This document shows, one piece after another, positions 1-64,000 of a DNA stretch of 64,000 nucleotides. The position numbers and the translations under genes were made by a program. Position 1 is the first letter of the stretch. The number at the start of each line of letters is the position of its first letter. Below the pieces are notes generated by a model. That model searched no databases. It had not been told where the DNA came from and saw nothing but the letters and a program-made list of their open reading frames with translations. Source of the DNA: Parabacteroides sp. PM6-13 (GTDB lineage Bacteria > Bacteroidota > Bacteroidia > Bacteroidales > Tannerellaceae). Where the stretch lies: assembly GCF_029892605.1 (NCBI RefSeq), contig NZ_JARXWF010000008.1, forward strand, positions 1 through 64,000, written 5' to 3'.

Positions 1-60
1 AATCTCTTCAAAATTAAAATCTTCCATAAAAAAACTGTGTTAGCAAAGTTAATACTTTTA

Positions 61-1050
61 TTACGCTTTGCTGACACAGTTCAAATTACAGCCTCTGTTT
101 TTTGAATTTCGTTTTTCATATAGTTTCAAAACACGAGGTAAATTCGCTTTGTACTTCTCAAGATCCCATTCCATGTCTTCCTCTCGAAGATAATCGTTCA
201 GTGGTTCTAAACCAACCTCATGTCTTAATTCATCAACTTTTTCGGGATTTTGCAATGGAACAATATAGCTGTCTTCGGGGTTTTCTCCTATTATCATTTG
301 AGTACCATAAACCTGAAATTTCCCTTGATTCATTAATATTCTGTCTGTTAGAAAAGCAAATTGCCATGCTTCTGCATTACCCTCCTTAACCGCTTGCTCC
401 AAAAGAGGCAAATATTTTTCCTGAACAATTAAATCATCAACGTGCTGAATTGCCAAAAATAGAGTTTGGTTTGCTTCACTGCCAATTTCAGATTCCCCTA
501 ACCACCCAAATTCATCTATCAATTGCTGAACTCTAATAGCATTTATACTATCGACTTGCTCCATCTCTTCTCTGATTAAAAGAGTAGTTGGATTACTCAG
601 TCCTTTCGATTTTTGAACATTTAGTAACAACAGCCGAATACCTTGGTCTTCATATTGTATTTTATTTAGTTCTTTCCGTAACTCATTATTATAGTTAGCT
701 GTTATCGAATCGATGTAACCAATAAAATTCCCCCATTCATCCAAACCATGTAAGTTTTGAAAGTTATTGTCATTCCTAATTTCATCAAACATATAACCTT
801 CTGAAATCAACTCGTAAAGGTTGGAAAATGCTTGTTTATAATCCAAGTTGCTGACACTTTTTCCTGCATTAATATAATTAGGCTCAACTTCCTTGACAAA
901 CTGTAAATAGAGGGTAGGATACTCTTTCCTTAATGTTTGAATATCTTTATTTTCCAATGCTTTCAAGCAATTATCTACAATCTCATTCACTGTTTGCGCA
1001 TGAGCTAAAGTGGCTATAAATAAGAATATTAAACAAAATATTTGTCTCAT
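61..1050 (-). CDS. hypothetical secreted protein (N-terminal signal peptide)
   Basis: 329-aa ORF. N-terminus MRQIFCLIFLFIATLAHAQ is a signal peptide. No recognisable catalytic motif. Confidence 0.5.
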   Translation of the reverse strand: MRQIFCLIFLFIATLAHAQTVNEIVDNCLKALENKDIQTLRKEYPTLYLQFVKEVEPNYINAGKSVSNLDYKQAFSNLYELISEGYMFDEIRNDNNFQNLHGLDEWGNFIGYIDSITANYNNELRKELNKIQYEDQGIRLLLLNVQKSKGLSNPTTLLIREEMEQVDSINAIRVQQLIDEFGWLGESEIGSEANQTLFLAIQHVDDLIVQEKYLPLLEQAVKEGNAEAWQFAFLTDRILMNQGKFQVYGTQMIIGENPEDSYIVPLQNPEKVDELRHEVGLEPLNDYLREEDMEWDLEKYKANLPRVLKLYEKRNSKNRGCNLNCVSKA

Positions 1051-1272
1051 TTGCTTGTTATATTTATTATGGTTCCCATCTAAAAAAGACTTTTTTTACG
1101 CCTACAAATGTAGCAAATATCTGTCAGCTCGGCATAATTGCATCATAACACCTATACACCTCCTCCACCCTATTCATCGATAAAAAGGCATGATTCATCT
1201 ATTTTGTTTTTACCCCTACGGCAAAGCGACTAATATTGAAGTCTCTTTTACAAACACATAACACAATAGAAG

Positions 1273-1842
1273 ATGATGATGAAAAAAGTATGCTTATTAG
1301 TGGTATTATCCGTTTGCATAACAGCGGCTTTATCGGCACAGACAGACAGGCGGATGCCCCAAGCCCAGATGGAGCCGAAAGAAATAGCGGAACAGAAAGC
1401 GGAATTCTACCGGCAGGAGTTGGGGCTCGATGACAAACAATACAAAAAAGTGTATAAGGTCTACCTGAGCCAAGCCAAGGCTTTGCAGCCGAAAGAGAGC
1501 GAGATGCCTGCCTTCTCGGGCGAAAGACCTGCCGGAGGCCCTCCGGGTGGTGGGCAGCCAGGTGGCGGTAGCTTCGGCGGTGGGCGACCGAGTGGCGGTA
1601 TGCCTCCGGGGGATGGCGACTTCAACCGGGAAGGACGGGGCACTATGCCCGGCCGGGCCATGCCTCAGATCCCGGTAGAGTCTGAGAAAGATATCGCCAA
1701 GCGCGATAAGAAGATGAAAAAGATCCTCTCAGAAGGGCAATACCTCATCTGGCTCGATGTGGAGCAGGAGATCCAGCGGAAAGAGGAAGAGAGGAAACAA
1801 AAAGAGGAAAGAGTCAGGATGTTTACGCCTCCTGCAGAATAG
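1273..1842 (+). CDS. secreted Gly/Pro-rich low-complexity protein with Lys/Glu-rich helical ends
   Basis: Signal peptide MMMKKVCLLVVLSVCITAALSAQ. Central GGPPGGGQPGGGSFGGGRPSGG tract. Hairpin terminator follows. Confidence 0.5.
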   Translation: MMMKKVCLLVVLSVCITAALSAQTDRRMPQAQMEPKEIAEQKAEFYRQELGLDDKQYKKVYKVYLSQAKALQPKESEMPAFSGERPAGGPPGGGQPGGGSFGGGRPSGGMPPGDGDFNREGRGTMPGRAMPQIPVESEKDIAKRDKKMKKILSEGQYLIWLDVEQEIQRKEEERKQKEERVRMFTPPAE

Positions 1843-1856
1843 GTCGTTAGTCGAAC

Positions 1857-1890
1857 GAGGGTGCATCAGTCAATGCACCCTCTTCTTTTT
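1857..1890 (+). terminator. rho-independent terminator hairpin (10-bp stem gagggtgcat/atgcaccctc, then T-run)
   Basis: Perfect 10-bp inverted repeat with a 6-nt loop, followed by ttcttttt. Lies between convergent genes. Confidence 0.6.
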
Positions 1891-1891
1891 C

Positions 1892-4800
1892 TTATGGCTT
1901 TAGCACCACGCCCAGGCTTTTCTTTCCGTTCATCTTGGCTACGACGGGTTGTTCGAAGCGCACATGCCGGAGGAAATCCGATTCATAGACCGCCGGTTGC
2001 TCGTTGAGGAAGGCCTCGTCGAACCAGCCATCGCCCCGGAAGGGGTTGATCGTGAAGTAACCTACGCCAAACGAAGTGAGGTTCTGGAAGAAGTGGGTGC
2101 CCTGACTTGGGTCGATCCGGTAGTTTTCTAAGCCACATTCTACAATCACACGGGCATTGCTGATATGCGGCCATTTCACCGGGATGCCCAACCAATGGTC
2201 GCTGCTCCCCCAACGGCCGGGACCGACTAACACATAGCCTTGCTCCCTGTCGGTGAACTGCCGGTTTACCTTTTCTATTTCATAGGCGATCAATTGGTTG
2301 TTCGATGAATTGAACGCACTGGTCTTCACATAGATCACATCGTAGACATCGCCTATGATGCCGTGTCCCAACACGCTGGTGGAGGAGATAATCGTATCTT
2401 CCTGGGGAACAAACGTAAGGTCTTCCTCCATAATCTCCTTATTGTCGACAGTCGGACGTATCTGCAACAGATAGAAGGTCGCCTTGGAGGGATCGTCGGG
2501 GTGGATATTGACCGCGAACTCGATCTCGATCGGCCGTGCCATCTCCGCCTGCCCGATATGCAGAAGCTCATCCAATGTCTGCGCCAGCGGGAATACATCG
2601 TGTTGCAGGATATTGACAAAAGAGAGGATTTTCCGCCCTCCGTCGTAATAGCCGTCGCGGATAATCTGATCATAGGGGTCGTAGGTCGATACAATATAGC
2701 GCAACGACCCGTCGGCATCGGCCTCTTTCAGGGAGAGACGCAATAGGTTGAAAGAATCATCGACCGAGAAATGCTCCGCCAGGTTATCCAGATCGAGCGC
2801 GTAGAAACGGGTTTGCGTTTCACGAAGCGCAAAATCCATCGTGCTCATCTGAAGGATATTATGCGGATAGCGGGGCGAGAAACGAAGGGTTTGTCCCCCG
2901 TCAACAATATATTTCCCCAAGCCAAGGGCGATATTGACGATGCCGTCTTCCGCCTTTTCGTTACCGATCGGGTAGAAGTTGAGCGAACGCCCCACGCCGG
3001 AAATGGTCGGGTAGTAATGGTTGTTATAGCGTGTCCCAACCACCTCCTGCAAAACGATGGCCATTTTCTCCTGGTCGATCAGGTTGGAGGTAGCCGTCAT
3101 ATAGGCCTTACTGTCGGTATAAAAAACAGAGGCATAGACCGCTTTGATCGCATCGCTCACCGTGCGCAGCATATCATATTTATCTTCGGTCTTGGGAACC
3201 ATATAGGTCGAATAGATCCCGGCAAACGGTTGGTAGTGGGAGTCCTCGAGCAGACTGGAGGAACGCACCGCTAACGGTCCCTTCACTACGTCGAAGAAAG
3301 CCATCAAATCCTCGATCAATTCAGTCGGCAGGCTGGCACGTAGGAAATGATTCAGAATCACTTCGTCATTGTCCTCATGCAGGGCAATCGGATAAAGATC
3401 GTTGGATTCCATGAAATCGTCGAACACATCCGTACAGATCACCACCGTTTTGGGAATGGTCACGCTGAAATTCTCCCTGTCTAATTCGGGATAACGCTTC
3501 ACCATCGCCCCGATAAACGCCAGACCTCTCCCTTTTCCTCCCAGCGAACCGTTGCCGATACGGGCAAAGTTACTGTATTCGTCGAAACGCTCCTTCTGGT
3601 AGACAGCGACTACCCCGGAGTTTTTCATGCGGCGGTATTGCACGATCAGGTCGAAGATCAATTGACGCGCTTCATCCATGTCTTTATAATCGCTGACATC
3701 CACATTCTTTAATACCTCCGCAGGAGGGAACATGGCGCGTGAATAGAAGAAGCGCGAGAAGTGATTGCGCGACAGGTGGTAGATCAATGACTCGTCGGGT
3801 ATATCGAATATCTTCTTCTGCAAATCCTTCAGATCCTTGATGCGCATGATCTCCTCTTTGGTTTGTGGGTTGAGGATCACGAAATCACCAAAGCCGAAGT
3901 GGCGCATGATCTTCTTTTTCAGGTCCTGCGGATAGCTCTTCGAATTCTTATCGATGAAAGAGGCTTGCAGTTCTTTGGCGTATACACTGTTGGACGATTC
4001 GGACGATTCCAGGATGATGGGGATCACTAAGCCCGATTTGCGCACATAATGGCCGAACTTAAACCCGGCAAGCGGGTCTTTCATGCCGTCGTTCGTGAAG
4101 CTCATATCGGAGATAATACCCAGAATATGATTGCGGTATTGGTCGAAAATACGGACAGCCTCTTCATAGGTACGTGCCAGTTTGATCTTCGGACGACCAC
4201 GCATACGCAGCGTTCGCTGGTGGTCGTTGAGCGCCTCTTTGGCAAACTCCCGGCTCTGTTCCAATACGAAACGATACAAATGCGGCAGGGCGGACGAATA
4301 GAAACGGATCGAGTCCTCGACCAGGAGGATGATCTGCACGCCGACACTCTCGACATCGTCGGGCGCGTTCATCTTGTCTTCCAGTAGTTTGATGATGGCA
4401 AGCAAGAGTTCCGCATTGCCCAGCCAACTGAAGATATAATCGATCGCCTCCATGTCTTCGCTGGCCACGCGCTTCGATACCTCTTTGGAAAAGGGGGTCA
4501 ATACCACGATCGGGATCGCAGGATAATGGCGTTTAATCTCTTTGGCGGCGGCAAAGATGTCCTTGTCGTCCATATTCGGCATGCAGATGATCAACTCGAA
4601 ATTACGATCGGCCAGCTCCGCAAGCGCCTCCGCCTCGGTAGTTACCTGCGTGAACCGCGGAGGATAGCGCAGGCTAAGGGAGGTATATTCATTGAATAAC
4701 TGTTCGTCGATGCGTCCATCGTCTTCCAGCATAAAAGCATCGTACTTGGTTGCAATCAACAACACATTAAAAATACGCTTATTCATCAGGTTCGCAAACG

Positions 4801-4915
4801 AGGTGTCGCGAAAAACTAAATTTTTGAAGTCCGGTATACCACTCATAGGATATTTAACACTTTTACTATCCAAAAGTAAGCAAAAAAGTTTGCCAATCCA
4901 CAAAATTGCATACAT
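1892..4915 (-). CDS. PEP/pyruvate-binding (PPDK N-terminal-like) domain protein with N-terminal receiver-like domain; putative phosphotransferase
   Basis: 1007 aa. N-terminal CheY-like segment. Central GNGSLGGKGRGLAFI motif typical of the pyruvate phosphate dikinase / PEP synthase nucleotide-binding domain. Confidence 0.5.
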   Translation of the reverse strand: MYAILWIGKLFCLLLDSKSVKYPMSGIPDFKNLVFRDTSFANLMNKRIFNVLLIATKYDAFMLEDDGRIDEQLFNEYTSLSLRYPPRFTQVTTEAEALAELADRNFELIICMPNMDDKDIFAAAKEIKRHYPAIPIVVLTPFSKEVSKRVASEDMEAIDYIFSWLGNAELLLAIIKLLEDKMNAPDDVESVGVQIILLVEDSIRFYSSALPHLYRFVLEQSREFAKEALNDHQRTLRMRGRPKIKLARTYEEAVRIFDQYRNHILGIISDMSFTNDGMKDPLAGFKFGHYVRKSGLVIPIILESSESSNSVYAKELQASFIDKNSKSYPQDLKKKIMRHFGFGDFVILNPQTKEEIMRIKDLKDLQKKIFDIPDESLIYHLSRNHFSRFFYSRAMFPPAEVLKNVDVSDYKDMDEARQLIFDLIVQYRRMKNSGVVAVYQKERFDEYSNFARIGNGSLGGKGRGLAFIGAMVKRYPELDRENFSVTIPKTVVICTDVFDDFMESNDLYPIALHEDNDEVILNHFLRASLPTELIEDLMAFFDVVKGPLAVRSSSLLEDSHYQPFAGIYSTYMVPKTEDKYDMLRTVSDAIKAVYASVFYTDSKAYMTATSNLIDQEKMAIVLQEVVGTRYNNHYYPTISGVGRSLNFYPIGNEKAEDGIVNIALGLGKYIVDGGQTLRFSPRYPHNILQMSTMDFALRETQTRFYALDLDNLAEHFSVDDSFNLLRLSLKEADADGSLRYIVSTYDPYDQIIRDGYYDGGRKILSFVNILQHDVFPLAQTLDELLHIGQAEMARPIEIEFAVNIHPDDPSKATFYLLQIRPTVDNKEIMEEDLTFVPQEDTIISSTSVLGHGIIGDVYDVIYVKTSAFNSSNNQLIAYEIEKVNRQFTDREQGYVLVGPGRWGSSDHWLGIPVKWPHISNARVIVECGLENYRIDPSQGTHFFQNLTSFGVGYFTINPFRGDGWFDEAFLNEQPAVYESDFLRHVRFEQPVVAKMNGKKSLGVVLKP

Positions 4916-4918
4916 TTG
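4911..4918 (+). promoter_or_regulatory. Bacteroides sigma-A -7 box (TAcaTTTG) for gdhA
   Basis: Matches the TAnnTTTG consensus 37 bp upstream of the gdhA ATG. A TTTG (-33-like) lies 23 bp further upstream. Confidence 0.4.
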
Positions 4919-4954
4919 TGAGCATATTGTTATTCCTTTAAAACATTAAACACT

Positions 4955-6289
4955 ATGAAGACAGATGAATTCATGAACGCCTTAGAAGCAAAGCATCCGG
5001 GAGAAAAGGAGTATTTGCAGGCAGTAAAGGAGGTTTTAATCTCCATTGAAGAAGTGTATAACCAACACCCTGAATTTGAAAAAGCAAAAATCATTGAACG
5101 CCTTGTAGAACCCGATCGTATCTTCACGTTCCGGGTGGCTTGGGTAGACGACAAAGGAGAGGTTCAGGTAAACCTGGGCTATCGTGTACAATTCAACAAT
5201 TCCATTGGCCCGTATAAAGGGGGATTGCGTTTCCATCCTTCTGTAAACCTGTCTATCCTGAAATTCTTAGGATTCGAGCAAACATTCAAAAACGCGTTGA
5301 CCACGTTGCCTATGGGTGGTGGTAAAGGCGGATCGGATTTTGCTCCCCGTGGTAAAAGCGATGCGGAAATCATGCGTTTCTGCCAGGCTTATATGCTGGA
5401 GTTGTGGCGTAATATCGGCCCTGATACCGATGTGCCTGCCGGAGATATCGGCGTAGGTGGTCGTGAAGTAGCTTATATGTATGGTATGTATAAGAAGCTC
5501 GCACGCGAGAACACCGGTACGATGACCGGTAAAGGCATGGAGTTCGGAGGTTCTATCCTGCGTCCCGAAGCAACCGGTTTTGGCGCGCTCTATTTCGTAA
5601 AACAGATGCTCGAAGCGAATAATATCGACATAAAGGGCAAGACAGTGGCTTTGTCCGGATTCGGTAACGTAGCCTGGGGTGCTGCTCTGAAGGCGACCGA
5701 GATGGGTGCGAAAGTGGTAACGATCTCCGGCCCCGACGGATATGTGTATGATCCCGATGGCATCTCCGGCGAGAAGATCGATTATATGTTGGAACTGCGT
5801 AACTCAGGAAACGACATTGTCGAACCATACGTACAAGAATTCCCGAATGCCCAGTTCTTCGCAGGCAAACGTCCTTGGGGACAAAAGGTGGACATCGCGC
5901 TTCCTTGTGCTACCCAAAACGAATTGGGTGAAGCCGATGCTCGTCAATTGATCGAGAACAAGACGCTTTGCGTAGCCGAAGTATCCAATATGGGATGTAC
6001 GGCAGAAGCAGCCGATCTGTTCGTTGAGCATAAGGTATTGTTTGGCCCCGGAAAGGCGGTGAACGCAGGTGGTGTGGCTACTTCCGGTCTGGAAATGACA
6101 CAGAACGCCATGCATATCTCCTGGACAGCCGAAGAGGTGGATGCCAAACTGCAACAGATCATGACCGCTATCCACAACCAATGTGTGATGTATGGTCGCG
6201 AAGGCGAATATGTAAACTACGTGAAAGGCGCCAATGTAGCCGGCTTTATGAAAGTCGCCAAGGCTATGATGGCACAGGGAGTCATCTAA
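4955..6289 (+). CDS. gdhA: NAD(P)-dependent glutamate dehydrogenase
   Basis: 444 aa. Classic GDH motifs PMGGGKGGSDFAPRGKSD and a Rossmann GFGNVAWG. Confidence 0.95.
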   Translation: MKTDEFMNALEAKHPGEKEYLQAVKEVLISIEEVYNQHPEFEKAKIIERLVEPDRIFTFRVAWVDDKGEVQVNLGYRVQFNNSIGPYKGGLRFHPSVNLSILKFLGFEQTFKNALTTLPMGGGKGGSDFAPRGKSDAEIMRFCQAYMLELWRNIGPDTDVPAGDIGVGGREVAYMYGMYKKLARENTGTMTGKGMEFGGSILRPEATGFGALYFVKQMLEANNIDIKGKTVALSGFGNVAWGAALKATEMGAKVVTISGPDGYVYDPDGISGEKIDYMLELRNSGNDIVEPYVQEFPNAQFFAGKRPWGQKVDIALPCATQNELGEADARQLIENKTLCVAEVSNMGCTAEAADLFVEHKVLFGPGKAVNAGGVATSGLEMTQNAMHISWTAEEVDAKLQQIMTAIHNQCVMYGREGEYVNYVKGANVAGFMKVAKAMMAQGVI

Positions 6290-6296
6290 ATAAATG

Positions 6297-6370
6297 AAGA
6301 ATGAGGGATGAAGAATGAAGAATTTTAAGATTCTTCGATTCCTCATTCTTCATTCTTCATTCTTCATTCT
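6297..6370. terminator. REP-like palindromic hairpin (gaatgaagaat repeats), bidirectional terminator between gdhA and the Lrp gene
   Basis: Imperfect inverted repeat of gaagaatga(g)ggatgaagaat / attcttcattc. The same motif family recurs at 43326..43379. Confidence 0.55.
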
Positions 6371-6372
6371 CT

Positions 6373-6834
6373 TCAGATTCCCACCCCATAACCATGCTTC
6401 AACTCTGCCATGACAAACGTGCTGGTCAGCGAACCTAAGCTCTCGATCGTGCCCAGAACATTCAGGATAAACGCCTGGTAGTATTTCATGTCCGGCGCAT
6501 GGATCTTCAGTAGAAAGTCATACTCTCCCGACACATTGTAACACTCGGTCACCTCAGGAATCTCCTGTATGATACGGGAAAATTCGGCAGCGATATCGCG
6601 GTTGAGCCTCCTCAATTTGACACTACAAAAAACCACAAACCCGAGGTTTAGCTTGTCGGCATCCAATATAGCTACATACTTCTTGATATACCCCTCTCCT
6701 TCCAAGCGTTTCAAACGCTCGAATACCGGGGTGGTCGACAGATTCACCTGTCCCGCCAGCTCCTTGGTGGTCAGCTTGCAATTGTTTTGCAAAATGCGCA
6801 AAAGCTGTAAGTCAATTTTATCCAACGTCTCCAT
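6373..6834 (-). CDS. Lrp/AsnC family transcriptional regulator
   Basis: 153 aa. N-terminal HTH (DLQLLRILQNNCKLTTKELAGQVNLSTTPVFERLKRLE) plus a C-terminal RAM/ACT-like domain. Confidence 0.85.
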   Translation of the reverse strand: METLDKIDLQLLRILQNNCKLTTKELAGQVNLSTTPVFERLKRLEGEGYIKKYVAILDADKLNLGFVVFCSVKLRRLNRDIAAEFSRIIQEIPEVTECYNVSGEYDFLLKIHAPDMKYYQAFILNVLGTIESLGSLTSTFVMAELKHGYGVGI

Positions 6835-7013
6835 AGAATATTATTCTGTTTAGGGTTTCTTTTTCTTTTCCAATTAGAATATTTATACTACACAGAAAGC
6901 AAAAATAGTTATATATTCCATATTTCAACGTTTTCTTGTTTGATATTTCTGCACCCCATACCTTTGTCGGAAAATAATCAACACGAGTCAATCACTCTTA
7001 AAAAGAAAAGAAT

Positions 7014-8300
7014 ATGGAAACAAGAAAATGGCATTACGAAACACTGCAGCTTCATGCAGGACAAGAAACACCCGACACTGCTACCGGCGCACGGGCGGTC
7101 CCTATCTACCAGACTACCTCCTATGTTTTCCACGATTCGGCGCATGCCGCCGCCCGGTTTGGGTTGAGCGACGCGGGTAATATCTACGGACGCCTGACCA
7201 ATCCTACCCAGAGCGTTTTCGAACAACGGATGGCCGCGCTCGAAGGGGGTGTTGCCGCCCTGGCTGTGGCCTCCGGAGCCGCCGCCCTCACCTATGCCTT
7301 TGAGAATATCACCCGGGCAGGCGACCATATCGTCTCCGCCAAGACCATCTATGGGGGCACGTTCAACCTCCTGGCGAACACCCTGCCCGCTTACGGAATC
7401 ACGACCACCTTCGTCGATCCCTCCGACCTCTCTCATTTCGAAGAGGCGATCCAAGAAAATACAAAGGCTGTCTTTGTGGAGACATTAGGCAATCCCCACT
7501 CCAATATCATCGACCTGGAAGCAGTGGCAACCATCGCCCACAAACACCATATTCCCTTGATTGTCGATAATACGTTCGGCACGCCCTTTCTGATTCGACC
7601 CATCGAGTGGGGAGCGGATATTGTCGTACATTCGGCCACAAAGTTTATAGGCGGCCACGGCTCTTCCCTGGGTGGGGTAATCATCGATGCCGGCCGGTTC
7701 GACTGGAGCGCCACCGGTAAATTCCCGCAGCTGACGGAGCCCGACGCCAGTTACCACGGGCTCCGTTTTGTCGAAGCAGCCGGAGCGGCAGCCTACATCA
7801 CCCGCATCCGGGCCATCCTGCTCCGTGATACGGGAGCAGCCATCAGTCCCATCAATGCGTTTATTCTGTTGCAAGGCCTGGAAACGCTTTCGCTCCGGGT
7901 GGAGCGGCATGTGGAAAATGCCCTGGCAGTCGTCCATTTCCTAAAAAACCATCCGAAAGTAAAACGGGTGAACCACCCCGTCCTGCCCGAGCATCCGGAT
8001 CATCACCTGTACGATCGTTATTTCCCGCGCGGTGCAGGCTCCATCTTCACCTTCGAAGTAGCGGGAGGGCAAGAGGAGGCACATCGTTTCATCGACAGCC
8101 TGGAAATCTTCTCCCTGTTAGCCAATGTAGCAGATGTGAAATCGCTGGTGATTCATCCGGCCACCACCACCCATTCGCAACTGAGTGAAGCGCAACTGGC
8201 CGAGCAGGGCATCACACCGGGCACGGTACGCCTGTCAATAGGCACGGAACATATAGAGGATTTATTAGCCGATCTGGAACAAGGGCTGGCTGCCCTGTAA
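7014..8300 (+). CDS. metY: O-acetylhomoserine aminocarboxypropyltransferase / sulfhydrylase (PLP-dependent)
   Basis: 428 aa. Cys/Met-metabolism PLP enzyme family. N-terminus WHYETLQLHAGQ and the PLP-lysine region SATKFIGGHG. Confidence 0.85.
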   Translation: METRKWHYETLQLHAGQETPDTATGARAVPIYQTTSYVFHDSAHAAARFGLSDAGNIYGRLTNPTQSVFEQRMAALEGGVAALAVASGAAALTYAFENITRAGDHIVSAKTIYGGTFNLLANTLPAYGITTTFVDPSDLSHFEEAIQENTKAVFVETLGNPHSNIIDLEAVATIAHKHHIPLIVDNTFGTPFLIRPIEWGADIVVHSATKFIGGHGSSLGGVIIDAGRFDWSATGKFPQLTEPDASYHGLRFVEAAGAAAYITRIRAILLRDTGAAISPINAFILLQGLETLSLRVERHVENALAVVHFLKNHPKVKRVNHPVLPEHPDHHLYDRYFPRGAGSIFTFEVAGGQEEAHRFIDSLEIFSLLANVADVKSLVIHPATTTHSQLSEAQLAEQGITPGTVRLSIGTEHIEDLLADLEQGLAAL

Positions 8301-8307
8301 GGCCGCC

Positions 8308-8865
8308 CTATTTCACCTTTCCCGGATTGCGGGCGATATAGTCTTTCCAGCCGGTATATTTCTTGTCGGAGACTGGGTTGTTGGCCTGCAGGTAATGGCA
8401 GACAGCCGCCGCCAGGCCGTCGGTCGCATCCAGTTCGGGAATCATCGATTCGTTGGGGATATGCAGGATCCGTTGCAACATAGCCGCCACCTGCTCTTTA
8501 GCGGCTTTCCCGTTGCCGGTGATAGCCATCTTGATCTTCAATGGGGCATATTCAAAAATAGGGATATCCTTCGCCAGCGCTGCCGCCATGGCTACGCCCT
8601 GCGCACGTCCCAATTTCAGCATACTCTGCACGTTTTTCCCATAAAAGGGCGCTTCGATAGCCAGTTCGTCGGGATGATACTCATCAATGAGCGCCGATAC
8701 GCGTTCGAATATCTTCCGCAACCGCAGGTAATGGTCGTCGTATTTATTGAGCTGAAGCACCCCCATGACGATCAGTTGCGGACGGTTACCGGTCACTTTC
8801 AATAGGCCGTATCCCATCACAATCGTTCCCGGGTCGATGCCCAATATGATGCGTTCCTTACTCAT
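8308..8865 (-). CDS. ruvC: crossover junction endodeoxyribonuclease RuvC
   Basis: 185 aa. [17 protein letters not shown]-terminus and RNase-H-like catalytic acidic residues. Confidence 0.9.
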
Positions 8866-9178
8866 GCGCCCAGTCTATTTCATCCAACAGGGTAGTAAAG
8901 CCCACGATCTTACTGCCAAAGCGTTCGATCAGCTTTTGATGCAACATATTACCTTCTCCTTCCAGCCAATATTGCAGGGTCTCAATATTTTTCACATGAA
9001 ACTGAACAGAATAACTCTCGCCTTCTCCCTCCTCACTCATCTGAATCACCCGGCGCAAACAGGGAGCATGAAGGAAACCGCTGGCTGCCGCCTGCGGAAT
9101 ATAAATCTTTCGAAGATGCAAAAGAGCCTCCTCCAGAATCTCTTTCTCTATATGAAAAGTGGTATTATAAACTATCAT
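8858..9178 (-). CDS. small conserved hypothetical protein overlapping the ruvC start
   Basis: 106-aa ORF with an 8-nt overlap onto ruvC, suggesting an operon. Confidence 0.45.
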
Positions 9179-9328
9179 GGTGTCTATGCGCTATCTTTCC
9201 CACAAAGGTAGTGAATTAACCATCGCACCGCAACGTCTGAGGCAAACTCAAAAAAAATATACCTTCGCGAAACAAAAACCATGTAATATAAGAAAAATAA
9301 CTATATTTGCACCGCAAACGACCGATAT

Positions 9329-9402
9329 GGGGCATTAGCTCATCTGGCTAGAGCGTTAGACTGGCAGTCTAAAGGTGATCGGTTCGAGTCCGATATGCTC
9401 CA
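9329..9402 (+). tRNA. tRNA-Ala (anticodon GGC)
   Basis: Manual cloverleaf. Acceptor GGGGCAU/AUGCUCC, D-stem GCUC/GAGC, anticodon stem UUAGA/UCUAA with loop CUGGCAG, T-arm AUCGG-UUCGAGU-CCGAU. CCA not encoded. Confidence 0.85.
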
Positions 9403-9407
9403 CAAAT
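9391..9407. repeat. attL core (17 bp cgatatgctccacaaat) overlapping the tRNA-Ala 3' end
   Basis: Identical 17-mer recurs at 23669..23685 in direct orientation. Confidence 0.8.
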
Positions 9408-9566
9408 AAGGCTAAGTATTAGCGAGTTACAAAATTTACACCCAGATTTACACCCATAAATGTAGATTTGGGTGTTCTTTTTGAATAAAAATCCCCCGAA
9501 CCTCAACTGAAATCCGGGGGCAACCTGTCGTTTCAACAAAAATGTTGAAGCGTACAATGGCTTCTG

Positions 9567-9836
9567 TTAGTTCTCAATCTGCTTATCGATCTCTTCTTCT
9601 GCCCTATCAAAGAAGAAAACACCTATCAGTTCCGCTATATCAGTCCCGAACTCGCATAAGGTGTCGCTTATGTTGCCGAGCTTCTCGGTGCGTTTAATAT
9701 AAGGCTCTAACTCTTCTGTGTCCATAAGTGCATTTACTTTACTACGTGCTTCTTTTAACGCTATAATCACTTCGAGTAATCCGGTATGCACAGCTTCGAT
9801 CTTTACTTTGTCTATGTCTATGTCTATTGTTTTCAT
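9567..9836 (-). CDS. hypothetical small protein (element-borne)
   Basis: 89-aa ORF overlapping the next ORF by 4 nt in a compact operon. Confidence 0.4.
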   Translation of the reverse strand: MKTIDIDIDKVKIEAVHTGLLEVIIALKEARSKVNALMDTEELEPYIKRTEKLGNISDTLCEFGTDIAELIGVFFFDRAEEEIDKQIEN

Positions 9837-10069
9837 ATTGTTTCATCTATTTGCTTTTCAAATCTATACCCTGCTACCGACCCAATAAATTTAGCTACTT
9901 GGGCGATCCATTCATTTAGATCGGTGTGCATATCGCAGAGGTCTTCTTTACAATAGTCTATCTCTTGATCTTCTTGCAACTCCATAGCTTTGTTACGTGC
10001 TTTAATAATTAGCTCTTCCAACTCTAATAACCCCTCGTGTAAAAGGGTGTGTGAAATGTTTGTTTTCAT
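9833..10069 (-). CDS. hypothetical small protein (element-borne)
   Basis: 78-aa ORF with an overlapping stop/start. Confidence 0.4.
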   Translation of the reverse strand: MKTNISHTLLHEGLLELEELIIKARNKAMELQEDQEIDYCKEDLCDMHTDLNEWIAQVAKFIGSVAGYRFEKQIDETI

Positions 10070-10095
10070 ATCTATATCAATTAATTATTATTACT

Positions 10096-10278
10096 TTATT
10101 GTTCTTCGCTCAATATGCGGATGACCCACGCCAAGTCGCAAAGATTATCCATTTCTAACGGCAGGTTACCTGTTGCGTCCACCATTAGGTTGATTAAACC
10201 CTCTCTTATCTTCTTGACACTTCCTTTGTCTACGACTTCGGGATCAATCACTACTTTACCGTCAATTTCTTTTACCAT
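10096..10278 (-). CDS. hypothetical small protein
   Basis: 60-aa ORF. Confidence 0.3.
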   Translation of the reverse strand: MVKEIDGKVVIDPEVVDKGSVKKIREGLINLMVDATGNLPLEMDNLCDLAWVIRILSEEQ

Positions 10279-10426
10279 GATTATACGTTTTTAATGTTGT
10301 TTTTAATAGGGGGAAATCCCATCTTTAATTTATAAGCCATTTTAAGGCGATTTAAGACATTTTCTTTTCAAATCATACATCTATACCGTAAATCCGAAAT
10401 ATCACCGCAAATCGCCCCTAATAGCT

Positions 10427-10756
10427 TTAGATTGCTTGAATATTAAACCTCTTGAATGAGCGGAACGCTTGTTTCTCGGTGTCGAAGTAGGTAAAAAGTA
10501 GGTCGTTCTTTGCCCTCTGTGAGCCTTTCACCTCAACATTGATATACTTGTCAGACAAAGTGCCAAACGCCTGTCTAACCTCTCCGTTTACCTTCTGATA
10601 GTAGAACTTTACAATACCTGTTCTCATTGCTGCCGCCAGCTTGAAGTTCGCCCATGCTTTACGCAGGCAATCTGCGAAGGCTTCACCGGTTACTCGGAAT
10701 AAACGCCATGCCATTGCCATGATTCCTTTTAACTCGTTTCTTTTTGATGTACTCAT
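10427..10756 (-). CDS. hypothetical protein
   Basis: 109-aa ORF. Confidence 0.4.
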   Translation of the reverse strand: MSTSKRNELKGIMAMAWRLFRVTGEAFADCLRKAWANFKLAAAMRTGIVKFYYQKVNGEVRQAFGTLSDKYINVEVKGSQRAKNDLLFTYFDTEKQAFRSFKRFNIQAI

Positions 10757-10821
10757 AATCGTGTATATTAAAGTGTTTGTATTTAATTGACTCAGCCGAA
10801 AAGTCGGCTCAGTACTATGTA

Positions 10822-11115
10822 TTAATCCCCGAAGTAACGATACCGTGATCCTTCACCGTGATAGTAGTCGTATAGATCGACCTTTCTTGGTTGGGCGCAT
10901 AACGCTTTATATTCGTCAGATGCGTGCCACTTAGCTAATCTTTCTTTCTCTGCTTCGATAGCTGCCTGCTTAGCGTTGTAGATGATAGTTTCTTTCTCAA
11001 CCCACCAAGCTCTTGACAGGCACTCTCCGAAGTTCTTAGAATAACTTCCACGACGGTAGATGTTCCATGCCCGGATCATTACGGCTCTCTTGCTTATTTT
11101 TGATGTTGTTGTCAT
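10822..11115 (-). CDS. hypothetical protein
   Basis: 97-aa ORF. Confidence 0.4.
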   Translation of the reverse strand: MTTTSKISKRAVMIRAWNIYRRGSYSKNFGECLSRAWWVEKETIIYNAKQAAIEAEKERLAKWHASDEYKALCAQPRKVDLYDYYHGEGSRYRYFGD

Positions 11116-11140
11116 GTCTATACGTTTTAATGTTGATTTC

Positions 11141-11264
11141 TATACTGCAAATATACACTATAATGTATATCCAGCCAAACAAAAAGTGTTAAAAACATAC
11201 ATTATGATGAATTTATCTAAATATTATCTACATTATGATGAATTTTCAGTACATTTGCAGTATA
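11141..11264. promoter_or_regulatory. switch-like intergenic region: 12-bp inverted repeat (tatactgcaaat/atttgcagtata) flanking two 16-bp direct repeats (acattatgatgaattt)
   Basis: Direct repeats at 11199..11214 and 11230..11245. Inverted repeat arms at 11141..11152 and 11253..11264. Located between divergent transcription units upstream of an XRE regulator. Confidence 0.45.
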
Positions 11265-11281
11265 ACATTAAAATGTATAGT

Positions 11282-11524
11282 ATGAATTTAAGAGTAAAAG
11301 AAGTATGTAAAGAAAGAGGTATGACTATGGAGGCTTTAGCGAAGTTGTTAGATATTACTCCAAATACCCTCACTCGGAATATCAACGGCAACCCCACCAT
11401 TGAAACTCTCGGTAAGATCGCCTCTGCTTTGGAAGTCCCGGTAACGGATCTTTTCGAGCAACCGGCAAAAGATGTAGTGAACTGTCCGTATTGTGGTGGG
11501 AAGATAAAGATAGGGAAGGAATAA
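11282..11524 (+). CDS. XRE-family HTH transcriptional regulator with C-terminal zinc ribbon
   Basis: MNLRVKEVCKERGMTMEALAKLLDITPNTLTRNINGNPTIETLGKIASALEVPVTDLF is a Cro/C1-type HTH. CPYCGGKIK at the end. Start chosen at an internal Met of ORF 11060..11524. Confidence 0.6.
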   Translation: MNLRVKEVCKERGMTMEALAKLLDITPNTLTRNINGNPTIETLGKIASALEVPVTDLFEQPAKDVVNCPYCGGKIKIGKE

Positions 11525-11545
11525 TGATACATAAAGACAAATGAG

Positions 11546-11989
11546 ATGGTAGATCGAAATGAATTGCGAGTAGGGAATAGGTTAGCTTTAAGCCCGTCGG
11601 GCTTTTTTTGCGGCAATACAGTAATAGTTGATGAGATATTGAAAGATGGTATAAACTCATTAGAACTTGAATTTTACGACAGTAGCGAATTTTATAAATT
11701 CGAGAATTTATATCCTGTAGATATCTACCACTACGATTTGCGTGATTTTTGCGGATTTGATATTGTTGAATTTAACGAAGATGATTATGATGATGATGAA
11801 TATGTTCATTGTATACTAAAACATAGGGTTTCAGGGACATTAGTTCATGTTGTCCGTGACATATGGGAGGTGTATGTTCAAACTTCTGTTATCAATAAAT
11901 TATGGCGAAATGGAGCAATTAGGGTTAATAGTTTTCATCAATTAGAGAACGTTATTTTTGCTTTAACAGGTGTGGATATATCTGAATAA
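11546..11989 (+). CDS. hypothetical protein
   Basis: 147-aa ORF co-directional with the XRE regulator. Confidence 0.4.
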   Translation: MVDRNELRVGNRLALSPSGFFCGNTVIVDEILKDGINSLELEFYDSSEFYKFENLYPVDIYHYDLRDFCGFDIVEFNEDDYDDDEYVHCILKHRVSGTLVHVVRDIWEVYVQTSVINKLWRNGAIRVNSFHQLENVIFALTGVDISE

Positions 11990-12172
11990 TCAGTTAGACC
12001 CTCCAATATACTCTTCCAGAATCTTAGGCCGTCTAAATTGAGAAGTCTTTAGTGACATGTCGTTTCCACAGAATTGTGAAAGCGGGCCAAGGGTGTTAAA
12101 TTCTTTACGACCTATCAAAAAGAAAGGGCATCCCATCACAGAACACCCCTTAACGCTGAATCAAAGCACACA

Positions 12173-12364
12173 TCAATCGTCTACCTGTTCTGCCTTGTCG
12201 ATCACCTCAATGATAATATCTTCGCCGATATGGTCGCAAAACACCTGCTGTAATATCTTCCCTCTGCCATCCGTAGTGTTATCAATTACCGTGATAGTGT
12301 GCTGGTCTATCGGGTTGCCCTGAATGTGAGCAATGAGCCGCTTTACTTTCTCTTCACTTGCCAT
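12173..12364 (-). CDS. hypothetical small protein
   Basis: 63 aa, overlapping the upstream ORF. Confidence 0.3.
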   Translation of the reverse strand: MASEEKVKRLIAHIQGNPIDQHTITVIDNTTDGRGKILQQVFCDHIGEDIIIEVIDKAEQVDD

Positions 12365-12611
12365 CTTGCGCTGGTTTTATAACTTTCCATCCGAGTTTTT
12401 CAGACAGATCGTCAATTCTTGATTCTAATTCTTCATCCGTCAATCCTTCCAGTTCAAGAGCGGCAGCAATCTTCTTTGCCATACCTATTGGCATCGGTTT
12501 TAATCCGGTAAACGCTTCATACCACTCTGGAAACTCGCTCGTGTCCAAAACTCCAGTTGCCACAGATGACAACAATTTTGCTTTCTGTTCTTTTGATAGT
12601 TTAATCTTCAT
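12354..12611 (-). CDS. hypothetical small protein
   Basis: 85 aa, overlapping starts/stops in a minus-strand operon. Confidence 0.4.
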   Translation of the reverse strand: MKIKLSKEQKAKLLSSVATGVLDTSEFPEWYEAFTGLKPMPIGMAKKIAAALELEGLTDEELESRIDDLSEKLGWKVIKPAQDGK

Positions 12612-12936
12612 GATTCAAATTATTTAATGTTTGTATTCGCTCTGCCAGCCTATCCACAACCTCATCAGGAGCAGATAGTAACAGCTTCTCTAACTCTTTA
12701 TATTCGCAGGCAATCTGCGCATCAACACTCACAGACTGCTGCTTTGGCACAACGTACTGCATCAATTTCTCAAGTACCTGCACCCTGTCTTTAGGATCTA
12801 ACTCTTTCAAATCCTTTTCAAACTGCACTCGGTTACCATCAATAACCTGCTGAATCCAGCTTTTCAATTCCCCTGTTATCTTATTTGGCACTCCTTTAGG
12901 TCTGCCATTGGGGTTATTCGTCTGTCCTTTCTTCAT
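12601..12936 (-). CDS. hypothetical protein
   Basis: 111 aa. Confidence 0.4.
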   Translation of the reverse strand: MKKGQTNNPNGRPKGVPNKITGELKSWIQQVIDGNRVQFEKDLKELDPKDRVQVLEKLMQYVVPKQQSVSVDAQIACEYKELEKLLLSAPDEVVDRLAERIQTLNNLNHED

Positions 12937-13067
12937 CTTTGTAAATCTTTGTTGTTTTCAAAGCTTCCCGTGTACGCAAATAAGCAATTTTATTTTTCAA
13001 ATGATACCACGATCACCTAAGCGGAGAAAGTGGCTGAAATCTCTACCCTTCTCTCAAATATGAGATT

Positions 13068-13346
13068 CTAAACACCATTATCGTAGTACTGTTTTGCTTT
13101 TTCACGGTCTCGGCAACATTTAGCCCACTTTCCAAAGTCTTCGTTCCCAGGATAGCGAACACACTTTTTGTCCGGCTGTTTATATTCGTTGCCAATCTTA
13201 CGCTTAAAAACTTCGTAGTATATCACGCTCGGATCAGCTTCTAACGTACGACTGTATAGATACATCTCTGTTGCCGGGTTATAGCCTTCTTGTCTGAAGG
13301 TATCGCCGAACTTTGTAAATTCTTTGGGTAGTTCTCTAATATTCAT
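13068..13346 (-). CDS. hypothetical protein
   Basis: 92 aa, immediately downstream of the giant ORF. Confidence 0.4.
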   Translation of the reverse strand: MNIRELPKEFTKFGDTFRQEGYNPATEMYLYSRTLEADPSVIYYEVFKRKIGNEYKQPDKKCVRYPGNEDFGKWAKCCRDREKAKQYYDNGV

Positions 13347-13396
13347 CTGTCTTTATATTATGCCCCCGGATGAAGTTAATCACCCGGAGGTTGTTG

Positions 13397-16300
13397 TTAT
13401 AAACCTAATCCTCCGCCTTTCATCTTCACCTCTATTGACCCCTTTAATGAGTTGGCAGCACTATCGGTGTTTCCGGCAATAGCTTTTCCAGATTCCGCTA
13501 TGCCTTCTAACTGTGATAGCCGTTCGGTGTTAGCTACTATCGAGCGATTAGCCTCAGCTATCTCCTTTGACGTAGAATTGAGTTGTATCATATTCTGTTC
13601 GATCTTGCTGTTCAAATCCCGGATAGCAGTAAGCTCGCCGAAACTATTAGTCATAATATCTCGGTTCAACTGAAAACCATCCTTTACAGAATCTATTGCT
13701 GTCATGTCAATCCCAAACCCTTTTCCACCAAATATTTGCTGCATTATTCCATTCATCTCAGCATTGATCTTTTCTGAATCGACCTTTAGACCTTCTTTAA
13801 GTATATCTCGAATGCTTTCAGCAGCATTTGCGCCACGCTCCAGAGCAACCCTTCCTGCTCCCATCTGCCCGGCTAATAGATCAATACTTTGTTGATTGGC
13901 TTTCCCTAATGCTCCGGCAAGTGAGTTATCAGACGTTGATGCCTCATTTTTGAGTCTATCTATTTCCCATCCATTTGCTTTCGCCAACTCATCCCAATCT
14001 TTGGCTATCGACATCCAGCTATCAACCACAGTAGGAAGGCTATCGAAAATACCAGAGGTTATAGAAAGAAGTTCTTCTTGTACCGCCTTAGGATCGCCTA
14101 ATGAAAATGCGTCTCTAATCTTTGGTTTATATTGCTCAAGGTACTCTCCTAAGATCATTTCCTGTAGAAGGGCTTTCCCGAGTGCATCAATCACCTTTAG
14201 TCCTGAATCCTCAAATAAATCCCAGGCGTCTGACCCATTACGAACAGCGTCAAATATTATATCAGTCAAATCAGAAGCTATCCCGCCAAAGGTTGATTCG
14301 ATGTGATCATCAAGGACTTTCATCGCTTCATCGTAAGCCTCTTTCTGATCAATAGCAAGTGCAAGCTGTGTGCGTAATTCTTTGGATATTTCTTTGTGGG
14401 TTTCCAGGAACAGCCTTGCTGCTTCAACATCAAACTCACCATTCAAATCACCTCCCCATATTTCAGGAGCAAAATCAAACAAGGTGGTGAATTTATCTTT
14501 TGAGCCTTGCTTATACCATACGTGTTTTGCGGTCTGAATAAGACTTCCTTGCAGTACTGTCATTTCACGCTTCATGGCGTCAATCAAAACTTCATCTGCA
14601 TAGGTTCTGCTCCAATTGGCCAAACTAAAGCCCTGATAGCTATCCATCCCGTACGGCTTTATATTGAGTTTTTCATTTACAAAATCATTGTAATCACCAA
14701 TGGTCTTTTTATAGCTATCGTAAGCCTTGATCGCCTGTTCAATACCACGCTTTCCGAAAAATGAAGAGTATTCCTCTTCGAGATAGTTTCGCTCTGACAA
14801 AAGAAGATTGAACCGATGCTGCCAGTCGTATTGTTCATTCTGCATTCTCCGGATTCGCTCTTCCTCTTCTATCAATCCGTTAAATACCGATGATCCTATA
14901 CCGGCTACCGCTCCGGCAACAGCACCCCAAATACCGCCTGATTTAGCACCTGAGATGGTCTTCTCTAATATGTTCCCCCAATCTTTTAAAAGGCTTGTAA
15001 AATCTGATAGACTTTGATCTCCGGTTGCATCTGCCAGTTGTCCAATCATATCAGATAACTGAGACACTCCCTGCACTGCCTCCAATGCTCCATCATAGAT
15101 GTAGTTCAATCCTTCCTGCCGGGATGTTTCCGCATTATCTTCAAACAGTTTCTTTTTTGCCTTGTCTGCCTCCGTAAAGGCTTTCTCTGATAGTTTGGCA
15201 GATTCCTTTAGTTTCTGCAAACCTTTAACAATGCCGGAGAACGGGTAATTAGTTCTGCTGTCTAACTCATTTTGTTTATCGATCAGTGCATTGTAAATGT
15301 CTTTTATTTCGTCAAATGGTAAGCCTTTGAGTAGGTCGCTTGGATTGTCAATAAGTCTTTTCGTTTCATCGATTATGCTTTTGAGCTGTTTACGGCTCAT
15401 ATTAGCAGCATTGGAGAATAGCTTCGTGAAAGTGTCAGAGGCCTTACTCAATTCGTTGAACTCAGAGCTGTTGATATCTTTAAGCCCTTTCTCATACTGC
15501 TTCTTCGCTACTACTAATGCCCGGTTTATTTCCTCTGCGTTTTCTTCTGTACGCTGGCTATTCAAGAAGGAAACAGTATCGTTGTACTCTTCTTCCAGCT
15601 TCTCACGCTGCTTAGCAAAGTCCTGGTATTTGTCGAGAACAGAATCAAGCAGATCCTTTTCACTTTTCGCCCGGTCTGCGGTGTTGGCTTGAAACAGACC
15701 GGCAAGGAGATTTTGCTTTTCTTCCGGAAGGTCTGCAATGACATTTACAGAGGAAGTGAATGTCATTCCCTTATCTTTCCAATCAGGGTTAGCGGCTTCC
15801 CATGTTTTACGCTCAAGTTCCTGCTGTTGCTTGATAAGAGCGGCTCCACGCTTCATGATCTCCAATTCCCGTTTGTCATAATCGAGATTGATTTGAGCAA
15901 GAGTTTTATCTGTACCTTCTTCCATGAGGTTGATACGTTGCTGCTGTAATTCGTGTTCAGCCTCTCGCTCTTCAACAGCAAGCTTCTTGCTCATTTCCTC
16001 AATCTCCCGGAGACGATCAGCAGTTTCAGATTTTAGCCGGTTGGTATCTAAAGCAGACTTTTTAGCGTCTTTATCCTGCCCGGTCATGGTTTCCAGCTTT
16101 TTTTCTGCCTCTTGCAGGGCTTTAACCTCATCCTCAATAGCTTTCGCAAAATCAAATTGTTCTCCCGGTTTTAATTCGATAGGGGCTATTCCTTTTCTGA
16201 GATTCTCAATATTTTTTTTCAGGTTATCGATTTCCCCCTTGGTATCAGCAAGCTGTTTGTCGAAATCCACGAAAGGAGCTACTTCCTTTTGATCCTCTTT

Positions 16301-18148
16301 CTTTGAGAGTTTCCCGTAGATTGATTCCAGGTCACTTATTTCATTATCGAGTATCCCTTTTGATTTGCGGATATTCACAACAAGCAGATCGATAGGGTTT
16401 GTTTGGTATGAAGAAGCACCTCCAAACATTCCTTGTGATACATAAACGGTCTTGTTGAATTTATCAATAGCATCCTGTACCTCTTTGCTAAACTCACTTC
16501 CGGAGCTTAATGATTCTTTCAGGGAATCAAGTAAAAGTGTTCCTTGTGCTTCTCCAAACTCTTTATTGAACGATTTGCGGATCTTATCAATGTTCTTCCC
16601 CCATTGCTCGGTGTAATTATCCACAGCAGATTGTGTGCCTTTTTCAATGGCTCTGTCTTTGGCAGATTGGATAGCGGCTTCTGATATGGCTTTATAAGCT
16701 CCTTCTATGTCTTTGAGGGTGCGTATCTCTTCATTTAAGCCATCAAGGTAGTTGCCGTATTTATTGATGATATTGTCCTTTGCTTTTTGATATGCCTCCG
16801 TCCCTTCCTTAGCGTTTTTGAGCCTCCCGAAAAGAATATCAATATTTACAGACTCTTCTTCTGTACTCTTGTTGAAGTCTTTCATTGTCTCCGCAAGCCT
16901 CTTTTGCGATTTCTCTGCCTCGGTTTGATATGTGCTCAATTTGTAGATGCCATAACCAAGACCTACAACTGCTGCTGTAAGCACAACATAAGGATTGGTA
17001 ACTAATAATGCTGCTGAGGCTTTTAATGATTTGGATAGGCTGGCCTGCGCAAGAGTAAACATCTTTGTTCGAGCGGCGGCAATGGCTTCTGCATTGGAAA
17101 GTTGAATACTGGCAGCGGCGGCAAGATGCTTCTCGACTACGGCCTGACGCATGATCTTTGTATTGAGGGACTGCAAAGCGGAGATCGAAATAAGAAGAGC
17201 TTTGTAGCTGCCATAGACAACAACTAATTCCGCTATTGTCTTGCCGATTATCTCGTAGTTCTCAACCATGAGAGTAGCACTCTCTATCGCCTTACCGATA
17301 ACACCTTCCGAGCTTTGACCAATCTCATTAAACATCACCTGAATGTTATCCTTAAGTGCTTCGATCTGCCCTGTAATGGCTTTAGATTGGTTCTCCATCA
17401 ATCCGCCATACATACCACCGGAAGATGTCATGTTCTTAAAGGCCTGTTCAACCTCTTTGAATCCAACCTTCCCGGCAGAGACAAGATCATTTACTTGACC
17501 TTCTGCAACTCCTAATACATTTGCAAGCTCTTTATAGATGGGGATACCACGCCCGGCAAACTGGCGTATATCCATGAGATAAGCCCTGCCTTGCATACGG
17601 AGTGTACCGTACAAATAAACGATGTCTCCGATAGACTGACCTGTTCCGGCTGCCACGTCGCCAAGCATTGTCATCTCCTGAATCACGCTATCCGCTTGCG
17701 ATCCGTATGCTATAAGCTGCTTTGCTGCTTCGGCTGCTGATTGCAAACCGAAAGGAGTACGTGCGGCAAAGTCTGTTAAGTCTCCAATGAGAACTTTAGC
17801 TTTATCACCACTCTTTAGCATAGTACCAAAGGCGATTTCTAATTGCTGGAACTCGCCACGAACATTTACCACTTCTTTTGCAAAAGCTGTGAGGGCTGCT
17901 GTACCACCAATACCGGCTAATGCTTTTTTGAAGTTACTATTAATGGATGCGCCAGCTTTAGAAGCTTCTTCCGCTAAACGGTTAAACTTCCCTTCAAGGG
18001 ATTGCAATTGCTTATCAAGCTTATTGAATGCTTTCGGATCGGCGGCCTTATCCATGCCTGAAAGTTTTGTTTTCAGGTCATCTATTTCTTTTTTTAGCTT
18101 CTTCAATGCCTCAAAATCGGCGCCTACACGAAAATATAATCCACTCAT
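13397..18148 (-). CDS. phage tail tape-measure-domain protein (1583 aa, long coiled-coil)
   Basis: N-terminal region (EFQQLEIAFGTML...LTDFAARTPFG...LIAYG) matches the conserved tape-measure domain of TP901-like phages. The remainder is an extended Lys/Glu-rich coiled coil with two hydrophobic segments. Confidence 0.75.
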   Translation of the reverse strand: MSGLYFRVGADFEALKKLKKEIDDLKTKLSGMDKAADPKAFNKLDKQLQSLEGKFNRLAEEASKAGASINSNFKKALAGIGGTAALTAFAKEVVNVRGEFQQLEIAFGTMLKSGDKAKVLIGDLTDFAARTPFGLQSAAEAAKQLIAYGSQADSVIQEMTMLGDVAAGTGQSIGDIVYLYGTLRMQGRAYLMDIRQFAGRGIPIYKELANVLGVAEGQVNDLVSAGKVGFKEVEQAFKNMTSSGGMYGGLMENQSKAITGQIEALKDNIQVMFNEIGQSSEGVIGKAIESATLMVENYEIIGKTIAELVVVYGSYKALLISISALQSLNTKIMRQAVVEKHLAAAASIQLSNAEAIAAARTKMFTLAQASLSKSLKASAALLVTNPYVVLTAAVVGLGYGIYKLSTYQTEAEKSQKRLAETMKDFNKSTEEESVNIDILFGRLKNAKEGTEAYQKAKDNIINKYGNYLDGLNEEIRTLKDIEGAYKAISEAAIQSAKDRAIEKGTQSAVDNYTEQWGKNIDKIRKSFNKEFGEAQGTLLLDSLKESLSSGSEFSKEVQDAIDKFNKTVYVSQGMFGGASSYQTNPIDLLVVNIRKSKGILDNEISDLESIYGKLSKKEDQKEVAPFVDFDKQLADTKGEIDNLKKNIENLRKGIAPIELKPGEQFDFAKAIEDEVKALQEAEKKLETMTGQDKDAKKSALDTNRLKSETADRLREIEEMSKKLAVEEREAEHELQQQRINLMEEGTDKTLAQINLDYDKRELEIMKRGAALIKQQQELERKTWEAANPDWKDKGMTFTSSVNVIADLPEEKQNLLAGLFQANTADRAKSEKDLLDSVLDKYQDFAKQREKLEEEYNDTVSFLNSQRTEENAEEINRALVVAKKQYEKGLKDINSSEFNELSKASDTFTKLFSNAANMSRKQLKSIIDETKRLIDNPSDLLKGLPFDEIKDIYNALIDKQNELDSRTNYPFSGIVKGLQKLKESAKLSEKAFTEADKAKKKLFEDNAETSRQEGLNYIYDGALEAVQGVSQLSDMIGQLADATGDQSLSDFTSLLKDWGNILEKTISGAKSGGIWGAVAGAVAGIGSSVFNGLIEEEERIRRMQNEQYDWQHRFNLLLSERNYLEEEYSSFFGKRGIEQAIKAYDSYKKTIGDYNDFVNEKLNIKPYGMDSYQGFSLANWSRTYADEVLIDAMKREMTVLQGSLIQTAKHVWYKQGSKDKFTTLFDFAPEIWGGDLNGEFDVEAARLFLETHKEISKELRTQLALAIDQKEAYDEAMKVLDDHIESTFGGIASDLTDIIFDAVRNGSDAWDLFEDSGLKVIDALGKALLQEMILGEYLEQYKPKIRDAFSLGDPKAVQEELLSITSGIFDSLPTVVDSWMSIAKDWDELAKANGWEIDRLKNEASTSDNSLAGALGKANQQSIDLLAGQMGAGRVALERGANAAESIRDILKEGLKVDSEKINAEMNGIMQQIFGGKGFGIDMTAIDSVKDGFQLNRDIMTNSFGELTAIRDLNSKIEQNMIQLNSTSKEIAEANRSIVANTERLSQLEGIAESGKAIAGNTDSAANSLKGSIEVKMKGGGLGL

Positions 18149-18170
18149 GATTCTTCTTATTTATTTGTTA

Positions 18171-18431
18171 TTACTTTTTTATTCCATCCCCGAACAGTTC
18201 TTTGCCCGGGTTCGCCTCTTTCCAGTGATTGATCCCGTCTAACCCCGCATCGCTGGAAAAGTAATCTTCCGTTGACTTGTAGCCCATGAGTTGGAATACA
18301 TCGTCGGTAGAGAACAGCATCTCACCGGTAACTTTATCTTTGGTCGCTCTAATCGTTTTGCCCTTCGCCACTAAAAAGAGATAGTGGCGCAGCTTATCGT
18401 CTTCTTTATACTCTATTAAAATTGGTTTCAT
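18171..18431 (-). CDS. hypothetical small protein
   Basis: 86 aa, directly upstream of the TMP gene. Confidence 0.4.
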   Translation of the reverse strand: MKPILIEYKEDDKLRHYLFLVAKGKTIRATKDKVTGEMLFSTDDVFQLMGYKSTEDYFSSDAGLDGINHWKEANPGKELFGDGIKK

Positions 18432-18450
18432 ATCTTTATCTGTTTGATTG

Positions 18451-18693
18451 TTAGTTTAAACTCCCACTCTCATTTAGCATATCCAAAACCACTTGCTTAT
18501 TGATTTGGCGATCATGTATAGCATCATTTTCGTTTAAAATTGTTTTTGCCAAATCAAATGCATCATTCGTCCGACCTTCGGTTATGGCCTGCATGATCTT
18601 GTAGGCGTTTGATACGTTCCGGCAGATCTCTCCGAATGTCACCTCTAAGGGTATATCCACTAATCTGATTTTTATTTCTTCTTCTGTTTTCAT
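18451..18693 (-). CDS. hypothetical small protein
   Basis: 80 aa with a 4-nt overlap onto the upstream ORF. Confidence 0.4.
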   Translation of the reverse strand: MKTEEEIKIRLVDIPLEVTFGEICRNVSNAYKIMQAITEGRTNDAFDLAKTILNENDAIHDRQINKQVVLDMLNESGSLN

Positions 18694-19193
18694 TTTGTGT
18701 CCTTTTTTATAGTGTGCAAACTGTGCAATTCTTTCAAGAAATCATCATAGCATTTCACCACAGCGTAATGCCCTCCGGCAGCTATGATTTGTTCCTGCAC
18801 TTGCTTCTGAATGTCGCTTTGTTTATCTCGCCCTATCTTGATCTCGAAATTGTAAACTTTGCCATTGTGGGTTACTTGTACATCGGCAATCCCTTTAGTG
18901 CTGCCTGATTTACGCCACATCTTTAGGCGGGCATCATATTGACCTTGTGAGTTCTGCCGTTGGTAAAAAGCTCCGTTAATCTTCGACCATATAGACAGGC
19001 ATTCGGTTAGTCCGTTCGCTGTATCGTCTCTAAATTTCTTTACAAACCGGCAGTTCTCAGGAATGGAACTATTACGATACTTAAACTCGAAATAGTCCTT
19101 CTCCAGTCGCTTAACTGATTCCGGCTTCTGATACCGGGCCACTACTTTACGAGGCTTCTTTTCTTCTCTTGGGATAAAGTCTTGCATATTCAT
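18690..19193 (-). CDS. VRR-NUC domain nuclease (PD-(D/E)xK)
   Basis: GIADVQV...FEIKIGRDKQSDIQKQ fits the VRR-NUC GxPD / ExK / D..S..Q pattern. 167 aa. Confidence 0.5.
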   Translation of the reverse strand: MNMQDFIPREEKKPRKVVARYQKPESVKRLEKDYFEFKYRNSSIPENCRFVKKFRDDTANGLTECLSIWSKINGAFYQRQNSQGQYDARLKMWRKSGSTKGIADVQVTHNGKVYNFEIKIGRDKQSDIQKQVQEQIIAAGGHYAVVKCYDDFLKELHSLHTIKKDTK

Positions 19194-20116
19194 ATAGCTT
19201 GTCGTTTACAGGTGAGTCCATACTGTTTGCAATACCAAAAGAATGTTCTAATGGATTTACGAGCGCAATGCTTCAGGCATCGGTCATATTGCTCATCGCA
19301 CTGCCAGTCCTCATACTTATCAGACTGCCTACTAACAATATGAAAGTAAGCTCTTCCACTCTCGCCAAACTCATTGGCCAGCGATTGACCAATAGCGTAC
19401 CAATCATCATACCGATCTGTCATGTCTATGCCTCGGACTGAAATGTCAGATACCAGCTTGTCTACCCAATACTCTACATCGTTATCCGGATTCACCTCTC
19501 TTGTCTTATATTCCTTCGGCTCGATCATATCGGTAAACACACCAGCCTCTTCATCCATATGAGGAAATTCATCGTATGACGCCCCACGTAGACGGGCAAC
19601 ATCTCTGCATTGTTTATCGACAACCAAACCACGCACTCTCAATACCTCAGCTATTGCCTGAAAATGCTCTTTATGCTTCTCCGGGTTAGCTATCTGTATA
19701 ATCATATACATTCCTTTCCCCGATGCAGATAAAGCGCCATAGCAATAGCCTGGGATATTAGGAAGGTTATGCTTAAGGCGATCCCAGTTCTTTATACTTG
19801 GGTTATCCTGTGCGTCCAGGTCGATGCAGATAAAGCCGGAATGTTTGATTAGGCCTTTATTACTTCGTTTAGAAAATACGCCTGAAACAGTAATGCAGGG
19901 TAGGGATGCCTTTATGCGCCTACGTTCATCTTTATCGGTGCAGCCTCTTACCACTTCAACCTGTCTTCTGTATTCTCCAGACAATAGCCAATCGAATAAG
20001 CTGACGGTCTTTGTAGGAGTGGCATCAAAATAATTTCTAAAAAAAGAGATAGGAACGGTCTCGAACTTTGTCAAAAGGTCGAGCCTCCATATTCTATCTA
20101 AATTGATTATGCTCAT
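19190..20116 (-). CDS. replication/primase-like protein (BT4734-like N-terminal domain + PriCT-like C-terminal domain)
   Basis: LPCITVSGVFSKRSNKGLIKHSGFICIDLD resembles the VirE/BT4734 N-domain. The C-terminus DDWYAIGQSLANEFGESGRAYFHIVS resembles a primase C-terminal domain. Start set at an internal Met; the ORF track starts at 20191. Confidence 0.6.
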   Translation of the reverse strand: MSIINLDRIWRLDLLTKFETVPISFFRNYFDATPTKTVSLFDWLLSGEYRRQVEVVRGCTDKDERRRIKASLPCITVSGVFSKRSNKGLIKHSGFICIDLDAQDNPSIKNWDRLKHNLPNIPGYCYGALSASGKGMYMIIQIANPEKHKEHFQAIAEVLRVRGLVVDKQCRDVARLRGASYDEFPHMDEEAGVFTDMIEPKEYKTREVNPDNDVEYWVDKLVSDISVRGIDMTDRYDDWYAIGQSLANEFGESGRAYFHIVSRQSDKYEDWQCDEQYDRCLKHCARKSIRTFFWYCKQYGLTCKRQAI

Positions 20117-20151
20117 GATAATGCTTATGATAATGATAATGTATATGTATA
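20114..20151. repeat. iteron-like ATGATAATG tandem repeats at the 5' end of the primase-like gene
   Basis: catgataatgcttatgataatgataatgtatatgtata, followed by the ttgaatac x2 direct repeat (20161..20180). Confidence 0.35.
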
Positions 20152-20205
20152 GGGTAGCCGTTGTATTCATTTGAATACTGTTGAATACCAATGTATACCG
20201 TAGTA

Positions 20206-20484
20206 TTATTTATTGCTGTTCCTCCCATCCCAATACTCTTGTATTTTCTTCCTATTGTCCTCTCGTTTCTCTTCATACTTCTTGTTGTCTTCATCTATAA
20301 ACGCTTGGAGCAAGTGAAAAACCACCGAAAGTTTCTCCGTGAAATCAGAAGGGAGTTCACTGCGCCATTGGTAGGCCATAATAGCCATAAATATCTTGCC
20401 ACGTTCGGAATCTGTTAGTATGGAGAGAATTGTCTCAAATTGCTCACGAACGAGTAAGGGTGGTTGTTTAGGTTTATTTGCCAT
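20206..20484 (-). CDS. hypothetical protein
   Basis: 92-aa ORF. Confidence 0.4.
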   Translation of the reverse strand: MANKPKQPPLLVREQFETILSILTDSERGKIFMAIMAYQWRSELPSDFTEKLSVVFHLLQAFIDEDNKKYEEKREDNRKKIQEYWDGRNSNK

Positions 20485-20485
20485 C

Positions 20486-20767
20486 TTATCGCCCTCCTTT
20501 AACCTTAAAGTACCACACTTTATTTTCTTTACTTATTGGGCAAATTCCCTGATGCGTCCGCTCGATCAGTCCGTCATCTTCCAACTGCCGGATAAGTCTT
20601 GTACAGTTAGGCCGGGTTATGCCTGTCGCCTCTGCTGCGTGGTAAGTAGTAGAATGATTGTCAATAAAGAAGGCAAATAAGGCTTGCTTTTGCAAACGGA
20701 TTCGTTTATCTTTGTGGTGATCTTCTTGCCCTTGCTGCCCGGCGGGGCTTTCTTTTTTTAGTTTCAT
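20486..20767 (-). CDS. HTH DNA-binding protein (winged-helix/MarR-like)
   Basis: FFIDNHSTTYHAAEATGITRPNCTRLIRQLEDDGLIER is an HTH. 93 aa. Confidence 0.5.
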   Translation of the reverse strand: MKLKKESPAGQQGQEDHHKDKRIRLQKQALFAFFIDNHSTTYHAAEATGITRPNCTRLIRQLEDDGLIERTHQGICPISKENKVWYFKVKGGR

Positions 20768-21066
20768 GCCCTGCGCCCTCCTTCTTTACGTCCAGCTAAC
20801 TCAAGTGCTAGCTCGGCATCAACTACAATCTTGCGCCCTATCTGCTTAATTGCTTTGTCTATTTTCCCGCTTGCCTTGATCCGGCTTGCGGTAGGAATAG
20901 AACAGTTAAATAGTCGGGCAATTCCAGATACACCATAGACATATTGTTTCTCTTGTGCTGTTTGAGCATTCACGTTCTGTCTAAAGTTTCCATGCTCCTG
21001 CAAGAAAAGAAACTCTTCACCAGTCATTTGCCAAATTGGTTTGGCTCTTAATTCTACAATATTCAT
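20764..21066 (-). CDS. excisionase-like HTH protein (MerR/HTH_17-like)
   Basis: VYGVSGIARLFNCSIPTASRIKASGKIDKAI is a phage excisionase-type HTH. 100 aa, overlapping the upstream ORF. Confidence 0.5.
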   Translation of the reverse strand: MNIVELRAKPIWQMTGEEFLFLQEHGNFRQNVNAQTAQEKQYVYGVSGIARLFNCSIPTASRIKASGKIDKAIKQIGRKIVVDAELALELAGRKEGGRRA

Positions 21067-21274
21067 AATCTACTTTTTTATTATCGTTAATTACTTGGTG
21101 CGTCCACCTGTTAGTAATCGATTACGATAGCAAATGTATAATTCCGAGTATCAGTAGAAAAGGAAGAATTGTGGGAATAAATATAAAAACAAAAAAGGCT
21201 AACTATCAATGTGTTAACCTTGCGTTTTTTGTGATTTGGGAAAGATTGTTTGGCGGTTTGGGAATATTTATGAA

Positions 21275-22237
21275 TTATTTTGATTCCTCGTAGTATTTGG
21301 TGATTGTGTTTTTAAAGGTTTTTGGGAAGCTATCTTCTAATAGTTTAATCTTTTTCACATTATTACTGTCTTTATTTACTTGTGGAAACACCCCTGAATC
21401 TATTAGTGGCATTACCGTTTTTGCGATAATATCCGCCGTTACACCTTTCTTTATTTTTAGTTTATCAAGAGTATATCCATGTTCTAAAAATTGCTTTATG
21501 GTTTCTTTGTTGTCATCACAAATAAATTGTAACTCAGTAATATGCTTTGATATATCCCTTGGCTCTTTCTTTGACTTAGGTAGAACCCTGTATTTGTCAT
21601 ATGATCCGAAGTTTTCTTCATAGTCACTATTTTCTTTTAAGATGTCTACTATGTCGATATCGAAATGAGCATAAATTGATGAAATGTCATAAAGAATTTG
21701 TTCTATGTCATTTGTTAAAAAAGTAACGTGATATCCGTTTTTTTCTAATGTTTCCAAACTGAGATAGGAGCAATATAATAGAGCATCTAACTGCTTTGCA
21801 AATAATTTAGCATATAAGATGCGATTGTGATGAGATTCTATTTTTAGCAGTTTCTCTGTTAGGTTTTTCTCCAATGCTAACCCTACTTTATAATTGAGAC
21901 CCTCGACAATTTTCCCCTCTATGTAGTAGAATCTTGATTTAGCATCCTCTATTTTCTTACGGAATGCGCTGGGCTTTTTTTTGCTTACGTCTGGCATTCG
22001 ATGTTTGGCTTCGTCCGAGTCAAGATATTTAAGATGTTCGTCCATGTTGAGAAGCTTCCACAATACGTCTGGATTTTTCATAAAAAAAACATAGTGCTGT
22101 ATTTGCTTATCCAGTAGCTTTACAATCGTGCGATAAAGGAAGCCATAAAATCCCTTTTGGTTTTTATAACGATCATAATGAAAGGCGTCATCGATTAGAA
22201 CATTTATTTCATCAAATACATATTCTAAATATTTCAT
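21275..22237 (-). CDS. AT-rich hypothetical protein (element cargo gene next to integrase)
   Basis: 320 aa, Lys/Ile/Tyr-rich with no recognisable motif. Clearly lower GC than its neighbours. Overlaps the integrase stop by 4 nt. Confidence 0.5.
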   Translation of the reverse strand: MKYLEYVFDEINVLIDDAFHYDRYKNQKGFYGFLYRTIVKLLDKQIQHYVFFMKNPDVLWKLLNMDEHLKYLDSDEAKHRMPDVSKKKPSAFRKKIEDAKSRFYYIEGKIVEGLNYKVGLALEKNLTEKLLKIESHHNRILYAKLFAKQLDALLYCSYLSLETLEKNGYHVTFLTNDIEQILYDISSIYAHFDIDIVDILKENSDYEENFGSYDKYRVLPKSKKEPRDISKHITELQFICDDNKETIKQFLEHGYTLDKLKIKKGVTADIIAKTVMPLIDSGVFPQVNKDSNNVKKIKLLEDSFPKTFKNTITKYYEESK

Positions 22238-23565
22238 ATTCCATCAAATTTACTCATTGCACTTGCTTTTATCTCATCCGCTATGTCTATGTACGGCTTC
22301 ATTGCTTTGTAGTCGCTATGCCCTGTCCACTTCATTACAACTTGTGCCGGGATACCTAATGACAACGCATTACAGATAAATGTTCGTCGTCCGCAATGCG
22401 TACCGATTAAAGCGTACTTGGGTGTAACCTCATCTATACGTTCATTTCCTTTATAGTATGTTTCCCGGATTGGTTCGTTTAGTTCTGCCAGCTCACAAAG
22501 CTCTTTTAGGAACTCATTCATCTTTTGGTTACTGATAACCGGCAGCACTTTACTATTAGGTAAATGCACGTCTTTGTACTTCTCCAGTATTGCCCGGCTA
22601 TGACTATTCAGCTCAATGATGAGGCTATCGGCTGTTTTTACGGTTGTTATTTCGATATGGTCCTCTTTCACATCACTACGTTTGAGGTTGTACACATCGG
22701 AATACCGTAGGCCGGTGAAGCATTGGAACAGGAATACATCCCGGACACGTTCAAGGTATTGTTTACCTTCCGGTATCTTATATTCTCTAAGCTGGGTAAG
22801 TTCTTTCCATGTGAGGAAGATTATCTTCTTTTTAGTCGTTTTCAATTTCGGCTTGAACGCCTCGAAAGAAGTGTTTTCGCAATGTCCTTTAGAAACTGCC
22901 CAGCGAAGGAACCATTTTAATAGATTGATCTGTTTTTCTATGGTGCTATTCCTCATCCCCACACTATAAAGGTAAGACACATATTCTCGAAGTACATTTT
23001 CATTCAACCTATCAAAGGTTAATCCAGGATCAAAATCTTTTATGTGTCCTTTTACTACATTGAGTTTTTTTATAGTTCCTAATGCCCAGTTGTTCTGCTC
23101 CCCACATTCAGCCATAAAGAGGTCAAAGTACAGATGAATGTTTTTTTGTTCTTGTCTATCATCGCCATTTTTCTTCCCAAAAGCATCTTTTAATTGATCC
23201 GGTGTCGGCGTCGTATCCTGTACCTCAAACTCCTTAAAGACAGCCTCTATTTTAGAATATAGATCCGATAGATCCGAGTTGATTTCGGACGCACTTTGTT
23301 TAAGTTTATTTGTACATCCTTTTTTTACTCGCTGTTTATCCAAATCCCATTTTGGCGCATCAATTCGGTAGCCGGTGGTAAACTCTATTCGGTTGCCACA
23401 ATAGACTACACGCATACGGATAGGCACATTCTCTGTAATAGGAATACCGTTTTTCTTTCGGCTTTCAAGTGAAAAGACTATATTTCGCTTTATATTCATG
23501 GGTGCAAAAGTGGGTGTAAAATTAAATCCACACCCAAAAGTACACCCATTTTTTGAGATATGCAA
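22234..23565 (-). CDS. int: site-specific tyrosine integrase
   Basis: 443 aa. N-terminal SAM-like and core-binding region plus a C-terminal catalytic domain (HCGRRTF, RYSDVYNLK) typical of Bacteroides phage/CTn integrases. Adjacent to attR. Confidence 0.9.
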   Translation of the reverse strand: MHISKNGCTFGCGFNFTPTFAPMNIKRNIVFSLESRKKNGIPITENVPIRMRVVYCGNRIEFTTGYRIDAPKWDLDKQRVKKGCTNKLKQSASEINSDLSDLYSKIEAVFKEFEVQDTTPTPDQLKDAFGKKNGDDRQEQKNIHLYFDLFMAECGEQNNWALGTIKKLNVVKGHIKDFDPGLTFDRLNENVLREYVSYLYSVGMRNSTIEKQINLLKWFLRWAVSKGHCENTSFEAFKPKLKTTKKKIIFLTWKELTQLREYKIPEGKQYLERVRDVFLFQCFTGLRYSDVYNLKRSDVKEDHIEITTVKTADSLIIELNSHSRAILEKYKDVHLPNSKVLPVISNQKMNEFLKELCELAELNEPIRETYYKGNERIDEVTPKYALIGTHCGRRTFICNALSLGIPAQVVMKWTGHSDYKAMKPYIDIADEIKASAMSKFDGI

Positions 23566-23668
23566 CGATATTCTAATATATTTTATTTATCTTTGCGCTT
23601 CATAAAAGGCTGGTTAATAGCGTGATTTTAAGATGATATGATATTTTGCAATATAAAAGGTTAAAGAG

Positions 23669-23685
23669 CGATATGCTCCACAAAT
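23669..23685. repeat. attR core (cgatatgctccacaaat)
   Basis: Perfect 17-bp direct repeat of 9391..9407. Confidence 0.8.
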
Positions 23686-23715
23686 CATCAAAAAAGGAGG
23701 CTTTCTTTCGAAAGT

Positions 23716-23766
23716 CTCCTTTTTTGATTACCTCTTCCTGCGGATAAACAGCACTGTCAGGGCGAC
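23716..23766. repeat. 51-bp direct repeat copy 1 (ctccttttttgattacctcttcctgcggataaacagcactgtcagggcgac)
   Basis: 50/51 identical to 24274..24324. Begins with the descending arm of a terminator-like hairpin (aaaaaaggaggctttctttcgaaagtctcctttttt). Confidence 0.8.
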
Positions 23767-23919
23767 AAATAAGGCTCACTCCCAAAAGCAAAACCCCACA
23801 ATAGCATTTGTAAAAACAAAAAACATATTGTATATTTGTACTTAATATGACCTCCCACGCTTCCCGTCAGAACAGCGCACCCGGGGAGGTCTTCGAGTTT
23901 CTATATCATTCCTACTACT

Positions 23920-24270
23920 ATGAAATACATTAAGCAACCTCTCTCCATTCAGCAGCAAATAGACAAACTAAAATCCAGAGGATTGATCATTGATAATGAA
24001 GAAATTGCAGCTGGCTATCTATCGAATATTAGCTATTATCGCTTAAGAGCTTACACCTATCCATTCCAAAACAATACAGATGAAGAAAAAGATCACCACT
24101 TCACTCGAAGCGATATACATTTCAGAGACATCCTTGACATAATCAGCCCTCAGAGTGATTTCAAGAAAAATCTTATTAGCATTATTCAAGACGGTGGGAA
24201 TTTATTAAAAATCAAAGATATGGGATTCCCTGAAAACTGGGCACATCTTGATGTGTGGAAAGAAATATAA
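23920..24270 (+). pseudogene. Abi_2 (AbiD/AbiF-like) abortive-infection protein, N-terminal fragment only
   Basis: IQQQIDKLKSRGLIIDNEEIAAGYLSNISYYRLRAYTYPF matches the Abi_2 family N-terminus. The ORF stops at 116 aa against about 300 aa for the family. Confidence 0.5.
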
Positions 24271-24273
24271 AGC

Positions 24274-24324
24274 CTCCTTTTTTAATTACCTCTTCCTGCG
24301 GATAAACAGCACTGTCAGGGCGAC
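24274..24324. repeat. 51-bp direct repeat copy 2
   Basis: See 23716..23766. Starts 3 nt after the Abi fragment stop codon. Confidence 0.8.
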
Positions 24325-24369
24325 GAAGAAACAAACCACCACCAAACATTGGGGGATAAAGTCTACTTA

Positions 24370-25077
24370 TCAAGCATTCATTTTCTGCTTATTCTTGTCA
24401 TAAGGGGTTTCGCAATATTCACAAAAAGGTGCGGTAGTGCCATCATAGACAACTTCATTAAAAGCTCCACAAGCTTTACAGTCCCAGGAAATAACTTGCT
24501 CTAAGGCGATTGGTTTCTTCAAATTATTCATATTAAAAAAGAAATTCACATAATCTTCTGATGGGGAAAGAGTTAGTATCCCACAATCCTGAAAATCCTG
24601 CAGAATGGGCCAAAGTTTTTCAAAAGAATATTTTTCTCCTTTATGATTTATCTGAAAAGTATGTTTGTTGATCCTATTCTTCTCCAATTTCAAAATTTCT
24701 AATAAAGAATCTGCCAAAGATGTATATTGTTTATATTTCCCATATTCGATTAACATGAAAAAACCTGCGATCACCCACGAAAGAACCATTGAACGGGGAA
24801 GATACTCTTCAAAAGAGCTAAAAGAAATACCCTCCTCTTTCAGAGGCAAAAACAGGCAAAAGCCAATAGTAAATATCAAAAAACCCCAGAACAGAGAGGA
24901 GCCCAATGATATTTTATCTGTAATCAAAAACCGGGGGACCTTGCGTAAAGAATTCTTTGAGAAGGCCCGATATATAGCGACCAACGCACCTAAAGGGGCA
25001 AAAATAATGGAGAATAAATACATCAAGATAGCACCTATCCCTACTTTATGCACTATTACAAATTTATTTAACATCAT
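24370..25077 (-). CDS. membrane protein with C-terminal zinc ribbon (partner of SPFH/COG4260 protein)
   Basis: Three to four hydrophobic helices. C-terminal CKACGAFN...CEYCETPYDK zinc ribbon. Tightly linked to the upstream gene. Start trimmed to an internal Met to avoid overlap. Confidence 0.5.
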   Translation of the reverse strand: MMLNKFVIVHKVGIGAILMYLFSIIFAPLGALVAIYRAFSKNSLRKVPRFLITDKISLGSSLFWGFLIFTIGFCLFLPLKEEGISFSSFEEYLPRSMVLSWVIAGFFMLIEYGKYKQYTSLADSLLEILKLEKNRINKHTFQINHKGEKYSFEKLWPILQDFQDCGILTLSPSEDYVNFFFNMNNLKKPIALEQVISWDCKACGAFNEVVYDGTTAPFCEYCETPYDKNKQKMNA

Positions 25078-25085
25078 ATTTCCGT

Positions 25086-26384
25086 TTATCTCAAATGGGT
25101 TCCACAAGTGGAACAATATTTTGATTCTGAGTCAGTCGCTTTCCCGCAATTAGGACATTCCTTTTCCAATTTTTCCCCACACTCCGGACAAAACTTACCT
25201 CCGGGACTAAGAGTAAAATTACATACAGGACATTTTTTAGGCATAGCACCACCACATTTGGTACATATCATATTGTTTTCATCATTATCTGCACCACATG
25301 TAGGACAAGGATAATACAAATCTCCGCAGTCAGGGCAATATTTTGAATTCCGAAAAATTTTCCCGCCACATTTATTGCAAATAGTAGTGGCCGTTTTTTC
25401 TACTGCTGAAGCAGAGGCTATACCTTTACCACAGATGGGGCAAAAATGATAATGATCCGATATGGAGGCATTACAATAGGAACATGCTCTCTGTTTTCCG
25501 ACTACTTGTTGATTTACATTTTGCATCATGCCACCAACAGCACCTCCTACCCCAAATCCCATACCTAAACCCATACCTGCATTCATGACAGAACCGGTTA
25601 TTCCTTCATTTTTTGAGGCATTCTCCAGCACATCAAATGAACGTTGTTCTTGATAATTAAACCCCAAAAGATCCATTTCGGCTTTTCTGGATAATAATTG
25701 TTTTAAGTGATTTACAGCCGTATCCTCTTCAGGAATGCTAATAGAATTCGTATAAAAATTCAATAACTTAACGCCATACTCTTCGAATAAACGTTCAATA
25801 TCCTTTTTAATATGCTGAGATATATCAAGCAGGTTTGCCGAGATTTCTAACAAGCTGATCTTCTCTTCAAGTATTTTCTTTGATATGGAAGATTGTATAT
25901 GGCTTAACAATATCCCCCTGAAACACTGTATTAAATTCCTACTATTAAACGAAGGCAACGTACCAACCAGTTTTATCAAAAAAGATTCCGCATCAGAGAT
26001 CTGAATACCCATTTGTCCATTAGCCCGTACCGGAACCATTACCCCATAGACGGGATCTTTCAATTGGATAGGTATAGGTGTCCCCCATTTCACATCTAAA
26101 TTCATTACTTTATTTACAAACCAGACTTCAGCAGTAAAGGGGTTCTTTCCTCCAAAAGGGATGCCATAAAAATTTTCTAATAAAGGTATATTCTCGGTAG
26201 ATAAAACATGTTTTCCGGCAGAGAATTTTTGAAGCAATTTCCCCTTTCTAAACAGAACGGCCTCTTGGGATTCATTTACTATCAATTGTGTAAATGTTGT
26301 CAGGTTTTCCTCTGGAAATTTATAAGCAAAAATATCAGGAGTTCCATCCCATTTTACTACATCTATAAATGCCATAATGATCAT
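25086..26384 (-). CDS. SPFH/Band-7-like (COG4260 'virion core protein'-like) protein with Gly-rich linker and five C-terminal zinc ribbons
   Basis: N-terminus FIDVVKWDG...LIVNESQEAVLFRKGK...TENIPLL...PFTAEVWFVNKV...KWGT matches COG4260/SPFH. GMGLGMGFGVGG linker. Five CxxC-(n)-CxxC units. Start chosen at an internal Met; the upstream ORF extension crosses an IS-like repeat. Confidence 0.65.
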   Translation of the reverse strand: MIIMAFIDVVKWDGTPDIFAYKFPEENLTTFTQLIVNESQEAVLFRKGKLLQKFSAGKHVLSTENIPLLENFYGIPFGGKNPFTAEVWFVNKVMNLDVKWGTPIPIQLKDPVYGVMVPVRANGQMGIQISDAESFLIKLVGTLPSFNSRNLIQCFRGILLSHIQSSISKKILEEKISLLEISANLLDISQHIKKDIERLFEEYGVKLLNFYTNSISIPEEDTAVNHLKQLLSRKAEMDLLGFNYQEQRSFDVLENASKNEGITGSVMNAGMGLGMGFGVGGAVGGMMQNVNQQVVGKQRACSYCNASISDHYHFCPICGKGIASASAVEKTATTICNKCGGKIFRNSKYCPDCGDLYYPCPTCGADNDENNMICTKCGGAMPKKCPVCNFTLSPGGKFCPECGEKLEKECPNCGKATDSESKYCSTCGTHLR

Positions 26385-26462
26385 TTTATGAATTTGTCCA
26401 ACAAAAATAGAAAATAATTCGGGATCGAACACTCGTACGAAAGGGAATGACGCCTCCCATCC

Positions 26463-26532
26463 TGAACCGGCAGTTGAAACTGCCGGCAAGAGATAGGCCT
26501 GCGGCCACTCACTCTGTTCGCAGAGAAGAGAG
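26463..26532. repeat. solo IS-terminus-like repeat with palindrome ccggcagttgaaactgccgg (copy A)
   Basis: About 52 bp near-identical to 32004..32070 and related to the left terminus of the IS at 27511..27555. Confidence 0.7.
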
Positions 26533-26615
26533 ATGTGCACCATTTGGGAGAAAAAAACATCCATGACCTTGCGCATGCGACTAAAAATAGTTACATTTGT
26601 ATAAACAATCAAGCC

Positions 26616-26879
26616 ATGACAGCAAAAGACAAGTTGATAACTCGCTTTAAGACTTTGCCTAAAGACTTCACCTATGAGGAATTGTGCAAGCTCTTGAAAG
26701 GGTTTGGATTTGAGAAAAGCAACAAGGGTAAGACGTCTGGCTCTCGTGTCCGCTTTATTAACTCAGAAAGCAATACTATTATAGATTTGCACAAACCTCA
26801 TCCCGGTAGCACTATGAAAGAGGGAGCTTTGAAAGATGTTTATGTTAAGCTTGTTTTGAATGGTTTTATAAATAAATAA
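26616..26879 (+). CDS. hicA: type II toxin HicA family (mRNA interferase)
   Basis: GSRVRFINSESNTIIDLHKPHPGSTMKEGALKDVYVKL matches the HicA GSH...H motif. Followed by HicB. Confidence 0.65.
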   Translation: MTAKDKLITRFKTLPKDFTYEELCKLLKGFGFEKSNKGKTSGSRVRFINSESNTIIDLHKPHPGSTMKEGALKDVYVKLVLNGFINK

Positions 26880-26896
26880 TAGGAGGTGAAATTATT

Positions 26897-27241
26897 ATGG
26901 ATAATTTGGAATACAAAGGATACTTTGGAAGTGTCGAATATAACAAAACAGACGATTGCCTGGTTGGTAAAGTTCTTGGCATGAGCAAAGATTCTATCAC
27001 CTATGAGGGAAAGGATATTACAGAACTCAAAGCCGATTTTGAGGCAGGAATAGACAGCTATATTGAAGGATGTGAAGAATTAGGCATTAAGCCGAGAAAA
27101 GCCTTTAGCGGCTCTCTAAATGTGCGCATTTCATCCGAAATACATAGCCGGGTTGCTATGCTTGCGGAAAAAGCGGGTATTTCGATTAATGCTTTCATCA
27201 AAGAAACATTGGAGGAAAAAGTTTCAACTGCCGGCTTTTAA
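26897..27241 (+). CDS. hicB: type II antitoxin HicB family
   Basis: N-terminal HicB fold (YKGYFGSVEYNKTDDCLVGKV) and a C-terminal RHH-like DNA-binding tail (ISINAFIKETLEEK). Confidence 0.65.
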   Translation: MDNLEYKGYFGSVEYNKTDDCLVGKVLGMSKDSITYEGKDITELKADFEAGIDSYIEGCEELGIKPRKAFSGSLNVRISSEIHSRVAMLAEKAGISINAFIKETLEEKVSTAGF

Positions 27242-27510
27242 GTTTGCCATTCTCATAAATATGATCTATATACCCTCCTATATGGTCTATAAAGATCTCT
27301 TTCGAGTGGGCATATTTGCGGATATGCGTATAGAGTTCATACCGATGATGTGAGTTTTGCAAATAGGGAATCCTGTTTTTAGTAATCCAGACACAATGAA
27401 TAGGAATAGATAAGTAAGGCATAGTTTTTGGTTTTGTGTTAATGACATAAATATAGGAATAATATTGTTTAAACAAATTGCACACTATACACCTCTTTAG
27501 AGCAAGCGAA

Positions 27511-29333
27511 GCAAGTGGCCGCAGGCCTATCTTTTGCCGGCAGTTTCAGAGACTGTGTAAAAAACCATATTCACCATGCCTGCCTGTAGTGCTTGCGTAG
27601 TGTACACGCATAAAAAGATGAGAGCGTGAGCCACCGGTTCATTCTTAACAATAACCTTGTGTCTCATTTTTGAGGGAGAGCCTGCTTGGACAAATGATTT
27701 TCCAAAGTATATTTTGCTCTTTTCCGACAAAAAAGGCTCCCCAGAGTATGTTTTTTGCCTTTTGGGCATAATTTGCTATTCTTTCCAATAATTTGGACAT
27801 GTCTTCTATATTCATCAAGCGCTTGAGGTTATAGCAAGATGCGTACAAGTCTATTTCAGCCTGTACTTTTCTTTTGCCTGTCAATAGGAGTGGGACTTTG
27901 CCCATCCACCGTTTCATGGTTCCAAAAATATGTTCGATATGATCCTTCCTTTCTTTGATAAGAGCCTGGTATTTTTCTGTCTCCATGCGCTTCGCATATT
28001 CCTCCCGGAAGGGATCCTGTATCTTGACTTTCAGTCGCCTACCATTTCTAAATGTGGTACATCTTCCAAATAAAGCACAATGCCTGCAATCGGAGGCTTT
28101 AGCTTGATAAATAAGATATTCAGCACTCTCTTGCTTGACATTCTTTGGCTTGCGTTTCAATAATTTTCCTTTGCTGCAAGTGTAGCTATCTGTGGACTGG
28201 TCATATCTAAATTCAACGCCTGCTTTCTTGTCATGACTACTTGAGGTCCCTTCTTTCAATGGTATAGCGCAAGATGTTATCCCGTTTGATTCGATGGATT
28301 TGATTTGATCAATATTATCATATCCTTTATCGGCTTCTACTATTTCGGGAACAAGGCCCAGTTGCTCTTTGGTCTTGTTTACATTATTTTCAATACAGTC
28401 TAGGTCAATCACATCGGGAGTCAACTCGGCTAAAACAATCATTTTATGTTTAGCATCTGTTCCGCCTTGAAGGTTGTAAGCGGGAATAAATCCGTCCCGG
28501 CTTTTCATCAAGTGGGCATCCGGATCTGTAGGACAATAACTGCTATGATCACTCTGTTTGATTTGACTCTTAATTTCTTCCAGCTCTTTTATCTTTTGCC
28601 GCAGACTGACGATTTCTTCCAACAAAGATTTATTGATATCCGCGCTCAGTTCACAGCTATCGAGTGCTTCGGTCAGTTCGTCTGTGTGATCATTGTTGTT
28701 TAACTCAGAAAGCCAAGTATGTAATTGGTCTTCCATTTTCTTTATGCGACTAGACAATGCCTTCTCTGTTAAAACCTTTTCTTTAGAAACACATGCCTTT
28801 ATTTTACTCCCGTCATAAATAATCTTTTCTCCACTGATAAAACCTTCGTCGCGCAAAAAGCGGCGAAAACTCAGCGTTACGTAACGAATTGCTTCTGTAT
28901 TATCTTTACGATAGTCCGCAATTGTTTTATGGTCAGGGTGAAGATCATGCAACAACCATTTTACTTCGATATTGCGATAGGTTTCAGATTCCAATCGACG
29001 ACTACTGCTTATCCGATTTAAATAACCATACAGATACAGTTTCAGTAAATCACAAGGATGGTATGACTTACGACCTTTTTCTTTGGTGCCTCTATATTGA
29101 AACTTTTCCGGGGATTGCCCATAAAGCATCTCAACCAAAGCATCTATCAGGCGAACGTAATTCTGTTCACCGATACTCTCGTCAAGGGTATTGAAAAGAG
29201 AGGCTTGATGGCGAGAAACGCCAGTTTTGTAATGCATAGCTGTTGTTTGTTTGTCTGAATAAATGTAAGAAATTTTATCCAATTTAGCTAATTTGCCACA
29301 ATGCATTTTTACACAGTCTCTTCAACTGCCGGA
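27511..29333. mobile_element. IS1182-family insertion sequence
   Basis: Single 553-aa DDE transposase flanked by imperfect inverted termini (27511..27555 and 29311..29333, cacagtctct..aactgccgg). Confidence 0.65.
27645..29306 (-). CDS. IS1182-family transposase (DUF772 N-domain + DDE)
   Basis: SYHPCDLLKLYLYGYLNRISSSRRLE is the IS5/IS1182 N-terminal domain. DDE region downstream. Possible alternative start at Met24. Confidence 0.8.
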   Translation of the reverse strand: MHCGKLAKLDKISYIYSDKQTTAMHYKTGVSRHQASLFNTLDESIGEQNYVRLIDALVEMLYGQSPEKFQYRGTKEKGRKSYHPCDLLKLYLYGYLNRISSSRRLESETYRNIEVKWLLHDLHPDHKTIADYRKDNTEAIRYVTLSFRRFLRDEGFISGEKIIYDGSKIKACVSKEKVLTEKALSSRIKKMEDQLHTWLSELNNNDHTDELTEALDSCELSADINKSLLEEIVSLRQKIKELEEIKSQIKQSDHSSYCPTDPDAHLMKSRDGFIPAYNLQGGTDAKHKMIVLAELTPDVIDLDCIENNVNKTKEQLGLVPEIVEADKGYDNIDQIKSIESNGITSCAIPLKEGTSSSHDKKAGVEFRYDQSTDSYTCSKGKLLKRKPKNVKQESAEYLIYQAKASDCRHCALFGRCTTFRNGRRLKVKIQDPFREEYAKRMETEKYQALIKERKDHIEHIFGTMKRWMGKVPLLLTGKRKVQAEIDLYASCYNLKRLMNIEDMSKLLERIANYAQKAKNILWGAFFVGKEQNILWKIICPSRLSLKNETQGYC

Positions 29334-29357
29334 ATACAAAGAATAAAATAATGACGT

Positions 29358-29837
29358 ATGAAAAGAATACTTTGTCTATTATTCTGTTTACTGTTAGTAA
29401 CAGCTTGTGAAAGAGAAAAAACACCGCCGTTTGATCATCCGATTATGGGAATTTGGGATGCTAAAGAATATTATATCCCTTATGACGGGAGGACTATTCA
29501 AGGTTCCGGAGAGGGTTTTTCTTTTGATGAATACTGGAATGTTATTCAGGTAGCAAGCAACGGACGTTTTATCTATTCTTCTAAATTCGAATTAATAGAT
29601 GACAAATATCTCTTCCTCAACTTCAACGGGAAATATAAATTTGATGGTAATCTAGAAGGTGGAAGTTGCTATTTGGAAATATTAGAATTTACTCAAGACT
29701 CCTTAAAACTTTACGAACACTGGGACAATCCTCTCCAAACCCGTATCTGGACCTTATATCTTCCTGTTTTTTTACTTTGCATCATTACAACATCAGTTTC
29801 AAGGTTGATAACTTCACTTGGAAACCCTTCTTTCTGA
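29358..29837 (+). CDS. lipoprotein of unknown function
   Basis: MKRILCLLFCLLLVTACERE is a lipobox. 159 aa. Confidence 0.5.
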   Translation: MKRILCLLFCLLLVTACEREKTPPFDHPIMGIWDAKEYYIPYDGRTIQGSGEGFSFDEYWNVIQVASNGRFIYSSKFELIDDKYLFLNFNGKYKFDGNLEGGSCYLEILEFTQDSLKLYEHWDNPLQTRIWTLYLPVFLLCIITTSVSRLITSLGNPSF

Positions 29838-29983
29838 TTGTTTCTTTGCCATAGGAAATAAAATATCCACTAATATTTTAGCACTATGACAGAAGAAATA
29901 CAAACACATTATGTATGGCATTGCTTTGAGAGTAAGCAGGAGAATCTAAACCAGATACCAAACCTTTTAAAGACATTTTCGGT

Positions 29984-30247
29984 ATGAGCATGCGAACACG
30001 TTATGAGGGTTCCTTTTACAGCGTAAAAGGGATTCTCTACCGGATCGAGCTCCTACAGGAAGGGTTTATGGGGAATGCTTCTACTGTAGCATTCGGCAGC
30101 GCTCCGTTGGAAATCGAATGGACAGAAACGGATAAACTGGAACCGGTACAAAGCAGTAAGGCTACGCTTACCCTTTTCTCGGATAACGACCGGCAGTTTG
30201 TTAATCTCTACACGGTTAAAGCCGGTGATATCCGCCTGGATGAATGA
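29984..30247 (+). pseudogene. gene fragment, possibly frameshifted (33-aa ORF 29886..29987 overlaps in another frame)
   Basis: Short ORF with no stop-proximal features. An upstream mini-ORF ends with its TGA overlapping the ATG in a different frame. Confidence 0.25.
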
Positions 30248-30341
30248 TGGATATAGAAGTAAAGAGAAAAAATATTCACAAATAGGCATATTTAACATTC
30301 CAGCATTTGCAGGCAGGTAATTTATAAATTACCTTTGCGTT

Positions 30342-30722
30342 ATGAAAAAGGTTAGAGAAGTCATAACCTACAAAGAACACTTTGATAAGTTCTTCGTCAA
30401 GCAACCACAAAAGGTACGTGACAAGATTATCAAAGTATTGGATATTATTGAGCAGATCGACCGCATTCCGTCTACATACCTTAAGTATATCGAAGGTACA
30501 AACGGATTATTTGAGGTTCGTATTCAGCTTGCAAATAATATCTTTCGCATATTCTGTTTTTTTGACGGCGGAAAACTGGTTGTATTGTTAAGTGGTTTCC
30601 AAAAGAAGACACAAAAAACTCCTGCCGGAGAAATAAAAAAAGCGGAGCGACTTATGACTGAATATTACGAAGAGAAAATAAAGGAAGTACAATATGGAAA
30701 CAAAAACATTAGATCAAATTAA
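30342..30722 (+). CDS. RelE/ParE-superfamily toxin (phage Gp49-like / HigB-like)
   Basis: 126 aa. Followed with overlap by an XRE antitoxin. Features KYIEGTNGLFEVRI and FRIFCFFDGGKLVVLLSGFQKKTQKTP. Confidence 0.6.
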   Translation: MKKVREVITYKEHFDKFFVKQPQKVRDKIIKVLDIIEQIDRIPSTYLKYIEGTNGLFEVRIQLANNIFRIFCFFDGGKLVVLLSGFQKKTQKTPAGEIKKAERLMTEYYEEKIKEVQYGNKNIRSN

Positions 30723-30984
30723 AGGGCAGTATTATGGAGAGATAGGCACGCCTGAACGTGATCGGATTGAAAGGGAACTCGAATCTTTACGCATTGGTTT
30801 CAAAATCAGGAATGCCCGTGAACAAAAATCAATGACACAAGCGGAACTTGCCGAACGTATAGACAAAAAACGCACATTCATATCAAAGGTTGAGAATGAC
30901 GGAGGGAATATTACTCTTAAAACACTGTTCGATATTGTAGAGCGTGGGCTTGGCGGCAAGTTGATTATTGAAGTGCAAATATAA
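30694..30984 (+). CDS. XRE-family HTH antitoxin (HigA-like)
   Basis: MTQAELAERIDKKRTFISKVENDGGNITLKTLFDI is an HTH_XRE. Overlaps the toxin gene 3' end. Confidence 0.65.
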   Translation: METKTLDQIKGQYYGEIGTPERDRIERELESLRIGFKIRNAREQKSMTQAELAERIDKKRTFISKVENDGGNITLKTLFDIVERGLGGKLIIEVQI

Positions 30985-31223
30985 AAACAGCCCGGACGCT
31001 TTCGGAAGGATTTATTATATTTGTGCATGAGAACTATATATCCCACAGGTATGGGATGATAATCTCACTGATATGGGATATTGATCTCTCAATTGGGAGA
31101 TATTAATCTCACTGCTGGGAGACTATTAGTTATGTATTGAGAAATACTTAATTACTCCACAGAACGAAAGAGAGATCTTACAGATATGAAAAAATTAGTG
31201 TATACACATAAAAACCAGTAACT

Positions 31224-31817
31224 ATGGCTCGTTATAAATTAGTACGTAATCCTAACCTGGGAGAAGAGGGAAAAGAAATGCCTTATCATGCTCGTTATGT
31301 GGCGTATGGAACGGTGGGGTTGGATGAGATGATTGAAAAAATGTCGGACCGGACATCGTTTTCCAGTGCCGATATCAAAGGGATGGCCCAATTGTTTCAA
31401 GATATGATTGTCGAGGAGTTACGGTTTGGTAACAATGTAGAAATAGATGGGATCGGTATTTTTACAGCCTCACTTCAATGCCCTCCGGTAATGAACAAAA
31501 AGGAGATCAGGGCAGAGTCCATCAGTTTCCGCACCGTGAAATTCCGCCCCTCGATTAAATTATGTAAACGTTTGAAATCACTGCCGCTTTATAAAGCGCC
31601 GGAAGAAAAAGAAAAACAGTCGTTCACTCGGGAAGAGAGACGACTGCGGGTATTGGATTATCTTACGCAAAAAGAGCGGATAACAGGGAGTGAATATATG
31701 CGGTTGAACCATTGCAGCCGCGCTTGTGCCAGCCGAGACCTTATCGATTTCCGGGAAGAGGGCCTGGTCAAACGACAAGGTAGGGGGCCGACACTCTATT
31801 ATGTAAAGATGCAGTAA
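31224..31817 (+). CDS. HU-like (Bacteroides histone-like) DNA-binding domain protein with C-terminal winged-helix
   Basis: N-terminal YKLVRNPNLGEEGKEMPYHARYVAYGTVGLDEMIEKMSDRTSFSSADIKG is typical of the Bacteroidales HU-family protein. C-terminal region RITGSEYMRLNHCSRACASRDLIDFREEGLV. Confidence 0.5.
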   Translation: MARYKLVRNPNLGEEGKEMPYHARYVAYGTVGLDEMIEKMSDRTSFSSADIKGMAQLFQDMIVEELRFGNNVEIDGIGIFTASLQCPPVMNKKEIRAESISFRTVKFRPSIKLCKRLKSLPLYKAPEEKEKQSFTREERRLRVLDYLTQKERITGSEYMRLNHCSRACASRDLIDFREEGLVKRQGRGPTLYYVKMQ

Positions 31818-32003
31818 CGAATTACTTATTATCTACTATTGTTAAACAGAGATGGAGATAGAGTGAGCATACGCATGAATACGATGAGGTGATGGAGTTG
31901 AGAGATTGCGATTATGTAAATTATAATTATTATATTTACAATAATCACAGGTCGTATCACCCCAGCCGTATGGAAATGACCGGGTATTCTGTTCAATTCA
32001 TGA

Positions 32004-32070
32004 CAAGCAGTTTCAACTGCCGGCAAGAGATAGGCCTGCGGCCACTCACTCTGTTCGCAGAGAAGAAGCG
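32004..32070. repeat. solo IS-terminus-like repeat (copy C) with palindrome gcagtttcaactgc
   Basis: aactgccggcaagagataggcctgcggccactcactctgttcgcagagaaga is shared with 26463..26532. Confidence 0.7.
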
Positions 32071-32094
32071 CATACAATTTTCAGGCTTCGCCTC

Positions 32095-33615
32095 CTACTG
32101 ATGCTCTGCCCGTAACAGGTCGTTGACTGTTTTGACGGGGTTGAAGGTTTCGGCGGGGACCTCCACGAAGAGGGTGGTCCAGTCGCTCATGGCGCCGTTC
32201 CAGAGGCCGGGGAGTTCCAACGCTTTCAGTTCTTTGCCGTCTTTACTCTTTTGGGAGATGAAGCCGGTGTTCTTGTCGATGTAGTGGGGAAGGTTGTATT
32301 TATTTCCCTTATGGTCGCGCACGGCACAGACAAGGTCTACCGGGTTGAAATGGGTGCCCTGGTCGAACAGTTTCTTTTTGACCGGGTCGCGCATATCGAT
32401 CTGCGAGCTTTCGAGTATCTGCAACGAGATAGTACCGTCGGGATTGGTAGCCAGGAACGGGCCGCCTCCCGGTTCGCCCACGTTGCGCACCATACCGCAG
32501 ACGCGGATCGGACGGGCGAGTTTGTCTTTTATATAGAGGATCAGTTCGGCATCTTCGAGGTATTTGATCTCCGGATTGCGGATGCAAAGCTCGTCTTGTA
32601 GGAAATAGATCATCTCTTCCACTTGCGTACGGGTGTATTTGCCGCTCTCGATCAGGTGGAGGTAACGGAAGATACGCTCCTGCAGATGCACCAGTACCCC
32701 GCCAATAATCTTCTTATGAATAACCGTGGCAAACTTAAAGCTATCGGGCACCACATTGTCGATGTTCTTGATAAAGATCACATCAGCTTCTATATCGTTG
32801 AGGTTCTCGATCAACGCGCCATGTCCACCCGGACGGAACAGGATGCTTCCGTCGGCTTCGCGGAAGGGGCGATTTTCCATATCGACGGCAATGGTGTCGG
32901 TACTTGCCTTCTGCACACTGAAGGTGATGTCATATTCGACCGAGAATTTCTCTTCATACACACTTTTCTTTTCCGCCACCAGCTGTTGGAACTGCTCCTG
33001 ATGCTCCGGAGAGACGGTGAAATGGATGTTTACTTCACCGGTGTGGTTCTTGGCATAGCGGGCACCTTCCGCCAGGTGTTCTTCCATGGCGGTACGGGTT
33101 TTTCCGGGATAGTTGTGGAAAAGCAATAGCCCTTTGGGCAGTTGTCCGTAGTTGAGCCCTTTGGATTCTAACAGATTCGCCACGACCTCTTTGTATTGTC
33201 CGGCGGCGATCAACGAGGAGATCGATTTCTTTTCGTTCTCCAGGCATTTGGCATTCAACAGGTGATAGAAGGCAAAACGATTGATCTCGCGGAAAAATTC
33301 TTTGACCGCGGGCGTGTCCGGCTCTGTCGCCTCCGAAGAAAGGAAGGCATAGAGATCCTTAAACATACGGCTGGCCGCGCCCGAAGCAGGCACGAATTTG
33401 ACAATCCGATGGTTTTTCGAGAGATAGTTTTCCCAAGCCTCCATGTAAAACGCTTGTAACTCTTTGGGAATTACCTTAATTCCTTTTTCTACAGAGGCAG
33501 AAGCGACAATTTCCAGAAAAGGAAACCCTTTGGCAAAATGAGCCAGTTGCTCTTCAATGCGGTGTTTGCTAATTCCTTTAGCAGCTAATTGTTCTAAATC
33601 GTGTGCGTTCAACAT
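32095..33615 (-). CDS. conserved hypothetical protein (about 500 aa family common in Bacteroidota)
   Basis: 506-aa ORF with uniform coding signal. No motif I can assign with confidence. Confidence 0.5.
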   Translation of the reverse strand: MLNAHDLEQLAAKGISKHRIEEQLAHFAKGFPFLEIVASASVEKGIKVIPKELQAFYMEAWENYLSKNHRIVKFVPASGAASRMFKDLYAFLSSEATEPDTPAVKEFFREINRFAFYHLLNAKCLENEKKSISSLIAAGQYKEVVANLLESKGLNYGQLPKGLLLFHNYPGKTRTAMEEHLAEGARYAKNHTGEVNIHFTVSPEHQEQFQQLVAEKKSVYEEKFSVEYDITFSVQKASTDTIAVDMENRPFREADGSILFRPGGHGALIENLNDIEADVIFIKNIDNVVPDSFKFATVIHKKIIGGVLVHLQERIFRYLHLIESGKYTRTQVEEMIYFLQDELCIRNPEIKYLEDAELILYIKDKLARPIRVCGMVRNVGEPGGGPFLATNPDGTISLQILESSQIDMRDPVKKKLFDQGTHFNPVDLVCAVRDHKGNKYNLPHYIDKNTGFISQKSKDGKELKALELPGLWNGAMSDWTTLFVEVPAETFNPVKTVNDLLRAEHQ

Positions 33616-33767
33616 AATTATCCCGGTATTTGTAGTTAATTCCTGTATAGTTTATGTGCAAATGTAAAAAAATACGGGTAGATACGACAGGTTATGATAG
33701 GAAAAAGCTACTTTTACAACATGTTTTACCGTTTGTCCCGCCTAAGACAAACAAAAAAGCAATCACT

Positions 33768-35993
33768 ATGAAAGAGCAGGGGTTCTTTACGGCAGAAGAG
33801 AAGAAAGCGTTTTTTACCAAATACAGGTGTTTACTCGACAGTCTTTATTCTTTCCTTGAAAAGGAAGATATCTCTAAGATGAAGCGGTTGATGCGGCGCG
33901 TGGTCGCGTTGGATTGTTATGGTCGCGACCGTAATGGCATCAACGGATTGCTTCGTAACATCGATACCGCCTTGATTGCCACGACGGAGATCGGGCTGAA
34001 ACGGGCACCGGTGATCGCCCTGTTGCTTTACCGCCCGGTGATGAAAGAGCTGATCGACCTCAAAGAGGTGGAAAAGACCTTCGACAACGAGGTGGCACGC
34101 CTTATCCAGTTGTTATTGAAAACCTCCGATCTCTATGCCCGGAATACGGCGATCGATTCGGAGAACTTCCACCACCTGCTCTTCTCGTTTGCGGAGGATG
34201 TGCGGGTGATCCTATTGATGATTGCCGACCGTCTTTGCCTGATGCGCATGGGTAAGCTATTCGTACGCGAACAGGACCGCCTGCGGCTTGCTTCCGAGGC
34301 CTCTTTCCTGTATGCGCCATTGGCCCATCGCCTGGGGCTTTACGCGATCAAAAGCGAACTGGAAGACCTCTCCCTGAAATATACCGATCCGCAGCAATAC
34401 GATTTCATCAAGCAAAAACTGAACGAGACCAAGCGTTCGCGCGATGCCTATATCGCCGAGTTTATCGCCCCCGTCAAAAAGAAACTGGAAGAGGCCGGTC
34501 TGCGGTTCGATATCAAAGGACGAACCAAATCGATCCATTCGATCAACAATAAGCTGAAAAAGCAAAAGATCGAGTTCGAAGGCATTTACGATCTGTTTGC
34601 GATCCGGATCGTACTCGACACCCCGACCGAGCGCGAGAAGGCGGAATGCTGGTATGTCTATTCCATCATCACCGATATGTATCAACCCAATCCGAACCGG
34701 ATGAAAGACTGGATCTCTATTCCCAAAAGCAATGGATACGAGAGCTTGCACATCACCGTGATGGGACCCGGCAAGCGTTGGGTGGAGGTACAGATCCGTA
34801 CCGAGCGCATGGACGAAGTGGCCGAGCGTGGACTGGCTGCCCATTGGAAATACAAAGGGGTGAAAGAGGACAAAGGATTGGATGAATTCCTGACGGGCGT
34901 ACGCTCTGCCTTGGAGAACAAAGACAGCAGCCCGATCGACCTGATGCAGGATATCCGGATGAACCTCTTCAAGGATGAGATCTATGTGTTTACCCCTTCG
35001 GGCGAACTGATCAAACTGCCGCAGGGAGCTACCGTCCTGGACTTTGCCTTCGCCATCCATACCGGCTTGGGAAGCAAATGTATGTCGGCCAAGGTGAACG
35101 GCAAAAATGTGCCAATCAAGCATGTTTTGCAAAGCGGAGATACGGTTTCCGTATTGACGTCCCCCACCCAGTCGCCCAAACAGGACTGGCTGAATATGGT
35201 AGTCACCTCGAAAGCCCGCGCACGCATCAAGCAGGCCCTGCGCGAAGAGGCCGCCAAAAGTGCCGAATTTGCCAAGGAGACATTGCAACGCCGCTTTAAG
35301 AACCGGAAGATCGATGTCGACGAGTCGATCCTGATGCGTTATATCAAGAAGAAAGGCTTCAAGACCATCACCGATTTCTATGTGGAGATTGCGGCCGAAC
35401 GGCTCGATCCCAACGTCGTGATCGACGATTACCTGGAACTGATCCGCCGTGAGACAGAGGCGCATGACCCGACGGATGTGCGCAGCGCGGAAGAATTTGT
35501 ACCCACGCAGCATCTTCACGAAGAGGAGGCGACCGGCAAGGATGTACTGGTGATCGACCGCAACCTGACCGGTGTCGACTACAAACTGGCGAAATGTTGC
35601 AACCCGATCTTTGGCGACGAGATCTTCGGCTTTGTCTCTACCCAGGGCATCCGCATCCACCGCAAAGACTGCCGCAACCGCGCCGAGATGGAGCGCCGCT
35701 TTGGCTATCGCATGATCGAAGCCAAATGGAGCGGCGAAGGAACCAGCGGCTACCAGGTCACCCTGCGGGTGATCGGGCGCGACGACATCGCGATCGTGAC
35801 CAATATCACCTCGGTGATCGGCAAAGAGAGCAGTGTCACCCTACGTTCCCTCAATATCGACTCGGTGGACGGCCTGTTCCAGGGCAATTTCACCGTAATG
35901 GTCAACAGCACCTCCTCGCTCACCTCGCTGGTCAAAAAAATCAAAACAGTCAAAGGCGTCAAGTCCGTAGAACGACTGGATGCAAGGGGCTAA
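33768..35993 (+). CDS. relA: bifunctional (p)ppGpp synthetase/hydrolase RelA/SpoT family
   Basis: HD hydrolase region, synthetase motif (YESLHITVMGPGKRWVEVQIRTERMD), TGS and C-terminal ACT domain. Start at internal Met MKEQGFF. Confidence 0.9.
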   Translation: MKEQGFFTAEEKKAFFTKYRCLLDSLYSFLEKEDISKMKRLMRRVVALDCYGRDRNGINGLLRNIDTALIATTEIGLKRAPVIALLLYRPVMKELIDLKEVEKTFDNEVARLIQLLLKTSDLYARNTAIDSENFHHLLFSFAEDVRVILLMIADRLCLMRMGKLFVREQDRLRLASEASFLYAPLAHRLGLYAIKSELEDLSLKYTDPQQYDFIKQKLNETKRSRDAYIAEFIAPVKKKLEEAGLRFDIKGRTKSIHSINNKLKKQKIEFEGIYDLFAIRIVLDTPTEREKAECWYVYSIITDMYQPNPNRMKDWISIPKSNGYESLHITVMGPGKRWVEVQIRTERMDEVAERGLAAHWKYKGVKEDKGLDEFLTGVRSALENKDSSPIDLMQDIRMNLFKDEIYVFTPSGELIKLPQGATVLDFAFAIHTGLGSKCMSAKVNGKNVPIKHVLQSGDTVSVLTSPTQSPKQDWLNMVVTSKARARIKQALREEAAKSAEFAKETLQRRFKNRKIDVDESILMRYIKKKGFKTITDFYVEIAAERLDPNVVIDDYLELIRRETEAHDPTDVRSAEEFVPTQHLHEEEATGKDVLVIDRNLTGVDYKLAKCCNPIFGDEIFGFVSTQGIRIHRKDCRNRAEMERRFGYRMIEAKWSGEGTSGYQVTLRVIGRDDIAIVTNITSVIGKESSVTLRSLNIDSVDGLFQGNFTVMVNSTSSLTSLVKKIKTVKGVKSVERLDARG

Positions 35994-36256
35994 ATAGTAC
36001 CCATGCAAAGAGGGGCGTCCTTCGCAGGATGCCCCTCTTTGATTATCTTATGCTTACATAAATCAGTTAATCGGTTTTGGTTGCTTTCGATTATACTAAT
36101 AGTTTCGTTTGTATCACATGACAAAGGTAGCCGCTTCACCCCCGGCGGGCAATACCTACAAATATGTATTTTCCGCTGTCTGATACCTGAGCATAGGTAT
36201 AGTCTGTTGGCTAATAAGCTAATAATAACTACCTTTGAGTAGTAAAACAACATATT

Positions 36257-36955
36257 ATGTATAAAATCGGAAAATACCAGGAGACGGATAAGATGAGCGA
36301 CCTGATATGCGAAAACTATCCCATGGTGTTGGTCATGAGTCGTTTTGGCATCGCTTTAGGGTTTGGTGAAAAGAATATCGGCGAAGTGTGCCGGCAAAAC
36401 CAGGTAGACACCTGCACCTTCCTGACGGTGGTCAACTTCCTGGTCGAGGAAAAGAATACGCCATACGCTATGGGCGAGATAAACGAATGTCTCTCCCTGG
36501 AGACACTGATGAGCTACCTGCATAACGCCCACGATTACTTCCTCAACTTCCGCCTGCCACATATACGGCGCAAACTGGTGGAGGCGATCGAAGACTGTCC
36601 GAAAGATGTCGCCTTCGCCATCACCCGCTTCTTCGATGAATATGCCGGAGAGGTTCACAAGCATATGATGTATGAAGAGAAAAACGTATTCCCCTACGTG
36701 CGCGGCCTGCTCCAAGGCAAGAAAGATCCGAAATACAACATATCCATCTTTATGAAACGCCATGATCAGATCGAGATGAAGATTGTCGAACTGAAGAATA
36801 TCCTGATCAAATACTACCCGGGAACCGGAACCAATCTATTGAACAGCGTCCTGTTTGATATCTTCGCGACGGAATCGGATCTGGCCTCCCACAACCATGT
36901 CGAGGACTATCTCTTTGCACCGGCGATTAAGGCATTGGAAAAACAACTAAGCTGA
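36257..36955 (+). CDS. hemerythrin-like metal-binding domain protein (putative)
   Basis: Spaced H/E motifs (HNAHDYF, HKHMMYEE, KRHDQIE) consistent with an HHE cation-binding domain. 232 aa. Confidence 0.4.
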   Translation: MYKIGKYQETDKMSDLICENYPMVLVMSRFGIALGFGEKNIGEVCRQNQVDTCTFLTVVNFLVEEKNTPYAMGEINECLSLETLMSYLHNAHDYFLNFRLPHIRRKLVEAIEDCPKDVAFAITRFFDEYAGEVHKHMMYEEKNVFPYVRGLLQGKKDPKYNISIFMKRHDQIEMKIVELKNILIKYYPGTGTNLLNSVLFDIFATESDLASHNHVEDYLFAPAIKALEKQLS

Positions 36956-36962
36956 TCGACGC

Positions 36963-37568
36963 ATGGCAACCACACTGACTATCGCAATTGCCGAACATTC
37001 GGAGATCATCCGGCAAGGCCTGGAGCAAATCCTCAAACGATTGCCGGATTTCAAAATACAATGTGTCTCCATCGGAGCCTATGAGCAGCTACACGAGACA
37101 CTCAGCCTCTCGGATCCGGATCTACTGATTATCAACCCCACCTTCCCAGGTGCCTTCCCCTTGGAACAACTCAAGGAGACAACCGGCTGTACACAAATGA
37201 AATGTGTCGCGCTCATCTATGCCGCCTTCGAGAATTATCAGCTACGGGTGTACGACGAGCATTTCCATATCTACGACACCCCCGAGGAGCTCCTGCATAA
37301 GTTGGAACGAATGCACCTAAAGAAGAGCCCGACCGCCTTTCAGGAGAGCGAGCAACAGACCCTGAGTGCCCGGGAAAAAGAGATTGTCGTTTGTGTCGTG
37401 AAAGGAATGACCAACCGCGAGATAGCCGAACAACTCTTCCTATCGACCCACACCGTGATCACCCACCGCCGGAACATCGCCCGCAAATTGCAGATACACT
37501 CGCCCAGCGGCCTGACGATCTATGCGATTGTCAACAAACTGGTGGAGCTGAGCGATATAAAGCAATAA
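36963..37568 (+). CDS. LuxR-family response regulator-like transcription factor (atypical receiver)
   Basis: C-terminal LuxR HTH (LSAREKEIVVCVVKGMTNREIAEQLFLSTHTVITHRRNIARKL). The N-terminal receiver-like fold lacks the canonical acidic pocket (AIAEHSE). Confidence 0.7.
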   Translation: MATTLTIAIAEHSEIIRQGLEQILKRLPDFKIQCVSIGAYEQLHETLSLSDPDLLIINPTFPGAFPLEQLKETTGCTQMKCVALIYAAFENYQLRVYDEHFHIYDTPEELLHKLERMHLKKSPTAFQESEQQTLSAREKEIVVCVVKGMTNREIAEQLFLSTHTVITHRRNIARKLQIHSPSGLTIYAIVNKLVELSDIKQ

Positions 37569-37593
37569 TCTTCTATAATCATTACTTTTAGTT

Positions 37594-37601
37594 TATCTTT
37601 G
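37594..37601 (+). promoter_or_regulatory. Bacteroides -7 box TAtcTTTG upstream of the T9SS substrate gene
   Basis: Exact TAnnTTTG about 20 bp upstream of the ATG at 37622. Confidence 0.4.
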
Positions 37602-37621
37602 CGCAAAATAATTATTACATC

Positions 37622-40600
37622 ATGCGCAAGACCGTTTTATTGGGTGTTTTATTGATTGTGTGCACCACCCTGTTTGGAGAGAGTAGATACTATGTAAATG
37701 GAGAAATCGGTAACGATGAGACCCACACCGGGCTCTCCTGGGAACAGGCATTCGCCACGCTCGACAAAGCGTTGGAGATGACCGAAACGTTGGAGGATCC
37801 CGTGATTTATATCGCCCGGGGAACCTATTATCCGAGTAGTTATAGGGGGATTGATGGTTGGTTAAAGTATGATTATACTACCGACACACCCCTTTCCGAA
37901 AATGATTATACTTTCCTGATTCGTAATAATGTCAAGATATATGGAGGATTCCAAGGAGATGATCCCGATGAAACCATCGGAGATAGAGACTTGGTCACTA
38001 ATCGTACTATCCTAAGCGGGAATCTGAAAGAGGGGAAAATAACAGAGAATGATATTACAGCTTGCCATGTACTATTGCTGGTAGGTGACGATCCGGGATC
38101 GCCTATCAAACCCTACCTTGACGGGTTATATATAACCGGAGGAAAAGCAAAGGGGACAAGCATATTCTATGATGATTTTGAATATATTATGTATGATGAA
38201 TACGCTTATATAAAAGATCAGTTCATCTATTATAATTACGGGGGCGGTATATACGCCAAAAACGCTTCATTCAGCCTTACCCAGAGCGCAGTCGCCGGAA
38301 ATAATGCCTATATGCAAGGGGGCGGTATCTATATAGAATCCTCTTCGCCGGAGATCTCTTATACGACTATATCGGGTAACACATGTACACAATCTGGGGC
38401 TGGCATAGCCAACGATCAGGCTACACCGACACTCTCCAATGTGACAATAGCCGGCAACTACACGAAAGGTGAAGGAGGTGCTATTTATAATTATAATAAA
38501 TCCCACACAACTATACTCCATTCTATTATCTGGGGAAATATCAATTATGAGAATAAGGCCAGCAATATAGAAAATGATTGGGAATTGGATTGTTCTTTTA
38601 TTCTCTCCCATAGCTTGATAGAGGGTAGTAGTGAAGAGGGCTTTTTCAACGAGAACATGATACTGGGAGAGGAAGGCACGGTTTATGACCACGATCCGGG
38701 CTTTGTCAACTTTGTCAAACCGGTGCCGGGTGCTTCGCCCACCACCGAAGGCGACTATAGCCTGTCGCCTACCAGCCCTTTCTTCTTTGTGAACGGTATG
38801 TTGTTTGCGGAGGAGGAGATCACAGAACCCACCGTTATTCCCAGCGAAAACGGTATTATTTATGTCAAAGCCGGTGCCGAAGGGAAAGGGAGTAGCTGGG
38901 AGGATGCCCACCCGTCGCTGGCGGAGGCGATCCACTTCAACAACAAACAGGAAGAGCCTGATACTATCTATATCGCAGCAGGCACCTATATTCCGGAAGC
39001 TTTCAGCACAATAACATCAGAGGAACTCAGTAGCAGCAGTACCTTCCGGATCACTAAGAGTATGCATATCTACGGAGGATTCCGGGGCGACGGCGAGGAG
39101 ACGATCGAAGAGCGTGACCTGATAGCGAACCGGACCATCCTGAGTGGTAAGCTCTCTGAAGATGTCTTTGCCTATCATGTGATGGAGATCTATGGAGGGA
39201 AAGATGCCAATCTTCAACCCTATATCAACGGACTGACCATCCGCGACGGGAGAGCCGACGGAGAGAATAGAACAAGCATGAACTCCGCAGGCTTTGAAAA
39301 CAGTAACGGTGGCGGGCTCTATAACCACAACGCCGCCTCGACCTTCGAGCAGGTCACCTTCGAAAACAACTATGCGACAGGATATGGCGGTGCGATCTAC
39401 AACAAACGTATGTATGCTGATAAGAACCCATTGACACTCACCCTGCGCGATGTCGATATCCTACTCAATAAAGCGGAAAAGAATGGTGGCGGGCTCTGGA
39501 ACCAAGACCTGGTAGCAGGCGAAAGGGTACGGATAGCAGGCAACGAGGCAGGTGAGATAGGTGGTGGCATCTTCGAATCGGGCGTTACCTATCTTTGGTA
39601 CTCCTCGATCACCGGCAACAAGGCAGGTAAAGGGGGCGCCTTGGGCACGCATATGGTGAGTATGACCACCTATGAAGAGGATGTATTTCCGACGCTGAAA
39701 GAAACGTTTACCCGCGCCGGATCGAGCTCTTCCTGGGAGACCAATATCTCACTCAGCAAATTGGATAATACACTGATTGCCGACAACCAGGCAACCGAAG
39801 CGGGAGGAGCCATCTACACCGTACACAATACCATCTCCCCACTCTCTTTCCCTATGCGTATTCCTATCATCACCAACTCCATCGTCTGGGGGAATTATGC
39901 CGATGGGGTTGCCAATTCGGCGAATGTCGATTTAACGGTTTCATCGAACAGCCTTATCTACGGATCTACTTACCCCAACAACAACCTGTTTTCACAAGAG
40001 CCTATGCTTGTAGGGGGCGGCGACCCGACAGAAGATGGATGGGTACCCAATGCCGACGGTGACTATAAGGTGCATTACCTCAGCCCGGCTATCGGCATGG
40101 CAGACGACGGGGGCATATTGGCAGGCCTCCCGGTGTACGATCCATTCACGGCGGGCAAGGGGCATATTCTTTATGTCAATCAATACGCGAAGGGAGACGG
40201 CAGTGGCAAAGACTGGCAAAACGCCACGACTTCGCTGGCCGATGCCATTCTCCTGAACAATGCCCTGGAAGATCCCTATACGCTCTTCGTAGCCCAAGGC
40301 ACCTACCACCCGAAATACCGAAACGGCCTGGAGCCCTATCGGAACAGATCGTCGCTGACCGATCGCGACAATACCTTCCTGATCACCAACAACCAACAGA
40401 TTTATGGTGGCTTCAAAGGGAATGATATGAGCGAAACCATCGACAGCCGTAACCTGAAGCGCTATCGGACAATCCTCAGCGGCACCTCCTGCGACGAAGA
40501 GGCTACCGGCTCGGCCTACCATGTGGTGGTAGCCAGAGGCAACGACCCCGAAGCACCCATCACTCCCCTACTCGATGGCCTGACAATCAGCGGAGGCCGG

Positions 40601-41725
40601 GCAGATGGCGATCTTTCGGTATGCGGCAATCAGCTGGCACAATCGCAAGGAGGCGGTATCTATCATCTGTATGCCGACAGCAAATTGGTACGCATGCGAT
40701 TCGAAGACAATGAGGCCCTGCAGGGAGGAGCTATCTATAACGAACAAAGCGCGCCTCTATTGGTGAACGCGCTTATAACAAAGAATAAAGCGACAAAAGG
40801 CGGCGCAATGTATAACCAATCCTCTTCGCCGCTCCTGGTCAACGCGACCGTGGCCGATAACCAGGCAACCGAAGCCGGAGGAGGGATCTACAACCACGCT
40901 TCCGAGGCAGAGGTGCGCAACACGATTGTATGGGCCAACCGCAAAGCAACCGAGATCAACAATGTGGTAAACACGAACGAATCGGCCACCAATTATGCCT
41001 ATAGCCTGTTGGAGGGGGGAGCGGAAGAGGGAACCATCCACCTGAATCCGAAGTTCACCTCCGGCTATTATCCGCAGACCAACGAAGCAATCCTCTGGTG
41101 TTCCTCGGTGGAGATGTATAAAGAAAACGGCGTATCGCTCTTCGACCTGGACGGACAGCCGCGTCTGAGCAACAATGCCCGAACCATCTATATGGGCGCT
41201 TTCGAGACCTTGCTGCCTATCATAGAAAATAATCCGGCCATCGTTTACCATACCGTTATTGTGCCCGAGGAAAAAGGCGTGGTAACCGATCCTGTTCCCG
41301 GCACCTATGAGCTGCCGGCAGGAGATCGCTTCCTCATATACATCACGCTTGAAGAAGACTATTCCGAGTCGGACATCCGTATGTTCGTGAACGGAGAAGA
41401 GGTCAAATTGCAGGAGTTTACTCCCCGCCACTACCATGCCTCCTTCCCGACAAGCTGGACGACAAACAGAATCACCTTCGAGGGGATTGAAAAGAATATA
41501 CCCACTCACAACGCATCGCTCGAACAGGAATTATGGCAGGTATATGCCACTTCGGGCAAGCTACACATCGTTCCGTCAGGGAAAGCCACAGCGGTGTCGG
41601 TCTATAGCGCCGCCGGTATGTTGTGCTTCTCACAGACGCTACACGAATCGGTAACGATCCCGTTGCCCGCGGGTATTTACTTCGTGCGCGCTGAAGAGAT
41701 GAGTTGGAAGGTGATAATAAAATAA
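37622..41725 (+). CDS. secreted giant beta-helix (PMP/choice-of-anchor-like repeat) protein with T9SS C-terminal sorting domain
   Basis: 1367 aa. Signal peptide. Repeated GGGIY/GGAIYN right-handed beta-helix motifs. C-terminal about 80 aa (GKLHIVPSGKATAVSVYSAAGMLCF...IYFVRAE) matches the Por/T9SS CTD. Confidence 0.75.
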   Translation: MRKTVLLGVLLIVCTTLFGESRYYVNGEIGNDETHTGLSWEQAFATLDKALEMTETLEDPVIYIARGTYYPSSYRGIDGWLKYDYTTDTPLSENDYTFLIRNNVKIYGGFQGDDPDETIGDRDLVTNRTILSGNLKEGKITENDITACHVLLLVGDDPGSPIKPYLDGLYITGGKAKGTSIFYDDFEYIMYDEYAYIKDQFIYYNYGGGIYAKNASFSLTQSAVAGNNAYMQGGGIYIESSSPEISYTTISGNTCTQSGAGIANDQATPTLSNVTIAGNYTKGEGGAIYNYNKSHTTILHSIIWGNINYENKASNIENDWELDCSFILSHSLIEGSSEEGFFNENMILGEEGTVYDHDPGFVNFVKPVPGASPTTEGDYSLSPTSPFFFVNGMLFAEEEITEPTVIPSENGIIYVKAGAEGKGSSWEDAHPSLAEAIHFNNKQEEPDTIYIAAGTYIPEAFSTITSEELSSSSTFRITKSMHIYGGFRGDGEETIEERDLIANRTILSGKLSEDVFAYHVMEIYGGKDANLQPYINGLTIRDGRADGENRTSMNSAGFENSNGGGLYNHNAASTFEQVTFENNYATGYGGAIYNKRMYADKNPLTLTLRDVDILLNKAEKNGGGLWNQDLVAGERVRIAGNEAGEIGGGIFESGVTYLWYSSITGNKAGKGGALGTHMVSMTTYEEDVFPTLKETFTRAGSSSSWETNISLSKLDNTLIADNQATEAGGAIYTVHNTISPLSFPMRIPIITNSIVWGNYADGVANSANVDLTVSSNSLIYGSTYPNNNLFSQEPMLVGGGDPTEDGWVPNADGDYKVHYLSPAIGMADDGGILAGLPVYDPFTAGKGHILYVNQYAKGDGSGKDWQNATTSLADAILLNNALEDPYTLFVAQGTYHPKYRNGLEPYRNRSSLTDRDNTFLITNNQQIYGGFKGNDMSETIDSRNLKRYRTILSGTSCDEEATGSAYHVVVARGNDPEAPITPLLDGLTISGGRADGDLSVCGNQLAQSQGGGIYHLYADSKLVRMRFEDNEALQGGAIYNEQSAPLLVNALITKNKATKGGAMYNQSSSPLLVNATVADNQATEAGGGIYNHASEAEVRNTIVWANRKATEINNVVNTNESATNYAYSLLEGGAEEGTIHLNPKFTSGYYPQTNEAILWCSSVEMYKENGVSLFDLDGQPRLSNNARTIYMGAFETLLPIIENNPAIVYHTVIVPEEKGVVTDPVPGTYELPAGDRFLIYITLEEDYSESDIRMFVNGEEVKLQEFTPRHYHASFPTSWTTNRITFEGIEKNIPTHNASLEQELWQVYATSGKLHIVPSGKATAVSVYSAAGMLCFSQTLHESVTIPLPAGIYFVRAEEMSWKVIIK

Positions 41726-41805
41726 TTATCATTACATTTGTCTTGTTCCTGATTTCGATCAGAAGAGAAAACCAACTAATGTTCAACTAATTATTTCTTT
41801 GCACG

Positions 41806-43317
41806 ATGAAAAAAGTCTTTACCACCGTGCTGTTTGCCTTGCCGCTTACTCTACTGGCGCAAACAGCAAGCATCCGCGTCAACACGGAGCGGATTATCGG
41901 AGAAATCGACCCGAAAATTTATGGGGTGTTTATGGAACCTATCGGACGCGACACGGTGTTTCCGATAACTAACAATCTGTACGGTCCGCTCTATGACCCT
42001 GCCTCGCCACTGGCTAATGAGGATGGTTTTAAAACCAACTACATCGATGCCATGCGGGAGTTGAAGATCACGAATATGCGTTGGCCGGGCGGAAACTATA
42101 TCGCGAGTTATGACTGGCGCGACGGGATTGGGCCGAAAGCCGATCGTCCTGTCCGGAAAGACCTGGCTTGGGGTGGCTACGAAACGAACCATGTCGGCAC
42201 CGATGAGTGGATCAAATTGAACAAAGCCATCGGCAGTGAGAATGTAATCTGCCTCAACCTCGGACTGGGTGATGTGAACAACGCCCGTTTCTGGATCGAA
42301 TACACCAACATCTCCAGTGGAACCTACTACTCCGACCTGCGCATAAAATATGGCAATACGGAGCCTTATAAGGTGAAATACTGGTGTATCGGCAACGAGG
42401 TAGACGGACAGCCCTGGATCAACGGCTATAAGAACGCGGAAGACTATTGCAAAATCGGCCTGGAAGCGGCCAAAGCGTTGAAGAATGTAGACAACTCCAT
42501 CCAGTTGATTGCTAATGGTTCTTCCTATTATGAACCGACAGGTGTCTGGGTCGACTGGAACCGCCAGGTGGTGAATGCCTTTACGGGGGTAGCCGATTAT
42601 CTCTCGATCCACCGCTATTGGGGTGAAAAGATTTCCACCGACTATTATAACTTCATGGGCGAAGCGGCAATGGATTTCGAAGAAAAGATAACCACTGCCG
42701 CGGCACAGATCCGTATTGCCCAATCGCTCTATCCGGAGAAAACGCCCTTGAAGCTATCGGTCGATGAGTGGGCTGCCCGGGGAAGCGATATCAAAGGCGT
42801 ACTGGCCAATGCGATGTGTTTGAATTCATTCGTTCGTCACGCGGATATCGTGAAGATGGCCAACTTCACCATGATGACCTCGCTGTTGGCTACCGACAAA
42901 GATAAAGGGACTTATAAGTCGCCGCTGTTTTATGCCTATAAATTGTTCTCCAATAATTGTCACGGGAAAACGGTCGATGCCTATGTGGCATGCGAAACCT
43001 TCGACGCAGGACGTTTCTCGGATATTCCTTACCTGGATGTGACCAGCGTCTATTCCGAAGCGACCGGCACGGTGTATATCAACGTAATCAACCGTCACCA
43101 GGACAAAGGCATTAAGACAGAGATCGAAGATGTAAAAGGCGCGTTTACCGGCAAGGCAGCGGTTTCTCTGATATATGGGGAGTTGGGCGATAACTTCTCG
43201 TACGACAAGCAGGATAAGTATACCCCAAAAACAGAAGAGATCAGCCTGAAAAACAACAAGCTGACCTATACCTTCCCGGCACATTCCTTTACGCAGATTG
43301 CCGTTAAGGTGAAATAA
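41806..43317 (+). CDS. alpha-L-arabinofuranosidase, glycoside hydrolase family 51
   Basis: Signal peptide. YGVFMEPIGR N-terminus. WCIGNEVDG catalytic acid/base motif. C-terminal beta-sandwich. Confidence 0.8.
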   Translation: MKKVFTTVLFALPLTLLAQTASIRVNTERIIGEIDPKIYGVFMEPIGRDTVFPITNNLYGPLYDPASPLANEDGFKTNYIDAMRELKITNMRWPGGNYIASYDWRDGIGPKADRPVRKDLAWGGYETNHVGTDEWIKLNKAIGSENVICLNLGLGDVNNARFWIEYTNISSGTYYSDLRIKYGNTEPYKVKYWCIGNEVDGQPWINGYKNAEDYCKIGLEAAKALKNVDNSIQLIANGSSYYEPTGVWVDWNRQVVNAFTGVADYLSIHRYWGEKISTDYYNFMGEAAMDFEEKITTAAAQIRIAQSLYPEKTPLKLSVDEWAARGSDIKGVLANAMCLNSFVRHADIVKMANFTMMTSLLATDKDKGTYKSPLFYAYKLFSNNCHGKTVDAYVACETFDAGRFSDIPYLDVTSVYSEATGTVYINVINRHQDKGIKTEIEDVKGAFTGKAAVSLIYGELGDNFSYDKQDKYTPKTEEISLKNNKLTYTFPAHSFTQIAVKVK

Positions 43318-43325
43318 ATACAAAT

Positions 43326-43379
43326 GAAAAATGAGGAATGAAGAATATCAACCAATTCTTCATTCCTCATTCTTCATTT
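43326..43379. terminator. REP-like hairpin (17-bp perfect stem aatgaggaatgaagaat), bidirectional terminator
   Basis: Sits between convergent GH51 and binding-protein genes. Same motif family as 6297..6370. Confidence 0.55.
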
Positions 43380-44322
43380 AATAAGCGTACTTCTTATTCT
43401 GCCCTACATTCTCTTTATTGATAAGCGTCGCGGGCATAACGATTCGTTTTTCTTCCGGTTGTTTTCCATCCAACAGGTCGGCGGCGATATCAATACATTT
43501 GCTGATCATGGCCGGGGAATAAAGCGTCGTGGCCAGATCCACATCACGCACCTGCTCAATGTATTCCAGGTAGGTCTGTGCTCCACCACAGCCAACCACC
43601 ACCTTCACCTGGTGTTCGCCGACTGCTTTTAAGGCATCATATACCCCCATGGCAATCTCATCATCCTGTGCATAGATCGCCTCTACCTCCGGGTGTTCTT
43701 TCAACAACGCCAAGGTTCTCGCTTTCCCTTCGTTATAGGAGTATTTCTCTACTTCCCAATCGATCACGGAAGTCGCAGGGCTGTTTTCACGGAATGCCTG
43801 CTTGAAAGCCGTCACCCGCTGGTTGCTGGAGGCAGGGTCTTGCGCGACAGCGAATACAGCCACACTGCCTACCTGCTTATCTGCCACATAGACTCCGGCA
43901 TTGCGCCCGGCACCTACGTTATCGCCCTGAACAAGGGCTGTATAATCCACATCCAAGGCCTCCTCGAACAGGATCACCGGGATACGGCGTTTGATGGCCA
44001 CATTCACCTCGGCCAGGTCAAGACCCGGCTCGGGAGAAAGCACGATGACACGTACGCCCGAATTGATTACCATCTGAAGCTGCTCGGCCTGCTCCTCCGC
44101 GTTCTTCGCGCTGGTGAGGTAATAAGGTTTCAGGTTATGTTCAAGCAAACCACTCTGCGCATATAAAGCCATGGCTGCCCGCCAATCGTTGGATAAATGT
44201 TTCAGGTTGACACTGATTTCAGGTGCCCCCTTTTCATCATCATCGTTATCACAAGAGGTAAACACTACACCCGCTACTACTGAGACAGCTATTAAAGCCA
44301 TTACTTTCCAAATTGTCTTCAT
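43378..44322 (-). CDS. periplasmic sugar-binding (LacI/RbsB-type PBP) lipoprotein
   Basis: Lipobox VVFTSCDNDDD. Periplasmic binding protein type I fold motifs. Confidence 0.65.
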   Translation of the reverse strand: MKTIWKVMALIAVSVVAGVVFTSCDNDDDEKGAPEISVNLKHLSNDWRAAMALYAQSGLLEHNLKPYYLTSAKNAEEQAEQLQMVINSGVRVIVLSPEPGLDLAEVNVAIKRRIPVILFEEALDVDYTALVQGDNVGAGRNAGVYVADKQVGSVAVFAVAQDPASSNQRVTAFKQAFRENSPATSVIDWEVEKYSYNEGKARTLALLKEHPEVEAIYAQDDEIAMGVYDALKAVGEHQVKVVVGCGGAQTYLEYIEQVRDVDLATTLYSPAMISKCIDIAADLLDGKQPEEKRIVMPATLINKENVGQNKKYAY

Positions 44323-44431
44323 ACTTTTTCTTTTTTAAATTAAACGTAATTTGTAAGGTTTGTACAGGTATAACACTCCCCCGTTTGAAATGGTTTAATG
44401 GGATCATCCTGGCATATGGTGGGGGTATCAG

Positions 44432-44476
44432 GTTGAAGAAGTTGAAAGTTGAAAGTTGAAAATTGAAAATTGAAAC
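44432..44476. repeat. tandem heptamer (gttgaaa)n microsatellite
   Basis: ggttgaagaagttgaaagttgaaagttgaaaattgaaaattgaaac. Confidence 0.7.
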
Positions 44477-44575
44477 AACGTTCGCTTAGCGCAGCGTAAA
44501 GCAAAATGAAGGAAAAGGAGAAAGGGGAAGTGTTTTCAAATTTTGGAAAATTGGAAGGAACGGAGATATAAATGG

Positions 44576-44892
44576 CTGAAAGCCACAATGGGCCTGAAGG
44601 GCCGAGTTCCGGAGGGACGAAGACTTAGCCCATGGGTAAGCAGACTGAAAGTCTGCGTCACCCTGGGTTTAGAGGGTATATAAATAATGAGTTCTGAAGG
44701 AACGAAAGAAGAAATCCACTATTCACAGGCGCTATCACCATATATCCTATGATACTATCTATCGTTCCTTCAGAACTCGATTTCTTGTATTGTCATGATA
44801 CCCAGGGTAGCGCAGACCTCCGGTCTGCTTACCCATGGGCTAAGTCATCGTCCCTCCGGGACTCGGCCTTCCAGGCCCGCTGTGACTTTCAG
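44576..44892. repeat. 317-bp nested imperfect palindrome (outer arms about 70 bp, inner perfect 17-bp IR gagttctgaaggaacga)
   Basis: Outer arms 44576..44645 and 44823..44892 are near-perfect reverse complements. Inner IRs at 44651..44668/44800..44817 and 44690..44706/44762..44778. Confidence 0.8.
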
Positions 44893-45013
44893 CCATATAA
44901 AGAGAATCTTCCCCTTTTCTCCAATTTGAATTCAGTACCTATTGCGAATAAATAAAAAAAGCGTTTCCCATAGTTGTTGGGAAACGCTTTATATAGATAA
45001 GAAAATTGTCTAC

Positions 45014-45532
45014 TTAAAAATGGAAAGAGATACCTGCACTCAGGTAGGCAGCTCCGTAACCCAGTTCCGAATAAACGGCTACATTGGGTGAGAAGTAGTA
45101 GCGAGCACCGGCATACAAGCCCGGCAGGAATACGTTGTCCGCGCTACCGGAAACAGAGGTCTCGCCGTCGTAAGAGCTTGACGCAACATTATAACCGACC
45201 ATCAAACCGGCGTACGTATCCAGTTTTTCTACAAACTGATAGTGGAAAGCACCACGCACACCAAACACAAAGTGGTTGTAATTCCATTTCACACCACCAT
45301 ACTTTTCCGAATCGCCATACCAGGCAAAATAGCCTCCGATACCGATCGAGCCGTTTTCTCCTTTGATCAGATTGTCTTTGATGCAATGCTCATAAGAGGC
45401 TTCGATAGGGAAGTAATTACCTCCTAAACCGATACCTACATTAACATTGTTACTCCCTTTAGAAAATACATCTTGCGCCTGAACGGTTAAGGTTGCCAGC
45501 AACAAGGCAAATGCCAAAAATACTTTTTTCAT
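45014..45532 (-). CDS. outer-membrane beta-barrel protein (OmpA-like porin family)
   Basis: Signal peptide. Alternating amphipathic beta strands. C-terminal aromatic residue (F). Confidence 0.6.
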   Translation of the reverse strand: MKKVFLAFALLLATLTVQAQDVFSKGSNNVNVGIGLGGNYFPIEASYEHCIKDNLIKGENGSIGIGGYFAWYGDSEKYGGVKWNYNHFVFGVRGAFHYQFVEKLDTYAGLMVGYNVASSSYDGETSVSGSADNVFLPGLYAGARYYFSPNVAVYSELGYGAAYLSAGISFHF

Positions 45533-45580
45533 ACTTAAACAATTAAGTGATTATTAAATAGATGTAGAGTTTCCTTTCTT

Positions 45581-48500
45581 TCAACGATTTGCTTCAATCC
45601 ATTTGCGGGCATTTACGAAGGCTTCCATCCACGGAGTCACTTCGTCGGCCTTGCGATCAGCCGGGTAATAGCCACACTGCCACGGGAACACGGCGCGCTC
45701 CGGATGAGGCATGATAGAGAGGTGGCGACCATCGGCCGAAGCAACGCCGGCAACCGACCAGGGCGATCCGTTCGGATTGGCAGGATACCCTTCATAGTTA
45801 TATTTAGCTACCACGTTGTATTGCTTTTCTTCATACGGGAAAGCGAACTTACCTTCACCGTGCGCTACCCACGCGCCGATCTTTGATCCGCTCAGGGAGC
45901 CGAACATCACCGAGTTGTTTTTCGGGATCTCCAGTGTAACGAAGTTGGATTCAAACTTATGCGAGTCGTTGAATACCATCTTATGTTTCACCTCATGTTC
46001 GGGATAGAGCACTTCGAGCTCGGCCATCAATTGGCAACCATTACAAATACCCATACTCAAGGTGTCCTTGCGGGCATAATAGTTGTCGATCGCCTTTTTC
46101 GCCCGTTCGTTGTAGAGGAAGCCACCGGCCCATCCTTTGGCAGAGCCCAATACGTCGGAGTTAGAGAAACCACCCACAAAGATGATCATATTCACATCCT
46201 CCAATGTTTCACGTCCGCTTGCCAGGTCGGTCATGTGTACGTCCTTCACATCAAAGCCGGCCAGGTAGAGAGCATACGCCGTTTCGCGTTCACACTGCGA
46301 TCCCTTTTCGCGGATTACAGCCGCTTTCACGCCACTCCGTTCCTTGCGGTCGGCCGAAAGGCCTAAATCAGCCAGGCGTCCGGTAAAGTTTTTGTTGTAT
46401 TTGAATTCCAACGGTTGCATCTTATAGTTCTCAAAACGATTGCCAGCACAAAGGCTTCCGCTCTGCTTTCTATCCAACTGGTAAGAGGATTGATACCACA
46501 CATCGCGCATATAATCGATACCGAAGTGGTATTCCACGCCGTTCTTAGCCACCAAGATATGGCGCTCTGTCGTCGGTTTAGCGATAGCGGCAAAGCCAAC
46601 GCCACATTCCGTCATCAGTTGTTCGAACGCTTTCTTGTCTTTCACCTGCACCAGAATACCCGGGTTCTCAGCAAACAGGATCTTCATCAGATCTTCTTCC
46701 GCTACCTTATTCAGGTCGACTTCCAAGCCACCCTCTACGTTAGCAAAACACATCTCCAACAGAGCCGTGATCATACCACCGGCAGAGATATCGTGTCCGG
46801 CGAGGATCAGCCCATTTTCGATCGCCTCCTGAACAGCATTAAACGCGTCCGCGAAGTATTCCGAATCTTTCACCGTTGGCACCTCGTCGCCGATACGGTT
46901 CAATACCTGTGCAAAAGCAGAACCGCCCAGTTTCAGGGTATCGAAAGAGAAATCGATATAATAGACTGTCGTATTGTTTTCTTTGGCAAGCACCGGCGAC
47001 ACGATCTTCTTCACATCGCTCACCTCACCGGCAGCAGAGATAATCACCGTTCCCGGAGAGATCACCTTTTCCTGCCCGTATTTCTGTGTCATCGACAGGG
47101 AGTCTTTTCCGGTCGGTATGTTGATACCCAACGCAATGGCAAAGTCCGAACAGGCTTGTACCGCCTTGTACAAACGGGCATCTTCTCCTTCGTTGCGGCA
47201 AGGCCACATCCAGTTGGCACTCAACGACACGCCAGTCAGCTGATCGCTCAACGGAGCAAACACCAGGTTGGTCAACGACTCAGCAATCGCCATCACCGAA
47301 CCGGCCGCCGGATCAACCATCGCTACCTGCGGAGCATGCCCAATCGAGGTGGCAATTCCTGCTTTTCCTCTGTAATCGAGTGCCACAGCGCCCAGGTCGC
47401 TCAATGGCAACTGCAATTCACCCTGGCATTGCTGGCGGGCTACCTTACCTGTTACCGAACGGTCGACCTTATTGGTCAGCCAATCCTTACAGGCAACGGC
47501 TTCCAGTTGAAGCACATTCTCCAGGTAATGATGTATTTCAGATTCTTTGTAAACCACCGGTTGGTAGGCCTCATCCAGTGTATGGTCGACCATAACTGTC
47601 TTCGGCGCTTTGCCAAACATGTATTCCAGTTTCAGGTCGATGGGCTTTTCGCCGTCCGCCTGTTTGAATACCAAGGCCATATCGTTTGTTGTTTCCCCTA
47701 CCACATACATCGGAGCGCGTTCGCGTTCGGCAATGCGTTGGATACGTTCCACATCCTTTTCTTTCATCAGAAGCCCCATACGTTCCTGGCTTTCATTGCC
47801 AATGATCTCTTTGGCAGAAAGCGTCGGATCGCCGATAGGCAGTTTATCCATTTCGATTACCCCACCGGTTGCTTCGATCAATTCGGACAAACAGTTAAGG
47901 TGTCCGCCAGCTCCGTGGTCGTGGATTGAAATGATCGGGTTTTCATCGGCTTCCGCAATGGTACGGATCACGTTGGCTGCTCTCTTCTGCATCTCCGGAT
48001 TGGCACGCTGTACGGCGTTCAATTCAATGCCGCTGGCATACTGTCCGGTGTCGACCGAAGAAACAGCGCCTCCACCCATACCGATACGGTAGTTGTCACC
48101 ACCGATCACCACCACCTTTTCACCCGGTTCGGGATCGCCTTTCAACGCATCGCGTTTATTAGCAAAACCAACACCACCGGCCAGCATGATGACCTTGTCG
48201 TATCCATATTTCTTATTGTTTTCTTCGTGTTCGAAGGTCAGAACCGAACCACAGATCAGCGGTTGCCCGAAATGGTTCCCGAACTGCGATGCTCCGTTGG
48301 AGGCCTTGATCAGGATCTGTTCCGGTGTTTGATACAACCAACGGCGGGGATCCATATATTGTTCCCATTCGCGGGCGCCTTCCGTGCGCGGGTAAGAGGT
48401 CATGTAAACCGCCGTCCCTGCCATCGGCAAAGAGGCCTTTCCGCCAGCCAGACGGTCGCGAATCTCACCTCCCGAACCGGTAGATGCGCCATTGAAGGGC

Positions 48501-49264
48501 TCCACAGTGGTGGGGAAGTTATGCGTTTCCGCTTTCAGGGAGATCACGGTTTCGATCTCTTTGGTGGCGTAATAATCGGGCTTGTCTCCCGAAAGCGGAG
48601 CGAACTGCTCCATCTTCGGCCCTTCATTAAACGCTACATTATCTTTATAGGCCGATACCAATTTATTGGGATTCTCTTTCGAGGTTTTCTTGATCAGATT
48701 GAACAGGCTGCTTTCCATCTCCACCCCGTCGATCACGAAGGTACCACCGAATATCTTATGGCGACAGTGTTCGGAATTCACCTGCGCGAATCCATACACC
48801 TCGCTATCAGTCAGCTTACGATTCAATTTCTCACTTATTTCGTTCAGATAAGCCACCTCATCTTCGCTCAACGCCAGCCCTTCCTGTTCGTTGTAAGCCA
48901 CAATATCCTCAATATAGACAATCGGATCCGGCTTTTTGTTGATCGTGAATATCTCCTGATCCAACCCGTTATAGATGCGTTGCAACATCGGGTCATGATC
49001 CGCCTCCTTGCCGGAGACAGGGAAATATTCTTCAATACGCGAAATACCGGGCACCCCCATGTTTTGGGTGATCTCAACGGCGTTGGTACTCCAGGGCGTG
49101 ATCATTTCACGACGAGGGCCTACAAACCAGCCGTCTAAGGTGTCTACCTCTAATGGGGTCGCATTGCCAAACGCCCACACCAGTTTTTGGATATTTTCGG
49201 AAGAGAATGGTTGAGCTGCCTCAACAGCCAATACAGAACCGGAAGATCTGAAAAATAGAATCAT
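45581..49264 (-). CDS. purL: phosphoribosylformylglycinamidine synthase (single-chain FGAM synthase)
   Basis: 1227 aa. AIR-synthase-related domains and a C-terminal class I glutamine amidotransferase (GICNGCQ). Confidence 0.95.
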
Positions 49265-49353
49265 ACTTTTATACTATTGATATGTCTAACATCATGGCGA
49301 ACAACCCCATTTGTTTCGCACCGCAAAGATAATCAGAAATAATGAATTCCTGT

Positions 49354-50985
49354 TTATTTTAACGTGACAGATGTATTTAACACCTGATCCAGTAAATAAA
49401 GGACCTCCGCATGTTTATCAAACTCATAATGCCGGTAATCCGGGTAGGTAAGCATGATATCCGGCCAGAAGATGTTGGCACGACGATCATTTACGGGTAG
49501 AAACAATTGCAGAGAGTTGGAAATAGAACCTTTCAGTTGAGTGGCCGGAAGCTGGAAAGGCGTTTGCTCCATATAGGTATTGGGGGCTTGCATGCTGGGA
49601 ACGCCCACTACAACCGCTCCCATTTTCCAAAGATAAAAGGCAAAATGAAAAGCCGCGCTGAAGGTTCGTTCGTCGGTCAACACATATACTTTCTCTGGGT
49701 TGTAAACCGGCTTACCATCCTGTTTAACCAAGAGGTCGCGATTACTACACATGCTTTCAGCGATGAACTGCTGACGCAAGGAACGCATATCGCAGGTGTC
49801 ACCTATCAAATCTTTCATCGTTATATAGTCGCCCAGTTCATAATTCCCGCCATACACTTTATTCAAGCGAGCAAGACTCATATTTTGCTTTTTAAGGAAT
49901 AAATCAGATACAAGTCGATAGGTCGTGGCTTCCATATCCGTTTTCAGATACGCATCGCCATAGAGCTGATAAAGAACAGGCAGGGTGATAGGCGTCCAGC
50001 CCCCTCCGTTTTGCCTCAGATCGATAATCAACGCTTTGCTTTTATGTTTTTTCATCTCGGATAACATCTTATGGAACTCTTCCGTCAAAGAGGGAACACC
50101 CGCTATGGCCTCCAAGGTATCGGCCGGTATCTCTTTTTTCAACGCCCAACCATAAAAGCTCTTCAACTGATCGTATGCCCCCGCCCATTTACGGTTGATG
50201 CTATAGTCGAAATTCTCACGCGCCATGACGCTTGTCAGCCTGAAAAACATCACCTCCTTTTTGTTATCCAAAAAATTGTATGAAAGATAATCGGCTGATG
50301 GTATGTTCGCCCATTGCGGGAGCTTCGCCCATGCCTGCTTTTGCCATTCTTCACGGTCGATATAAGACAATAGAATCGCTCTTTTTTCATGGTCAGCCGT
50401 TTCAATGGCCAGGCGAACATTTTCCTGAGCGTCGGGAAACAGCCTGGTATTAATATCCGGAGACGAAAAACGGCTCGCCAGATGTGCATAACTGCCGAAC
50501 TCATTTTCACTGGCCTCAACCGCAGCCATGCGTTTCAATAACAGGTCGACAGCGCAACCGTTTATACTATCCACACGGCTCCCCAACAGCTCTTTATATT
50601 CGTTCGGCAGACCACTAAGTATCAACCCATCGGGAATCACTCTCATCTGAAGAGGCAGGTACCTTTTCAGGTCACTCACCGACGACTGAGGAACGCTTAT
50701 ATAGGTATGTCCATCCTGCAAGTTCGCCAGAAACCCGGAAACCTTCTCGGCAAAATCAGGAACAGTATACTCATTCGAAGCCAATTCATCCTTTACTTGA
50801 GCGGCCTGCTCATGAAAGAATACCTTCCCACCAAAACGGCTATACGGATCCGGATGAGTATCTTCCAGCAGTTTCACCAGACAGGCAAAATCAGCCACAA
50901 GCGAATCCCGATGAAACACCTCCTGAGCCATGCCGGAACAGGTGATGATCAGACTGAAAGAAACAACGGTACAAATCTTTTTCAT
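49354..50985 (-). CDS. S41 family peptidase (secreted)
   Basis: Signal peptide. LIIDLRQNGGGW and downstream TDERTFSAAFHFA Ser/Lys dyad region. Confidence 0.65.
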   Translation of the reverse strand: MKKICTVVSFSLIITCSGMAQEVFHRDSLVADFACLVKLLEDTHPDPYSRFGGKVFFHEQAAQVKDELASNEYTVPDFAEKVSGFLANLQDGHTYISVPQSSVSDLKRYLPLQMRVIPDGLILSGLPNEYKELLGSRVDSINGCAVDLLLKRMAAVEASENEFGSYAHLASRFSSPDINTRLFPDAQENVRLAIETADHEKRAILLSYIDREEWQKQAWAKLPQWANIPSADYLSYNFLDNKKEVMFFRLTSVMARENFDYSINRKWAGAYDQLKSFYGWALKKEIPADTLEAIAGVPSLTEEFHKMLSEMKKHKSKALIIDLRQNGGGWTPITLPVLYQLYGDAYLKTDMEATTYRLVSDLFLKKQNMSLARLNKVYGGNYELGDYITMKDLIGDTCDMRSLRQQFIAESMCSNRDLLVKQDGKPVYNPEKVYVLTDERTFSAAFHFAFYLWKMGAVVVGVPSMQAPNTYMEQTPFQLPATQLKGSISNSLQLFLPVNDRRANIFWPDIMLTYPDYRHYEFDKHAEVLYLLDQVLNTSVTLK

Positions 50986-51112
50986 AATGAGATCTAATGA
51001 TTAGAAGACAAAGGTAGTGAATTATTTAGGGCGCGAATGATGCCTTAATTGCCAAATTAGGAATATATTTGGAGGATTATTATGTAAAACTATTATTTAT
51101 ACTTAGAAAATC

Positions 51113-53563
51113 ATGAAAATGAAGAAGCTATTATTTCTGTCTGTTACGCTTTTAGCGAGCATGACAGCGGCTAGTGCATTTGCCTCCGGCCGCAAGGTAC
51201 TTTTCAATGAGAACTGGAAGTTTCACCGGGGAGGCGTAGCCAACGCCGAGCAGCCGGTGTTTAATGATGCCAAATGGCGTACACTGGATCTGCCGCACGA
51301 CTGGAGCATGGATCCGGCACCTATCCAGCGCGAAGGCATTACCGTAGGTCCCTTCTCCCAACTAAGCGAAGGGGGCATGGGCGGTGCCGATACGGGGCAG
51401 ACCCTGGGCGGAGAAGGATGGTATCGCAAGAAATTCACGCTTTCACCGGACGATGCCGGCAAAATCATTACCCTCTATTTCGAAGGTGTGTACAATCAGT
51501 CGGAACTCTTTGTGAATGGCAAGAAGATCTATTTCAATCCCTATGGATACACCTCCTATAAGGTTGATATCACGGACTACTGCCAGGCACCAGGCAAGGA
51601 GAATACCATCGCGGTGCGCGTACTGAATGTCGGACAGAACAGCCGTTGGTATGCCGGTTCGGGTATTTTCCGCCATGTGTGGATGATCAAAACAAACAAA
51701 ATACACCTGGAAGAATGGGATACTTTTGTGGATGCCTCTGAGGTGAAAGGCAAAGAGGCAACGGTCAAATTCTCAACCCTTATACACAACCCCGAGAACA
51801 AGTCTGACGAAGGCGAACTACTGGTGAAGATCTTCTCGCCGAAAGGGGAAGAGGTGTACGCTCGGATAGAAAAAACATCGCTTTCATCGACCGATCCCTA
51901 TTCGGCCTCTTTTGTTATCAAAAAGCCGGCGTTGTGGTCGCTCGAATCGCCACAGCTCTATCGGGCAGAGGTGGCATTGACCTCCGGAGGAAAAGAATTG
52001 GATAAGATAACGATCCCGTTTGGTATTCGCACGATCTCTTTCTCTGCGAAAGAGGGATTTCTTTTGAATGGGAAAGCGGTGAAATTGAAAGGCGGATGTA
52101 TCCACCACGATAACGGCTTATTGGGGGCAGCTGCCATCGACCGAGCCGAGGAGCGGAAGGTGGAATTGATGAAGGCCAATGGATACAATGCGGTGAGATG
52201 CGCGCACAACCAGGTGTCGGAGTATTTCTTAGACGCTTGCGACCGCCTGGGTCTATTGGTGATCCACGAAACATTCGACCAATGGCAACAAAATAAACGG
52301 GGGAATGACTATCACCAGTTCTTCGATGAATGGAGCGATAAAGACCTGATCGCATCGGTACGCCGCGACCGCAACCACCCCGCGATCATTATGTGGAGCA
52401 TCGGCAACGAAGTGGCACAGCGCGCCGATCAGCCCGAAGGCGATCTGATATCCAAAAGACTGGTCAATACGATCCGGCAATACGACACCTCGCGCTTTAC
52501 GACCATCGGTGCCAATGATTTCTGGGACAGAAGACAGTTCAAATGGGACACAGATGCCTACCGAGCCTTCCAGAACGTGGATGTGGCGGGCTACAACTAC
52601 GTGTGGTGGAAATATGAAAGCGACCATGCGGCCTATCCCGACCGCGTGATCTATGGTAGCGAGTCGTACCCGAAAGATGCGGCGATCAACTGGAACCTGG
52701 TGGAGAAACATCCGTATGTGATCGGTGATTTCGTATGGACCGCGATCGACTATATTGGTGAAGCCGGACTGGGGCATGCCCTGGAGCTGGCCGAAGGGGA
52801 ACATAATCCGCAGTTTATGGGCTGGCCGTGGTATAACGCCTGGTGTGGCGATATCGATTTCTGTGGCGATAAGAAGCCTCAGTCCTATTACCGCGATGTG
52901 GTATGGCGCGAACGGGAGATCGCGATGGCCGTACGTCCTCCGGTGGCTCCCGGCAAAAAGGAGGTAGTCAACGGATGGGGATGGACCGATGAATTATTGA
53001 GCTGGAACTGGCCGGGCCGCGAAGGGCAAACGATGCGGGTCAATGTCTATAGCCGTTCGCCCAGGGTGCGACTCTATCAGGATGGCCAATTGATCGGCGA
53101 GAAAGAGACCGGCAAAGAAGACTATACGGCCACCTTCGAAGTGCCTTATAAGGCTGGCGAACTGAAGGCGGTCAATATCGAGAAAAACCGCGAACGAGCC
53201 TCTACACAGCTCCGGACGGCAGGTGTTCCGGTAGCTATCCGATTGACAGCCGACCGTGATCAACTGAAGGCAAACAAAAATGATCTCTCGTATGTGAAGA
53301 TCGAATTGGTGGATGCCGATGGGTATGTGGTGCCCGATGCCGATCTGAACGTAACCATACGATGCGAAGGAGAGGGTTCGGTTATTGCTGCCGGTAACGC
53401 GGCTTACGATGATATGGCCAGCTTCCGCTCGATGAATCCGAAGACATTCCGGGGAAAAGCGGTGGCCATTGTGCAGCCAAACGGCTCAAAAGCCGGGCAA
53501 ATCAAACTGACTGTCACAGCCGAAGGGTTGCCCGATTCGAGTGTTTCCATCGATACTTTTTGA
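51113..53563 (+). CDS. glycoside hydrolase family 2 (beta-galactosidase-like)
   Basis: Signal peptide. NENWKFH sugar-binding N-domain. WSIGNE acid/base. GSESYP nucleophile region. Confidence 0.85.
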   Translation: MKMKKLLFLSVTLLASMTAASAFASGRKVLFNENWKFHRGGVANAEQPVFNDAKWRTLDLPHDWSMDPAPIQREGITVGPFSQLSEGGMGGADTGQTLGGEGWYRKKFTLSPDDAGKIITLYFEGVYNQSELFVNGKKIYFNPYGYTSYKVDITDYCQAPGKENTIAVRVLNVGQNSRWYAGSGIFRHVWMIKTNKIHLEEWDTFVDASEVKGKEATVKFSTLIHNPENKSDEGELLVKIFSPKGEEVYARIEKTSLSSTDPYSASFVIKKPALWSLESPQLYRAEVALTSGGKELDKITIPFGIRTISFSAKEGFLLNGKAVKLKGGCIHHDNGLLGAAAIDRAEERKVELMKANGYNAVRCAHNQVSEYFLDACDRLGLLVIHETFDQWQQNKRGNDYHQFFDEWSDKDLIASVRRDRNHPAIIMWSIGNEVAQRADQPEGDLISKRLVNTIRQYDTSRFTTIGANDFWDRRQFKWDTDAYRAFQNVDVAGYNYVWWKYESDHAAYPDRVIYGSESYPKDAAINWNLVEKHPYVIGDFVWTAIDYIGEAGLGHALELAEGEHNPQFMGWPWYNAWCGDIDFCGDKKPQSYYRDVVWREREIAMAVRPPVAPGKKEVVNGWGWTDELLSWNWPGREGQTMRVNVYSRSPRVRLYQDGQLIGEKETGKEDYTATFEVPYKAGELKAVNIEKNRERASTQLRTAGVPVAIRLTADRDQLKANKNDLSYVKIELVDADGYVVPDADLNVTIRCEGEGSVIAAGNAAYDDMASFRSMNPKTFRGKAVAIVQPNGSKAGQIKLTVTAEGLPDSSVSIDTF

Positions 53564-53725
53564 TGCCCTAAGAAGCTCCCATAAAATTCAAAACAACTTC
53601 TAAAAGAAGAAGCGATTGGCGCTCTACACTTAGAGCGGCCAATCGCCTTGGATAAATAAAATAATCATGAAACTTAGAGGGAATTGCTTCCTTCTTGGGG
53701 TGCGCTTTTCACAAAGGGCGATTTC

Positions 53726-56700
53726 TTATTTCATATCTTTCACACAGCGAACGGTTATCGCTGAAGTAAAATTATTCACTTCAAAACCGGGATAAGGAAG
53801 CTGCATTTGCGGGGTTTTGATCGCTGCGTTAAAGAAATATCCGTAACGCATATTATATGTCTTGTCGCCAGCCCCCTCTTTCTCTATTTTCAACGCTAAG
53901 GGCTCGCCTCCGAATGTGCCGTTTTTCTTTGTCCAGTCCCAAAGGGAAGAGTAGGTAGCAGCAAACAAGATACTGCTGTTTAAGCCCGGGTACTTCCCAA
54001 TGGTGGTGAGGAGTATTAATTCGCGTTGGTTGGGAGGACGCCATCCCCGCTCCATCTCTGTGTCTCCGGTGTTATAGTCGCTACACGGATTATATCCGTC
54101 TCTGACAGCATTGGCCAATGCAATCCAGGTCGCATAAGAGGTAGGCTTTATCAGTTTTCGCACGGCAATTTTGGTGTACAACCGGTTCTCCGGGTCATAT
54201 TCATTATGGGCCGGCAATGTACGGTTGGTAAAGATGCCATCCGGGCGATGCGAGGAGGATGTCAGGGCGCTGGCATCGATCACGATATAGCCATTACCAT
54301 CTTCCATCGTGCCTATTTCCACTTTCGTAGGACTACCGCTTCCCGCCGAGATATTCCGCGCGCAACGCACATGCTTTCTTCGTCCGCTTTCTCCATTGTC
54401 ACCCCATCCCCTGACGGCGCTTCCTTCATCCGCCTGGAAAGAGTGTCCGCCGCTGGCATAATAGGCAAATGTCTCTCGTTGCTGGATCGGATATCTGCCG
54501 CGCTGGGCGTAGTTCCATTCGCGTATCTCCTGCGGATAGAGAGTGACCCGTTCGGGTATGGCATTGGTGCCTACCCAGAAATGCTGGTATTGGTTGATCG
54601 AAGGCAGATACCATTCTATCTCATTTTCGTCGATCATACCGTTACCGTTTTTATCGCGGTTACGGCTCATGCAGGCGGCAAAGGCAGATGCCTTATGTTG
54701 ATCCCATGTGCCATCCGCTCGTTTATCGCCCATGATCTCGCGCTTAAACCATACCTTCTCCGTATTCAATTTGAGTGTCTCTTGAATCTCCTTTCTCATA
54801 AGCTCTCTTCCGTCGTAATCCGCCGTCAAAACGGGATTGGATCCGGTTCTACCGTACGGGATGGCGCAATCGATCGCTTTGTGGTCGAAATCCTCCTGCC
54901 CTGCATTCCGGGTGTAATAGCTTGCCGGTACATTCTCATTGATACATTCCAGTCCCCAGAAGAGACCCTCTTTCACCTGCTTCTTTTGCACATCGAAGAT
55001 GGTAACGATAGGCAATTGGTCGAGTACATATTTAGCCGAGATGACCGAGCTGTTGTAATCGGAGTTATCCTCTTTCCGGTAGGCCGCCTTCAGCCCTATT
55101 TTCATGCTGCGTGTGCGGCTCGACAACATATCCGAGCGGTAACAGAGATACTGCTCCATCGCCACATTGTCGCTCGCTTTATACGTATGTTCGTTTACAT
55201 AAGCGTAGAAAGTGACTCTCTCAGGTGCTTGTTGGTTGTTGGCATACCAGTTCATCAGGTCACGCACCGTGTATAAACAACCGTTCGGATTGTTGGCAAC
55301 ATAGTCGTTGGGATCTGAGAAGTTAGGGCCGTAAGGAGCGACTCTTCCGTTTTCTCTCTCGTCGATCACTTTCTTATCGGCAAACAATACCCAATCGATA
55401 TCCGCTTTCTCATCATTTTGTTTCGTCGGATCATTGGTGATAAAGGTCTCTCTCCACCCTGTTTTGGCCGTTTTCACCGAACAAAAATAGAAACCATCCT
55501 CGTTGATCAGGTCGCTTTTAGTGAATTCCAGCGGAATGCGTGAGTAGTGAGCGTCTAATTCGATGGTGATACCATCTTTGAAGACTACATCGCCATCGGA
55601 GCTGGGGGAGGGATCCTCGCCAATGGCCTCGATAATGATGCTATTGACCGATTTCACCGTTACATTATAGGTGTATTTATGGTTGCGTCGCACGCTAAAG
55701 TCGAATGCCGGATTATCGCCATAGACAAAGCCTAAGGGGATATAATAGGTCACGTCGGCCTTCGCTGTTTGCGTCGGGTTGCCGGGCAACAACGGGTTGT
55801 TCTCTTTTCCTTCATATTCTCCCTTGAGCACTATCATGGCGGTTTGCCCCGGCGCGTGGGTCTTACGCAGGTCGTTCAAAGAACCCGTTCCGGTGAAAGG
55901 ATTATCCAACTGACCGTTCTCCAGCATATAAAACTGGAAGGTGCCATTCTGTATCTTGCCATCAAACTGATCGGGATCGGGCGTAAAGGTGTCTGTGGTA
56001 AAATAGTTCCCCTCTTTATTCTTCCCGGTCATATCGCGCACATAGTCATTGTAGAAGAGTACCGTCCGGGGCAAATTGCGTATCTCCCAGGAGATCGGGT
56101 GGAAGATCACCTCCCGTTGGCTATCCTTATAGCTTTTGATGTTGAAGGTAACGGAAGAGATCGTACGATCCAGCCATATCTTACAATCCGGGGTCAGGGC
56201 ACTGCCATCGCTCTGCTTAATGATGCCTTTGCCTTGCTCATTCATATCAAACAGACATAATCCGGACGCATCAACCCGTCCGTCTGCCCCCGGCTTACCA
56301 AAACGGCCGCTCAACAGAAACTCAAGCGAAGTCCATCCAGTATAGTTATCCGCCATGGTCGCGCTTTCGCCCAGCCATTCTTCCAATCGTCTGTTGGGCG
56401 AAGCAAAAAAAGCGTCGATCTGTGCTTTCAGATCACCCGGTGATTGATTGAAGTTATTGGAGCCTACGTTGGCTACCGCGAAAAGACGTTTCATGCCTGT
56501 GGTGGTCTCCAATGTCAGCTTATTGGATGTCAGATCAGACTCCGTAAAATATTTTTTCTGCTTGTATTTCCCGTATCTGTCAAACACAATCACATAGAGG
56601 TCATACACCTCTGTCTCCTGATCGCTCTTGGTCTGTACCTTCGGACTATTCACCCCATAGGGTAAGTCTAACGAAATGGCGATCCCCTCTTTTACTTCTG

Positions 56701-56803
56701 CTGCCTGATGGTCGTATTGCGTTTCCTCGGCGCATGACTGGAACAGGCTCATCCCCGCCAACAACAGGCATAGTATAGATATCGTTGAATATATTGTTCT
56801 CAT
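53726..56803 (-). CDS. large surface lipoprotein, putative fimbrial tip/adhesin-like (Mfa-like operon)
   Basis: Lipobox LFQSCAEE. 1025 aa. Co-oriented and adjacent (19-bp gap) to an upstream fimbrillin-like lipoprotein gene. Confidence 0.4.
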   Translation of the reverse strand: MRTIYSTISILCLLLAGMSLFQSCAEETQYDHQAAEVKEGIAISLDLPYGVNSPKVQTKSDQETEVYDLYVIVFDRYGKYKQKKYFTESDLTSNKLTLETTTGMKRLFAVANVGSNNFNQSPGDLKAQIDAFFASPNRRLEEWLGESATMADNYTGWTSLEFLLSGRFGKPGADGRVDASGLCLFDMNEQGKGIIKQSDGSALTPDCKIWLDRTISSVTFNIKSYKDSQREVIFHPISWEIRNLPRTVLFYNDYVRDMTGKNKEGNYFTTDTFTPDPDQFDGKIQNGTFQFYMLENGQLDNPFTGTGSLNDLRKTHAPGQTAMIVLKGEYEGKENNPLLPGNPTQTAKADVTYYIPLGFVYGDNPAFDFSVRRNHKYTYNVTVKSVNSIIIEAIGEDPSPSSDGDVVFKDGITIELDAHYSRIPLEFTKSDLINEDGFYFCSVKTAKTGWRETFITNDPTKQNDEKADIDWVLFADKKVIDERENGRVAPYGPNFSDPNDYVANNPNGCLYTVRDLMNWYANNQQAPERVTFYAYVNEHTYKASDNVAMEQYLCYRSDMLSSRTRSMKIGLKAAYRKEDNSDYNSSVISAKYVLDQLPIVTIFDVQKKQVKEGLFWGLECINENVPASYYTRNAGQEDFDHKAIDCAIPYGRTGSNPVLTADYDGRELMRKEIQETLKLNTEKVWFKREIMGDKRADGTWDQHKASAFAACMSRNRDKNGNGMIDENEIEWYLPSINQYQHFWVGTNAIPERVTLYPQEIREWNYAQRGRYPIQQRETFAYYASGGHSFQADEGSAVRGWGDNGESGRRKHVRCARNISAGSGSPTKVEIGTMEDGNGYIVIDASALTSSSHRPDGIFTNRTLPAHNEYDPENRLYTKIAVRKLIKPTSYATWIALANAVRDGYNPCSDYNTGDTEMERGWRPPNQRELILLTTIGKYPGLNSSILFAATYSSLWDWTKKNGTFGGEPLALKIEKEGAGDKTYNMRYGYFFNAAIKTPQMQLPYPGFEVNNFTSAITVRCVKDMK

Positions 56804-56822
56804 CTTATACGTTATTTTTTAT

Positions 56823-58382
56823 TTATTCAAAAACCGGCAGGTCAACGTTTTTCCCTACCCAATTGCTTACTTTATACTCCAGGTCAACAAGGATCTCTTC
56901 CTCCTCTTCCGGTATCTCTGGTGCTTTATTGATCTTGGCGGTTATATCATATAGATTTCCGTGGAGCAGACCATAGGTGTTGTTGTTTCCCCCTTTGATC
57001 GGGTCGATATATACCCTGTATTTTTTAGGATATTCCAGTTTGTATTGATCCGTATTGAACGTTACGTAAGGGGCGACATCCGTATCCCGGACAAACTCGT
57101 CCAGATTGGCTATCACAAAGTTTTTCCCTTTGATAAGATCCTTCTGAGGAACGCCCTGCTCGTCGACCCATAAGCCATAGACGCCTTTTTCGTTTTTATA
57201 ACGCACTCTTTTCTCTTGGATGCCACGGGTGAGTATGCCCTCTACCTCCACCTTGATAGCCCCCTCCTCGGGTGTATTGTAATAGTAGTCTTTTTCGTAT
57301 GTATAGAATGTGATTGTCGTATCCGCTGTTATAGTGGGGGTTGTGTAGTTTCTCTGCCAGGGCGGAAGCAAGAAATCACTCTGATACATATTGACTGCCA
57401 TCACATAGTTTACATCCAGAGGAGGAAGCACTAACCAAGTTTTTGTTTGTATATTTTCAATTGTTATCTTTTCAATCGCCAATGCGTAGGTATAAGCCTG
57501 TTCGATCCGTTCAAAATAGCCTCTATTTAAGTGTACTTTTTTGACCGCTTCCTCTTTATAGTTTTTCCGGTTATTACCCTCTCCATACCAGAGGTCGTGT
57601 TTCATCTCAGCCGGTTCGATATCGCAAGGCCAGCCATAGATATCATTTCCGAATAGGGTTCCTATCTTATAATCCATCGAAGTGGACATGCCGGAAGAGA
57701 CATAAAGTAAAGAGGTCACCATATCACGGGTTAATAGATAATCAACGGAGTGGTCAATTTGCTCCGGCTCGATCGTGATCTTCAGGTTGAAATCCACCCG
57801 GGCAGCTAACTGGGTAAGCGGAATCATCACCACATTATCACCGGATTCGATGCGGTACTCTACATCTCCTGTCTTCACCAGGTTTTTAGGATCAAACGTA
57901 GCGGTGAAGAGGGTCGTTTCCGTCACATCCGGATTTGTTAGCCCTCCATAGGTATCGAAGGAGGCAAGATCTGTGCGCGCCGAGTTGGCAATCACCACAA
58001 TATAGACGTCACCCGGTTTCAATTCAATCCCCGGTATCTTATAGGTGGGTGTCGCCGGGTTGCCGGAATCGTCTGTTCGTTGCTCTGCTATCAGCCGATC
58101 AGCCGGATCGACAGCCCCTTTAGACACCTCTTTATAAAGCAATCGTTTCTTCGACTGCTTATCAAATATCGCCACAAAGCATTTGTTGATTTCTAATTCA
58201 TTCGAATTGGCATACTCATAATTCCCCTCTCCATTTATCGCGCGACTTTGTATTTCCGCTGACTTCAATAATAAGTCAATTTTGGCATTACCGGATTGGT
58301 TGATAGGCCCCTCTTCGTGATAGCATGACACAACACTTAATAACGTCAAAATGATGACGCCGAAACATACTTTTCCTTTCAT
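56823..58382 (-). CDS. fimbrillin-like lipoprotein (putative major/minor fimbrial subunit)
   Basis: Lipobox LLSVVSCYHEE. 519 aa. Size and organisation consistent with Bacteroidales FimA/Mfa1-type proteins. Confidence 0.4.
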   Translation of the reverse strand: MKGKVCFGVIILTLLSVVSCYHEEGPINQSGNAKIDLLLKSAEIQSRAINGEGNYEYANSNELEINKCFVAIFDKQSKKRLLYKEVSKGAVDPADRLIAEQRTDDSGNPATPTYKIPGIELKPGDVYIVVIANSARTDLASFDTYGGLTNPDVTETTLFTATFDPKNLVKTGDVEYRIESGDNVVMIPLTQLAARVDFNLKITIEPEQIDHSVDYLLTRDMVTSLLYVSSGMSTSMDYKIGTLFGNDIYGWPCDIEPAEMKHDLWYGEGNNRKNYKEEAVKKVHLNRGYFERIEQAYTYALAIEKITIENIQTKTWLVLPPLDVNYVMAVNMYQSDFLLPPWQRNYTTPTITADTTITFYTYEKDYYYNTPEEGAIKVEVEGILTRGIQEKRVRYKNEKGVYGLWVDEQGVPQKDLIKGKNFVIANLDEFVRDTDVAPYVTFNTDQYKLEYPKKYRVYIDPIKGGNNNTYGLLHGNLYDITAKINKAPEIPEEEEEILVDLEYKVSNWVGKNVDLPVFE

Positions 58383-58723
58383 AAATTACATTCTCTTCCT
58401 TTTTCTTTCTATAGATAGTCCTTCCCTATTGTATAGAACAATAGGGAGTTATGGCCATAAACGGATTTCTATAATTTAGTTTTTTAATTTAAGCGAGCCA
58501 AAATTATGGAAATAATATGGAGTAAAAAAACGAGTTTTGGAGGCTGAATTTTGCCTAAATTTATCGCACTTTGAAATTCATATTCTGCGTAAAAAACACC
58601 CCAAAAGAGAATTAAACATATTTAACAATTACAGGTAAAGTGGGCAGCTATCAAGCCATGCTATTGGGGGTGGTGTTCGAGTTTTGGAAGATGTGAAGAT
58701 GGGCAAGGTGCACTGAAATGAGT

Positions 58724-58930
58724 TAAATCCCGCAGGGATTTCCTATTCGTAACCCTCGGTAAGAGAGCGAAGCGAACGACCGGGGGTATTCCGCTAATAA
58801 TAACTAATGAACCCGGAATGGGTTCAACCCGCTTCGGGGTTGCTTGGAGAGTAGGTCTTGTCTATCTGCCTACCACGGGTTTGCTTCGCTACACCCGCGG
58901 TTACGAATAGGAAATCCCTGCGGGATTTAT
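58724..58930. repeat. imperfect palindrome (about 50-bp arms, taaatcccgcagggatttcctattcgtaacc...)
   Basis: Arms 58724..58777 and 58879..58930 are near-perfect reverse complements. Confidence 0.8.
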
Positions 58931-58945
58931 ATGAAAATCTTCCAA

Positions 58946-59213
58946 TTTTGGAAGATTCCCAAGGAGCGCTGCAAGCGCGATTCAACCCAGCCCATGGGTG
59001 ACCGAAGGGAACCCTGGGTGGTTTAGGTTAAAGTAAATGGAACTCTGAAAGAGTGACTATTAGGTATTTGTGTATATAGTCGTTCTTTGGCTAAGGCCGA
59101 TCTTCGATTCAGAACTCCATTATTATTATACTCTGATACCCAGGGTTCCCTTCGGTCACCCATGGGCTGGGTTGAACCGCGCTTACAGCGCTCTGTGGAA
59201 ACCTTCAATTTTT
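58946..59213. repeat. imperfect palindrome (about 72-bp arms sharing agcccatgggt...accctgggt motif with the 44.6-kb element)
   Basis: Arms 58949..59026 and 59138..59210. Produces mirror-image ghost ORFs (ERCKR.STQPMGDRREPWV on both strands). Confidence 0.8.
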
Positions 59214-59597
59214 CTCCCACTTGAAGATCCGCATCCATCAGAATAATCATATTAAATTAAATCAAACCAATCACATCCGGAAAATCCCAAAATCAGCGTA
59301 TTGCTCCCTTCGGAAGCGAACGGTGTTTCAAGGTTCAGACATTTTATCATTTTGTCAAAATCGCCCGACTTTTTTTCCGAAAACGTAGGGGTTTTTAAAA
59401 TTAGTCCTGCGAGTAACACTTTTTAACGTATCATATTGTAAAGCAAAATGGCGATTTTGCTTACACTTTGTATTTTGACATTTTCCTTCGGAGGGGGTTT
59501 CATCCCCTACCCCTTATGCCTAATTATTCACTCTTCATTCATCATTCTTCATCGGAATGGCTATCTTTGCACACAGAAGACAGCAAACGCATTCTGC

Positions 59598-60245
59598 ATG
59601 ATTGAACTAATTGGTAAAGGGTTATTGATAGGGATTCTTGTCTCCGCGCCTATGGGACCCATAGGTATGCTGGTTATTCGGCGCACGCTGAATAAAGGGC
59701 GATGGCATGGATTCGTCACCGGACTGGGCGCGGCTCTGTCGGATATCCTTTATGCTGCCGTGACAAGCATGGCGATGGGGATGGTGGTGAGCTTCGTAGA
59801 GAGCAACCACGACTACCTGCAGGTGATCGGGAGCTTGGTCTTGGCCGGCTTTGGGTATTACATCTACCAAAGCAACCCCGTAAAGGGTCTCCGCAAGCAG
59901 CAAGAGAGTAAGCTATCTTTTACGCAGGACTTCATCTCCGCCTTCCTGTTGACCTTCAGCAATGTCCTGATCGTACTTTTGTATATCGGTCTTTTTGCCC
60001 GCTTCGGCTTCGTACGGGCAGACTATTCCGCAGCCCAAGCGCTGGTAGGCGTGGCGGCTATTGGCTTGGGCGCGATACTCTGGTGGTTCGTGGTGACCTA
60101 TATCGTTGCTAAATTAAGACGCTGGTTCAATATACGCGGCATCTGGCTGATGAACCGGATTGTCGGCTCCATCATCATCGTGCTCTCTATCTTCGGGCTG
60201 TTGTCGGTGTTCCTATCGGCCTATGTGGATCTGCCAACCTTATAA
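59598..60245 (+). CDS. LysE/RhtB family amino-acid exporter
   Basis: MIELIGKGLLIGILVSAPMGPIGMLVIRRTL N-terminal motif. About 6 TM helices. Start at internal Met of ORF 59448..60245. Confidence 0.65.
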   Translation: MIELIGKGLLIGILVSAPMGPIGMLVIRRTLNKGRWHGFVTGLGAALSDILYAAVTSMAMGMVVSFVESNHDYLQVIGSLVLAGFGYYIYQSNPVKGLRKQQESKLSFTQDFISAFLLTFSNVLIVLLYIGLFARFGFVRADYSAAQALVGVAAIGLGAILWWFVVTYIVAKLRRWFNIRGIWLMNRIVGSIIIVLSIFGLLSVFLSAYVDLPTL

Positions 60246-61865
60246 GATCTCTTTCAATATCTTCTCCACCTCTTCGGCTGTCGGGTGAATAGCCAATAAA
60301 GTGCCCTTTTGATCGACCAGGAAGGTAGCTCCGCCTCCATTGCCTGCGCCATACAGGCTCCAGATACTGGCTCTGTCGTCCAGTTCCACCAGGTTTAACC
60401 AAGGGTATTTATCCTGCGCGATCGCCTTTTCCATCGCCTTGGTATCTCCACGCTCGCGGGCAACCCCTACGATGGTGAAGCCTTTGTCTTTGTATGCCTC
60501 ATACACCGGAATCATGCTTTTAGAGGTGCGTCGGCAGGGACCACACCAGGAGGCCCACAAGTCAATAAGCGCCACTTTTCCTTCGATCTCCCGGGAGAGT
60601 ATCACCGGATTGCCTTTCAGGTCGGGCGCGGTGAAATCGATGAATTTTCCACCGACAGCGATTTTAGAACCGATCAGTATGCGATCGAGGTCGTATGTCA
60701 ACGGATGATCCGGATACATATCCCTGTAAACAGCATTAAACACCTCTTCATACGGATCCAACGGCTGCGGTTCCAGTGGGTGGTTTGCTCTAAGAATAAG
60801 ATTACTCAGATAATAATAGCCCACCCAGCCCGGGTTTTCTTTGATATAATCGAGCGTATATTCTTTTTGCTTTTTGGCGAGTTGTTTTCCCTGTTCCATA
60901 TTTTCCTTTGCCTCTTCAGTAAAGGCCTCTCCCGTTTTCTGAAGATCTTCCAGTTGGCGGTATAAAATATTTAGTTCATCGTCGGAAGCGGTTCTTAATT
61001 TCTCGATCAACTGATTGAAAGCGGGTGTGTAATAGCGGCCCTCTTCACGTATTTTATTGGCCTCTGCCCATAATTCTTTGGTTGAAAACTTTTCACTCAA
61101 CAACTGATCCATGCGCATCCGCTCATTATTCAGCGGCTCATCTGTCTGAAGAACGAAAAAAGGCTCATGATCCATCGGATAAATGGTGTAGTGGAGCGTG
61201 CCATGTTCCGCGATCAAAGAGATATTACGCCAGGCACCCGACTGAAGCTCATCCCAGAAAGCGAGATCATATATATCGTTTTCATCCGCGTAAAGCGTAT
61301 AGCTGAATCGTCCCTCCCGTATCGGAATAGAGATAAATGGGTTGACACGAACATCTTTATTCTGGCGTATCAATATCAATCGGCTACTCTGCGGACGGTC
61401 GATCACCTCGCCCTCTATCCGGCAGACCACCTTGCCTTTCCGGACAGGTGCCGTCAAGGAGATTCCCCGGATTTGCCAGTCGCCTTCGTTGGTGCCTTCG
61501 ATGAAGTGAAACGCCTTTTCCTCCTTGTCTAATGGCTCAAACAACAGGGTCATCGCCCTATTGCCCGATTCCGGCATATAGACCTCTTGGTCGATGGCAA
61601 AATCAGGAGAGCTCAACAGGCGGTATTTCTTACCCGTCGTCGCTCCCTCCAGGTAGGTTTGCGAAGGAATACGTATCCAATTATTCGGGCGGAAATAGGC
61701 CTCGAAACAAAGCACCAGGGCAGAGTCTCTCTTTTCTACCCGAGAGATATCCAGGACATCCGTATTGCTTGATTCATATACCGGATACTCGATCACCTGC
61801 GGAGATTGCCCGCAGGAGAGAAGGAACAAGAAGCAGCATAACAAAAAAGGAAGTTTCGTTTTCAT
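60240..61865 (-). CDS. TlpA-like thiol-disulfide oxidoreductase lipoprotein (N-terminal DUF + C-terminal thioredoxin fold)
   Basis: Lipobox LLSCGQS. C-terminal WASWCGPCRR redox motif. Confidence 0.75.
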   Translation of the reverse strand: MKTKLPFLLCCFLFLLSCGQSPQVIEYPVYESSNTDVLDISRVEKRDSALVLCFEAYFRPNNWIRIPSQTYLEGATTGKKYRLLSSPDFAIDQEVYMPESGNRAMTLLFEPLDKEEKAFHFIEGTNEGDWQIRGISLTAPVRKGKVVCRIEGEVIDRPQSSRLILIRQNKDVRVNPFISIPIREGRFSYTLYADENDIYDLAFWDELQSGAWRNISLIAEHGTLHYTIYPMDHEPFFVLQTDEPLNNERMRMDQLLSEKFSTKELWAEANKIREEGRYYTPAFNQLIEKLRTASDDELNILYRQLEDLQKTGEAFTEEAKENMEQGKQLAKKQKEYTLDYIKENPGWVGYYYLSNLILRANHPLEPQPLDPYEEVFNAVYRDMYPDHPLTYDLDRILIGSKIAVGGKFIDFTAPDLKGNPVILSREIEGKVALIDLWASWCGPCRRTSKSMIPVYEAYKDKGFTIVGVARERGDTKAMEKAIAQDKYPWLNLVELDDRASIWSLYGAGNGGGATFLVDQKGTLLAIHPTAEEVEKILKEIL

Positions 61866-61950
61866 GGCGCGATTTATTTTTACGGATAAAGATACGAAGC
61901 GATTTGTTATGTTGTTACGATAGAATCGTTTTTTTGCAAAAAACAGCCGT

Positions 61951-62913
61951 TTAGGGACACGTAACGCGAGCTACCGGGCGATCGCCTTCGAGGAAACCGA
62001 TCACGTTGTTGCTCACGGCCCTGGCCATCTGAATGCGCGTTTCGGTGGTTTGCGTGCCGATATGGGGAGTCATCACGACGTTATCCAATTCAAAGAGCTC
62101 TTCGGAAGGGTAGTCGCCATGTTCGAATACATCCAATCCGGCGGCACAGATCGTTCCCTCTTTCAGGGCTTTGACAAGCGCTTTTTCATCCACCAGCGGG
62201 CCGCGGGCGGTATTGATCAGGATTGCCGAGCGTTTCATTTGCCGGAGTTCGGCTTCGCCGATGATATGGTAGGTTTCAGGTGTATAGGGAGCATTCAGGG
62301 AAACAAAATCAGCCTGTTTCAACAGCTCTTCTTTAGAGACATAGGTAACGGGCAGGGCTGCCTCTTCTTCCATTGATAGGCGGCTCCGGTTATGGTAGAT
62401 CACCGTCATGCCGCAGGCAATGGCACGAATGGCAAGCGCCTTTCCAATGCGCCCCATGCCGATGATGCCCAGTGTCTGTCCGGCAATCGGATAGGCCAGA
62501 TTTTCCAGGATTCCGATTTTCATGTCCTTACGAAGTAGGCGCAATTTGCGGTCACATTCTGTGATACGGCGGGCAGTGTCGATCAATAGGCCCAAAGCCA
62601 GGTTAGCGGTAGGCGCCGTCACCTGATCGGGCGTATTGGCAACCGTCAGCCCTTTCTCCAGGGCATACGCCACATCGATATTGTTGTAACCCACCGCGTA
62701 GTTGGCAATAAGCCGCAATCGCTTTCCTTTATCAATCAACGCTTTATCGACCGGGAAATCAAACATGGAACACAACACATCGTACTCGCCAATCATCTCC
62801 GACACCTCTTCATAGGTAAAATCTCTCCCCTCCGGAAAAGTCACTTCGTACCTGCTTTCCAACTCAACAAATCCCTCACGGAAGATGTCGTACGTAACCA
62901 AAACCTTCTTCAT
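61951..62913 (-). CDS. D-isomer-specific 2-hydroxyacid dehydrogenase (glycerate/glyoxylate reductase-like)
   Basis: NAD-binding GIIGMGRIGKALA. Catalytic R/E/H triad region (NTARGPLVDE...HIG). Start at internal Met MKKVLVT. Confidence 0.85.
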   Translation of the reverse strand: MKKVLVTYDIFREGFVELESRYEVTFPEGRDFTYEEVSEMIGEYDVLCSMFDFPVDKALIDKGKRLRLIANYAVGYNNIDVAYALEKGLTVANTPDQVTAPTANLALGLLIDTARRITECDRKLRLLRKDMKIGILENLAYPIAGQTLGIIGMGRIGKALAIRAIACGMTVIYHNRSRLSMEEEAALPVTYVSKEELLKQADFVSLNAPYTPETYHIIGEAELRQMKRSAILINTARGPLVDEKALVKALKEGTICAAGLDVFEHGDYPSEELFELDNVVMTPHIGTQTTETRIQMARAVSNNVIGFLEGDRPVARVTCP

Positions 62914-63064
62914 CTGACTAATAATTAAAACTCTAATGGGCGTCAAAATTACATAAACACCCCTTTAATGCCAAGAAGAATTCGTATTTTTGCCTGGTAA
63001 TACCAACTGTTGGCAGTTGATATTACCGGAATCCATTATCAATTATCAATTGTCAATTTAATAA

Positions 63065-64000
63065 ATGGTTCTAAATTACATTTGGATTGCCTTCTTCCTG
63101 ATCGCTTTTGTGGTGGCGGCATGCAAACTGATTTTCATGGGGGATATGCAGGTATTCACGGAGATCATCAATGCGACCTTTAGCTCTGCCAAAAACGGGT
63201 TCGAGATCTCCTTGGGGCTGACCGGTATATTGACCCTTTGGCTGGGTATCATGAAAATCGGTGAGCGAGGTGGCGTTATCCAGGCTTTTGCCCGGTTGGG
63301 AGCGCCTGTATTCAGCAAACTCTTCCCCGATGTCCCGAAAGATCATCCGGTGACCGGCTCTATTTTCATGAATATTTCAGCCAATCTGTTGGGGCTCGAC
63401 AATGCCGCTACACCGATGGGACTGAAGGCGATGCAGCAGTTGCAGGAACTGAACCCGAAAAAGGACACAGCCAGCAACGCAATGATTATGTTTCTCTGTA
63501 TCAACGCGTCAGGGCTTACTTTGATCCCAATCACCATTATGATGTACCGGGCACAGTTGGGGGCAGCCAATCCGTCGGATGTGTTCCTGCCGATCATGCT
63601 GGCGACCTTTACCTCTACCTTGGTAGCTATTCTGACGGTTTGCTTCAAACAGAAAATCAATGTGTTTCAAAAGAACCTGTTGCTCTTCTTCGGAGGGCTG
63701 GGCGCCTTGATCGGAGGATTGATTATATTGTTTAATTCGCTCCCGCAGGAGAAGGTCTCTTTATATTCTACCTTGTTCGCCAACGCACTGTTATTCACGA
63801 TTATATGTGGATTTATCGTAGCGGGGATGCGGAAGAAGATCAACGTATATGATGCCTTTATCGATGGAGCCAAAGAGGGATTCAAAACGGCGATAACGAT
63901 TATTCCTTATCTGGTGGCGATCCTGGTAGGCATAGCGGTATTCCGGGCGTCGGGAGCTATGGATTTCCTGATCGAAGGTGTGCGCTACGGTGTAGCTTCC
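63065..64000 (+). CDS. nucleoside-recognition (Gate) domain membrane protein, SpmA/SpmB-like; 3'-partial at window edge
   Basis: My own plus-strand translation from ATG 63065 gives an uninterrupted membrane protein (MVLNYIWIAFFLIAF...NISANLLGLDNAATPMGLKAM...) running off the window. Absent from the ORF track because no stop occurs. Confidence 0.55.
   Translation, partial: MVLNYIWIAFFLIAFVVAACKLIFMGDMQVFTEIINATFSSAKNGFEISLGLTGILTLWLGIMKIGERGGVIQAFARLGAPVFSKLFPDVPKDHPVTGSIFMNISANLLGLDNAATPMGLKAMQQLQELNPKKDTASNAMIMFLCINASGLTLIPITIMMYRAQLGAANPSDVFLPIMLATFTSTLVAILTVCFKQKINVFQKNLLLFFGGLGALIGGLIILFNSLPQEKVSLYSTLFANALLFTIICGFIVAGMRKKINVYDAFIDGAKEGFKTAITIIPYLVAILVGIAVFRASGAMDFLIEGVRYGVAS

Follow-up and report, generated by a model that had tools for sequence, protein, structure and literature searches.

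A tRNA-Ala-integrated element of Parabacteroides that carries a tape measure protein gene and resembles a phage satellite

Is the element inserted at a tRNA-Ala gene of Parabacteroides sp. PM6-13 a prophage, a phage satellite or a mobilizable element? An earlier note, made from the sequence of the 64-kb stretch analyzed here (the window), had described a 14.3-kb tRNA-Ala-integrated element bounded by a perfect 17-bp repeat, and the tRNA calls and the exact repeat bore this out. The 17-mer CGATATGCTCCACAAAT had exactly two copies in the window, at 9391-9407 and 23669-23685, and two or more matches were found in 0 of 100 shuffles, even with two mismatches allowed. It comprises the final ~13 nt of the tRNA and 4 nt downstream. 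The distance between the two cores, equal to the element length, is 14,278 bp. The 9-mer TTTACACCC had three exact copies in the window, at 9435 (+), 9447 (+) and 23512 (-), all within 170 nt of the att cores, and a further copy with one mismatch at 23500. These repeats beside both cores look like arm-type sites of the integrase.

9329..9403, +, tRNA-Ala(GGC), integration target, intact (ARAGORN; Rfam RF00005, 61.8 bits)
9391..9407, no strand, attL core, 17 bp, exact repeat
9435..9455, +, two tandem TTTACACCC arm-type repeats adjoining attL
23500..23520, -, arm-type repeats TTTGCACCC and TTTACACCC adjoining attR
23669..23685, no strand, attR core, 17 bp, exact repeat, partial copy of the tRNA 3' end

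The G + C content was ~0.41 in the element, versus 0.46-0.57 in the core genes on its left. It remained low past attR, to about 31500, so that composition alone cannot set the right border. No truncated ORFs or pseudogenes were found in the element, and the att repeats were perfect. The insertion at tRNA-Ala is discrete, and its att cores, arm-type repeats and ORFs are all intact. Neither an empty attB nor, in IMG/VR, a circular attP junction was found, the species being represented in the collections by one genome and one sequencing run.

Pfam and PHROGs profile searches with all 20 ORFs of the element gave no match to capsid, portal, large terminase, tail tube, baseplate, lysis or other tail families. 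This agrees with the earlier statements that capsid, portal and baseplate genes are missing, and terminase genes too as far as the large subunit goes, and that the element is not a full prophage but has phage-derived, satellite-like gene content. Nor did any ORF match a transfer family, be it relaxase/Mob, coupling protein or another. Outside the tape measure cassette and the regulatory region, discussed below, the following genes were annotated.

22234..23565, -, tyrosine integrase with Arm-DNA-bind_5, SAM_5 and Phage_integrase catalytic domains (Pfam, PHROGs)
21275..22237, -, AT-rich 320-aa cargo ORF, in a variable slot beside the integrase
20764..21066, -, DUF3853 HTH protein, in an excisionase/AlpA-like position (Pfam 2e-37)
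20206..20767, -, DUF6291 protein (92 aa) and MarR-like wHTH protein (93 aa) (Pfam)
19190..20191, -, BT4734-like_N + PriCT_2 primase-like replication protein (Pfam 4e-11, 4e-13; phrog_15962 DNA primase 9e-31)
18690..19193, -, 167-aa PD-(D/E)xK/VRR-NUC-like nuclease (phrog_93 endonuclease 3e-7)
12173..12611, -, 85-aa and 63-aa ORFs, after and overlapping the DUF5681 gene
9567..10278, -, three small ORFs of 89, 78 and 60 aa (no family matches)

The integrase, the excisionase-like HTH and the BT4734/PriCT primase-like gene named earlier were all recovered by these matches. Of the XRE regulators listed there, one has an XRE domain (HTH_3) and the other is the MarR-like wHTH protein. For the VRR-NUC nuclease, the PHROGs match and a D...ExK motif recognized by eye stand, and no Pfam family was matched.

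The element shares modules with other small elements of Bacteroidota that are inserted at tRNA or tmRNA genes. They form one family, of 7 to 17.6 kb, with these further members:

L107, 14,748 bp
L084, 14,319 bp, tmRNA gene
L097, Pedobacter, 17,575 bp, tRNA-Arg
L200, another Parabacteroides genome, 10,296 bp, tRNA-Leu
L193, 7,147 bp, tRNA-Val
L001 and L274, further family elements

A replication block of 2,071 bp was 96.7% identical (blastn) between the window and L200, and the block with the tape measure protein (TMP) was an indel. L200 comes from another genome, where it occupies a different att site; its integrase is not that of the element, and it lacks the TMP. From this it follows that the backbone has moved recently as a unit, and that the TMP sits in an accessory cassette. 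The genome of the element contains a second sibling, whose homologous cassette encodes a TMP-like giant protein along with counterparts of the 86-aa and 92-aa ORFs. Many of the smaller proteins were shared with siblings: the nuclease-like protein was 99% identical in L200 and 52% in L084, the DUF6291 and wHTH proteins 100% and 95% in L200, the 85-aa ORF 95% in L274 and 88% in L200 (and found in L192), the 89-aa ORF 93% in L200 and L274, and the 60-aa ORF 51% in L107. The DUF3853 slot was occupied by HTH_17 in L200, L274, L192 and L193. Sibling proteins containing DUF6291 matched DnaD-like/replication-initiator PHROGs, and the DUF6291 and wHTH proteins probably serve in replication initiation or origin binding. 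The sibling occupants of the variable slot beside the integrase were unrelated to the 320-aa ORF, which had no match in Pfam, PHROGs or PADLOC and, besides itself, only 33 remote relatives among 1.84 billion representatives.

The most conspicuous gene of the element encodes the TMP.

13397..18148, -, TMP, 1583 aa, intact (TMP_3 4e-23; phrog_9959 6e-216)
12767..18701, -, accessory TMP cassette: 80-aa ORF, 86-aa ORF, TMP, 92-aa ORF and N-terminal half of the DUF5681 gene (blastn breakpoints, window versus L200)
13068..13346, -, 92-aa ORF of the cassette, downstream of TMP
18171..18431, -, 86-aa ORF, immediately upstream of TMP
18451..18693, -, 80-aa orphan ORF of the cassette (no matches)

The giant protein with a tape measure domain is therefore real, but not the "orphan" it had been called, since it belongs to a cassette present or absent between near-identical backbones. 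The cassette measures ~5.9 kb and is replaced by 0.5 kb in L200. Its 92-aa ORF was 50% identical in L274 and absent from L200; its 86-aa ORF had a single homolog anywhere, located just before the gene for the TMP-like protein in the second element of this genome and with a weak Bro-N match (E 0.012). Among 5.8 billion proteins, the closest TMP relatives whose context was read belong to full phages. End to end, the TMP was 44% identical to its 1585-aa counterpart in phage L083, a protein encoded between head and tail genes. Compared with a full-phage TMP, residues 1-300 were 59-85% identical and residues 400-800 45-77%, and residues 900-1400 were 55-82% identical to the TMP of the small element L084. 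As judged from these alignments, the TMP is a mosaic of the TMP of a full phage and that of another small element.

At the end opposite the integrase we recognized a regulatory switch.

11204..11524, +, XRE/Cro-CI-type HTH regulator, putative repressor (HTH_3 1e-11; phrog_8, phrog_3), gene start likely at 11285
11546..11989, +, 147-aa orphan co-transcribed with XRE (no matches)
11116..11284, no strand, divergent control region with operator-like repeats
10822..11115, -, 97-aa protein, first gene of the operon divergent from XRE (phmmer cluster)
10427..10756, -, WYL_2 (Sm-like SH3 barrel) protein (Pfam 6e-21, phrog_1086 4e-25)
9493..9520, -, strong hairpin then T-run, terminator-like, 3' of the last gene of the 97aa-WYL_2 operon (12-bp stem, 7 GC pairs)

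The control region has an inverted repeat (11141-11156/11249-11264) and a direct repeat, ACATTATGATGAATTT, at 11198 and 11231. The 97-aa protein clustered with WYL_2 proteins (phmmer) and was 95% identical in L274, 81% in L200 and 71% in L107. WYL_2 is a core gene of the family and is found in full phages too, being 58% identical in phage L083 and 52% in Riemerella phages. The trio of XRE, 96-97-aa protein and WYL_2 was present in phage L197, and XRE and WYL_2 in phage L083.

A possible packaging gene lies between the TMP and the switch.

12601..12936, -, DUF5681-like protein, small terminase (TerS) candidate (Pfam DUF5681 2.4e-5, 25.3 bits, below the curated cutoff of 27.5 bits)

This protein had 376 homologs. 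In viral contigs, 33 non-redundant DUF5681-like ORFs had a large ORF directly downstream, and at least 27 of these large ORFs matched large-terminase Pfam families; the homologs usually lie immediately before the large terminase gene, where the small terminase has its place. The annotated complete phage MW202710 has the same layout. The homologs used for position are distant (27-46% identity). Against a TerS role, the homolog in Bacteroides phage BF1-TP2 lies in the lysogeny region; the predicted fold of the protein gave no terminase match. Gene position in the homologs makes the protein a candidate for a small terminase, in an element with no large terminase.

Our reading, with a probability of roughly 0.6, is that the element is an integrated, PICI-like phage satellite which provides a TMP of its own and represents a Bacteroidota family not described before. 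Beyond the case made in the earlier note, this draws on the DUF5681 gene without a large terminase, on the conserved family, and on the switch and TMP common to full siphophages. Integration, regulation and replication modules are present in the element; packaging would depend on a helper. The XRE regulator would hold the divergent 97aa-WYL_2 operon off until a siphophage of the L083/L197 type, whose XRE/97aa/WYL_2 switch is homologous and whose TMP is equally long, infects or is induced and the island is derepressed. The integrase and the DUF3853 Xis-like protein would then excise the island, and the primase, DUF6291 and wHTH proteins would replicate it. The DUF5681 protein may steer the large terminase of the helper to island DNA, and tails built by the helper may take up the island TMP in place of the helper one, so that virions become chimeric, as in PLE with ICP1. 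What the island would likely gain from its own TMP is escape from TMP-directed interference or DNA-entry exclusion. Against this reading, no tail assembly chaperone was recognized beside the TMP, and the backbone can do without the TMP, as TMP-less siblings show.

With PICIs and SaPIs the element shares a size of ~10-15 kb, site-specific integration, an integrase, an Xis-like protein, a repressor, primase-type replication and a lack of structural genes. SaPIs have a small terminase without a large one, to which the TerS candidate would correspond. The PICI-like architecture claimed earlier did not hold in gene order, the divergent regulator pair being 11 kb from the integrase, at the opposite end, and no homologs of Stl/Str, Ppi, CpmAB or PICI Pri-Rep were detected in the element. 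To our knowledge, PICIs as originally defined have no TMP. Calling a TMP-carrying satellite "unusual" is dated, since PLEs, some PLE-like elements and cf-PICIs (PMC12987554) and EPIPs (PMC12822802) have TMPs; full-length TMPs in satellites were reported only very recently, and not from Bacteroidota. The PLE TMP is selectively incorporated into helper-made tails, which become chimeric (PMC12987554). Like the element, PLEs are small integrated islands without capsid genes and with an own TMP divergent from the helper-type TMP. They have no sequence relationship to it, however, and next to their TMP gene are genes for a tail assembly chaperone and a baseplate hub, neither of which was recognized here. 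The element differs further in its tyrosine integrase at a tRNA gene, replication module, DUF5681 TerS-like gene, Bacteroidota host, putative temperate siphophage helper (a lytic myophage for PLE) and demonstrably present/absent TMP cassette. In Mycolicibacterium aichiense, the EPIPs (Extracellular Prophage-Inducing Particles) are reported to be helper-prophage-dependent satellites with a TMP and a small terminase (PMC12822802), to which the TMP and TerS candidate of the element correspond. The head-to-tail adaptor, stopper, scaffold, major capsid and serine integrase listed for EPIPs are absent from the element, and the hosts are unrelated.

The element could also be an NBU-type integrative mobilizable element that excises and moves by conjugation via a co-resident conjugative transposon, its TMP cassette being phage DNA gained by recombination and either without function or serving something other than transfer. 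NBU1 and NBU2 of Bacteroides resemble it in size (10-12 kb), tRNA 3'-end integration, tyrosine integrase and primase-like gene. The Bacteroidota-type integrase, the DUF3853 or HTH_17 Xis-like gene and the BT4734/PriCT primase are common in Bacteroidales conjugative and mobilizable elements, which counts against a satellite; moreover, the backbone is known without TMP, and satellite packaging is something we infer. NBUs, however, have a Mob relaxase and oriT for conjugative movement, and all ORFs here were without a match to transfer families. The other recognizable genes are of phage type (TMP, siphophage-shared switch, DUF5681 at the phage TerS position), the primase, DUF6291 and WYL_2 match PHROGs, and at least six independent small elements have retained intact TMP ORFs of 1281-1583 aa, making this origin unlikely. 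Decay of an L083-type temperate phage, in which head and tail genes were deleted, those for integration, regulation and replication stayed and the TMP survived by chance, seems very improbable. Prophage decay is common, and XRE, WYL_2 and TMP have full-phage homologs, but the perfect att repeats and untruncated ORFs speak against it, as do the recent movement of the backbone and a gene order unlike that of the phage. Divergent elements, inserted at various tRNA/tmRNA sites and with TMPs of 28-52% identity, also have the same compact architecture.

Compatible with a satellite, though we doubt it, is a use of the cassette as an anti-phage weapon, in which the foreign TMP, alone or with its 80, 86 and 92-aa partners, would poison the tail assembly of infecting phages and protect the host population. 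The cassette is accessory, with orphan small ORFs on its flanks, and satellites often carry interference genes. The N-terminal two-thirds of the TMP are close to a phage TMP and the C-terminal third differs, the pattern that a dominant-negative protein needs. TMP-directed interference is known from Rta in PLE11 (PMC12987554) and the Tai systems (PMC11364771). PADLOC, however, gave no match, and the full length of the TMP, which equals that of the phage TMP, and its termini, conserved between the two co-resident siblings, better fit a working tape measure.

For a satellite, a helper is needed; no helper prophage was found within the window. The candidate helper lineage, not the same kind of element, are uncultured temperate siphophages of Tannerellaceae (L083, L197 and L002), with which the element shares the homologous switch. 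Their TMPs were 39-44% identical overall and up to 85% locally to that of the element (1585 versus 1583 aa). Unlike the element, these are full phages: they encode a major head protein and large tail-tip proteins and have connector and tail genes. A distant isolate relative of these phages is Bacteroides phage BS-TP2.

An intact tRNA-Ala(GGC) gene was found at 9329–9403 of the window, as a single call by ARAGORN and Rfam. The 17-mer CGATATGCTCCACAAAT had exactly two copies in the window, at 9391–9407 (attL) and 23669–23685 (attR), spaced by 14,278 bp, and never occurred in two copies in shuffled controls. At attR the tRNA 3' end was present only in part, and a search allowing up to two mismatches turned up no third att copy. 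With exactly two repeat copies and an intact tRNA, the integration event at tRNA-Ala, proposed in an earlier note from a perfect 17-bp repeat, is real, and it looks recombination-competent. The 9-mer TTTACACCC had three exact copies in 64 kb, each at most 170 nt from one of the two cores: a tandem pair beside attL, and an inverted copy beside attR, adjoined by a one-mismatch copy. In sequence and layout they resemble integrase arm-type sites. The uninterrupted attB would be expected to read as tRNA-Ala(GGC) followed directly by CATCAAAAAAGGAGGCTTTC. Exact-protein look-ups for such an empty site (flanking DUF4286 gene, TMP, DUF6291) returned only the genome itself, its own sequencing run and Parabacteroides strain PF5-9. 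The circular attP junction, suggested earlier as a check, was absent from IMG/VR.

We scanned 20 credible ORFs of the element against Pfam and PHROGs. The genes recognized were:

Minus strand, first gene inward from attR: tyrosine integrase
21275–22237, minus strand, next after the integrase: AT-rich 320-aa orphan
Minus strand: DUF3853 protein (2e-37), in the position where the sibling elements carry an HTH_17 excisionase-type gene
Minus strand, after DUF3853: MarR-like wHTH protein
Minus strand, after the wHTH gene: DUF6291 protein
Minus strand: BT4734-like_N/PriCT_2 primase (phrog_15962, 9e-31)
Minus strand: 167-aa nuclease (PHROG endonuclease match only, 3e-7)
Minus strand, between nuclease and TMP: 80-aa and 86-aa orphans
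Minus strand: 1583-aa tape measure protein (TMP; a TMP_3 member with 82.5 bits, above the curated cutoff of 41; phrog_9959, 6e-216)
Minus strand, after the TMP: 92-aa orphan
Minus strand, after the 92-aa orphan: DUF5681-like 111-aa protein
Minus strand, after the DUF5681-like gene: 85-aa and 63-aa ORFs
Plus strand: XRE regulator and 147-aa orphan
Divergent from XRE: 97-aa protein, then WYL_2 (6e-21), then 60-, 78- and 89-aa ORFs

The run from the 97-aa to the 89-aa gene was closed by a strong terminator-like hairpin, and the XRE/97-aa intergenic region carried operator-like inverted and direct repeats. Capsid, portal, large terminase (TerL), tail tube, baseplate and lysis families had no match in Pfam or PHROGs across all 20 ORFs. 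The gene inventory of the earlier note was thus essentially right, including the absence of capsid, portal and large terminase genes. Its VRR-NUC call held up only weakly: the PHROG endonuclease match stood, while Pfam VRR-NUC remained unmatched. The longest ORFs without an assignment had 320 and 147 aa. The orphans of 80, 86, 92, 63, 147, 320 and 78 aa gave no jackhmmer matches against the ~22,000 ORFs from all loci retrieved, and PDB sequence searches with the nuclease and the DUF5681-like protein gave only noise. PADLOC, run on ten ORFs with the 320-aa cargo among them, found no defence system. No near-identical DNA was found among GenBank phages, and the window outside the element had no phage structural or helper genes. 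A sigma-70 promoter scan was set aside, as it is not meaningful for Bacteroidota promoters.

The 320-aa ORF had a GC content of about 0.32, and apart from itself only 33 remote relatives were found in 1.84 billion representative proteins. In every sibling, the same integrase-adjacent slot held a different, unrelated orphan of 237–400 aa, and this position is therefore a hypervariable cargo slot.

A search for TMP relatives covered IMG/VR, metagenomes and one genome per species. Almost all of those found belonged to full phages, in which a head protein of ~360 aa was encoded upstream and tail proteins of >600 aa downstream. The closest was a 1585-aa TMP (44% identity, 100% coverage) from L083 and L002, temperate siphophage loci which are candidates for the helper lineage. 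These are full phages, with a head protein, connector-sized genes, TMP, large tail genes, and XRE and WYL_2 homologs. The L083 TMP lay between connector and tail genes, the canonical tail-gene position, and the XRE/96-aa/WYL_2 trio was complete in a further such phage, L197. Among isolates, the L083 head protein matched only Bacteroides phage BS-TP2. Hankyphage was rejected as a helper: similarity to its TMP was confined to the N-terminal third (34%), and L083 has an unrelated head protein.

Along the window TMP, residues 1–300 were 59–85% and residues 400–800 were 45–77% identical to the phage TMP, and residues 900–1400 were 55–82% identical to the TMP of a small element from a Tannerella MAG (L084). 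The nearest phage TMP differed from one small element to the next. Together, this mosaicism and the differing phage neighbors indicate repeated exchange with phages.

The minority of TMP relatives outside full phages were small elements with shared modules:

Parabacteroides sp. PF5-9 (L107): 14,748 bp between 43-nt repeats
Tannerella MAG (L084): 14,319 bp, flanked by 23-nt repeats at the tmRNA gene (5' end)
Pedobacter (L097): 17,575 bp at tRNA-Arg; replication genes for a DnaD-like initiator and DnaB, plus a TMP and two DUF5681 genes
IMG/VR "virus" (L001): 15 kb
L101: probable family member

Common to them were an integrase, a Xis-like HTH, replication genes (primase or DnaB), TMP, XRE and WYL_2, with DUF5681 in most. 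The Pedobacter element had neither capsid nor TerL. The Tannerella repeats (1278–1300 and 15597–15619) covered the 5' end of the tmRNA gene, not the usual 3' end. DUF5681 islands without a TMP were also found, one of ~11 kb (L192) and four of 7.1 kb at tRNA-Val (L193–L196). The gene content of the latter, on metagenome contigs, was limited to an integrase, one cargo ORF, HTH_17, DUF5681, a replication initiator of the Phage_CRI (filamentous-phage) type and a handful of very small ORFs. These islands may be satellites in a minimal form, or rolling-circle replicons that have integrated. The idea that ~14.3–14.7 kb is a packaging quantum was weakened by siblings of 7.1, 10.3 and 17.6 kb. The L002 contig (57,176 bp) and phage BS-TP2 (57,555 bp) are both very nearly four times as long as the element (14,278 bp), probably a coincidence, as the 10.3- and 17.6-kb siblings do not fit.

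Two siblings showed which parts of the element are exchanged. The first (L200), found through its DUF5681 homolog, was a 10,296-bp element at tRNA-Leu(taa) of strain PF5-9, whose integrase (27% identity) and cargo differed from those of the window. Its counterpart of window 18702–20772 (wHTH, DUF6291, primase and nuclease; 2,071 bp) had 96.7% nucleotide identity, indicating that the backbone moved recently between genomes and att sites. Other blocks (DUF5681 C-terminus, 85-aa ORF, XRE, 97-aa, WYL_2 and 89-aa ORF) were 77–91% identical. Window 12767–18701, with the 80-aa and 86-aa ORFs, the TMP, the 92-aa ORF and the N-terminal half of DUF5681, had a counterpart of just 0.5 kb in L200, which makes the TMP block accessory.

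The second sibling (L274) was detected in the same genome as the element (Parabacteroides sp. PFB2-12, Tannerellaceae, assembly GCA_029893125.1), on contig JARXXD010000009.1 from about 4900 to beyond 20261; the window itself belongs to contig JARXXD010000011.1. It encoded a 516-aa integrase, AAA_25, RusA, an 86-aa homolog, a 1354-aa TMP-like protein and a near-identical WYL_2/97-aa module. The 86-aa protein was the single homolog of the window's 86-aa ORF among 5.8 billion proteins (76% identity), and its gene lay directly upstream of the TMP-like gene. The 1354-aa protein matched phrog_9959 over its C-terminal part (1e-27), without the TMP_3 core, and was similar to the window TMP at both ends (N-terminal 83 aa, 42% identity; C-terminal 336 aa, 43%). 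The WYL_2, 97-aa and 85-aa genes were 95–97% identical to those of the window, and the integrase and replication genes differed. The XRE was only 61% identical, and may confer a different immunity specificity. A 436-bp region shared with L274 explains a break within the element in the strain's Logan assembly. A frameshifted tail assembly chaperone pair was not supported for the 86-aa and 80-aa ORFs, which are separate. Neither had similarity to phage genes upstream of TMPs, a weak Bro-N match of the 86-aa homolog being the sole hint.

A clue to packaging came from the DUF5681-like gene. In SaPIs and other PICIs, a small terminase (TerS) or another packaging redirector is carried without a large terminase. 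DUF5681-like ORFs were placed in 46 IMG/VR contigs, and in 35 of them an ORF of at least 250 aa followed immediately, its start often overlapping the DUF5681-like stop. Among the 33 non-redundant downstream ORFs, 15 matched Terminase_6N, 12 Terminase_3, one TerL_ATPase and one a T7 terminase RNaseH-like domain. DUF5681 thus preceded TerL in at least 27 of the 33 viral contigs, as it did in the annotated complete phage MW202710. In these phages the gene occupies the classical small-terminase position, and this position suggests a TerS role. The window protein scored 25.3 bits, below the Pfam curated cutoff of 27.5, and many of its homologs with 60–75% identity carry a precomputed PF18932 assignment. 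Its homology to the viral DUF5681-like proteins was distant. AlphaFold modelled the window protein as a plain helical bundle, and a fold search gave no terminase match. In phage BF1-TP2, the DUF5681 homolog was located in the lysogeny region.

Without a major capsid protein, portal or TerL among its 20 ORFs, the element is not a complete tailed prophage (Caudoviricetes). This absence, together with a TMP and a DUF5681 gene in TerS position, agrees with the general definition of a phage satellite. In this general sense the satellite-like character claimed earlier stood; the specific features of PICI, P4, PLE, cf-PICI and EPIP did not hold. The PICI likeness of the integrase-regulator-primase architecture had to be abandoned. 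In PICIs/SaPIs the integrase lies beside a divergent repressor/activator pair, followed by xis and pri-rep, whereas here its neighbors were the cargo ORF and DUF3853, with the divergent XRE/97-aa pair (10822–11524) about 11 kb away. P4-like satellites have Psu/Sid/Delta and an alpha primase-helicase; the element had no such families and a primase of the BT4734/PriCT type. The capsid, portal, protease, head-tail connectors and terminase of cf-PICIs were not detected. PLEs, which are ICP1-specific, combine a TMP with a tail assembly chaperone, a baseplate hub and a large serine recombinase. The element shared the TMP, but its 80-, 86- and 92-aa neighbors gave no chaperone or hub signal and its integrase was of the tyrosine type.

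Satellite-encoded TMPs have been reported only very recently. Vibrio cholerae PLEs encode a TMP, chaperone and baseplate hub, forming chimeric tails, and putative tmp genes occur in PLE-like elements and some cf-PICIs (PMC12987554). Mycolicibacterium EPIPs also carry a TMP (PMC12822802). A satellite with a tape measure is therefore less unusual than first noted. Neither its sequence nor its layout relates the element to PICI, P4, PLE, cf-PICI or EPIP, and our literature search found no satellite described in Bacteroidales or Bacteroidota. What the element adds is a TMP that is visibly a swappable cassette, and natural pairs with and without it.

The most economical reading, to which we give a probability of about 0.6, is a phage satellite with its own TMP in helper-built tails. 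The island would integrate at tRNA-Ala and be held silent by XRE until an L083-type helper switched it on. It would then excise and replicate by its own genes, and the DUF5681 protein would direct the helper terminase to package it into particles with helper-built tails and the island's own tape measure inside. A mobilizable element that lacks a relaxase and acquired phage DNA is unlikely: NBU-type elements carry a relaxase/Mob gene and an oriT, and no relaxase or Mob family was found among the 20 ORFs. That the TMP cassette acts as a tail-assembly poison seems a little less probable still, and would be compatible with the satellite reading. A decayed prophage is very improbable, because the architecture recurs across elements, the ORFs are intact and the backbone is 97% identical at another att site.

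More speculatively, and with considerable doubt, the element could belong to a phylum-wide class of tRNA/tmRNA-integrated Bacteroidota satellites of 7–18 kb, with a DUF5681 and XRE/WYL_2 core and a TMP cassette swapping with helper TMP genes. If so, satellite TMPs built into helper tails would allow DNA delivery to cells in which the helper TMP is excluded or interfered with, such as helper lysogens, and these are precisely the cells that a satellite has to reach. Bacteroidota dominate gut microbiomes, where transduction-type gene flow is poorly understood. A natural experiment is offered by near-identical backbones that either have or lack the TMP cassette, and by the presence of two TMP-type siblings in a single genome. 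Why satellites carry their own tape measure, a question raised by PLE (Nature 2026), becomes testable in a second, unrelated system, and DUF5681 gains a testable functional assignment as small terminase. Virus-prediction pipelines classify such elements as proviruses; IMG/VR lists L001 among its viral genomes.

Beyond attR, a GC content of 0.36–0.41 persisted over window 23686–31500, marking a second, unrelated island which abuts the element and may stem from insertions that took place earlier at this tRNA hot spot. Its features were:

23687–23728: hairpin terminator, outside attR
23920–24270: truncated Abi_2 ORF
25086–26576: Band_7/zinc-ribbon protein
26616–27241: HicA/HicB
27645–29306: DDE_Tnp_1 insertion sequence
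Within 23686–31500: 235-aa ORF
Within 23686–31500: Y1_Tnp-like fragment

The Abi_2 ORF was bracketed by a 62-nt direct repeat (23711–23772 and 24269–24330, 94% identical), at which the Logan assembly also breaks. Another repeat of ~60 nt was found at 26470–26529, 27486–27548 (inverted) and 32007–32066, with partial copies at 27220–27235 and 29301–29332, and contained the palindrome CCGGCAGTT(GAA)AACTGCCGG. The HicAB genes and the Y1-transposase-like ORF lie between two copies in inverted orientation. This repeat could represent IS200/IS605-type ends, or a REP/RAYT-like system mobilising the toxin-antitoxin pair.

Follow-up and report, generated by a model that had tools for sequence, protein, structure and literature searches.

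The Parabacteroides contig examined here contains, within the window (the whole 64,000-nucleotide stretch of DNA that was analyzed), a discrete mobile element of 14,278 bp whose ends are set by a 17-nt direct repeat. Inspection of the boundaries places one copy of the repeat at the 3' end of a tRNA-Ala gene and the second copy beyond the integrase gene. GC content also distinguishes the element (0.39-0.43) from its flanks (0.48-0.49). The features of the locus, including the gene for a tape-measure protein (TMP) and that for a candidate small terminase (TerS), are as follows.

9329..9403, plus strand: tRNA-Ala(GGC), the integration target, found by ARAGORN, overlapping the att core at its 3' end
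9391..9407: attL core CGATATGCTCCACAAAT, direct repeat at the tRNA-Ala 3' end
9520-9493: terminator-like hairpin 3' of w89
9567..9836, minus strand: w89, small ORF, last in the WYL_2 operon; homologous to an 88-aa ORF in L203, a TMP-less relative (E=7e-25)
9833..10069, minus strand: w78, small ORF; homologous to an 81-aa ORF in the early region of prophages L001 and L070 (E=2e-5)
10427..10756, minus strand: WYL_2 (PF10902) protein; Pfam E=6e-21, phrog_1086
10822..11115, minus strand: w97, first gene of the operon diverging from the repressor; homologs in elements L006 and L061
11198-11214 and 11229-11245: exact 17-nt direct repeat TACATTATGATGAATTT in two copies between the diverging genes; candidate operators
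11060..11524, plus strand: HTH_3 (Cro/CI-type) repressor; Pfam E=1e-11, HTH at aa 79-131
11546..11989, plus strand: w147, co-oriented with the repressor; weak homolog in phage L148 (E=4e-5)
12123..12151, minus strand: terminator-like hairpin closing the long minus-strand operon
12173..12364, minus strand: w63, small ORF; homologous to a 68-aa ORF 3' of w111 in L203
12354..12611, minus strand: w85, small ORF from the ORF list, overlapping w111 and w63; no family match
12601..12936, minus strand: w111, DUF5681-like small basic protein, candidate TerS; Pfam DUF5681, 25.3 bits
13068..13346, minus strand: w92, directly 3' of the TMP gene; no informative match
13397..18148, minus strand: TMP, 1583 aa; PF20155, TIGR02675, phrog_9959
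18171..18431, minus strand: ORF86; no family match, not chaperone-like by hhalign
18451..18693, minus strand: ORF80; no family match
18690..19193, minus strand: w167, nuclease-like protein, 167 aa; weak match to phrog_93 (endonuclease), E=3e-7
19190..20191, minus strand: primase (BT4734-like_N + PriCT_2), 333 aa; Pfam, and phrog_15962 DNA primase at E=9e-31
20206..20484, minus strand: DUF6291 protein; Pfam E=2e-15, also in elements L010 and L061
20486..20767, minus strand: winged-HTH (MarR-like) protein; Pfam
20764..21066, minus strand: DUF3853 protein; Pfam E=2e-37, also in element L004
21275..22237, minus strand: w320, 320-aa all-alpha protein adjoining the integrase
22234..23565, minus strand: tyrosine integrase, 443 aa; Pfam Arm-DNA-bind_5, Phage_int_SAM_5 and Phage_integrase, phrog_1
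23669..23685: attR core CGATATGCTCCACAAAT, second copy of the direct repeat

The excised element is predicted to carry the attP junction …AAAGGTTAAAGAG-CGATATGCTCCACAAAT-AAGGCTAAGTATTAGCG…. As expected of a phage satellite, the locus is a discrete integrative unit that has att sites and an integrase of its own, it has by homology its own replication functions in the BT4734-like_N + PriCT_2 primase, and it lacks the bulk of the virion genes (those for capsid, portal, large terminase and tail). Homologs of the HTH_3 repressor, whose real start probably lies near 11270, are present in all related elements and phages, and the two TACATTATGATGAATTT repeats beside it are proposed as candidate operators. 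The WYL_2 gene is common to related phages, with 63% identity over 70 aa (tblastx) to the copy in prophage L001. Relatives L203 and L206 have an HTH_17 gene at the position occupied by the DUF3853 gene, whose product is perhaps an excisionase. Protein w167 has a homolog in element L006 and, by eye only, a VRR-NUC-like motif. The only PADLOC matches to defence systems are to generic HTH and PrimPol models.

The TMP gene alone makes up 33% of the element and encodes 1583 aa from an ATG start. The initial annotation, made from the letters of the DNA, had recognized an N-terminal tape-measure domain in this ORF, and profile searches bear this out. Pfam TMP_3 (PF20155) covers aa 91-277 with E=4e-23 and 82.5 bits (cut-off 41), while TIGR02675 reaches 30.3 bits, its cut-off being 21.35; of the two profiles that had been suggested for this check, TIGR02675 matched and PF10145 did not, the matching Pfam family being PF20155. 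The tail length tape measure family phrog_9959 matches with E=6e-216, and aa 47-252 match a solved 'probable tape measure protein' (9ki1_g) with E=1e-4. The protein is also colinear with phage TMPs over its entire length. Judged by this homology, the 1583-aa protein is a genuine, full-length TMP. It belongs to the same family and length class as the TMPs of Bacteroidota siphophages, including those of the prophage on IMGVR_UViG_3300011852_000023 and Hankyphage p00, with which its homology is colinear.

Bacteroidales phages with homologous TMPs, whose existence the initial annotation had left to be checked, do exist. Comparison with the protein P0002 of prophage L001 gives 43% identity with 96% of the length covered, where P0002 lies in a bona fide tail cluster of MCP, tube, chaperone, TMP and Dit. 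Closer inspection reveals a mosaic. Residues 1-900 are 60-72% identical to the 1585-aa TMP of L001, a Tannerellaceae prophage carrying portal, TerL, MCP, tube, chaperone and Dit genes, and a further alignment with phage L148 shows 52% identity across aa 23-938. The best match for aa 900-1583, in contrast, is the TMP of another element, L006, at 56% identity; these C-terminal 680 aa have only ~20% identity to the phage closest by N-terminus and 33% to phage L073. The C-terminal 680 aa should dock in the tail tip of a helper phage. With regard to length, the nearest phage TMPs have 1585 and 1595 aa and related Bacteroidota siphophage TMPs range from 1220 to 1818 aa. The expectation that a TMP of about 1580 aa would specify a very long tail needs qualifying, as such a length is normal for the group.

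The position of the TMP gene differs from that in a phage. A siphophage TMP gene is flanked by those for the tail chaperone and the distal tail protein, whereas that of the element sits between replication genes and a TerS-like gene, its neighbors being the primase, the nuclease-like ORF, ORF80, ORF86, w92 and w111. It had been claimed that the TMP lacks accompanying tail genes and that no ORF in either flank exceeds 92 aa. The second statement is incorrect, as ORFs of 167, 333, 320 and 443 aa lie upstream and one of 111 aa downstream; the orphan status holds all the same, because none of these larger ORFs is a tail gene. All proteins of 10 phage loci were compared by phmmer with all stop-to-stop window ORFs of at least 50 aa, and no capsid, portal, large terminase, tail-tube or baseplate gene was found anywhere in the 64 kb, nor any remnant or pseudogene of other structural or lysis genes. 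Matches were confined to the TMP, WYL_2, HTH_3, w78, w147, the integrase and two moron-like ORFs that lie outside the element (26478-27238). Nowhere in the window does the TMP form part of a tail gene cluster in which a chaperone precedes it and Dit/Tal follow.

A -1 frameshift chaperone signature, which had been proposed for the two ORFs at 18171..18693, was not found there. A G/GT-type chaperone frameshift 5' of the TMP was rejected as ORF86 lies in frame +1 with respect to ORF80, and a T_TTA_AAC heptamer at the end of ORF80 was set aside because the -1 frame adds 10 aa only. Probabilities stayed below 2% throughout when ORF80, ORF86, w167, w92 and w85 were compared by hhalign with an alignment of 42 phage chaperones. 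The relative L211 encodes a chaperone-like 233-aa protein (hhalign probability 74%).

Beyond the TMP, a candidate link between the element and phage particles is w111. Its DUF5681 score of 25.3 bits lies slightly under the 27.5 cut-off, and the family to which it belongs comprises 3643 proteins. Members of the family lie directly 5' of TerL in at least nine viral contigs, overlapping TerL in five of them, and also in GenBank MW202710; one large gut-phage group differs in having the family beside an integrase. The family is additionally a marker of small, related integrative elements measuring 8-17 kb. An AF2 model of w111 has three long helices at weak confidence (pLDDT 72, pTM 0.31). Foldseek against the PDB and a PDB sequence profile search returned no match, and hhalign detected no similarity to the 199-aa putative TerS of prophage L070. 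Protein w111 is a candidate TerS, then, as judged from gene position only.

The TMP-only layout is not unique to this locus. It is seen in no fewer than eight independent lineages from four orders, whose replication modules differ; among these lineages are L004, L006, L010, L031, L041, L061 and L210/L211. These elements occur in Bacteroidales, Sphingobacteriales and Cytophagales, with Flavobacteriales represented only by the ambiguous L026. Their common architecture consists of an integrase, replication genes, a TMP, HTH_3 and usually WYL_2, with capsid and tail genes missing; the replication module varies (primase, DnaB or AAA_25) and the TMP is retained. Four of these elements have att repeats, at tRNA-Cys (15.7 kb), tmRNA (14.3 kb), tRNA-Leu (12.4 kb) and tRNA-Arg (17.6 kb). 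The supporting loci are partly MAG contigs, and their genes are simple ORF calls labelled by phmmer. Two candidates, L026 (Apibacter) and L209, were not accepted as TMP-only elements and are left as ambiguous because inverted tail-tip genes adjoin their HTH_3/WYL_2 module. The IMG/VR copies L114, L210 and L211 are gene-trimmed provirus calls, and a search for terminal repeats in L210 and L211 found none.

Across these lineages the element TMPs are polyphyletic, each grouping with true-phage TMPs from the same host lineage, and the element shares HTH_3, WYL_2 and a w78 homolog with related phages. Relatives without a TMP were also identified (L203, L206-L208), with a backbone of integrase, xis-like gene, replicase, w111, HTH_3 and WYL_2. 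Since the backbone is also found without a TMP, it represents an element type of its own and not a deletion product.

A TMP without any other virion gene, in an arrangement that recurs in Bacteroidota, makes the element most likely a phage parasite. We consider it probable that the element is a phage satellite that places its own TMP in the tails of a helper, yielding chimeric tails; helper dependence, packaging and incorporation are what we infer from its genes. Among the three hypotheses of the initial annotation, the evidence favors a satellite-encoded TMP, as indicated by the att-bounded element, its recurrence, the clustering of the TMPs and w111. The accompanying suggestion that such a TMP re-sizes helper tails is unsupported, because 1583 aa equals the length of the nearest phage TMPs.

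Such a satellite may operate as follows. The element would remain silent in the tRNA-Ala 3' end through its Cro/CI-type HTH_3 repressor, probably acting on the two 17-nt repeats, until growth of a helper siphophage of a Bacteroidota group derepresses it. The helper group would comprise phages with 1200-1800-aa TMPs and the same HTH_3/WYL_2 module. Excision could be carried out by the element integrase, perhaps with the DUF3853 protein, and the element would then replicate with its own primase and the nuclease-like protein. The DUF5681-like protein, acting as small terminase, may steer the helper large terminase to satellite DNA, while the element TMP would join the tube, chaperone, distal tail and hub proteins of the helper to form chimeric tails. 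A possible benefit would be a DNA-entry or tail-core protein that escapes superinfection exclusion or tail-assembly interference aimed at the helper TMP; alternatively, the element might gain by competing with helper tail assembly. A broader proposal, which we regard as possible and put forward tentatively, is that of a phylum-wide Bacteroidota satellite family with the TMP as its sole virion gene. These satellites would repeatedly swap modules with helper TMPs and supply the inner core and DNA conduit of the tail, with the purpose of entering cells that exclude the helper (e.g. lysogens with TMP-targeted superinfection exclusion) or of sabotaging helper tails.

Other explanations account for parts of the same evidence. 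The initial annotation had also considered a decayed prophage, that is to say a siphophage remnant in which head and tail genes were deleted and the TMP ORF survived by chance. True prophages from this host family do carry homologs of the TMP, HTH_3, WYL_2 and w78, and a search for a helper with the L001 capsid protein returned 107 proteins of which none is named from Parabacteroides sp. PFB2-12, a result limited by missing names and 90% clustering. Yet the AT-rich DNA holds an unbroken 4.75-kb TMP ORF, integrase and att sites are both intact, and the 64 kb hold no fragments of other structural genes. The TMP-only layout moreover recurs in the eight or more lineages with differing replication modules and tRNA/tmRNA targets, the backbone exists without a TMP in L203 and L206-L208, and the related L070 prophage has a different putative TerS. 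Decay is disfavored because of the recurrence, the intact ORFs, the lack of other structural remnants and the TMP-less backbones, and we judge it highly improbable. An NBU-like mobilizable element (IME), moved by conjugation and carrying the TMP as phage-derived cargo with another role, would explain why the block of integrase, small DNA-binding proteins and BT4734-PriCT primase, together with the tRNA 3'-end target, resembles the excision module of NBU1/NBU2. Such elements are common in Bacteroides (PMC11389934). No element ORF, however, has a relaxase/Mob match in Pfam, NCBIfam or PHROGs, and w320, the only large unassigned ORF, is predicted to be all-alpha without a relaxase-like fold; the TMP tracks local phage TMPs and the w111 family is phage-terminase-associated. 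Conjugative mobilization is accordingly very unlikely.

Two further readings retain a phage-related role for the TMP. It might serve as a decoy that titrates the chaperone, tube or hub of infecting phages and so protects the host population, and would then not be part of infectious particles. The highly phage-like N-terminal 900 aa, the divergent tip-docking C-terminal part and the failure to find a cognate chaperone in the element are consistent with such a role. Interfering with tail assembly is an established tactic of both defence systems and satellites (PMC11364771), of which Rta is an example (PMC11838301). A short decoy would suffice, however, and every lineage has a full-length TMP of phage size. 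The C-terminal part is conserved too, in the L006 element and in phage L073 at the identities given above, the candidate TerS suggests transfer in particles, and the element has no PADLOC defence-system match, all of which make a decoy unlikely. The mosaic TMPs could also reflect a mobile cassette, in which the HTH_3/WYL_2 module and TMP form a selfish unit recombining among phages and elements, with the present element merely one carrier. An HTH_3(-)/WYL_2/antirepressor module does lie between chaperone and TMP, directly 5' of the TMP, in L122, L134 and L149. In the window, by contrast, the HTH_3/WYL_2 module is 3' of the TMP with the w92-w63 genes intervening, and L070-type prophages carry it between portal and scaffold genes. 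As a result of these placements the linkage between module and TMP is not constant, and a cassette as the full explanation is quite unlikely, though the cassette does not exclude a satellite.

Should the proposal of a phylum-wide satellite family be correct, replacement of the tail core would be a general satellite strategy, evolved independently of the Vibrio PLEs. Bacteroidota are a dominant gut phylum and, to our knowledge, phage satellites have barely been described in them; the literature searched yielded no report of a TMP-carrying satellite in this phylum. We know of no TMP-encoding satellite recognized before 2025, when PLEs showed TMP replacement. Under that proposal, gut and environmental Bacteroidota would harbor a large, unrecognized population of satellites with the DUF5681-like gene as their marker. 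The recurrent signature of integrase, replicase, DUF5681-like gene and HTH_3/WYL_2, with or without a TMP, could help to detect satellites in gut metagenomes. The mosaic TMPs constitute a natural experiment in which the first 900 aa follow the local phages and elements have the C-terminal third in common, such that their comparison could reveal which TMP parts contact which tail components. Transfer in phage particles, if it occurs, would additionally make the elements an overlooked path for genes to spread among gut Bacteroidales.

Among known systems, Bacteroides NBU1 and NBU2 integrate at tRNA 3' ends and have an integrase followed by small DNA-binding proteins and a BT4734/PriCT primase block. 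The tRNA 3'-end target and the integrase/primase block of the element are alike, whereas no relaxase was found in it and its late region holds the TMP and a terminase-associated small protein. PICIs and SaPIs are 12-18 kb in size, versus ~40-50 kb for their helpers, and encode an integrase, a primase or replicase, a repressor and a packaging-redirecting small terminase. The element is similar in size and in having an integrase, its own primase, a repressor and a candidate small terminase. The synteny differs, as the element integrase is not adjacent to the repressor; genes for capsid-size redirection were not recognized in the element, and we know of no TMP-carrying PICI.

Precedent comes from satellites that encode a TMP. 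EPIPs, satellites of the Mycolicibacterium aichiense prophage HerbertWM, reportedly carry genes for a TMP and for a small terminase (10.64898/2025.12.02.691453). They also list head-to-tail adaptor, stopper, scaffolding and capsid-related genes, whereas the TMP is the only virion gene of the element. The EPIP integrase is a serine enzyme and that of the element a tyrosine recombinase, and EPIP tails are longer than those of the helper while the element TMP has the length found in related phages. In Vibrio, the PLE TMP replaces that of the helper ICP1 in satellite virions, which have chimeric tails (PMC11838301). Like the PLEs, the element, a probable satellite, is integrative, lacks capsid and tail-tube genes and brings its own TMP. 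PLEs parasitize a lytic myovirus, whereas the element's TMP is of siphophage type and, with 1583 aa, compares to 582 aa for the PLE TMP. PLEs also encode a tail chaperone and in some cases a baseplate hub, neither of which is recognizable in the element. PLE proteins are 19-41% identical to those of ICP1, in contrast to the 60-72% identity of aa 1-900 of the element TMP to phage TMPs, and the backbone and phylum are unrelated. As satellites, the elements would carry the PLE idea to an unrelated phylum, to siphophage helpers and to a minimal, TMP-only form.

Several independent profiles agree in identifying the 1583-aa ORF (13397..18148, minus strand, ATG start) as a tape-measure protein (TMP). 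The Pfam model TMP_3 (PF20155) covers residues 91-277 (E=4e-23, 82.5 bits; gathering score 41), and NCBIfam TIGR02675, one of the profiles suggested in the initial annotation, scores 30.3 bits, over its cut-off of 21.35. PHROG 9959, 'tail length tape measure protein', aligns in three stretches (E=6e-216), and residues 47-252 match the solved chain 9ki1_g, a 'probable tape measure protein' (E=1e-4). Together these matches bear out the N-terminal tape-measure domain originally proposed. The database record of an identical protein, from Parabacteroides sp. PFB2-12 (family Tannerellaceae), reads 'tape measure domain-containing protein'. The gene makes up one third of a 14,278-bp integrative element, a size that follows from the recurrence of the repeat CGATATGCTCCACAAAT at both ends. 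GC content is 0.43 in the TMP gene and 0.39 elsewhere in the element, against 0.48-0.49 in the host flanks, where RuvC and DUF4286 genes lie to the left.

Features of the element, with minus-strand genes in order of transcription; w plus a number names an ORF by its length in aa
9329-9403, tRNA-Ala(GGC)
9391-9407, first copy of the 17-nt repeat CGATATGCTCCACAAAT, including the last bases of tRNA-Ala
23669-23685, second copy of CGATATGCTCCACAAAT, just past the integrase gene
22234-23565, minus, integrase, transcribed first
21275-22237, minus, w320
20764-21066, minus, DUF3853 protein
minus, winged-HTH protein
minus, DUF6291 protein
19190-20191, minus, BT4734-like/PriCT_2 primase
minus, 167-aa nuclease-like protein
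minus, ORF80, then ORF86, preceding the TMP gene
minus, w92, first gene after the TMP gene
12601-12936, minus, w111, DUF5681-like
minus, w85, then w63
12151-12123, minus, terminator-like hairpin closing the w63 end of the series
plus, two genes past this hairpin, HTH_3 Cro/CI-type repressor and w147
minus, second operon diverging from these two, w97, WYL_2 (10427-10756), w60, w78 and w89
9520-9493, hairpin ending the second operon

Two exact 17-nt direct repeats, TACATTATGATGAATTT, lie 31 nt apart (11198-11214 and 11229-11245) in the intergenic region from which w97 and the HTH_3 gene diverge and are candidate operators. To the right of attR, the right-hand integration repeat, a separate second low-GC island occupies 23700-32000.

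Features of the second island
25086-26612, SPFH/Band_7 protein with multiple zinc ribbons
27645-29306, IS transposase of type DDE_Tnp_1_6
30342-30722, Gp49/HigB-like toxin
31224-31817, HU-HIG protein

The island also holds two ORFs (26478-27238) with homologs among the accessory genes of gut Bacteroides phages, of 85 aa and 116 aa. Just outside attR, a 62-nt direct repeat (23711-23772 and 24269-24330, 94% identical) flanks a 116-aa ORF (23920-24270) and may have been left by another insertion at this tRNA hot spot.

Inspection of the TMP flanks corrects the initial annotation, according to which both hold only ORFs of 92 aa or less. A 167-aa ORF begins ~540 bp upstream of the TMP start, with the 333-aa primase, a 320-aa ORF and the 443-aa integrase beyond it, and a 111-aa ORF lies downstream. 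The description of the TMP as an orphan stands, because none of these flanking ORFs is a tail gene and because phmmer searches of all window ORFs with the complete protein sets of ten phage loci match only the TMP, the WYL_2 and HTH_3 proteins, the integrase, two small ORFs and, outside the element, two moron-like ORFs. The two ORFs directly upstream (18171-18693), earlier suspected of forming a frameshift chaperone pair, are no G/GT pair: the frame of ORF86 is +1 relative to ORF80, T_TTA_AAC, the sole good slippery heptamer, falls in the last codons of ORF80 and gains 10 residues in the -1 frame, and neither ORF resembles the phage chaperone family in profile comparison. In L211, a related element from a human-gut provirus, a 233-aa protein just upstream of the TMP (8281-8982) matches the family of phage tail chaperones by hhalign (probability 74%, E=3e-5), so some elements of the family may, like the Vibrio cholerae satellites (PLEs), carry a TMP together with a chaperone.

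To place the TMP among its relatives, a TMP alignment was run against one genome per species, yielding 65 loci, and IMG/VR was scanned twice; loci were annotated with simple ORF calls of our own and labels at phmmer sensitivity, and several supporting loci are MAG contigs. Most scanned loci are prophages. The closest TMP homologs (P0002, P0003, P0005) lie within ordinary siphophage-type structural clusters, in the order scaffold-like protein, major head protein, connectors, 187-aa tube-like protein, 143-aa chaperone-like protein and TMP, followed by a 310-aa protein resembling the distal tail protein (Dit) and large tail proteins; the full contig of one such prophage adds an integrase, an SPP1-type portal and a Terminase_6N large terminase. 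The homolog P0006 instead sits in a second small element between host genes (L004), ordered HTH_17, DnaB helicase, TMP, small ORFs, HTH_3, WYL_2, DUF3853 and integrase, and in further elements, termed TMP-only, the TMP is the one virion gene.

Small TMP-bearing elements outside the window, with integration target and size where att repeats are clear
L004, second small element, tRNA-Cys, 15.7 kb
L006, TMP-only, Tannerella MAG, tmRNA, 14.3 kb
L010, TMP-only, Paludibacter MAG, tRNA-Leu, 12.4 kb
L031, TMP-only, Pedobacter sp. N36a, tRNA-Arg, 17.6 kb
L041, TMP-only, partial, Rudanella
L061 (identical to L114), TMP-only, Parabacteroides sp. PF5-9
L210 and L211, TMP-only, human-gut proviruses

In four of these elements clear att repeats abut a tRNA or tmRNA gene and the integrase occupies the opposite end, the same layout as in the window. 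Replication genes vary between elements (primase, DnaB, AAA_25); the TMP is kept. In L210 and L211 the 1244-aa protein is without a TMP_3 domain but shares 30-45% identity with TMPs of gut Bacteroides phages over its C-terminal two thirds. The IMG/VR copies of the elements are provirus calls. A remnant left by random prophage decay, one of the origins first considered, is very hard to reconcile with this recurrence of the TMP-only layout and with intact TMP ORFs of 1244-1583 aa, and is not favored. Two loci are ambiguous: in L026 (8116-13187) and L209 (first 3 kb), tail-tip genes (Dit-like, 1100-aa) are inverted relative to tube and TMP genes and adjoin HTH_3/WYL_2, which could represent tandem elements or a rearranged prophage.

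In three phage contigs, L122 (5794-9441), L134 (5301-9471) and L149 (7629-9901), the tail operon is interrupted between tail chaperone and TMP gene by a module reminiscent of an immI-like secondary immunity region. It comprises an opposite-strand HTH_3 repressor, small ORFs and an antirepressor (KilA-N/ANT or pRha/ANT), plus WYL_2 in L122 and L134. The prophage whose TMP is closest (L202/L070, IMGVR_UViG_3300011852_000023) has an HTH_3/WYL_2/Bro-ANT module among its head genes, flanked by portal and a 314-aa gene at one end and by scaffold and capsid genes at the other, which splits the terminase-portal block from the other head genes.

A neighbor-joining tree on the conserved N-terminal TMP region does not unite the element TMPs in one clade; each falls beside phage TMPs of the same host lineage, the window TMP with Tannerellaceae prophages (L001, L003), L031 with Pedobacter, L041 with Spirosoma and L010 with Paludibacter prophages. 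The window TMP is a mosaic. Residues 1-900 are 60-72% identical to the TMP of prophage L001, which is of nearly equal length (1585 aa), and 52% identical to that of phage L148, whereas residues 900-1583 are ~20% identical to L001, 56% to element L006 and 33% to phage L073. Residues 1-900 are highly conserved with local phage TMPs, as would suit a protein that has to cooperate with the chaperone and tube proteins of a helper. The C-terminal third is divergent and common to another element; it may be the source of the satellite's advantage or a marker of the true helper type. Because TMPs of 1220-1818 aa are usual in the related phage group, the very long tail initially predicted is ordinary here and tail re-sizing is not indicated. 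A 1454-aa homolog in L150 (JGI 3300042615 contig) is unusually placed: it follows an 868-aa tail-protein homolog and is flanked by minus-strand portal, terminase and 1994-aa genes.

The w111 protein, in which a basic GRPKG..NK.T arm is followed by helices, is one of a 3643-protein family with lengths of about 95-113 aa; its AF2 model is weak and returned no structural neighbor. Among long contigs its closest relative (73% identity) is found in L203, a ~17-kb element with integrase, HTH_17, Toprim/DnaB_C replicase, Fic, w111, w63, HTH_3, WYL_2 and w89 genes and no TMP. A very widespread Phocaeicola element of ~8 kb beside tRNA-Leu (L206-L208, about 4100-11960; 209 blocks of the collection) encodes integrase, HTH_17, AAA_25, a DUF6371/zinc-ribbon primase-like protein, RusA and a w111-like protein, and is a candidate minimal satellite of gut Bacteroidales. 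These w111-bearing relatives show the TMP to be an accessory module within a broader family of small integrative elements. In nine viral contigs (phmmer-confirmed) a gene of the w111 family immediately precedes the large terminase, overlapping it by 10-34 nt in five, with portal-sized genes after the terminase; Pfam confirms Terminase_6N, 6C or 3 on the five contigs tested (L252, L261, L228, L249, L230), and size and position make four further contigs candidates. Gene 1 of the annotated circular genome MW202710 is the homolog there and overlaps the 'terminase large subunit'. By this position, w111 represents a putative small-terminase family. The gene is not beside the terminase in a large group of 50-68-kb gut phages with a ~2700-aa protein (L212-L288, many IMG/VR gut contigs; Bacteroides phage BF1-TP2), where it stands by itself on the opposite strand, next to a ~490-aa integrase-like gene and ~2 kb away from the end of the contig; in BF1-TP2 the w111-like gp71 (L290 6965-7261) is near integrase and regulators.

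Among the origins first proposed, a satellite-encoded TMP is the reading we favor. The element is discrete, recurrent and tRNA-integrated. It encodes its own integration and replication functions, a repressor of cI type and a small protein from a terminase-associated family; the full-length, phage-type TMP is its only virion gene. We infer a satellite of siphophages that have HTH_3 and WYL_2 genes and the TMP type in common with it. During helper growth the element would excise and replicate, w111 would direct the helper terminase to package its DNA, and it would leave in particles with the satellite TMP inside their tails. No helper phage was identified, and a capsid-protein search, a weak test, returned no PFB2-12 protein. 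A TMP acting as a dominant-negative decoy is also conceivable. The integrase/DUF3853/primase block and the tRNA target recall the Bacteroides mobilizable NBU elements; the late region, however, is phage-related rather than conjugation-related, and Pfam, NCBIfam and PHROGs give no relaxase or Mob hit in the element. No known defense system was detected, and for w320, the one large ORF left unassigned, a confident all-alpha model finds generic helical matches only.

Our literature search found neither TMP-carrying Bacteroidota satellites nor the DUF5681-marked element family described. That a satellite can encode a TMP is already known. All V. cholerae PLEs encode a TMP and chaperone, sometimes with a baseplate hub, that take the place of the proteins of the helper ICP1 and give chimeric tails, and tmp genes are predicted in some other putative satellites (2025 study, PMC11838301); Mycolicibacterium EPIP satellites are reported to carry a TMP and to have an altered tail length (December 2025 preprint, 10.64898/2025.12.02.691453). 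Whereas PLEs combine TMP, chaperone and sometimes hub, the window element has a TMP and no recognized chaperone. What appears new here is an unrelated backbone, in another phylum, with a siphophage-type TMP of 1.2-1.6 kaa as the only virion gene.

What the first reader, a model, noticed from the sequence alone, without database searches (positions are those of the whole stretch)
23716..24324. 51-bp direct repeats bracketing a truncated Abi_2 abortive-infection gene right next to attR
Two 51-bp copies (50/51 identical) flank a 507-bp segment holding only the N-terminal 116 aa of an Abi_2 (AbiD/F-like) protein. Copy 1 starts inside a terminator hairpin 30 bp beyond attR. This looks like either a large target-site duplication from insertion of a small cassette, or a scar of DR-mediated deletion that removed the rest of an Abi locus. 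It may mark a recombination hotspot for defense-gene exchange beside the integration site.
Basis: seen in the sequence. Interest (0 to 1): 0.55.

Follow-up and report, generated by a model that had tools for sequence, protein, structure and literature searches.

The report
Decayed AbiF toxin cassette with duplicated target
A small, now-dead phage-defence toxin–antitoxin cassette (AbiF plus its RNA antitoxin) sits just past a tRNA gene between two copies of about 56 bases of local DNA, and related cassettes in other gut bacteria carry the same kind of long, variable flanking duplication, which suggests they insert without any recombinase of their own.

Summary
The repeat is real. Positions 23716-23766 and 24274-24324 match at 50/51. 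The match extends to 56 bp (23711-23766 / 24269-24324) and more weakly to 62 bp. It has only two copies in the window and no hit in three public collections.

The 0.5-kb insert is a complete but decayed AbiF–AbiFr type III toxin–antitoxin cassette. It has a Bacteroidetes promoter and an abiF-motif RNA hairpin (23849-23891). Its Abi_2 ORF is not an N-terminal fragment. It is residues ~1-73 fused in frame to the last ~43 residues, with about 200 residues including the HEPN RNxxxH site deleted.

Copy 1 is the right arm, plus 40 nt, of the tRNA-Ala terminator just beyond a prophage attR. Copy 2 is an orphan half-hairpin.

Best reading: a target duplication made when the cassette was inserted by illegitimate recombination.
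- No recombinase, inverted repeats or conserved ends were found.
- About 14-20% of 63 Bacteroidales AbiF loci carry locus-specific flanking repeats of 22-326 bp, against under 1% of control positions.
- One sibling has a matching empty site with a single 77-bp copy.

No empty allele exists for the window itself. A 12-nt identity with the prophage attL junction remains unexplained.

The parts
9329..9403 (+). tRNA-Ala(GGC), integration target of the prophage-like element
   Evidence: ARAGORN
9391..9407 (.). attL core CGATATGCTCCACAAAT. The next 6 nt (AAGGCT, 9408-9413) are the first bases of the element.
   Evidence: the repeat finder family D4; sequence
22234..23499 (-). Tyrosine integrase of the 14-kb element 9408-23668
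   Evidence: Pfam Phage_integrase, Phage_int_SAM_5 and Arm-DNA-bind_5; gene call
23669..23685 (.). attR core, 17/17 identical to attL
   Evidence: Integrase relatives share the arm up to this point and then run into a host trailer plus terminator.
23687..23728 (.). 19-bp bidirectional terminator hairpin, read as the native tRNA-Ala terminator
   Evidence: the repeat finder pair I1; fold dG -26.2 kcal/mol, z -8.9
23711..23766 (+). Repeat copy 1: right hairpin arm plus 40 nt. A weaker match continues to 23772.
23765..23776 (+). ACAAATAAGGCT at the copy 1/insert junction, identical to the attL junction at 9402-9413. Unexplained.
   Evidence: The 11-mer CAAATAAGGCT occurs 3 times in the window, at 9403, 20674 and 23766.
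23767..24268 (+). Inserted AbiF–AbiFr cassette (502 bp; 496 bp if the repeat is taken as 62 nt)
23831..23838 (+). Bacteroidetes-type -7 promoter box TATATTTG (consensus TAnnTTTG), about 10 nt upstream of the RNA motif
   Evidence: Read from the sequence; the same box at the same spacing in relatives. The consensus is from established knowledge.
23849..23891 (+). abiF-motif RNA hairpin (AbiFr antitoxin-like): outer stem GACCUCCC/GGGGAGGUC, inner stem CGCU/AGCG
   Evidence: Rfam RF03085 at 24.1 bits (gathering score 37), E 0.019. Present upstream of essentially every relative. 5 of 8 outer-stem pairs show compensatory changes.
23920..24270 (+). Abi_2/AbiF ORF of 116 aa with an in-frame internal deletion. 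The junction lies at about 24127-24141 (…RDILD|IISP…). The HEPN RNxxxH motif is missing.
   Evidence: Pfam; alignment A1; PDB 8VZ6 two-piece match
24269..24324 (+). Repeat copy 2: an orphan right arm plus 40 nt that does not fold into a hairpin. A weaker match continues to 24330.
24370..25077 (-). 235-aa gene with no Pfam match, convergent on the terminator. It has lost its half of the hairpin because of the insertion.

Best explanation
The two copies are a duplication of about 56 bp of target DNA. It was created when a self-contained AbiF–AbiFr cassette (own promoter, abiF-motif RNA antitoxin, HEPN RNase toxin) was inserted by illegitimate, recombinase-independent recombination. The insertion went into the bidirectional terminator between tRNA-Ala and the convergent 235-aa gene.

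One end of the incoming fragment joined in the hairpin loop. The other joined 56 bp further on. Repair or fill-in between these staggered joints left the intervening segment on both sides of the insert.

Later the toxin gene lost about 600 bp in frame, including its catalytic RNxxxH site. The junction lies between two similar short stretches (DIIDLY… and …YILDIISP). What remains is a dead toxin plus an apparently intact promoter and RNA.

Shown: the repeat, the anatomy of the insert, the internal deletion, the family-wide recurrence, and one filled/empty pair in a sibling. Inferred: that the window's repeat arose at insertion, and the joining mechanism itself.
For: (1) The repeat is local sequence: copy 1 completes the terminator hairpin and copy 2 is an orphan arm.
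(2) The insert is a tight functional unit that ends at the gene's stop codon.
(3) The 502 bp hold no recombinase. The DR-bounded inserts have no terminal inverted repeats and no shared ends.
(4) The repeat is not dispersed: 2 copies in the window and 0 hits in genome, metagenome and viral collections.
(5) Recurrence: exact flanking repeats of at least 20 nt occur in 9/63 AbiF loci against 1/1361 control positions, and of at least 14 nt in 13/63 against 6/886. Two of the nine (L061, L064) are the cassette's own promoter and leader repeated after the gene rather than duplicated target. Extended lengths range from 22 to 326 bp. All are different, locus-specific sequences, often the promoter or 5' end of the next gene.
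(6) A sibling pair: L060 carries a 1312-bp cassette between two 77-bp copies. L103, whose right flank is 98.9% identical, has one copy and no cassette.
(7) In L076, as in the window, one junction lies in a hairpin loop.
(8) Integrase relatives show that the hairpin region after the att core is host trailer, not element DNA.
Against: No empty allele of the window's own site was found. The only other strain seen (99.4% identical) has the same arrangement.

No enzyme or defined mechanism accounts for duplications of 22-326 bp. No consistent microhomology was seen at the junctions.

The copy 1/insert junction reads ACAAATAAGGCT, identical to the prophage attL junction. That is far too exact to be chance and hints that the tRNA-Ala att site or its integrase played a part.

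Some sibling repeats are only about 90% identical (L053, L062). This fits donor/recipient homology better than a duplication that was identical at birth.

In L092 the repeat's left boundary is the same in three copies, which suggests homologous accretion rather than independent events.
Confidence: 0.5

Rival explanations
1. Origin linked to the att site. The cassette lay (or still lies) directly after tRNA-Ala (…CCACAAAT|AAGGCTCAC…). The 85-nt stretch 23686-23770 (terminator hairpin plus copy 1) is then a patch of 'empty-type' trailer placed between two ACAAAT copies (23680-85 and 23765-70). It could have been carried in by the prophage after an aberrant excision at a secondary site, or placed there by integrase-mediated recombination with the secondary site GGGCG|ACGAAG|AAAC. 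On this view copy 1 is the newcomer and no long target duplication was made at cassette insertion.
For: ACAAATAAGGCT is identical at the attL junction (9402-9413) and at the copy 1/insert junction (23765-23776), and the 11-mer occurs 3 times in the window. An unrelated phage attP-like site reads GCGATATGCTCCACAAATAAG…, which suggests that AAATAAG may be the native trailer. Integrases of the same family lie on the same viral contigs as full-length abiF cassettes. The imperfect repeat (54/56) fits copies from two strains.
Against: It needs two rare events. The half-site left of the second ACAAAT (GGGCG) is unlike the tRNA side. Copy 2 is an orphan hairpin arm, so the cassette must in any case have been joined inside a pre-existing hairpin. 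Relatives of the element end at the tRNA-like core and carry no such patch. It does not explain the nine sibling loci that have flanking repeats and no tRNA or integrase nearby.
Confidence: 0.2
2. Campbell-type integration. A circular DNA carrying the cassette plus one copy of the 56 bp recombined homologously with the chromosomal 56 bp, for example a circle popped out of a conspecific strain by repeat-by-repeat recombination. The repeats then act as a portable attachment site that lets cassettes move and stack within a species.
For: It gives exactly the repeat-insert-repeat layout. It explains diverged sibling repeats (about 90% in L053 and L062). It also explains multi-cassette arrays with the same repeat and the same left boundary, as in L092 with YhcG nuclease, GNAT toxin pair and abiF, and triple repeats in L053 and L070.
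Against: It only postpones the question, because the first repeat-insert-repeat must arise another way. Homologies of 22-56 bp are poor RecA substrates. No circular form and no second context for this cassette or repeat was found.
Confidence: 0.15
3. Scar of a larger element. The repeats are the att identity blocks of a once-complete integrative island. Internal deletions removed everything except the addictive toxin–antitoxin cassette, leaving a CIME-like remnant.
For: The site is next to a tRNA integration hotspot inside a 23-kb low-GC island. The Abi gene has itself suffered a deletion. TA modules resist loss.
Against: The gene deletion is internal and in frame, and the cassette's natural end abuts copy 2. 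No recombinase fragment or other relic lies in the 502 bp. Nine sibling inserts contain only the cassette plus 0-450 nt of extra sequence, which is implausibly uniform for random decay. The filled/empty sibling pair differs by the cassette alone. Only about 10 of 80 loci have an integrase within 6 kb.
Confidence: 0.1
4. Chance similarity, a dispersed REP-like repeat, or an assembly artefact.
For: A different, genuinely REP-like palindromic repeat does exist nearby, at 26470-26529, 27509-27548 (inverted) and 32007-32066.
Against: 0 matches were expected and 2 found. There are no copies elsewhere. The copies differ at 2-4 positions. The same layout is assembled independently from other samples.
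Confidence: 0.02

Closest known systems
AbiF–AbiFr type III toxin–antitoxin / abortive-infection system (Pfam Abi_2 PF07751; Rfam abiF RF03085; PbAbiF–ncRNA structure PDB 8VZ6; C. difficile AbiF–RCd22)
   Same: An Abi_2 protein is preceded in cis by a short conserved hairpin RNA on the same transcript. A full-length relative (L014) matches 8VZ6_A at E 6e-43. The RNA has the abiF architecture: outer stem, bulged A, inner stem. In the described systems the RNA binds and neutralises the HEPN RNase (PMC12373285; PMC12737573, citing Zilberzwige-Tal et al., Cell 2025).
   Different: The window copy lacks about 200 residues including the catalytic R…H motif, so it cannot be an active toxin. The Bacteroidales RNA scores below Rfam's gathering threshold (24.1 against 37 bits) and occurs as a single motif, not two as in RCd22. 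The papers consulted do not mention flanking repeats: the term 'direct repeat' has 0 occurrences in PMC12373285.
Insertion sequences that make long, variable-length target duplications (IS1634 family; named from my own knowledge. PMC2266710, 'IS4 family goes genomic', was listed by the search for 'variable-length direct repeats' but was not opened.)
   Same: Flanking direct repeats made of target sequence, tens to hundreds of bp long, varying from one insertion to the next.
   Different: Those elements encode a DDE transposase and have terminal inverted repeats. The abiF inserts have neither, and their ends are not conserved. The IS1182-like transposase in the window (27645-29306) has no demonstrable link to the cassette.
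CIME / accretion at tRNA att sites (integrase-less remnants flanked by att repeats next to an intact integrative element; from my own knowledge)
   Same: A small repeat-flanked, recombinase-less unit lies directly beside the att site of an integrase-bearing element at a tRNA gene.
   Different: The 56-bp repeat is not the att core of the neighbouring element (17 nt, CGATATGCTCCACAAAT) and contains no tRNA sequence. Only a 12-nt junction motif is shared.
Homology-facilitated illegitimate recombination, microhomology-mediated template switching, or Campbell-type insertion-duplication (from my own knowledge)
   Same: Foreign DNA is inserted without a dedicated recombinase. Breakpoints vary, junctions can fall at hairpins, and target DNA can be duplicated.
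   Different: These are generic processes usually reported with target deletions. A strong bias to duplications around one cassette family has not been described, as far as the papers I consulted show.

Membership tests
AbiF/Abi_2 (PF07751) toxin of type III TA | Significant match to the Abi_2 profile or to a solved AbiF structure | tested here: met
   Pfam Abi_2 E 1.1e-7, 32.8 bits against cut-off 25.6, covering only profile positions 2-54 of 184. 8VZ6_A E 1.1e-9, in two pieces.
AbiF/Abi_2 (PF07751) toxin of type III TA | HEPN catalytic Rx4-6H motif (RNxxxH; R210/H215 in PbAbiF) | tested here: not met
   The motif (LRNTCAHH in full-length relatives) lies in the deleted segment. It is absent from the 116-aa ORF. 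The ORF is a pseudogene or remnant, not an active member.
AbiF/Abi_2 (PF07751) toxin of type III TA | Cis-encoded abiF-motif ncRNA immediately upstream | tested here: met
   Hairpin at 23849-23891. Rfam RF03085 full-length match, sub-threshold at 24.1 bits against gathering score 37. Conserved 20-90 nt upstream of the start codon in essentially all 80 relatives. 5 outer-stem pairs show compensatory changes.
AbiF/Abi_2 (PF07751) toxin of type III TA | Toxicity neutralised by the RNA; phage defence | not testable with these tools
   Known only from the literature for relatives (PMC12373285, PMC12737573).
Transposon / insertion sequence / MITE | Terminal inverted repeats or conserved element ends | tested here: not met
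   The best inverted match between the first and last 80 nt is 6-8 nt in 9 inserts. Homology between inserts stops 50-190 nt short of the repeats.
Transposon / insertion sequence / MITE | Target duplication of fixed, short length | tested here: not met
   Lengths of 22, 29, 40, 56, 77, 99, 139, 177 and 326 bp.
Transposon / insertion sequence / MITE | Encoded transposase or recombinase | tested here: not met
   The only ORF with a family match in 23767-24268 is the Abi_2 remnant.
Site-specific integrative element remnant (att repeats, CIME-like) | Flanking repeats equal the att core used by a cognate integrase, typically the tRNA 3' end | tested here: inconclusive
   The repeat shares nothing with the 17-nt core. 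However, the copy 1/insert junction ACAAATAAGGCT equals the attL junction.
Site-specific integrative element remnant (att repeats, CIME-like) | Relatives exist as full elements bounded by the same repeats | tested here: not met
   No other occurrence of the repeat was found. An integrase lies within 6 kb of the Abi gene in only about 10 of 80 loci.
Dispersed repeat (REP/BIME-like) | Many copies per genome, palindromic unit | tested here: not met
   2 copies in 64 kb and none in the collections. Copy 2 does not fold.

The most novel reading that the evidence does not exclude
AbiF–AbiFr cassettes, and probably other small toxin–antitoxin or defence cassettes in Bacteroidales, spread by a so-far undescribed route. 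They carry no recombinase, or use one acting in trans. The route duplicates tens to hundreds of bp of promoter- or terminator-proximal target. The duplicated segments then act as species-specific landing pads on which further cassettes stack, as in the three-cassette array of L092. The window's locus would be an old, decayed product of that process.
Probability: 0.25. Interest if true: 0.65.

Novelty: new member of a known kind. Interest (0 to 1): 0.42.

Why it matters
By itself the locus is an ordinary relic: a dead copy of a known toxin–antitoxin defence gene in a tRNA-linked island. What it points to is of wider use. AbiF–AbiFr, the proposed ancestor of Cas13, behaves in Bacteroidales as a minimal self-contained cassette. 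It repeatedly lands in housekeeping intergenic regions (upstream of folE or dtd, in tRNA terminators). It does so with long, variable target duplications and no recombinase of its own. If that reflects a specific mechanism rather than selection acting on rare illegitimate events, it would explain how single-gene defence modules disperse outside recognisable mobile elements. It would also explain how small defence arrays are built. The filled/empty pair (L060/L103) and the list of repeat-flanked loci make this directly testable.

Tried and rejected
- Exact-pattern scans for the repeat found nothing: a 33-mer in genome contigs, and a 26-mer in metagenome contigs and viral contigs. No empty site and no dispersed family turned up this way.
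- Identity look-ups of the Abi ORF, the 235-aa neighbour, DUF4301 and the integrase found only the source genome (Parabacteroides sp. PFB2-12, GCA_029893125.1), plus fragments of a 99.4%-identical strain with the same arrangement.
- The first Rfam scan over 4 kb missed the abiF motif. It appeared only in a 181-nt scan, and below threshold.
- I looked for shared flanks among the 80 related loci to find filled/empty pairs. There were none.
- I tested for terminal inverted repeats, filler DNA copied from the flanks, and junction microhomology. Nothing was consistent. L060 alone has a 12/13 inverted copy of the 13 nt left of its repeat.
- My argument that each copy carries one private substitution relative to a perfect hairpin arm was weakened by the second strain. 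Its copy 2 has the 'copy 1' base.
- A scan for the L092 array repeat in metagenomes gave 0 hits.
- I considered and rejected an integron attC, a retrotransposed mRNA (the insert includes the promoter), and CTnDOT-like GTANNTTTGC targeting (it fits L060 only).
- The second 60-nt repeat pair in the window (26470/32007) turned out to be a different thing: a REP-like palindromic element with an inverted third copy beside a Y1 transposase fragment.

Full report
**Observation**

The window comes from Parabacteroides sp. PFB2-12 (GCA_029893125.1, contig JARXXD010000011.1). The reported repeat exists.
- Positions 23716-23766 and 24274-24324 are 50/51 identical and bracket 507 bp.
- Ungapped extension gives 62 nt at 94% (23711-23772 / 24269-24330). 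BLAST gives 56 nt at 96%.
- The exact 39-mer occurs only twice in 64 kb, with none expected from shuffles.
- No part of the repeat was found in one genome per species of GTDB, in JGI metagenomes or in IMG/VR.

It is therefore neither chance nor a dispersed repeat.

**Context**

A low-GC island runs from tRNA-Ala (9329-9403) to about 32.1 kb in a roughly 50% GC chromosome. Its first 14 kb is a prophage-like element.
- Its att cores, CGATATGCTCCACAAAT, lie at 9391-9407 and 23669-23685.
- Its tyrosine integrase is at 22234-23499 on the minus strand.

Two nucleotides after the right core begins a 19-bp hairpin at 23687-23728 (dG -26.2 kcal/mol, z -8.9). Relatives of the integrase in viral contigs share the arm up to a tRNA-like core and then run into a host trailer plus a terminator hairpin. 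The hairpin is therefore best read as the native, bidirectional terminator shared by tRNA-Ala and the convergent 235-aa gene (24370-25077). Repeat copy 1 is the right arm of this hairpin plus the next 40 nt. Copy 2 has the arm but no partner and does not fold.

**What lies between the copies**

The insert (23767-24268) contains three parts.
- A Bacteroidetes -7 box, TATATTTG, at 23831-23838.
- A 43-nt hairpin at 23849-23891.
- An ORF of 116 aa at 23920-24270.

The hairpin is a sub-threshold but full-length match to Rfam abiF RNA (RF03085; 24.1 bits against a gathering score of 37; E 0.019 in a 181-nt scan).

I fetched 80 loci encoding relatives of the protein from Bacteroidales genomes, plus nine viral contigs.
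- Essentially every one has the same motif 20-90 nt upstream of the start codon, behind the same kind of promoter.
- The 8-bp outer stem shows compensatory changes at 5 pairs, for example GACCGCUC/GAGCGGUC and GGUCUCCC/GGGGAGACC. The 4-bp inner stem and its flanks are invariant.

A full-length relative (317 aa, L014) matches PDB 8VZ6_A at E 6e-43. That entry is the Prevotellaceae AbiF solved with its ncRNA. In that family the RNA (AbiFr, or RCd22 in C. difficile) is a type III-like antitoxin that binds and silences the HEPN RNase (PMC12373285; PMC12737573, citing Zilberzwige-Tal et al. 2025).

The cassette is thus a known kind. The Bacteroidales RNA is a variant that Rfam's threshold misses.

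**The gene is not an N-terminal stump**

Alignment A1 and the two-piece hit to 8VZ6_A (aa 9-56 to 13-60; aa 70-113 to 257-299) give the same picture. Residues ~1-73 are fused in frame to the last ~43 residues. About 200 residues are missing, including the RNTCAHH catalytic motif. The junction (…RDILD|IISP…) lies between two similar short stretches found in full-length proteins (DIIDLY… and …YILDIISP), which suggests a slippage or microhomology deletion. This last point is an inference.

The natural C-terminus is retained, and the stop codon T|AA straddles the insert/copy-2 boundary. The truncation is therefore unrelated to the repeats.

Several other short database proteins are independent N+C fusions with different junctions (P0031, P0044, P0052, P0066, P0002). 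Detecting them requires the frame to be kept, so nothing can be inferred about selection. A second strain differs in the remnant by two substitutions, both non-synonymous. That is consistent with decay.

**Origin of the repeat: family evidence**

I searched the related loci for repeats flanking the gene within 700 nt upstream and 400 nt downstream.

| Exact repeat length | AbiF loci | Control positions in the same loci |
|---|---|---|
| at least 20 nt | 9/63 | 1/1361 |
| at least 14 nt | 13/63 | 6/886 |

Two of the nine loci at the 20-nt threshold (L061, L064) are the cassette's own promoter and leader repeated after the gene, not duplicated target.

BLAST-extended lengths are listed below.

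| Locus | Repeat length (bp) | Identity |
|---|---|---|
| L076 | 22 | 100% |
| L099 | 29 | 100% |
| L092 | 40 | 100% |
| window | 56 | 96% |
| L060 | 77 | 100% |
| L065 | 99 | 98% |
| L053 | 139 | 91% |
| L035 | 177 | 98% |
| L062 | 326 | 91% |

- Every repeat is a different, locus-specific sequence.
- Several contain the promoter or the 5' end of the next gene. Examples are the folE promoter in L060, and 53 nt upstream plus 124 nt of dtd in L035. The duplication therefore leaves the downstream gene intact.
- The inserts share only promoter, RNA and gene. Homology between them stops 50-190 nt short of the repeats.
- They have no terminal inverted repeats and no recombinase. Only about 10 of 80 loci have a tyrosine recombinase within 6 kb.

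For L060 I found the empty allele. L103 is a contig whose right flank is 98.9% identical. It has the same flanking genes, a single 77-bp copy and no cassette. That is a direct demonstration, in a sibling, of cassette insertion accompanied by a long target duplication.

In L076 one junction falls in a hairpin loop, as it does in the window.

**Most likely mechanism**

Four features argue against a dedicated transposase or integrase: variable repeat length, variable insert ends, absence of recognition sequences, and junctions at hairpins. They point instead to illegitimate integration of a DNA fragment whose two ends joined at staggered nearby positions, or to a replication template switch. Selection would then keep outcomes that do not destroy neighbouring genes, and would keep a cassette that is both addictive and protective.

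For the window this means one end was joined in the terminator loop and the other 56 bp downstream. I put this at about 0.5.

**What does not fit**

(a) The 12 nt across the copy 1/insert junction (ACAAATAAGGCT, 23765-23776) are identical to the attL junction of the prophage (9402-9413). That junction is the last 6 nt of the core plus the first 6 nt of the element. The 11-mer CAAATAAGGCT occurs a third time at 20674, against my estimate of about 0.04 expected. There are two readings.
- The incoming fragment began at the 3' end of a donor's tRNA-Ala, in a donor where the cassette sat directly after the tRNA.
- Alternatively, the 85-nt hairpin-plus-copy-1 stretch is itself a patch inserted into attR between two ACAAAT copies, by aberrant excision or secondary-site action of the integrase.

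An unrelated phage attP-like site reading …CCACAAATAAG… gives the second reading some support. The co-occurrence of this integrase family with abiF cassettes on viral contigs does too. I give it 0.2.

(b) Some sibling repeats are about 90% identical. In addition, L092 has four copies of one repeat delimiting three cassettes (YhcG PDDEXK nuclease; small ORF plus GNAT; abiF), with the same left boundary in three of them. This looks like homologous, Campbell-type accretion once a first duplication exists (0.15).

(c) No empty allele of the window's own site is available. The only other strain (Logan SRR29082273/75, 99.4% identical) has the same deleted gene and copy 2. It shows three differences within the 62 nt of copy 2.

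**Verdict**

- The 'large target-site duplication' reading is the best supported.
- The 'scar of repeat-mediated deletion' reading is not supported.
- The 'hotspot' idea is unproven here.

The object itself is a decayed member of a known system, which is ordinary. The recurrent long, variable duplications around AbiF–AbiFr cassettes, with one verified filled/empty pair, are a modestly surprising lead that can be tested.

Noticed in passing
window 26470-26529, 27220-27235, 27509-27548 (inverted), 32007-32066: A second long repeat (60 nt, 97%) brackets a 5.5-kb block holding HicAB, a Y1 transposase fragment, an IS1182-like DDE transposase, a Gp49/HTH pair and an HU-like gene. It has an inverted third copy next to the Y1_Tnp fragment and contains the palindromes GCAGTTnnAACTGC and GGCCGCAGGCC. 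It looks like a REP/RAYT-type element rather than a target duplication. The copy at 32007-32066 marks the right edge of the low-GC island.
   Followed up: partly
window 9403-9413, 20674-20684, 23766-23776: The 11-mer CAAATAAGGCT occurs three times on the same strand, against my estimate of about 0.04 expected: at the attL junction, inside the prophage-like element, and at the copy 1/insert junction. It may be a recognition site of the element's integrase or an accessory protein. Unresolved.
   Followed up: partly
L092:3520-7110: A water-buffalo gut MAG carries four copies of a 40-200-nt promoter-bearing repeat. They delimit three cassettes (YhcG/DUF1016 PDDEXK nuclease; 50-aa ORF plus GNAT acetyltransferase; abiF) upstream of a host 4HBT thioesterase gene. 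This is a small repeat-delimited defence/TA cassette array.
   Followed up: partly
L060:1269-1371 compared with L103: In the sibling with a verified empty site, the first 13 nt of the insert (ATAAACATACAAT) are the reverse complement, at 12/13, of the 13 nt just left of the 77-bp duplication (ATTGCATGTTTAT). This would fit a fold-back or template-switch step. It was not seen in the other eight inserts.
   Followed up: partly
L017 (minus strand, oriented positions ~5070-5450); L061/L064:6927-7022; L099 about 717 nt upstream of the gene: Extra 'solo' copies of the promoter plus abiF-motif RNA occur without a following Abi gene, or directly after one. In L017 the solo copy is followed by a terminator. 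These are possible orphan antitoxin RNAs or relics of lost cassettes.
   Followed up: no
proteins P0002, P0031, P0044, P0052, P0066: Other metagenomic Abi_2 ORFs are also in-frame N-terminus plus C-terminus fusions lacking the HEPN core, each with a different junction. This may be recurrent inactivation of the toxin, but detection requires the frame to be kept, so it may be ascertainment bias.
   Followed up: partly
L023-L034 (Prevotella, Hoylesella, Segatella, Alloprevotella, Bacteroides propionicifaciens): An AbiF protein 94-100% identical across many genera, with an identical leader, indicates recent spread on a shared mobile element. Viral contigs carrying it also encode an integrase 65-66% identical to the window's (L132, L135, L142).
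   Followed up: no
window 9408-23668: The 14-kb tRNA-Ala element encodes an integrase, a DUF3853 protein, a MarR-like HTH protein, a DUF6291 protein, a primase-like protein (BT4734-like_N + PriCT_2) and a 1583-aa protein hitting TMP_3. No capsid or terminase gene was evident in the part examined, so it may be a satellite or a defective prophage.
   Followed up: no
window 24269-24330 compared with L107/L108: Copy 2 differs at 3 of 62 positions between two strains that are otherwise 99.4% identical over 3.7 kb. This may reflect relaxed constraint or conversion between the two copies.
   Followed up: no
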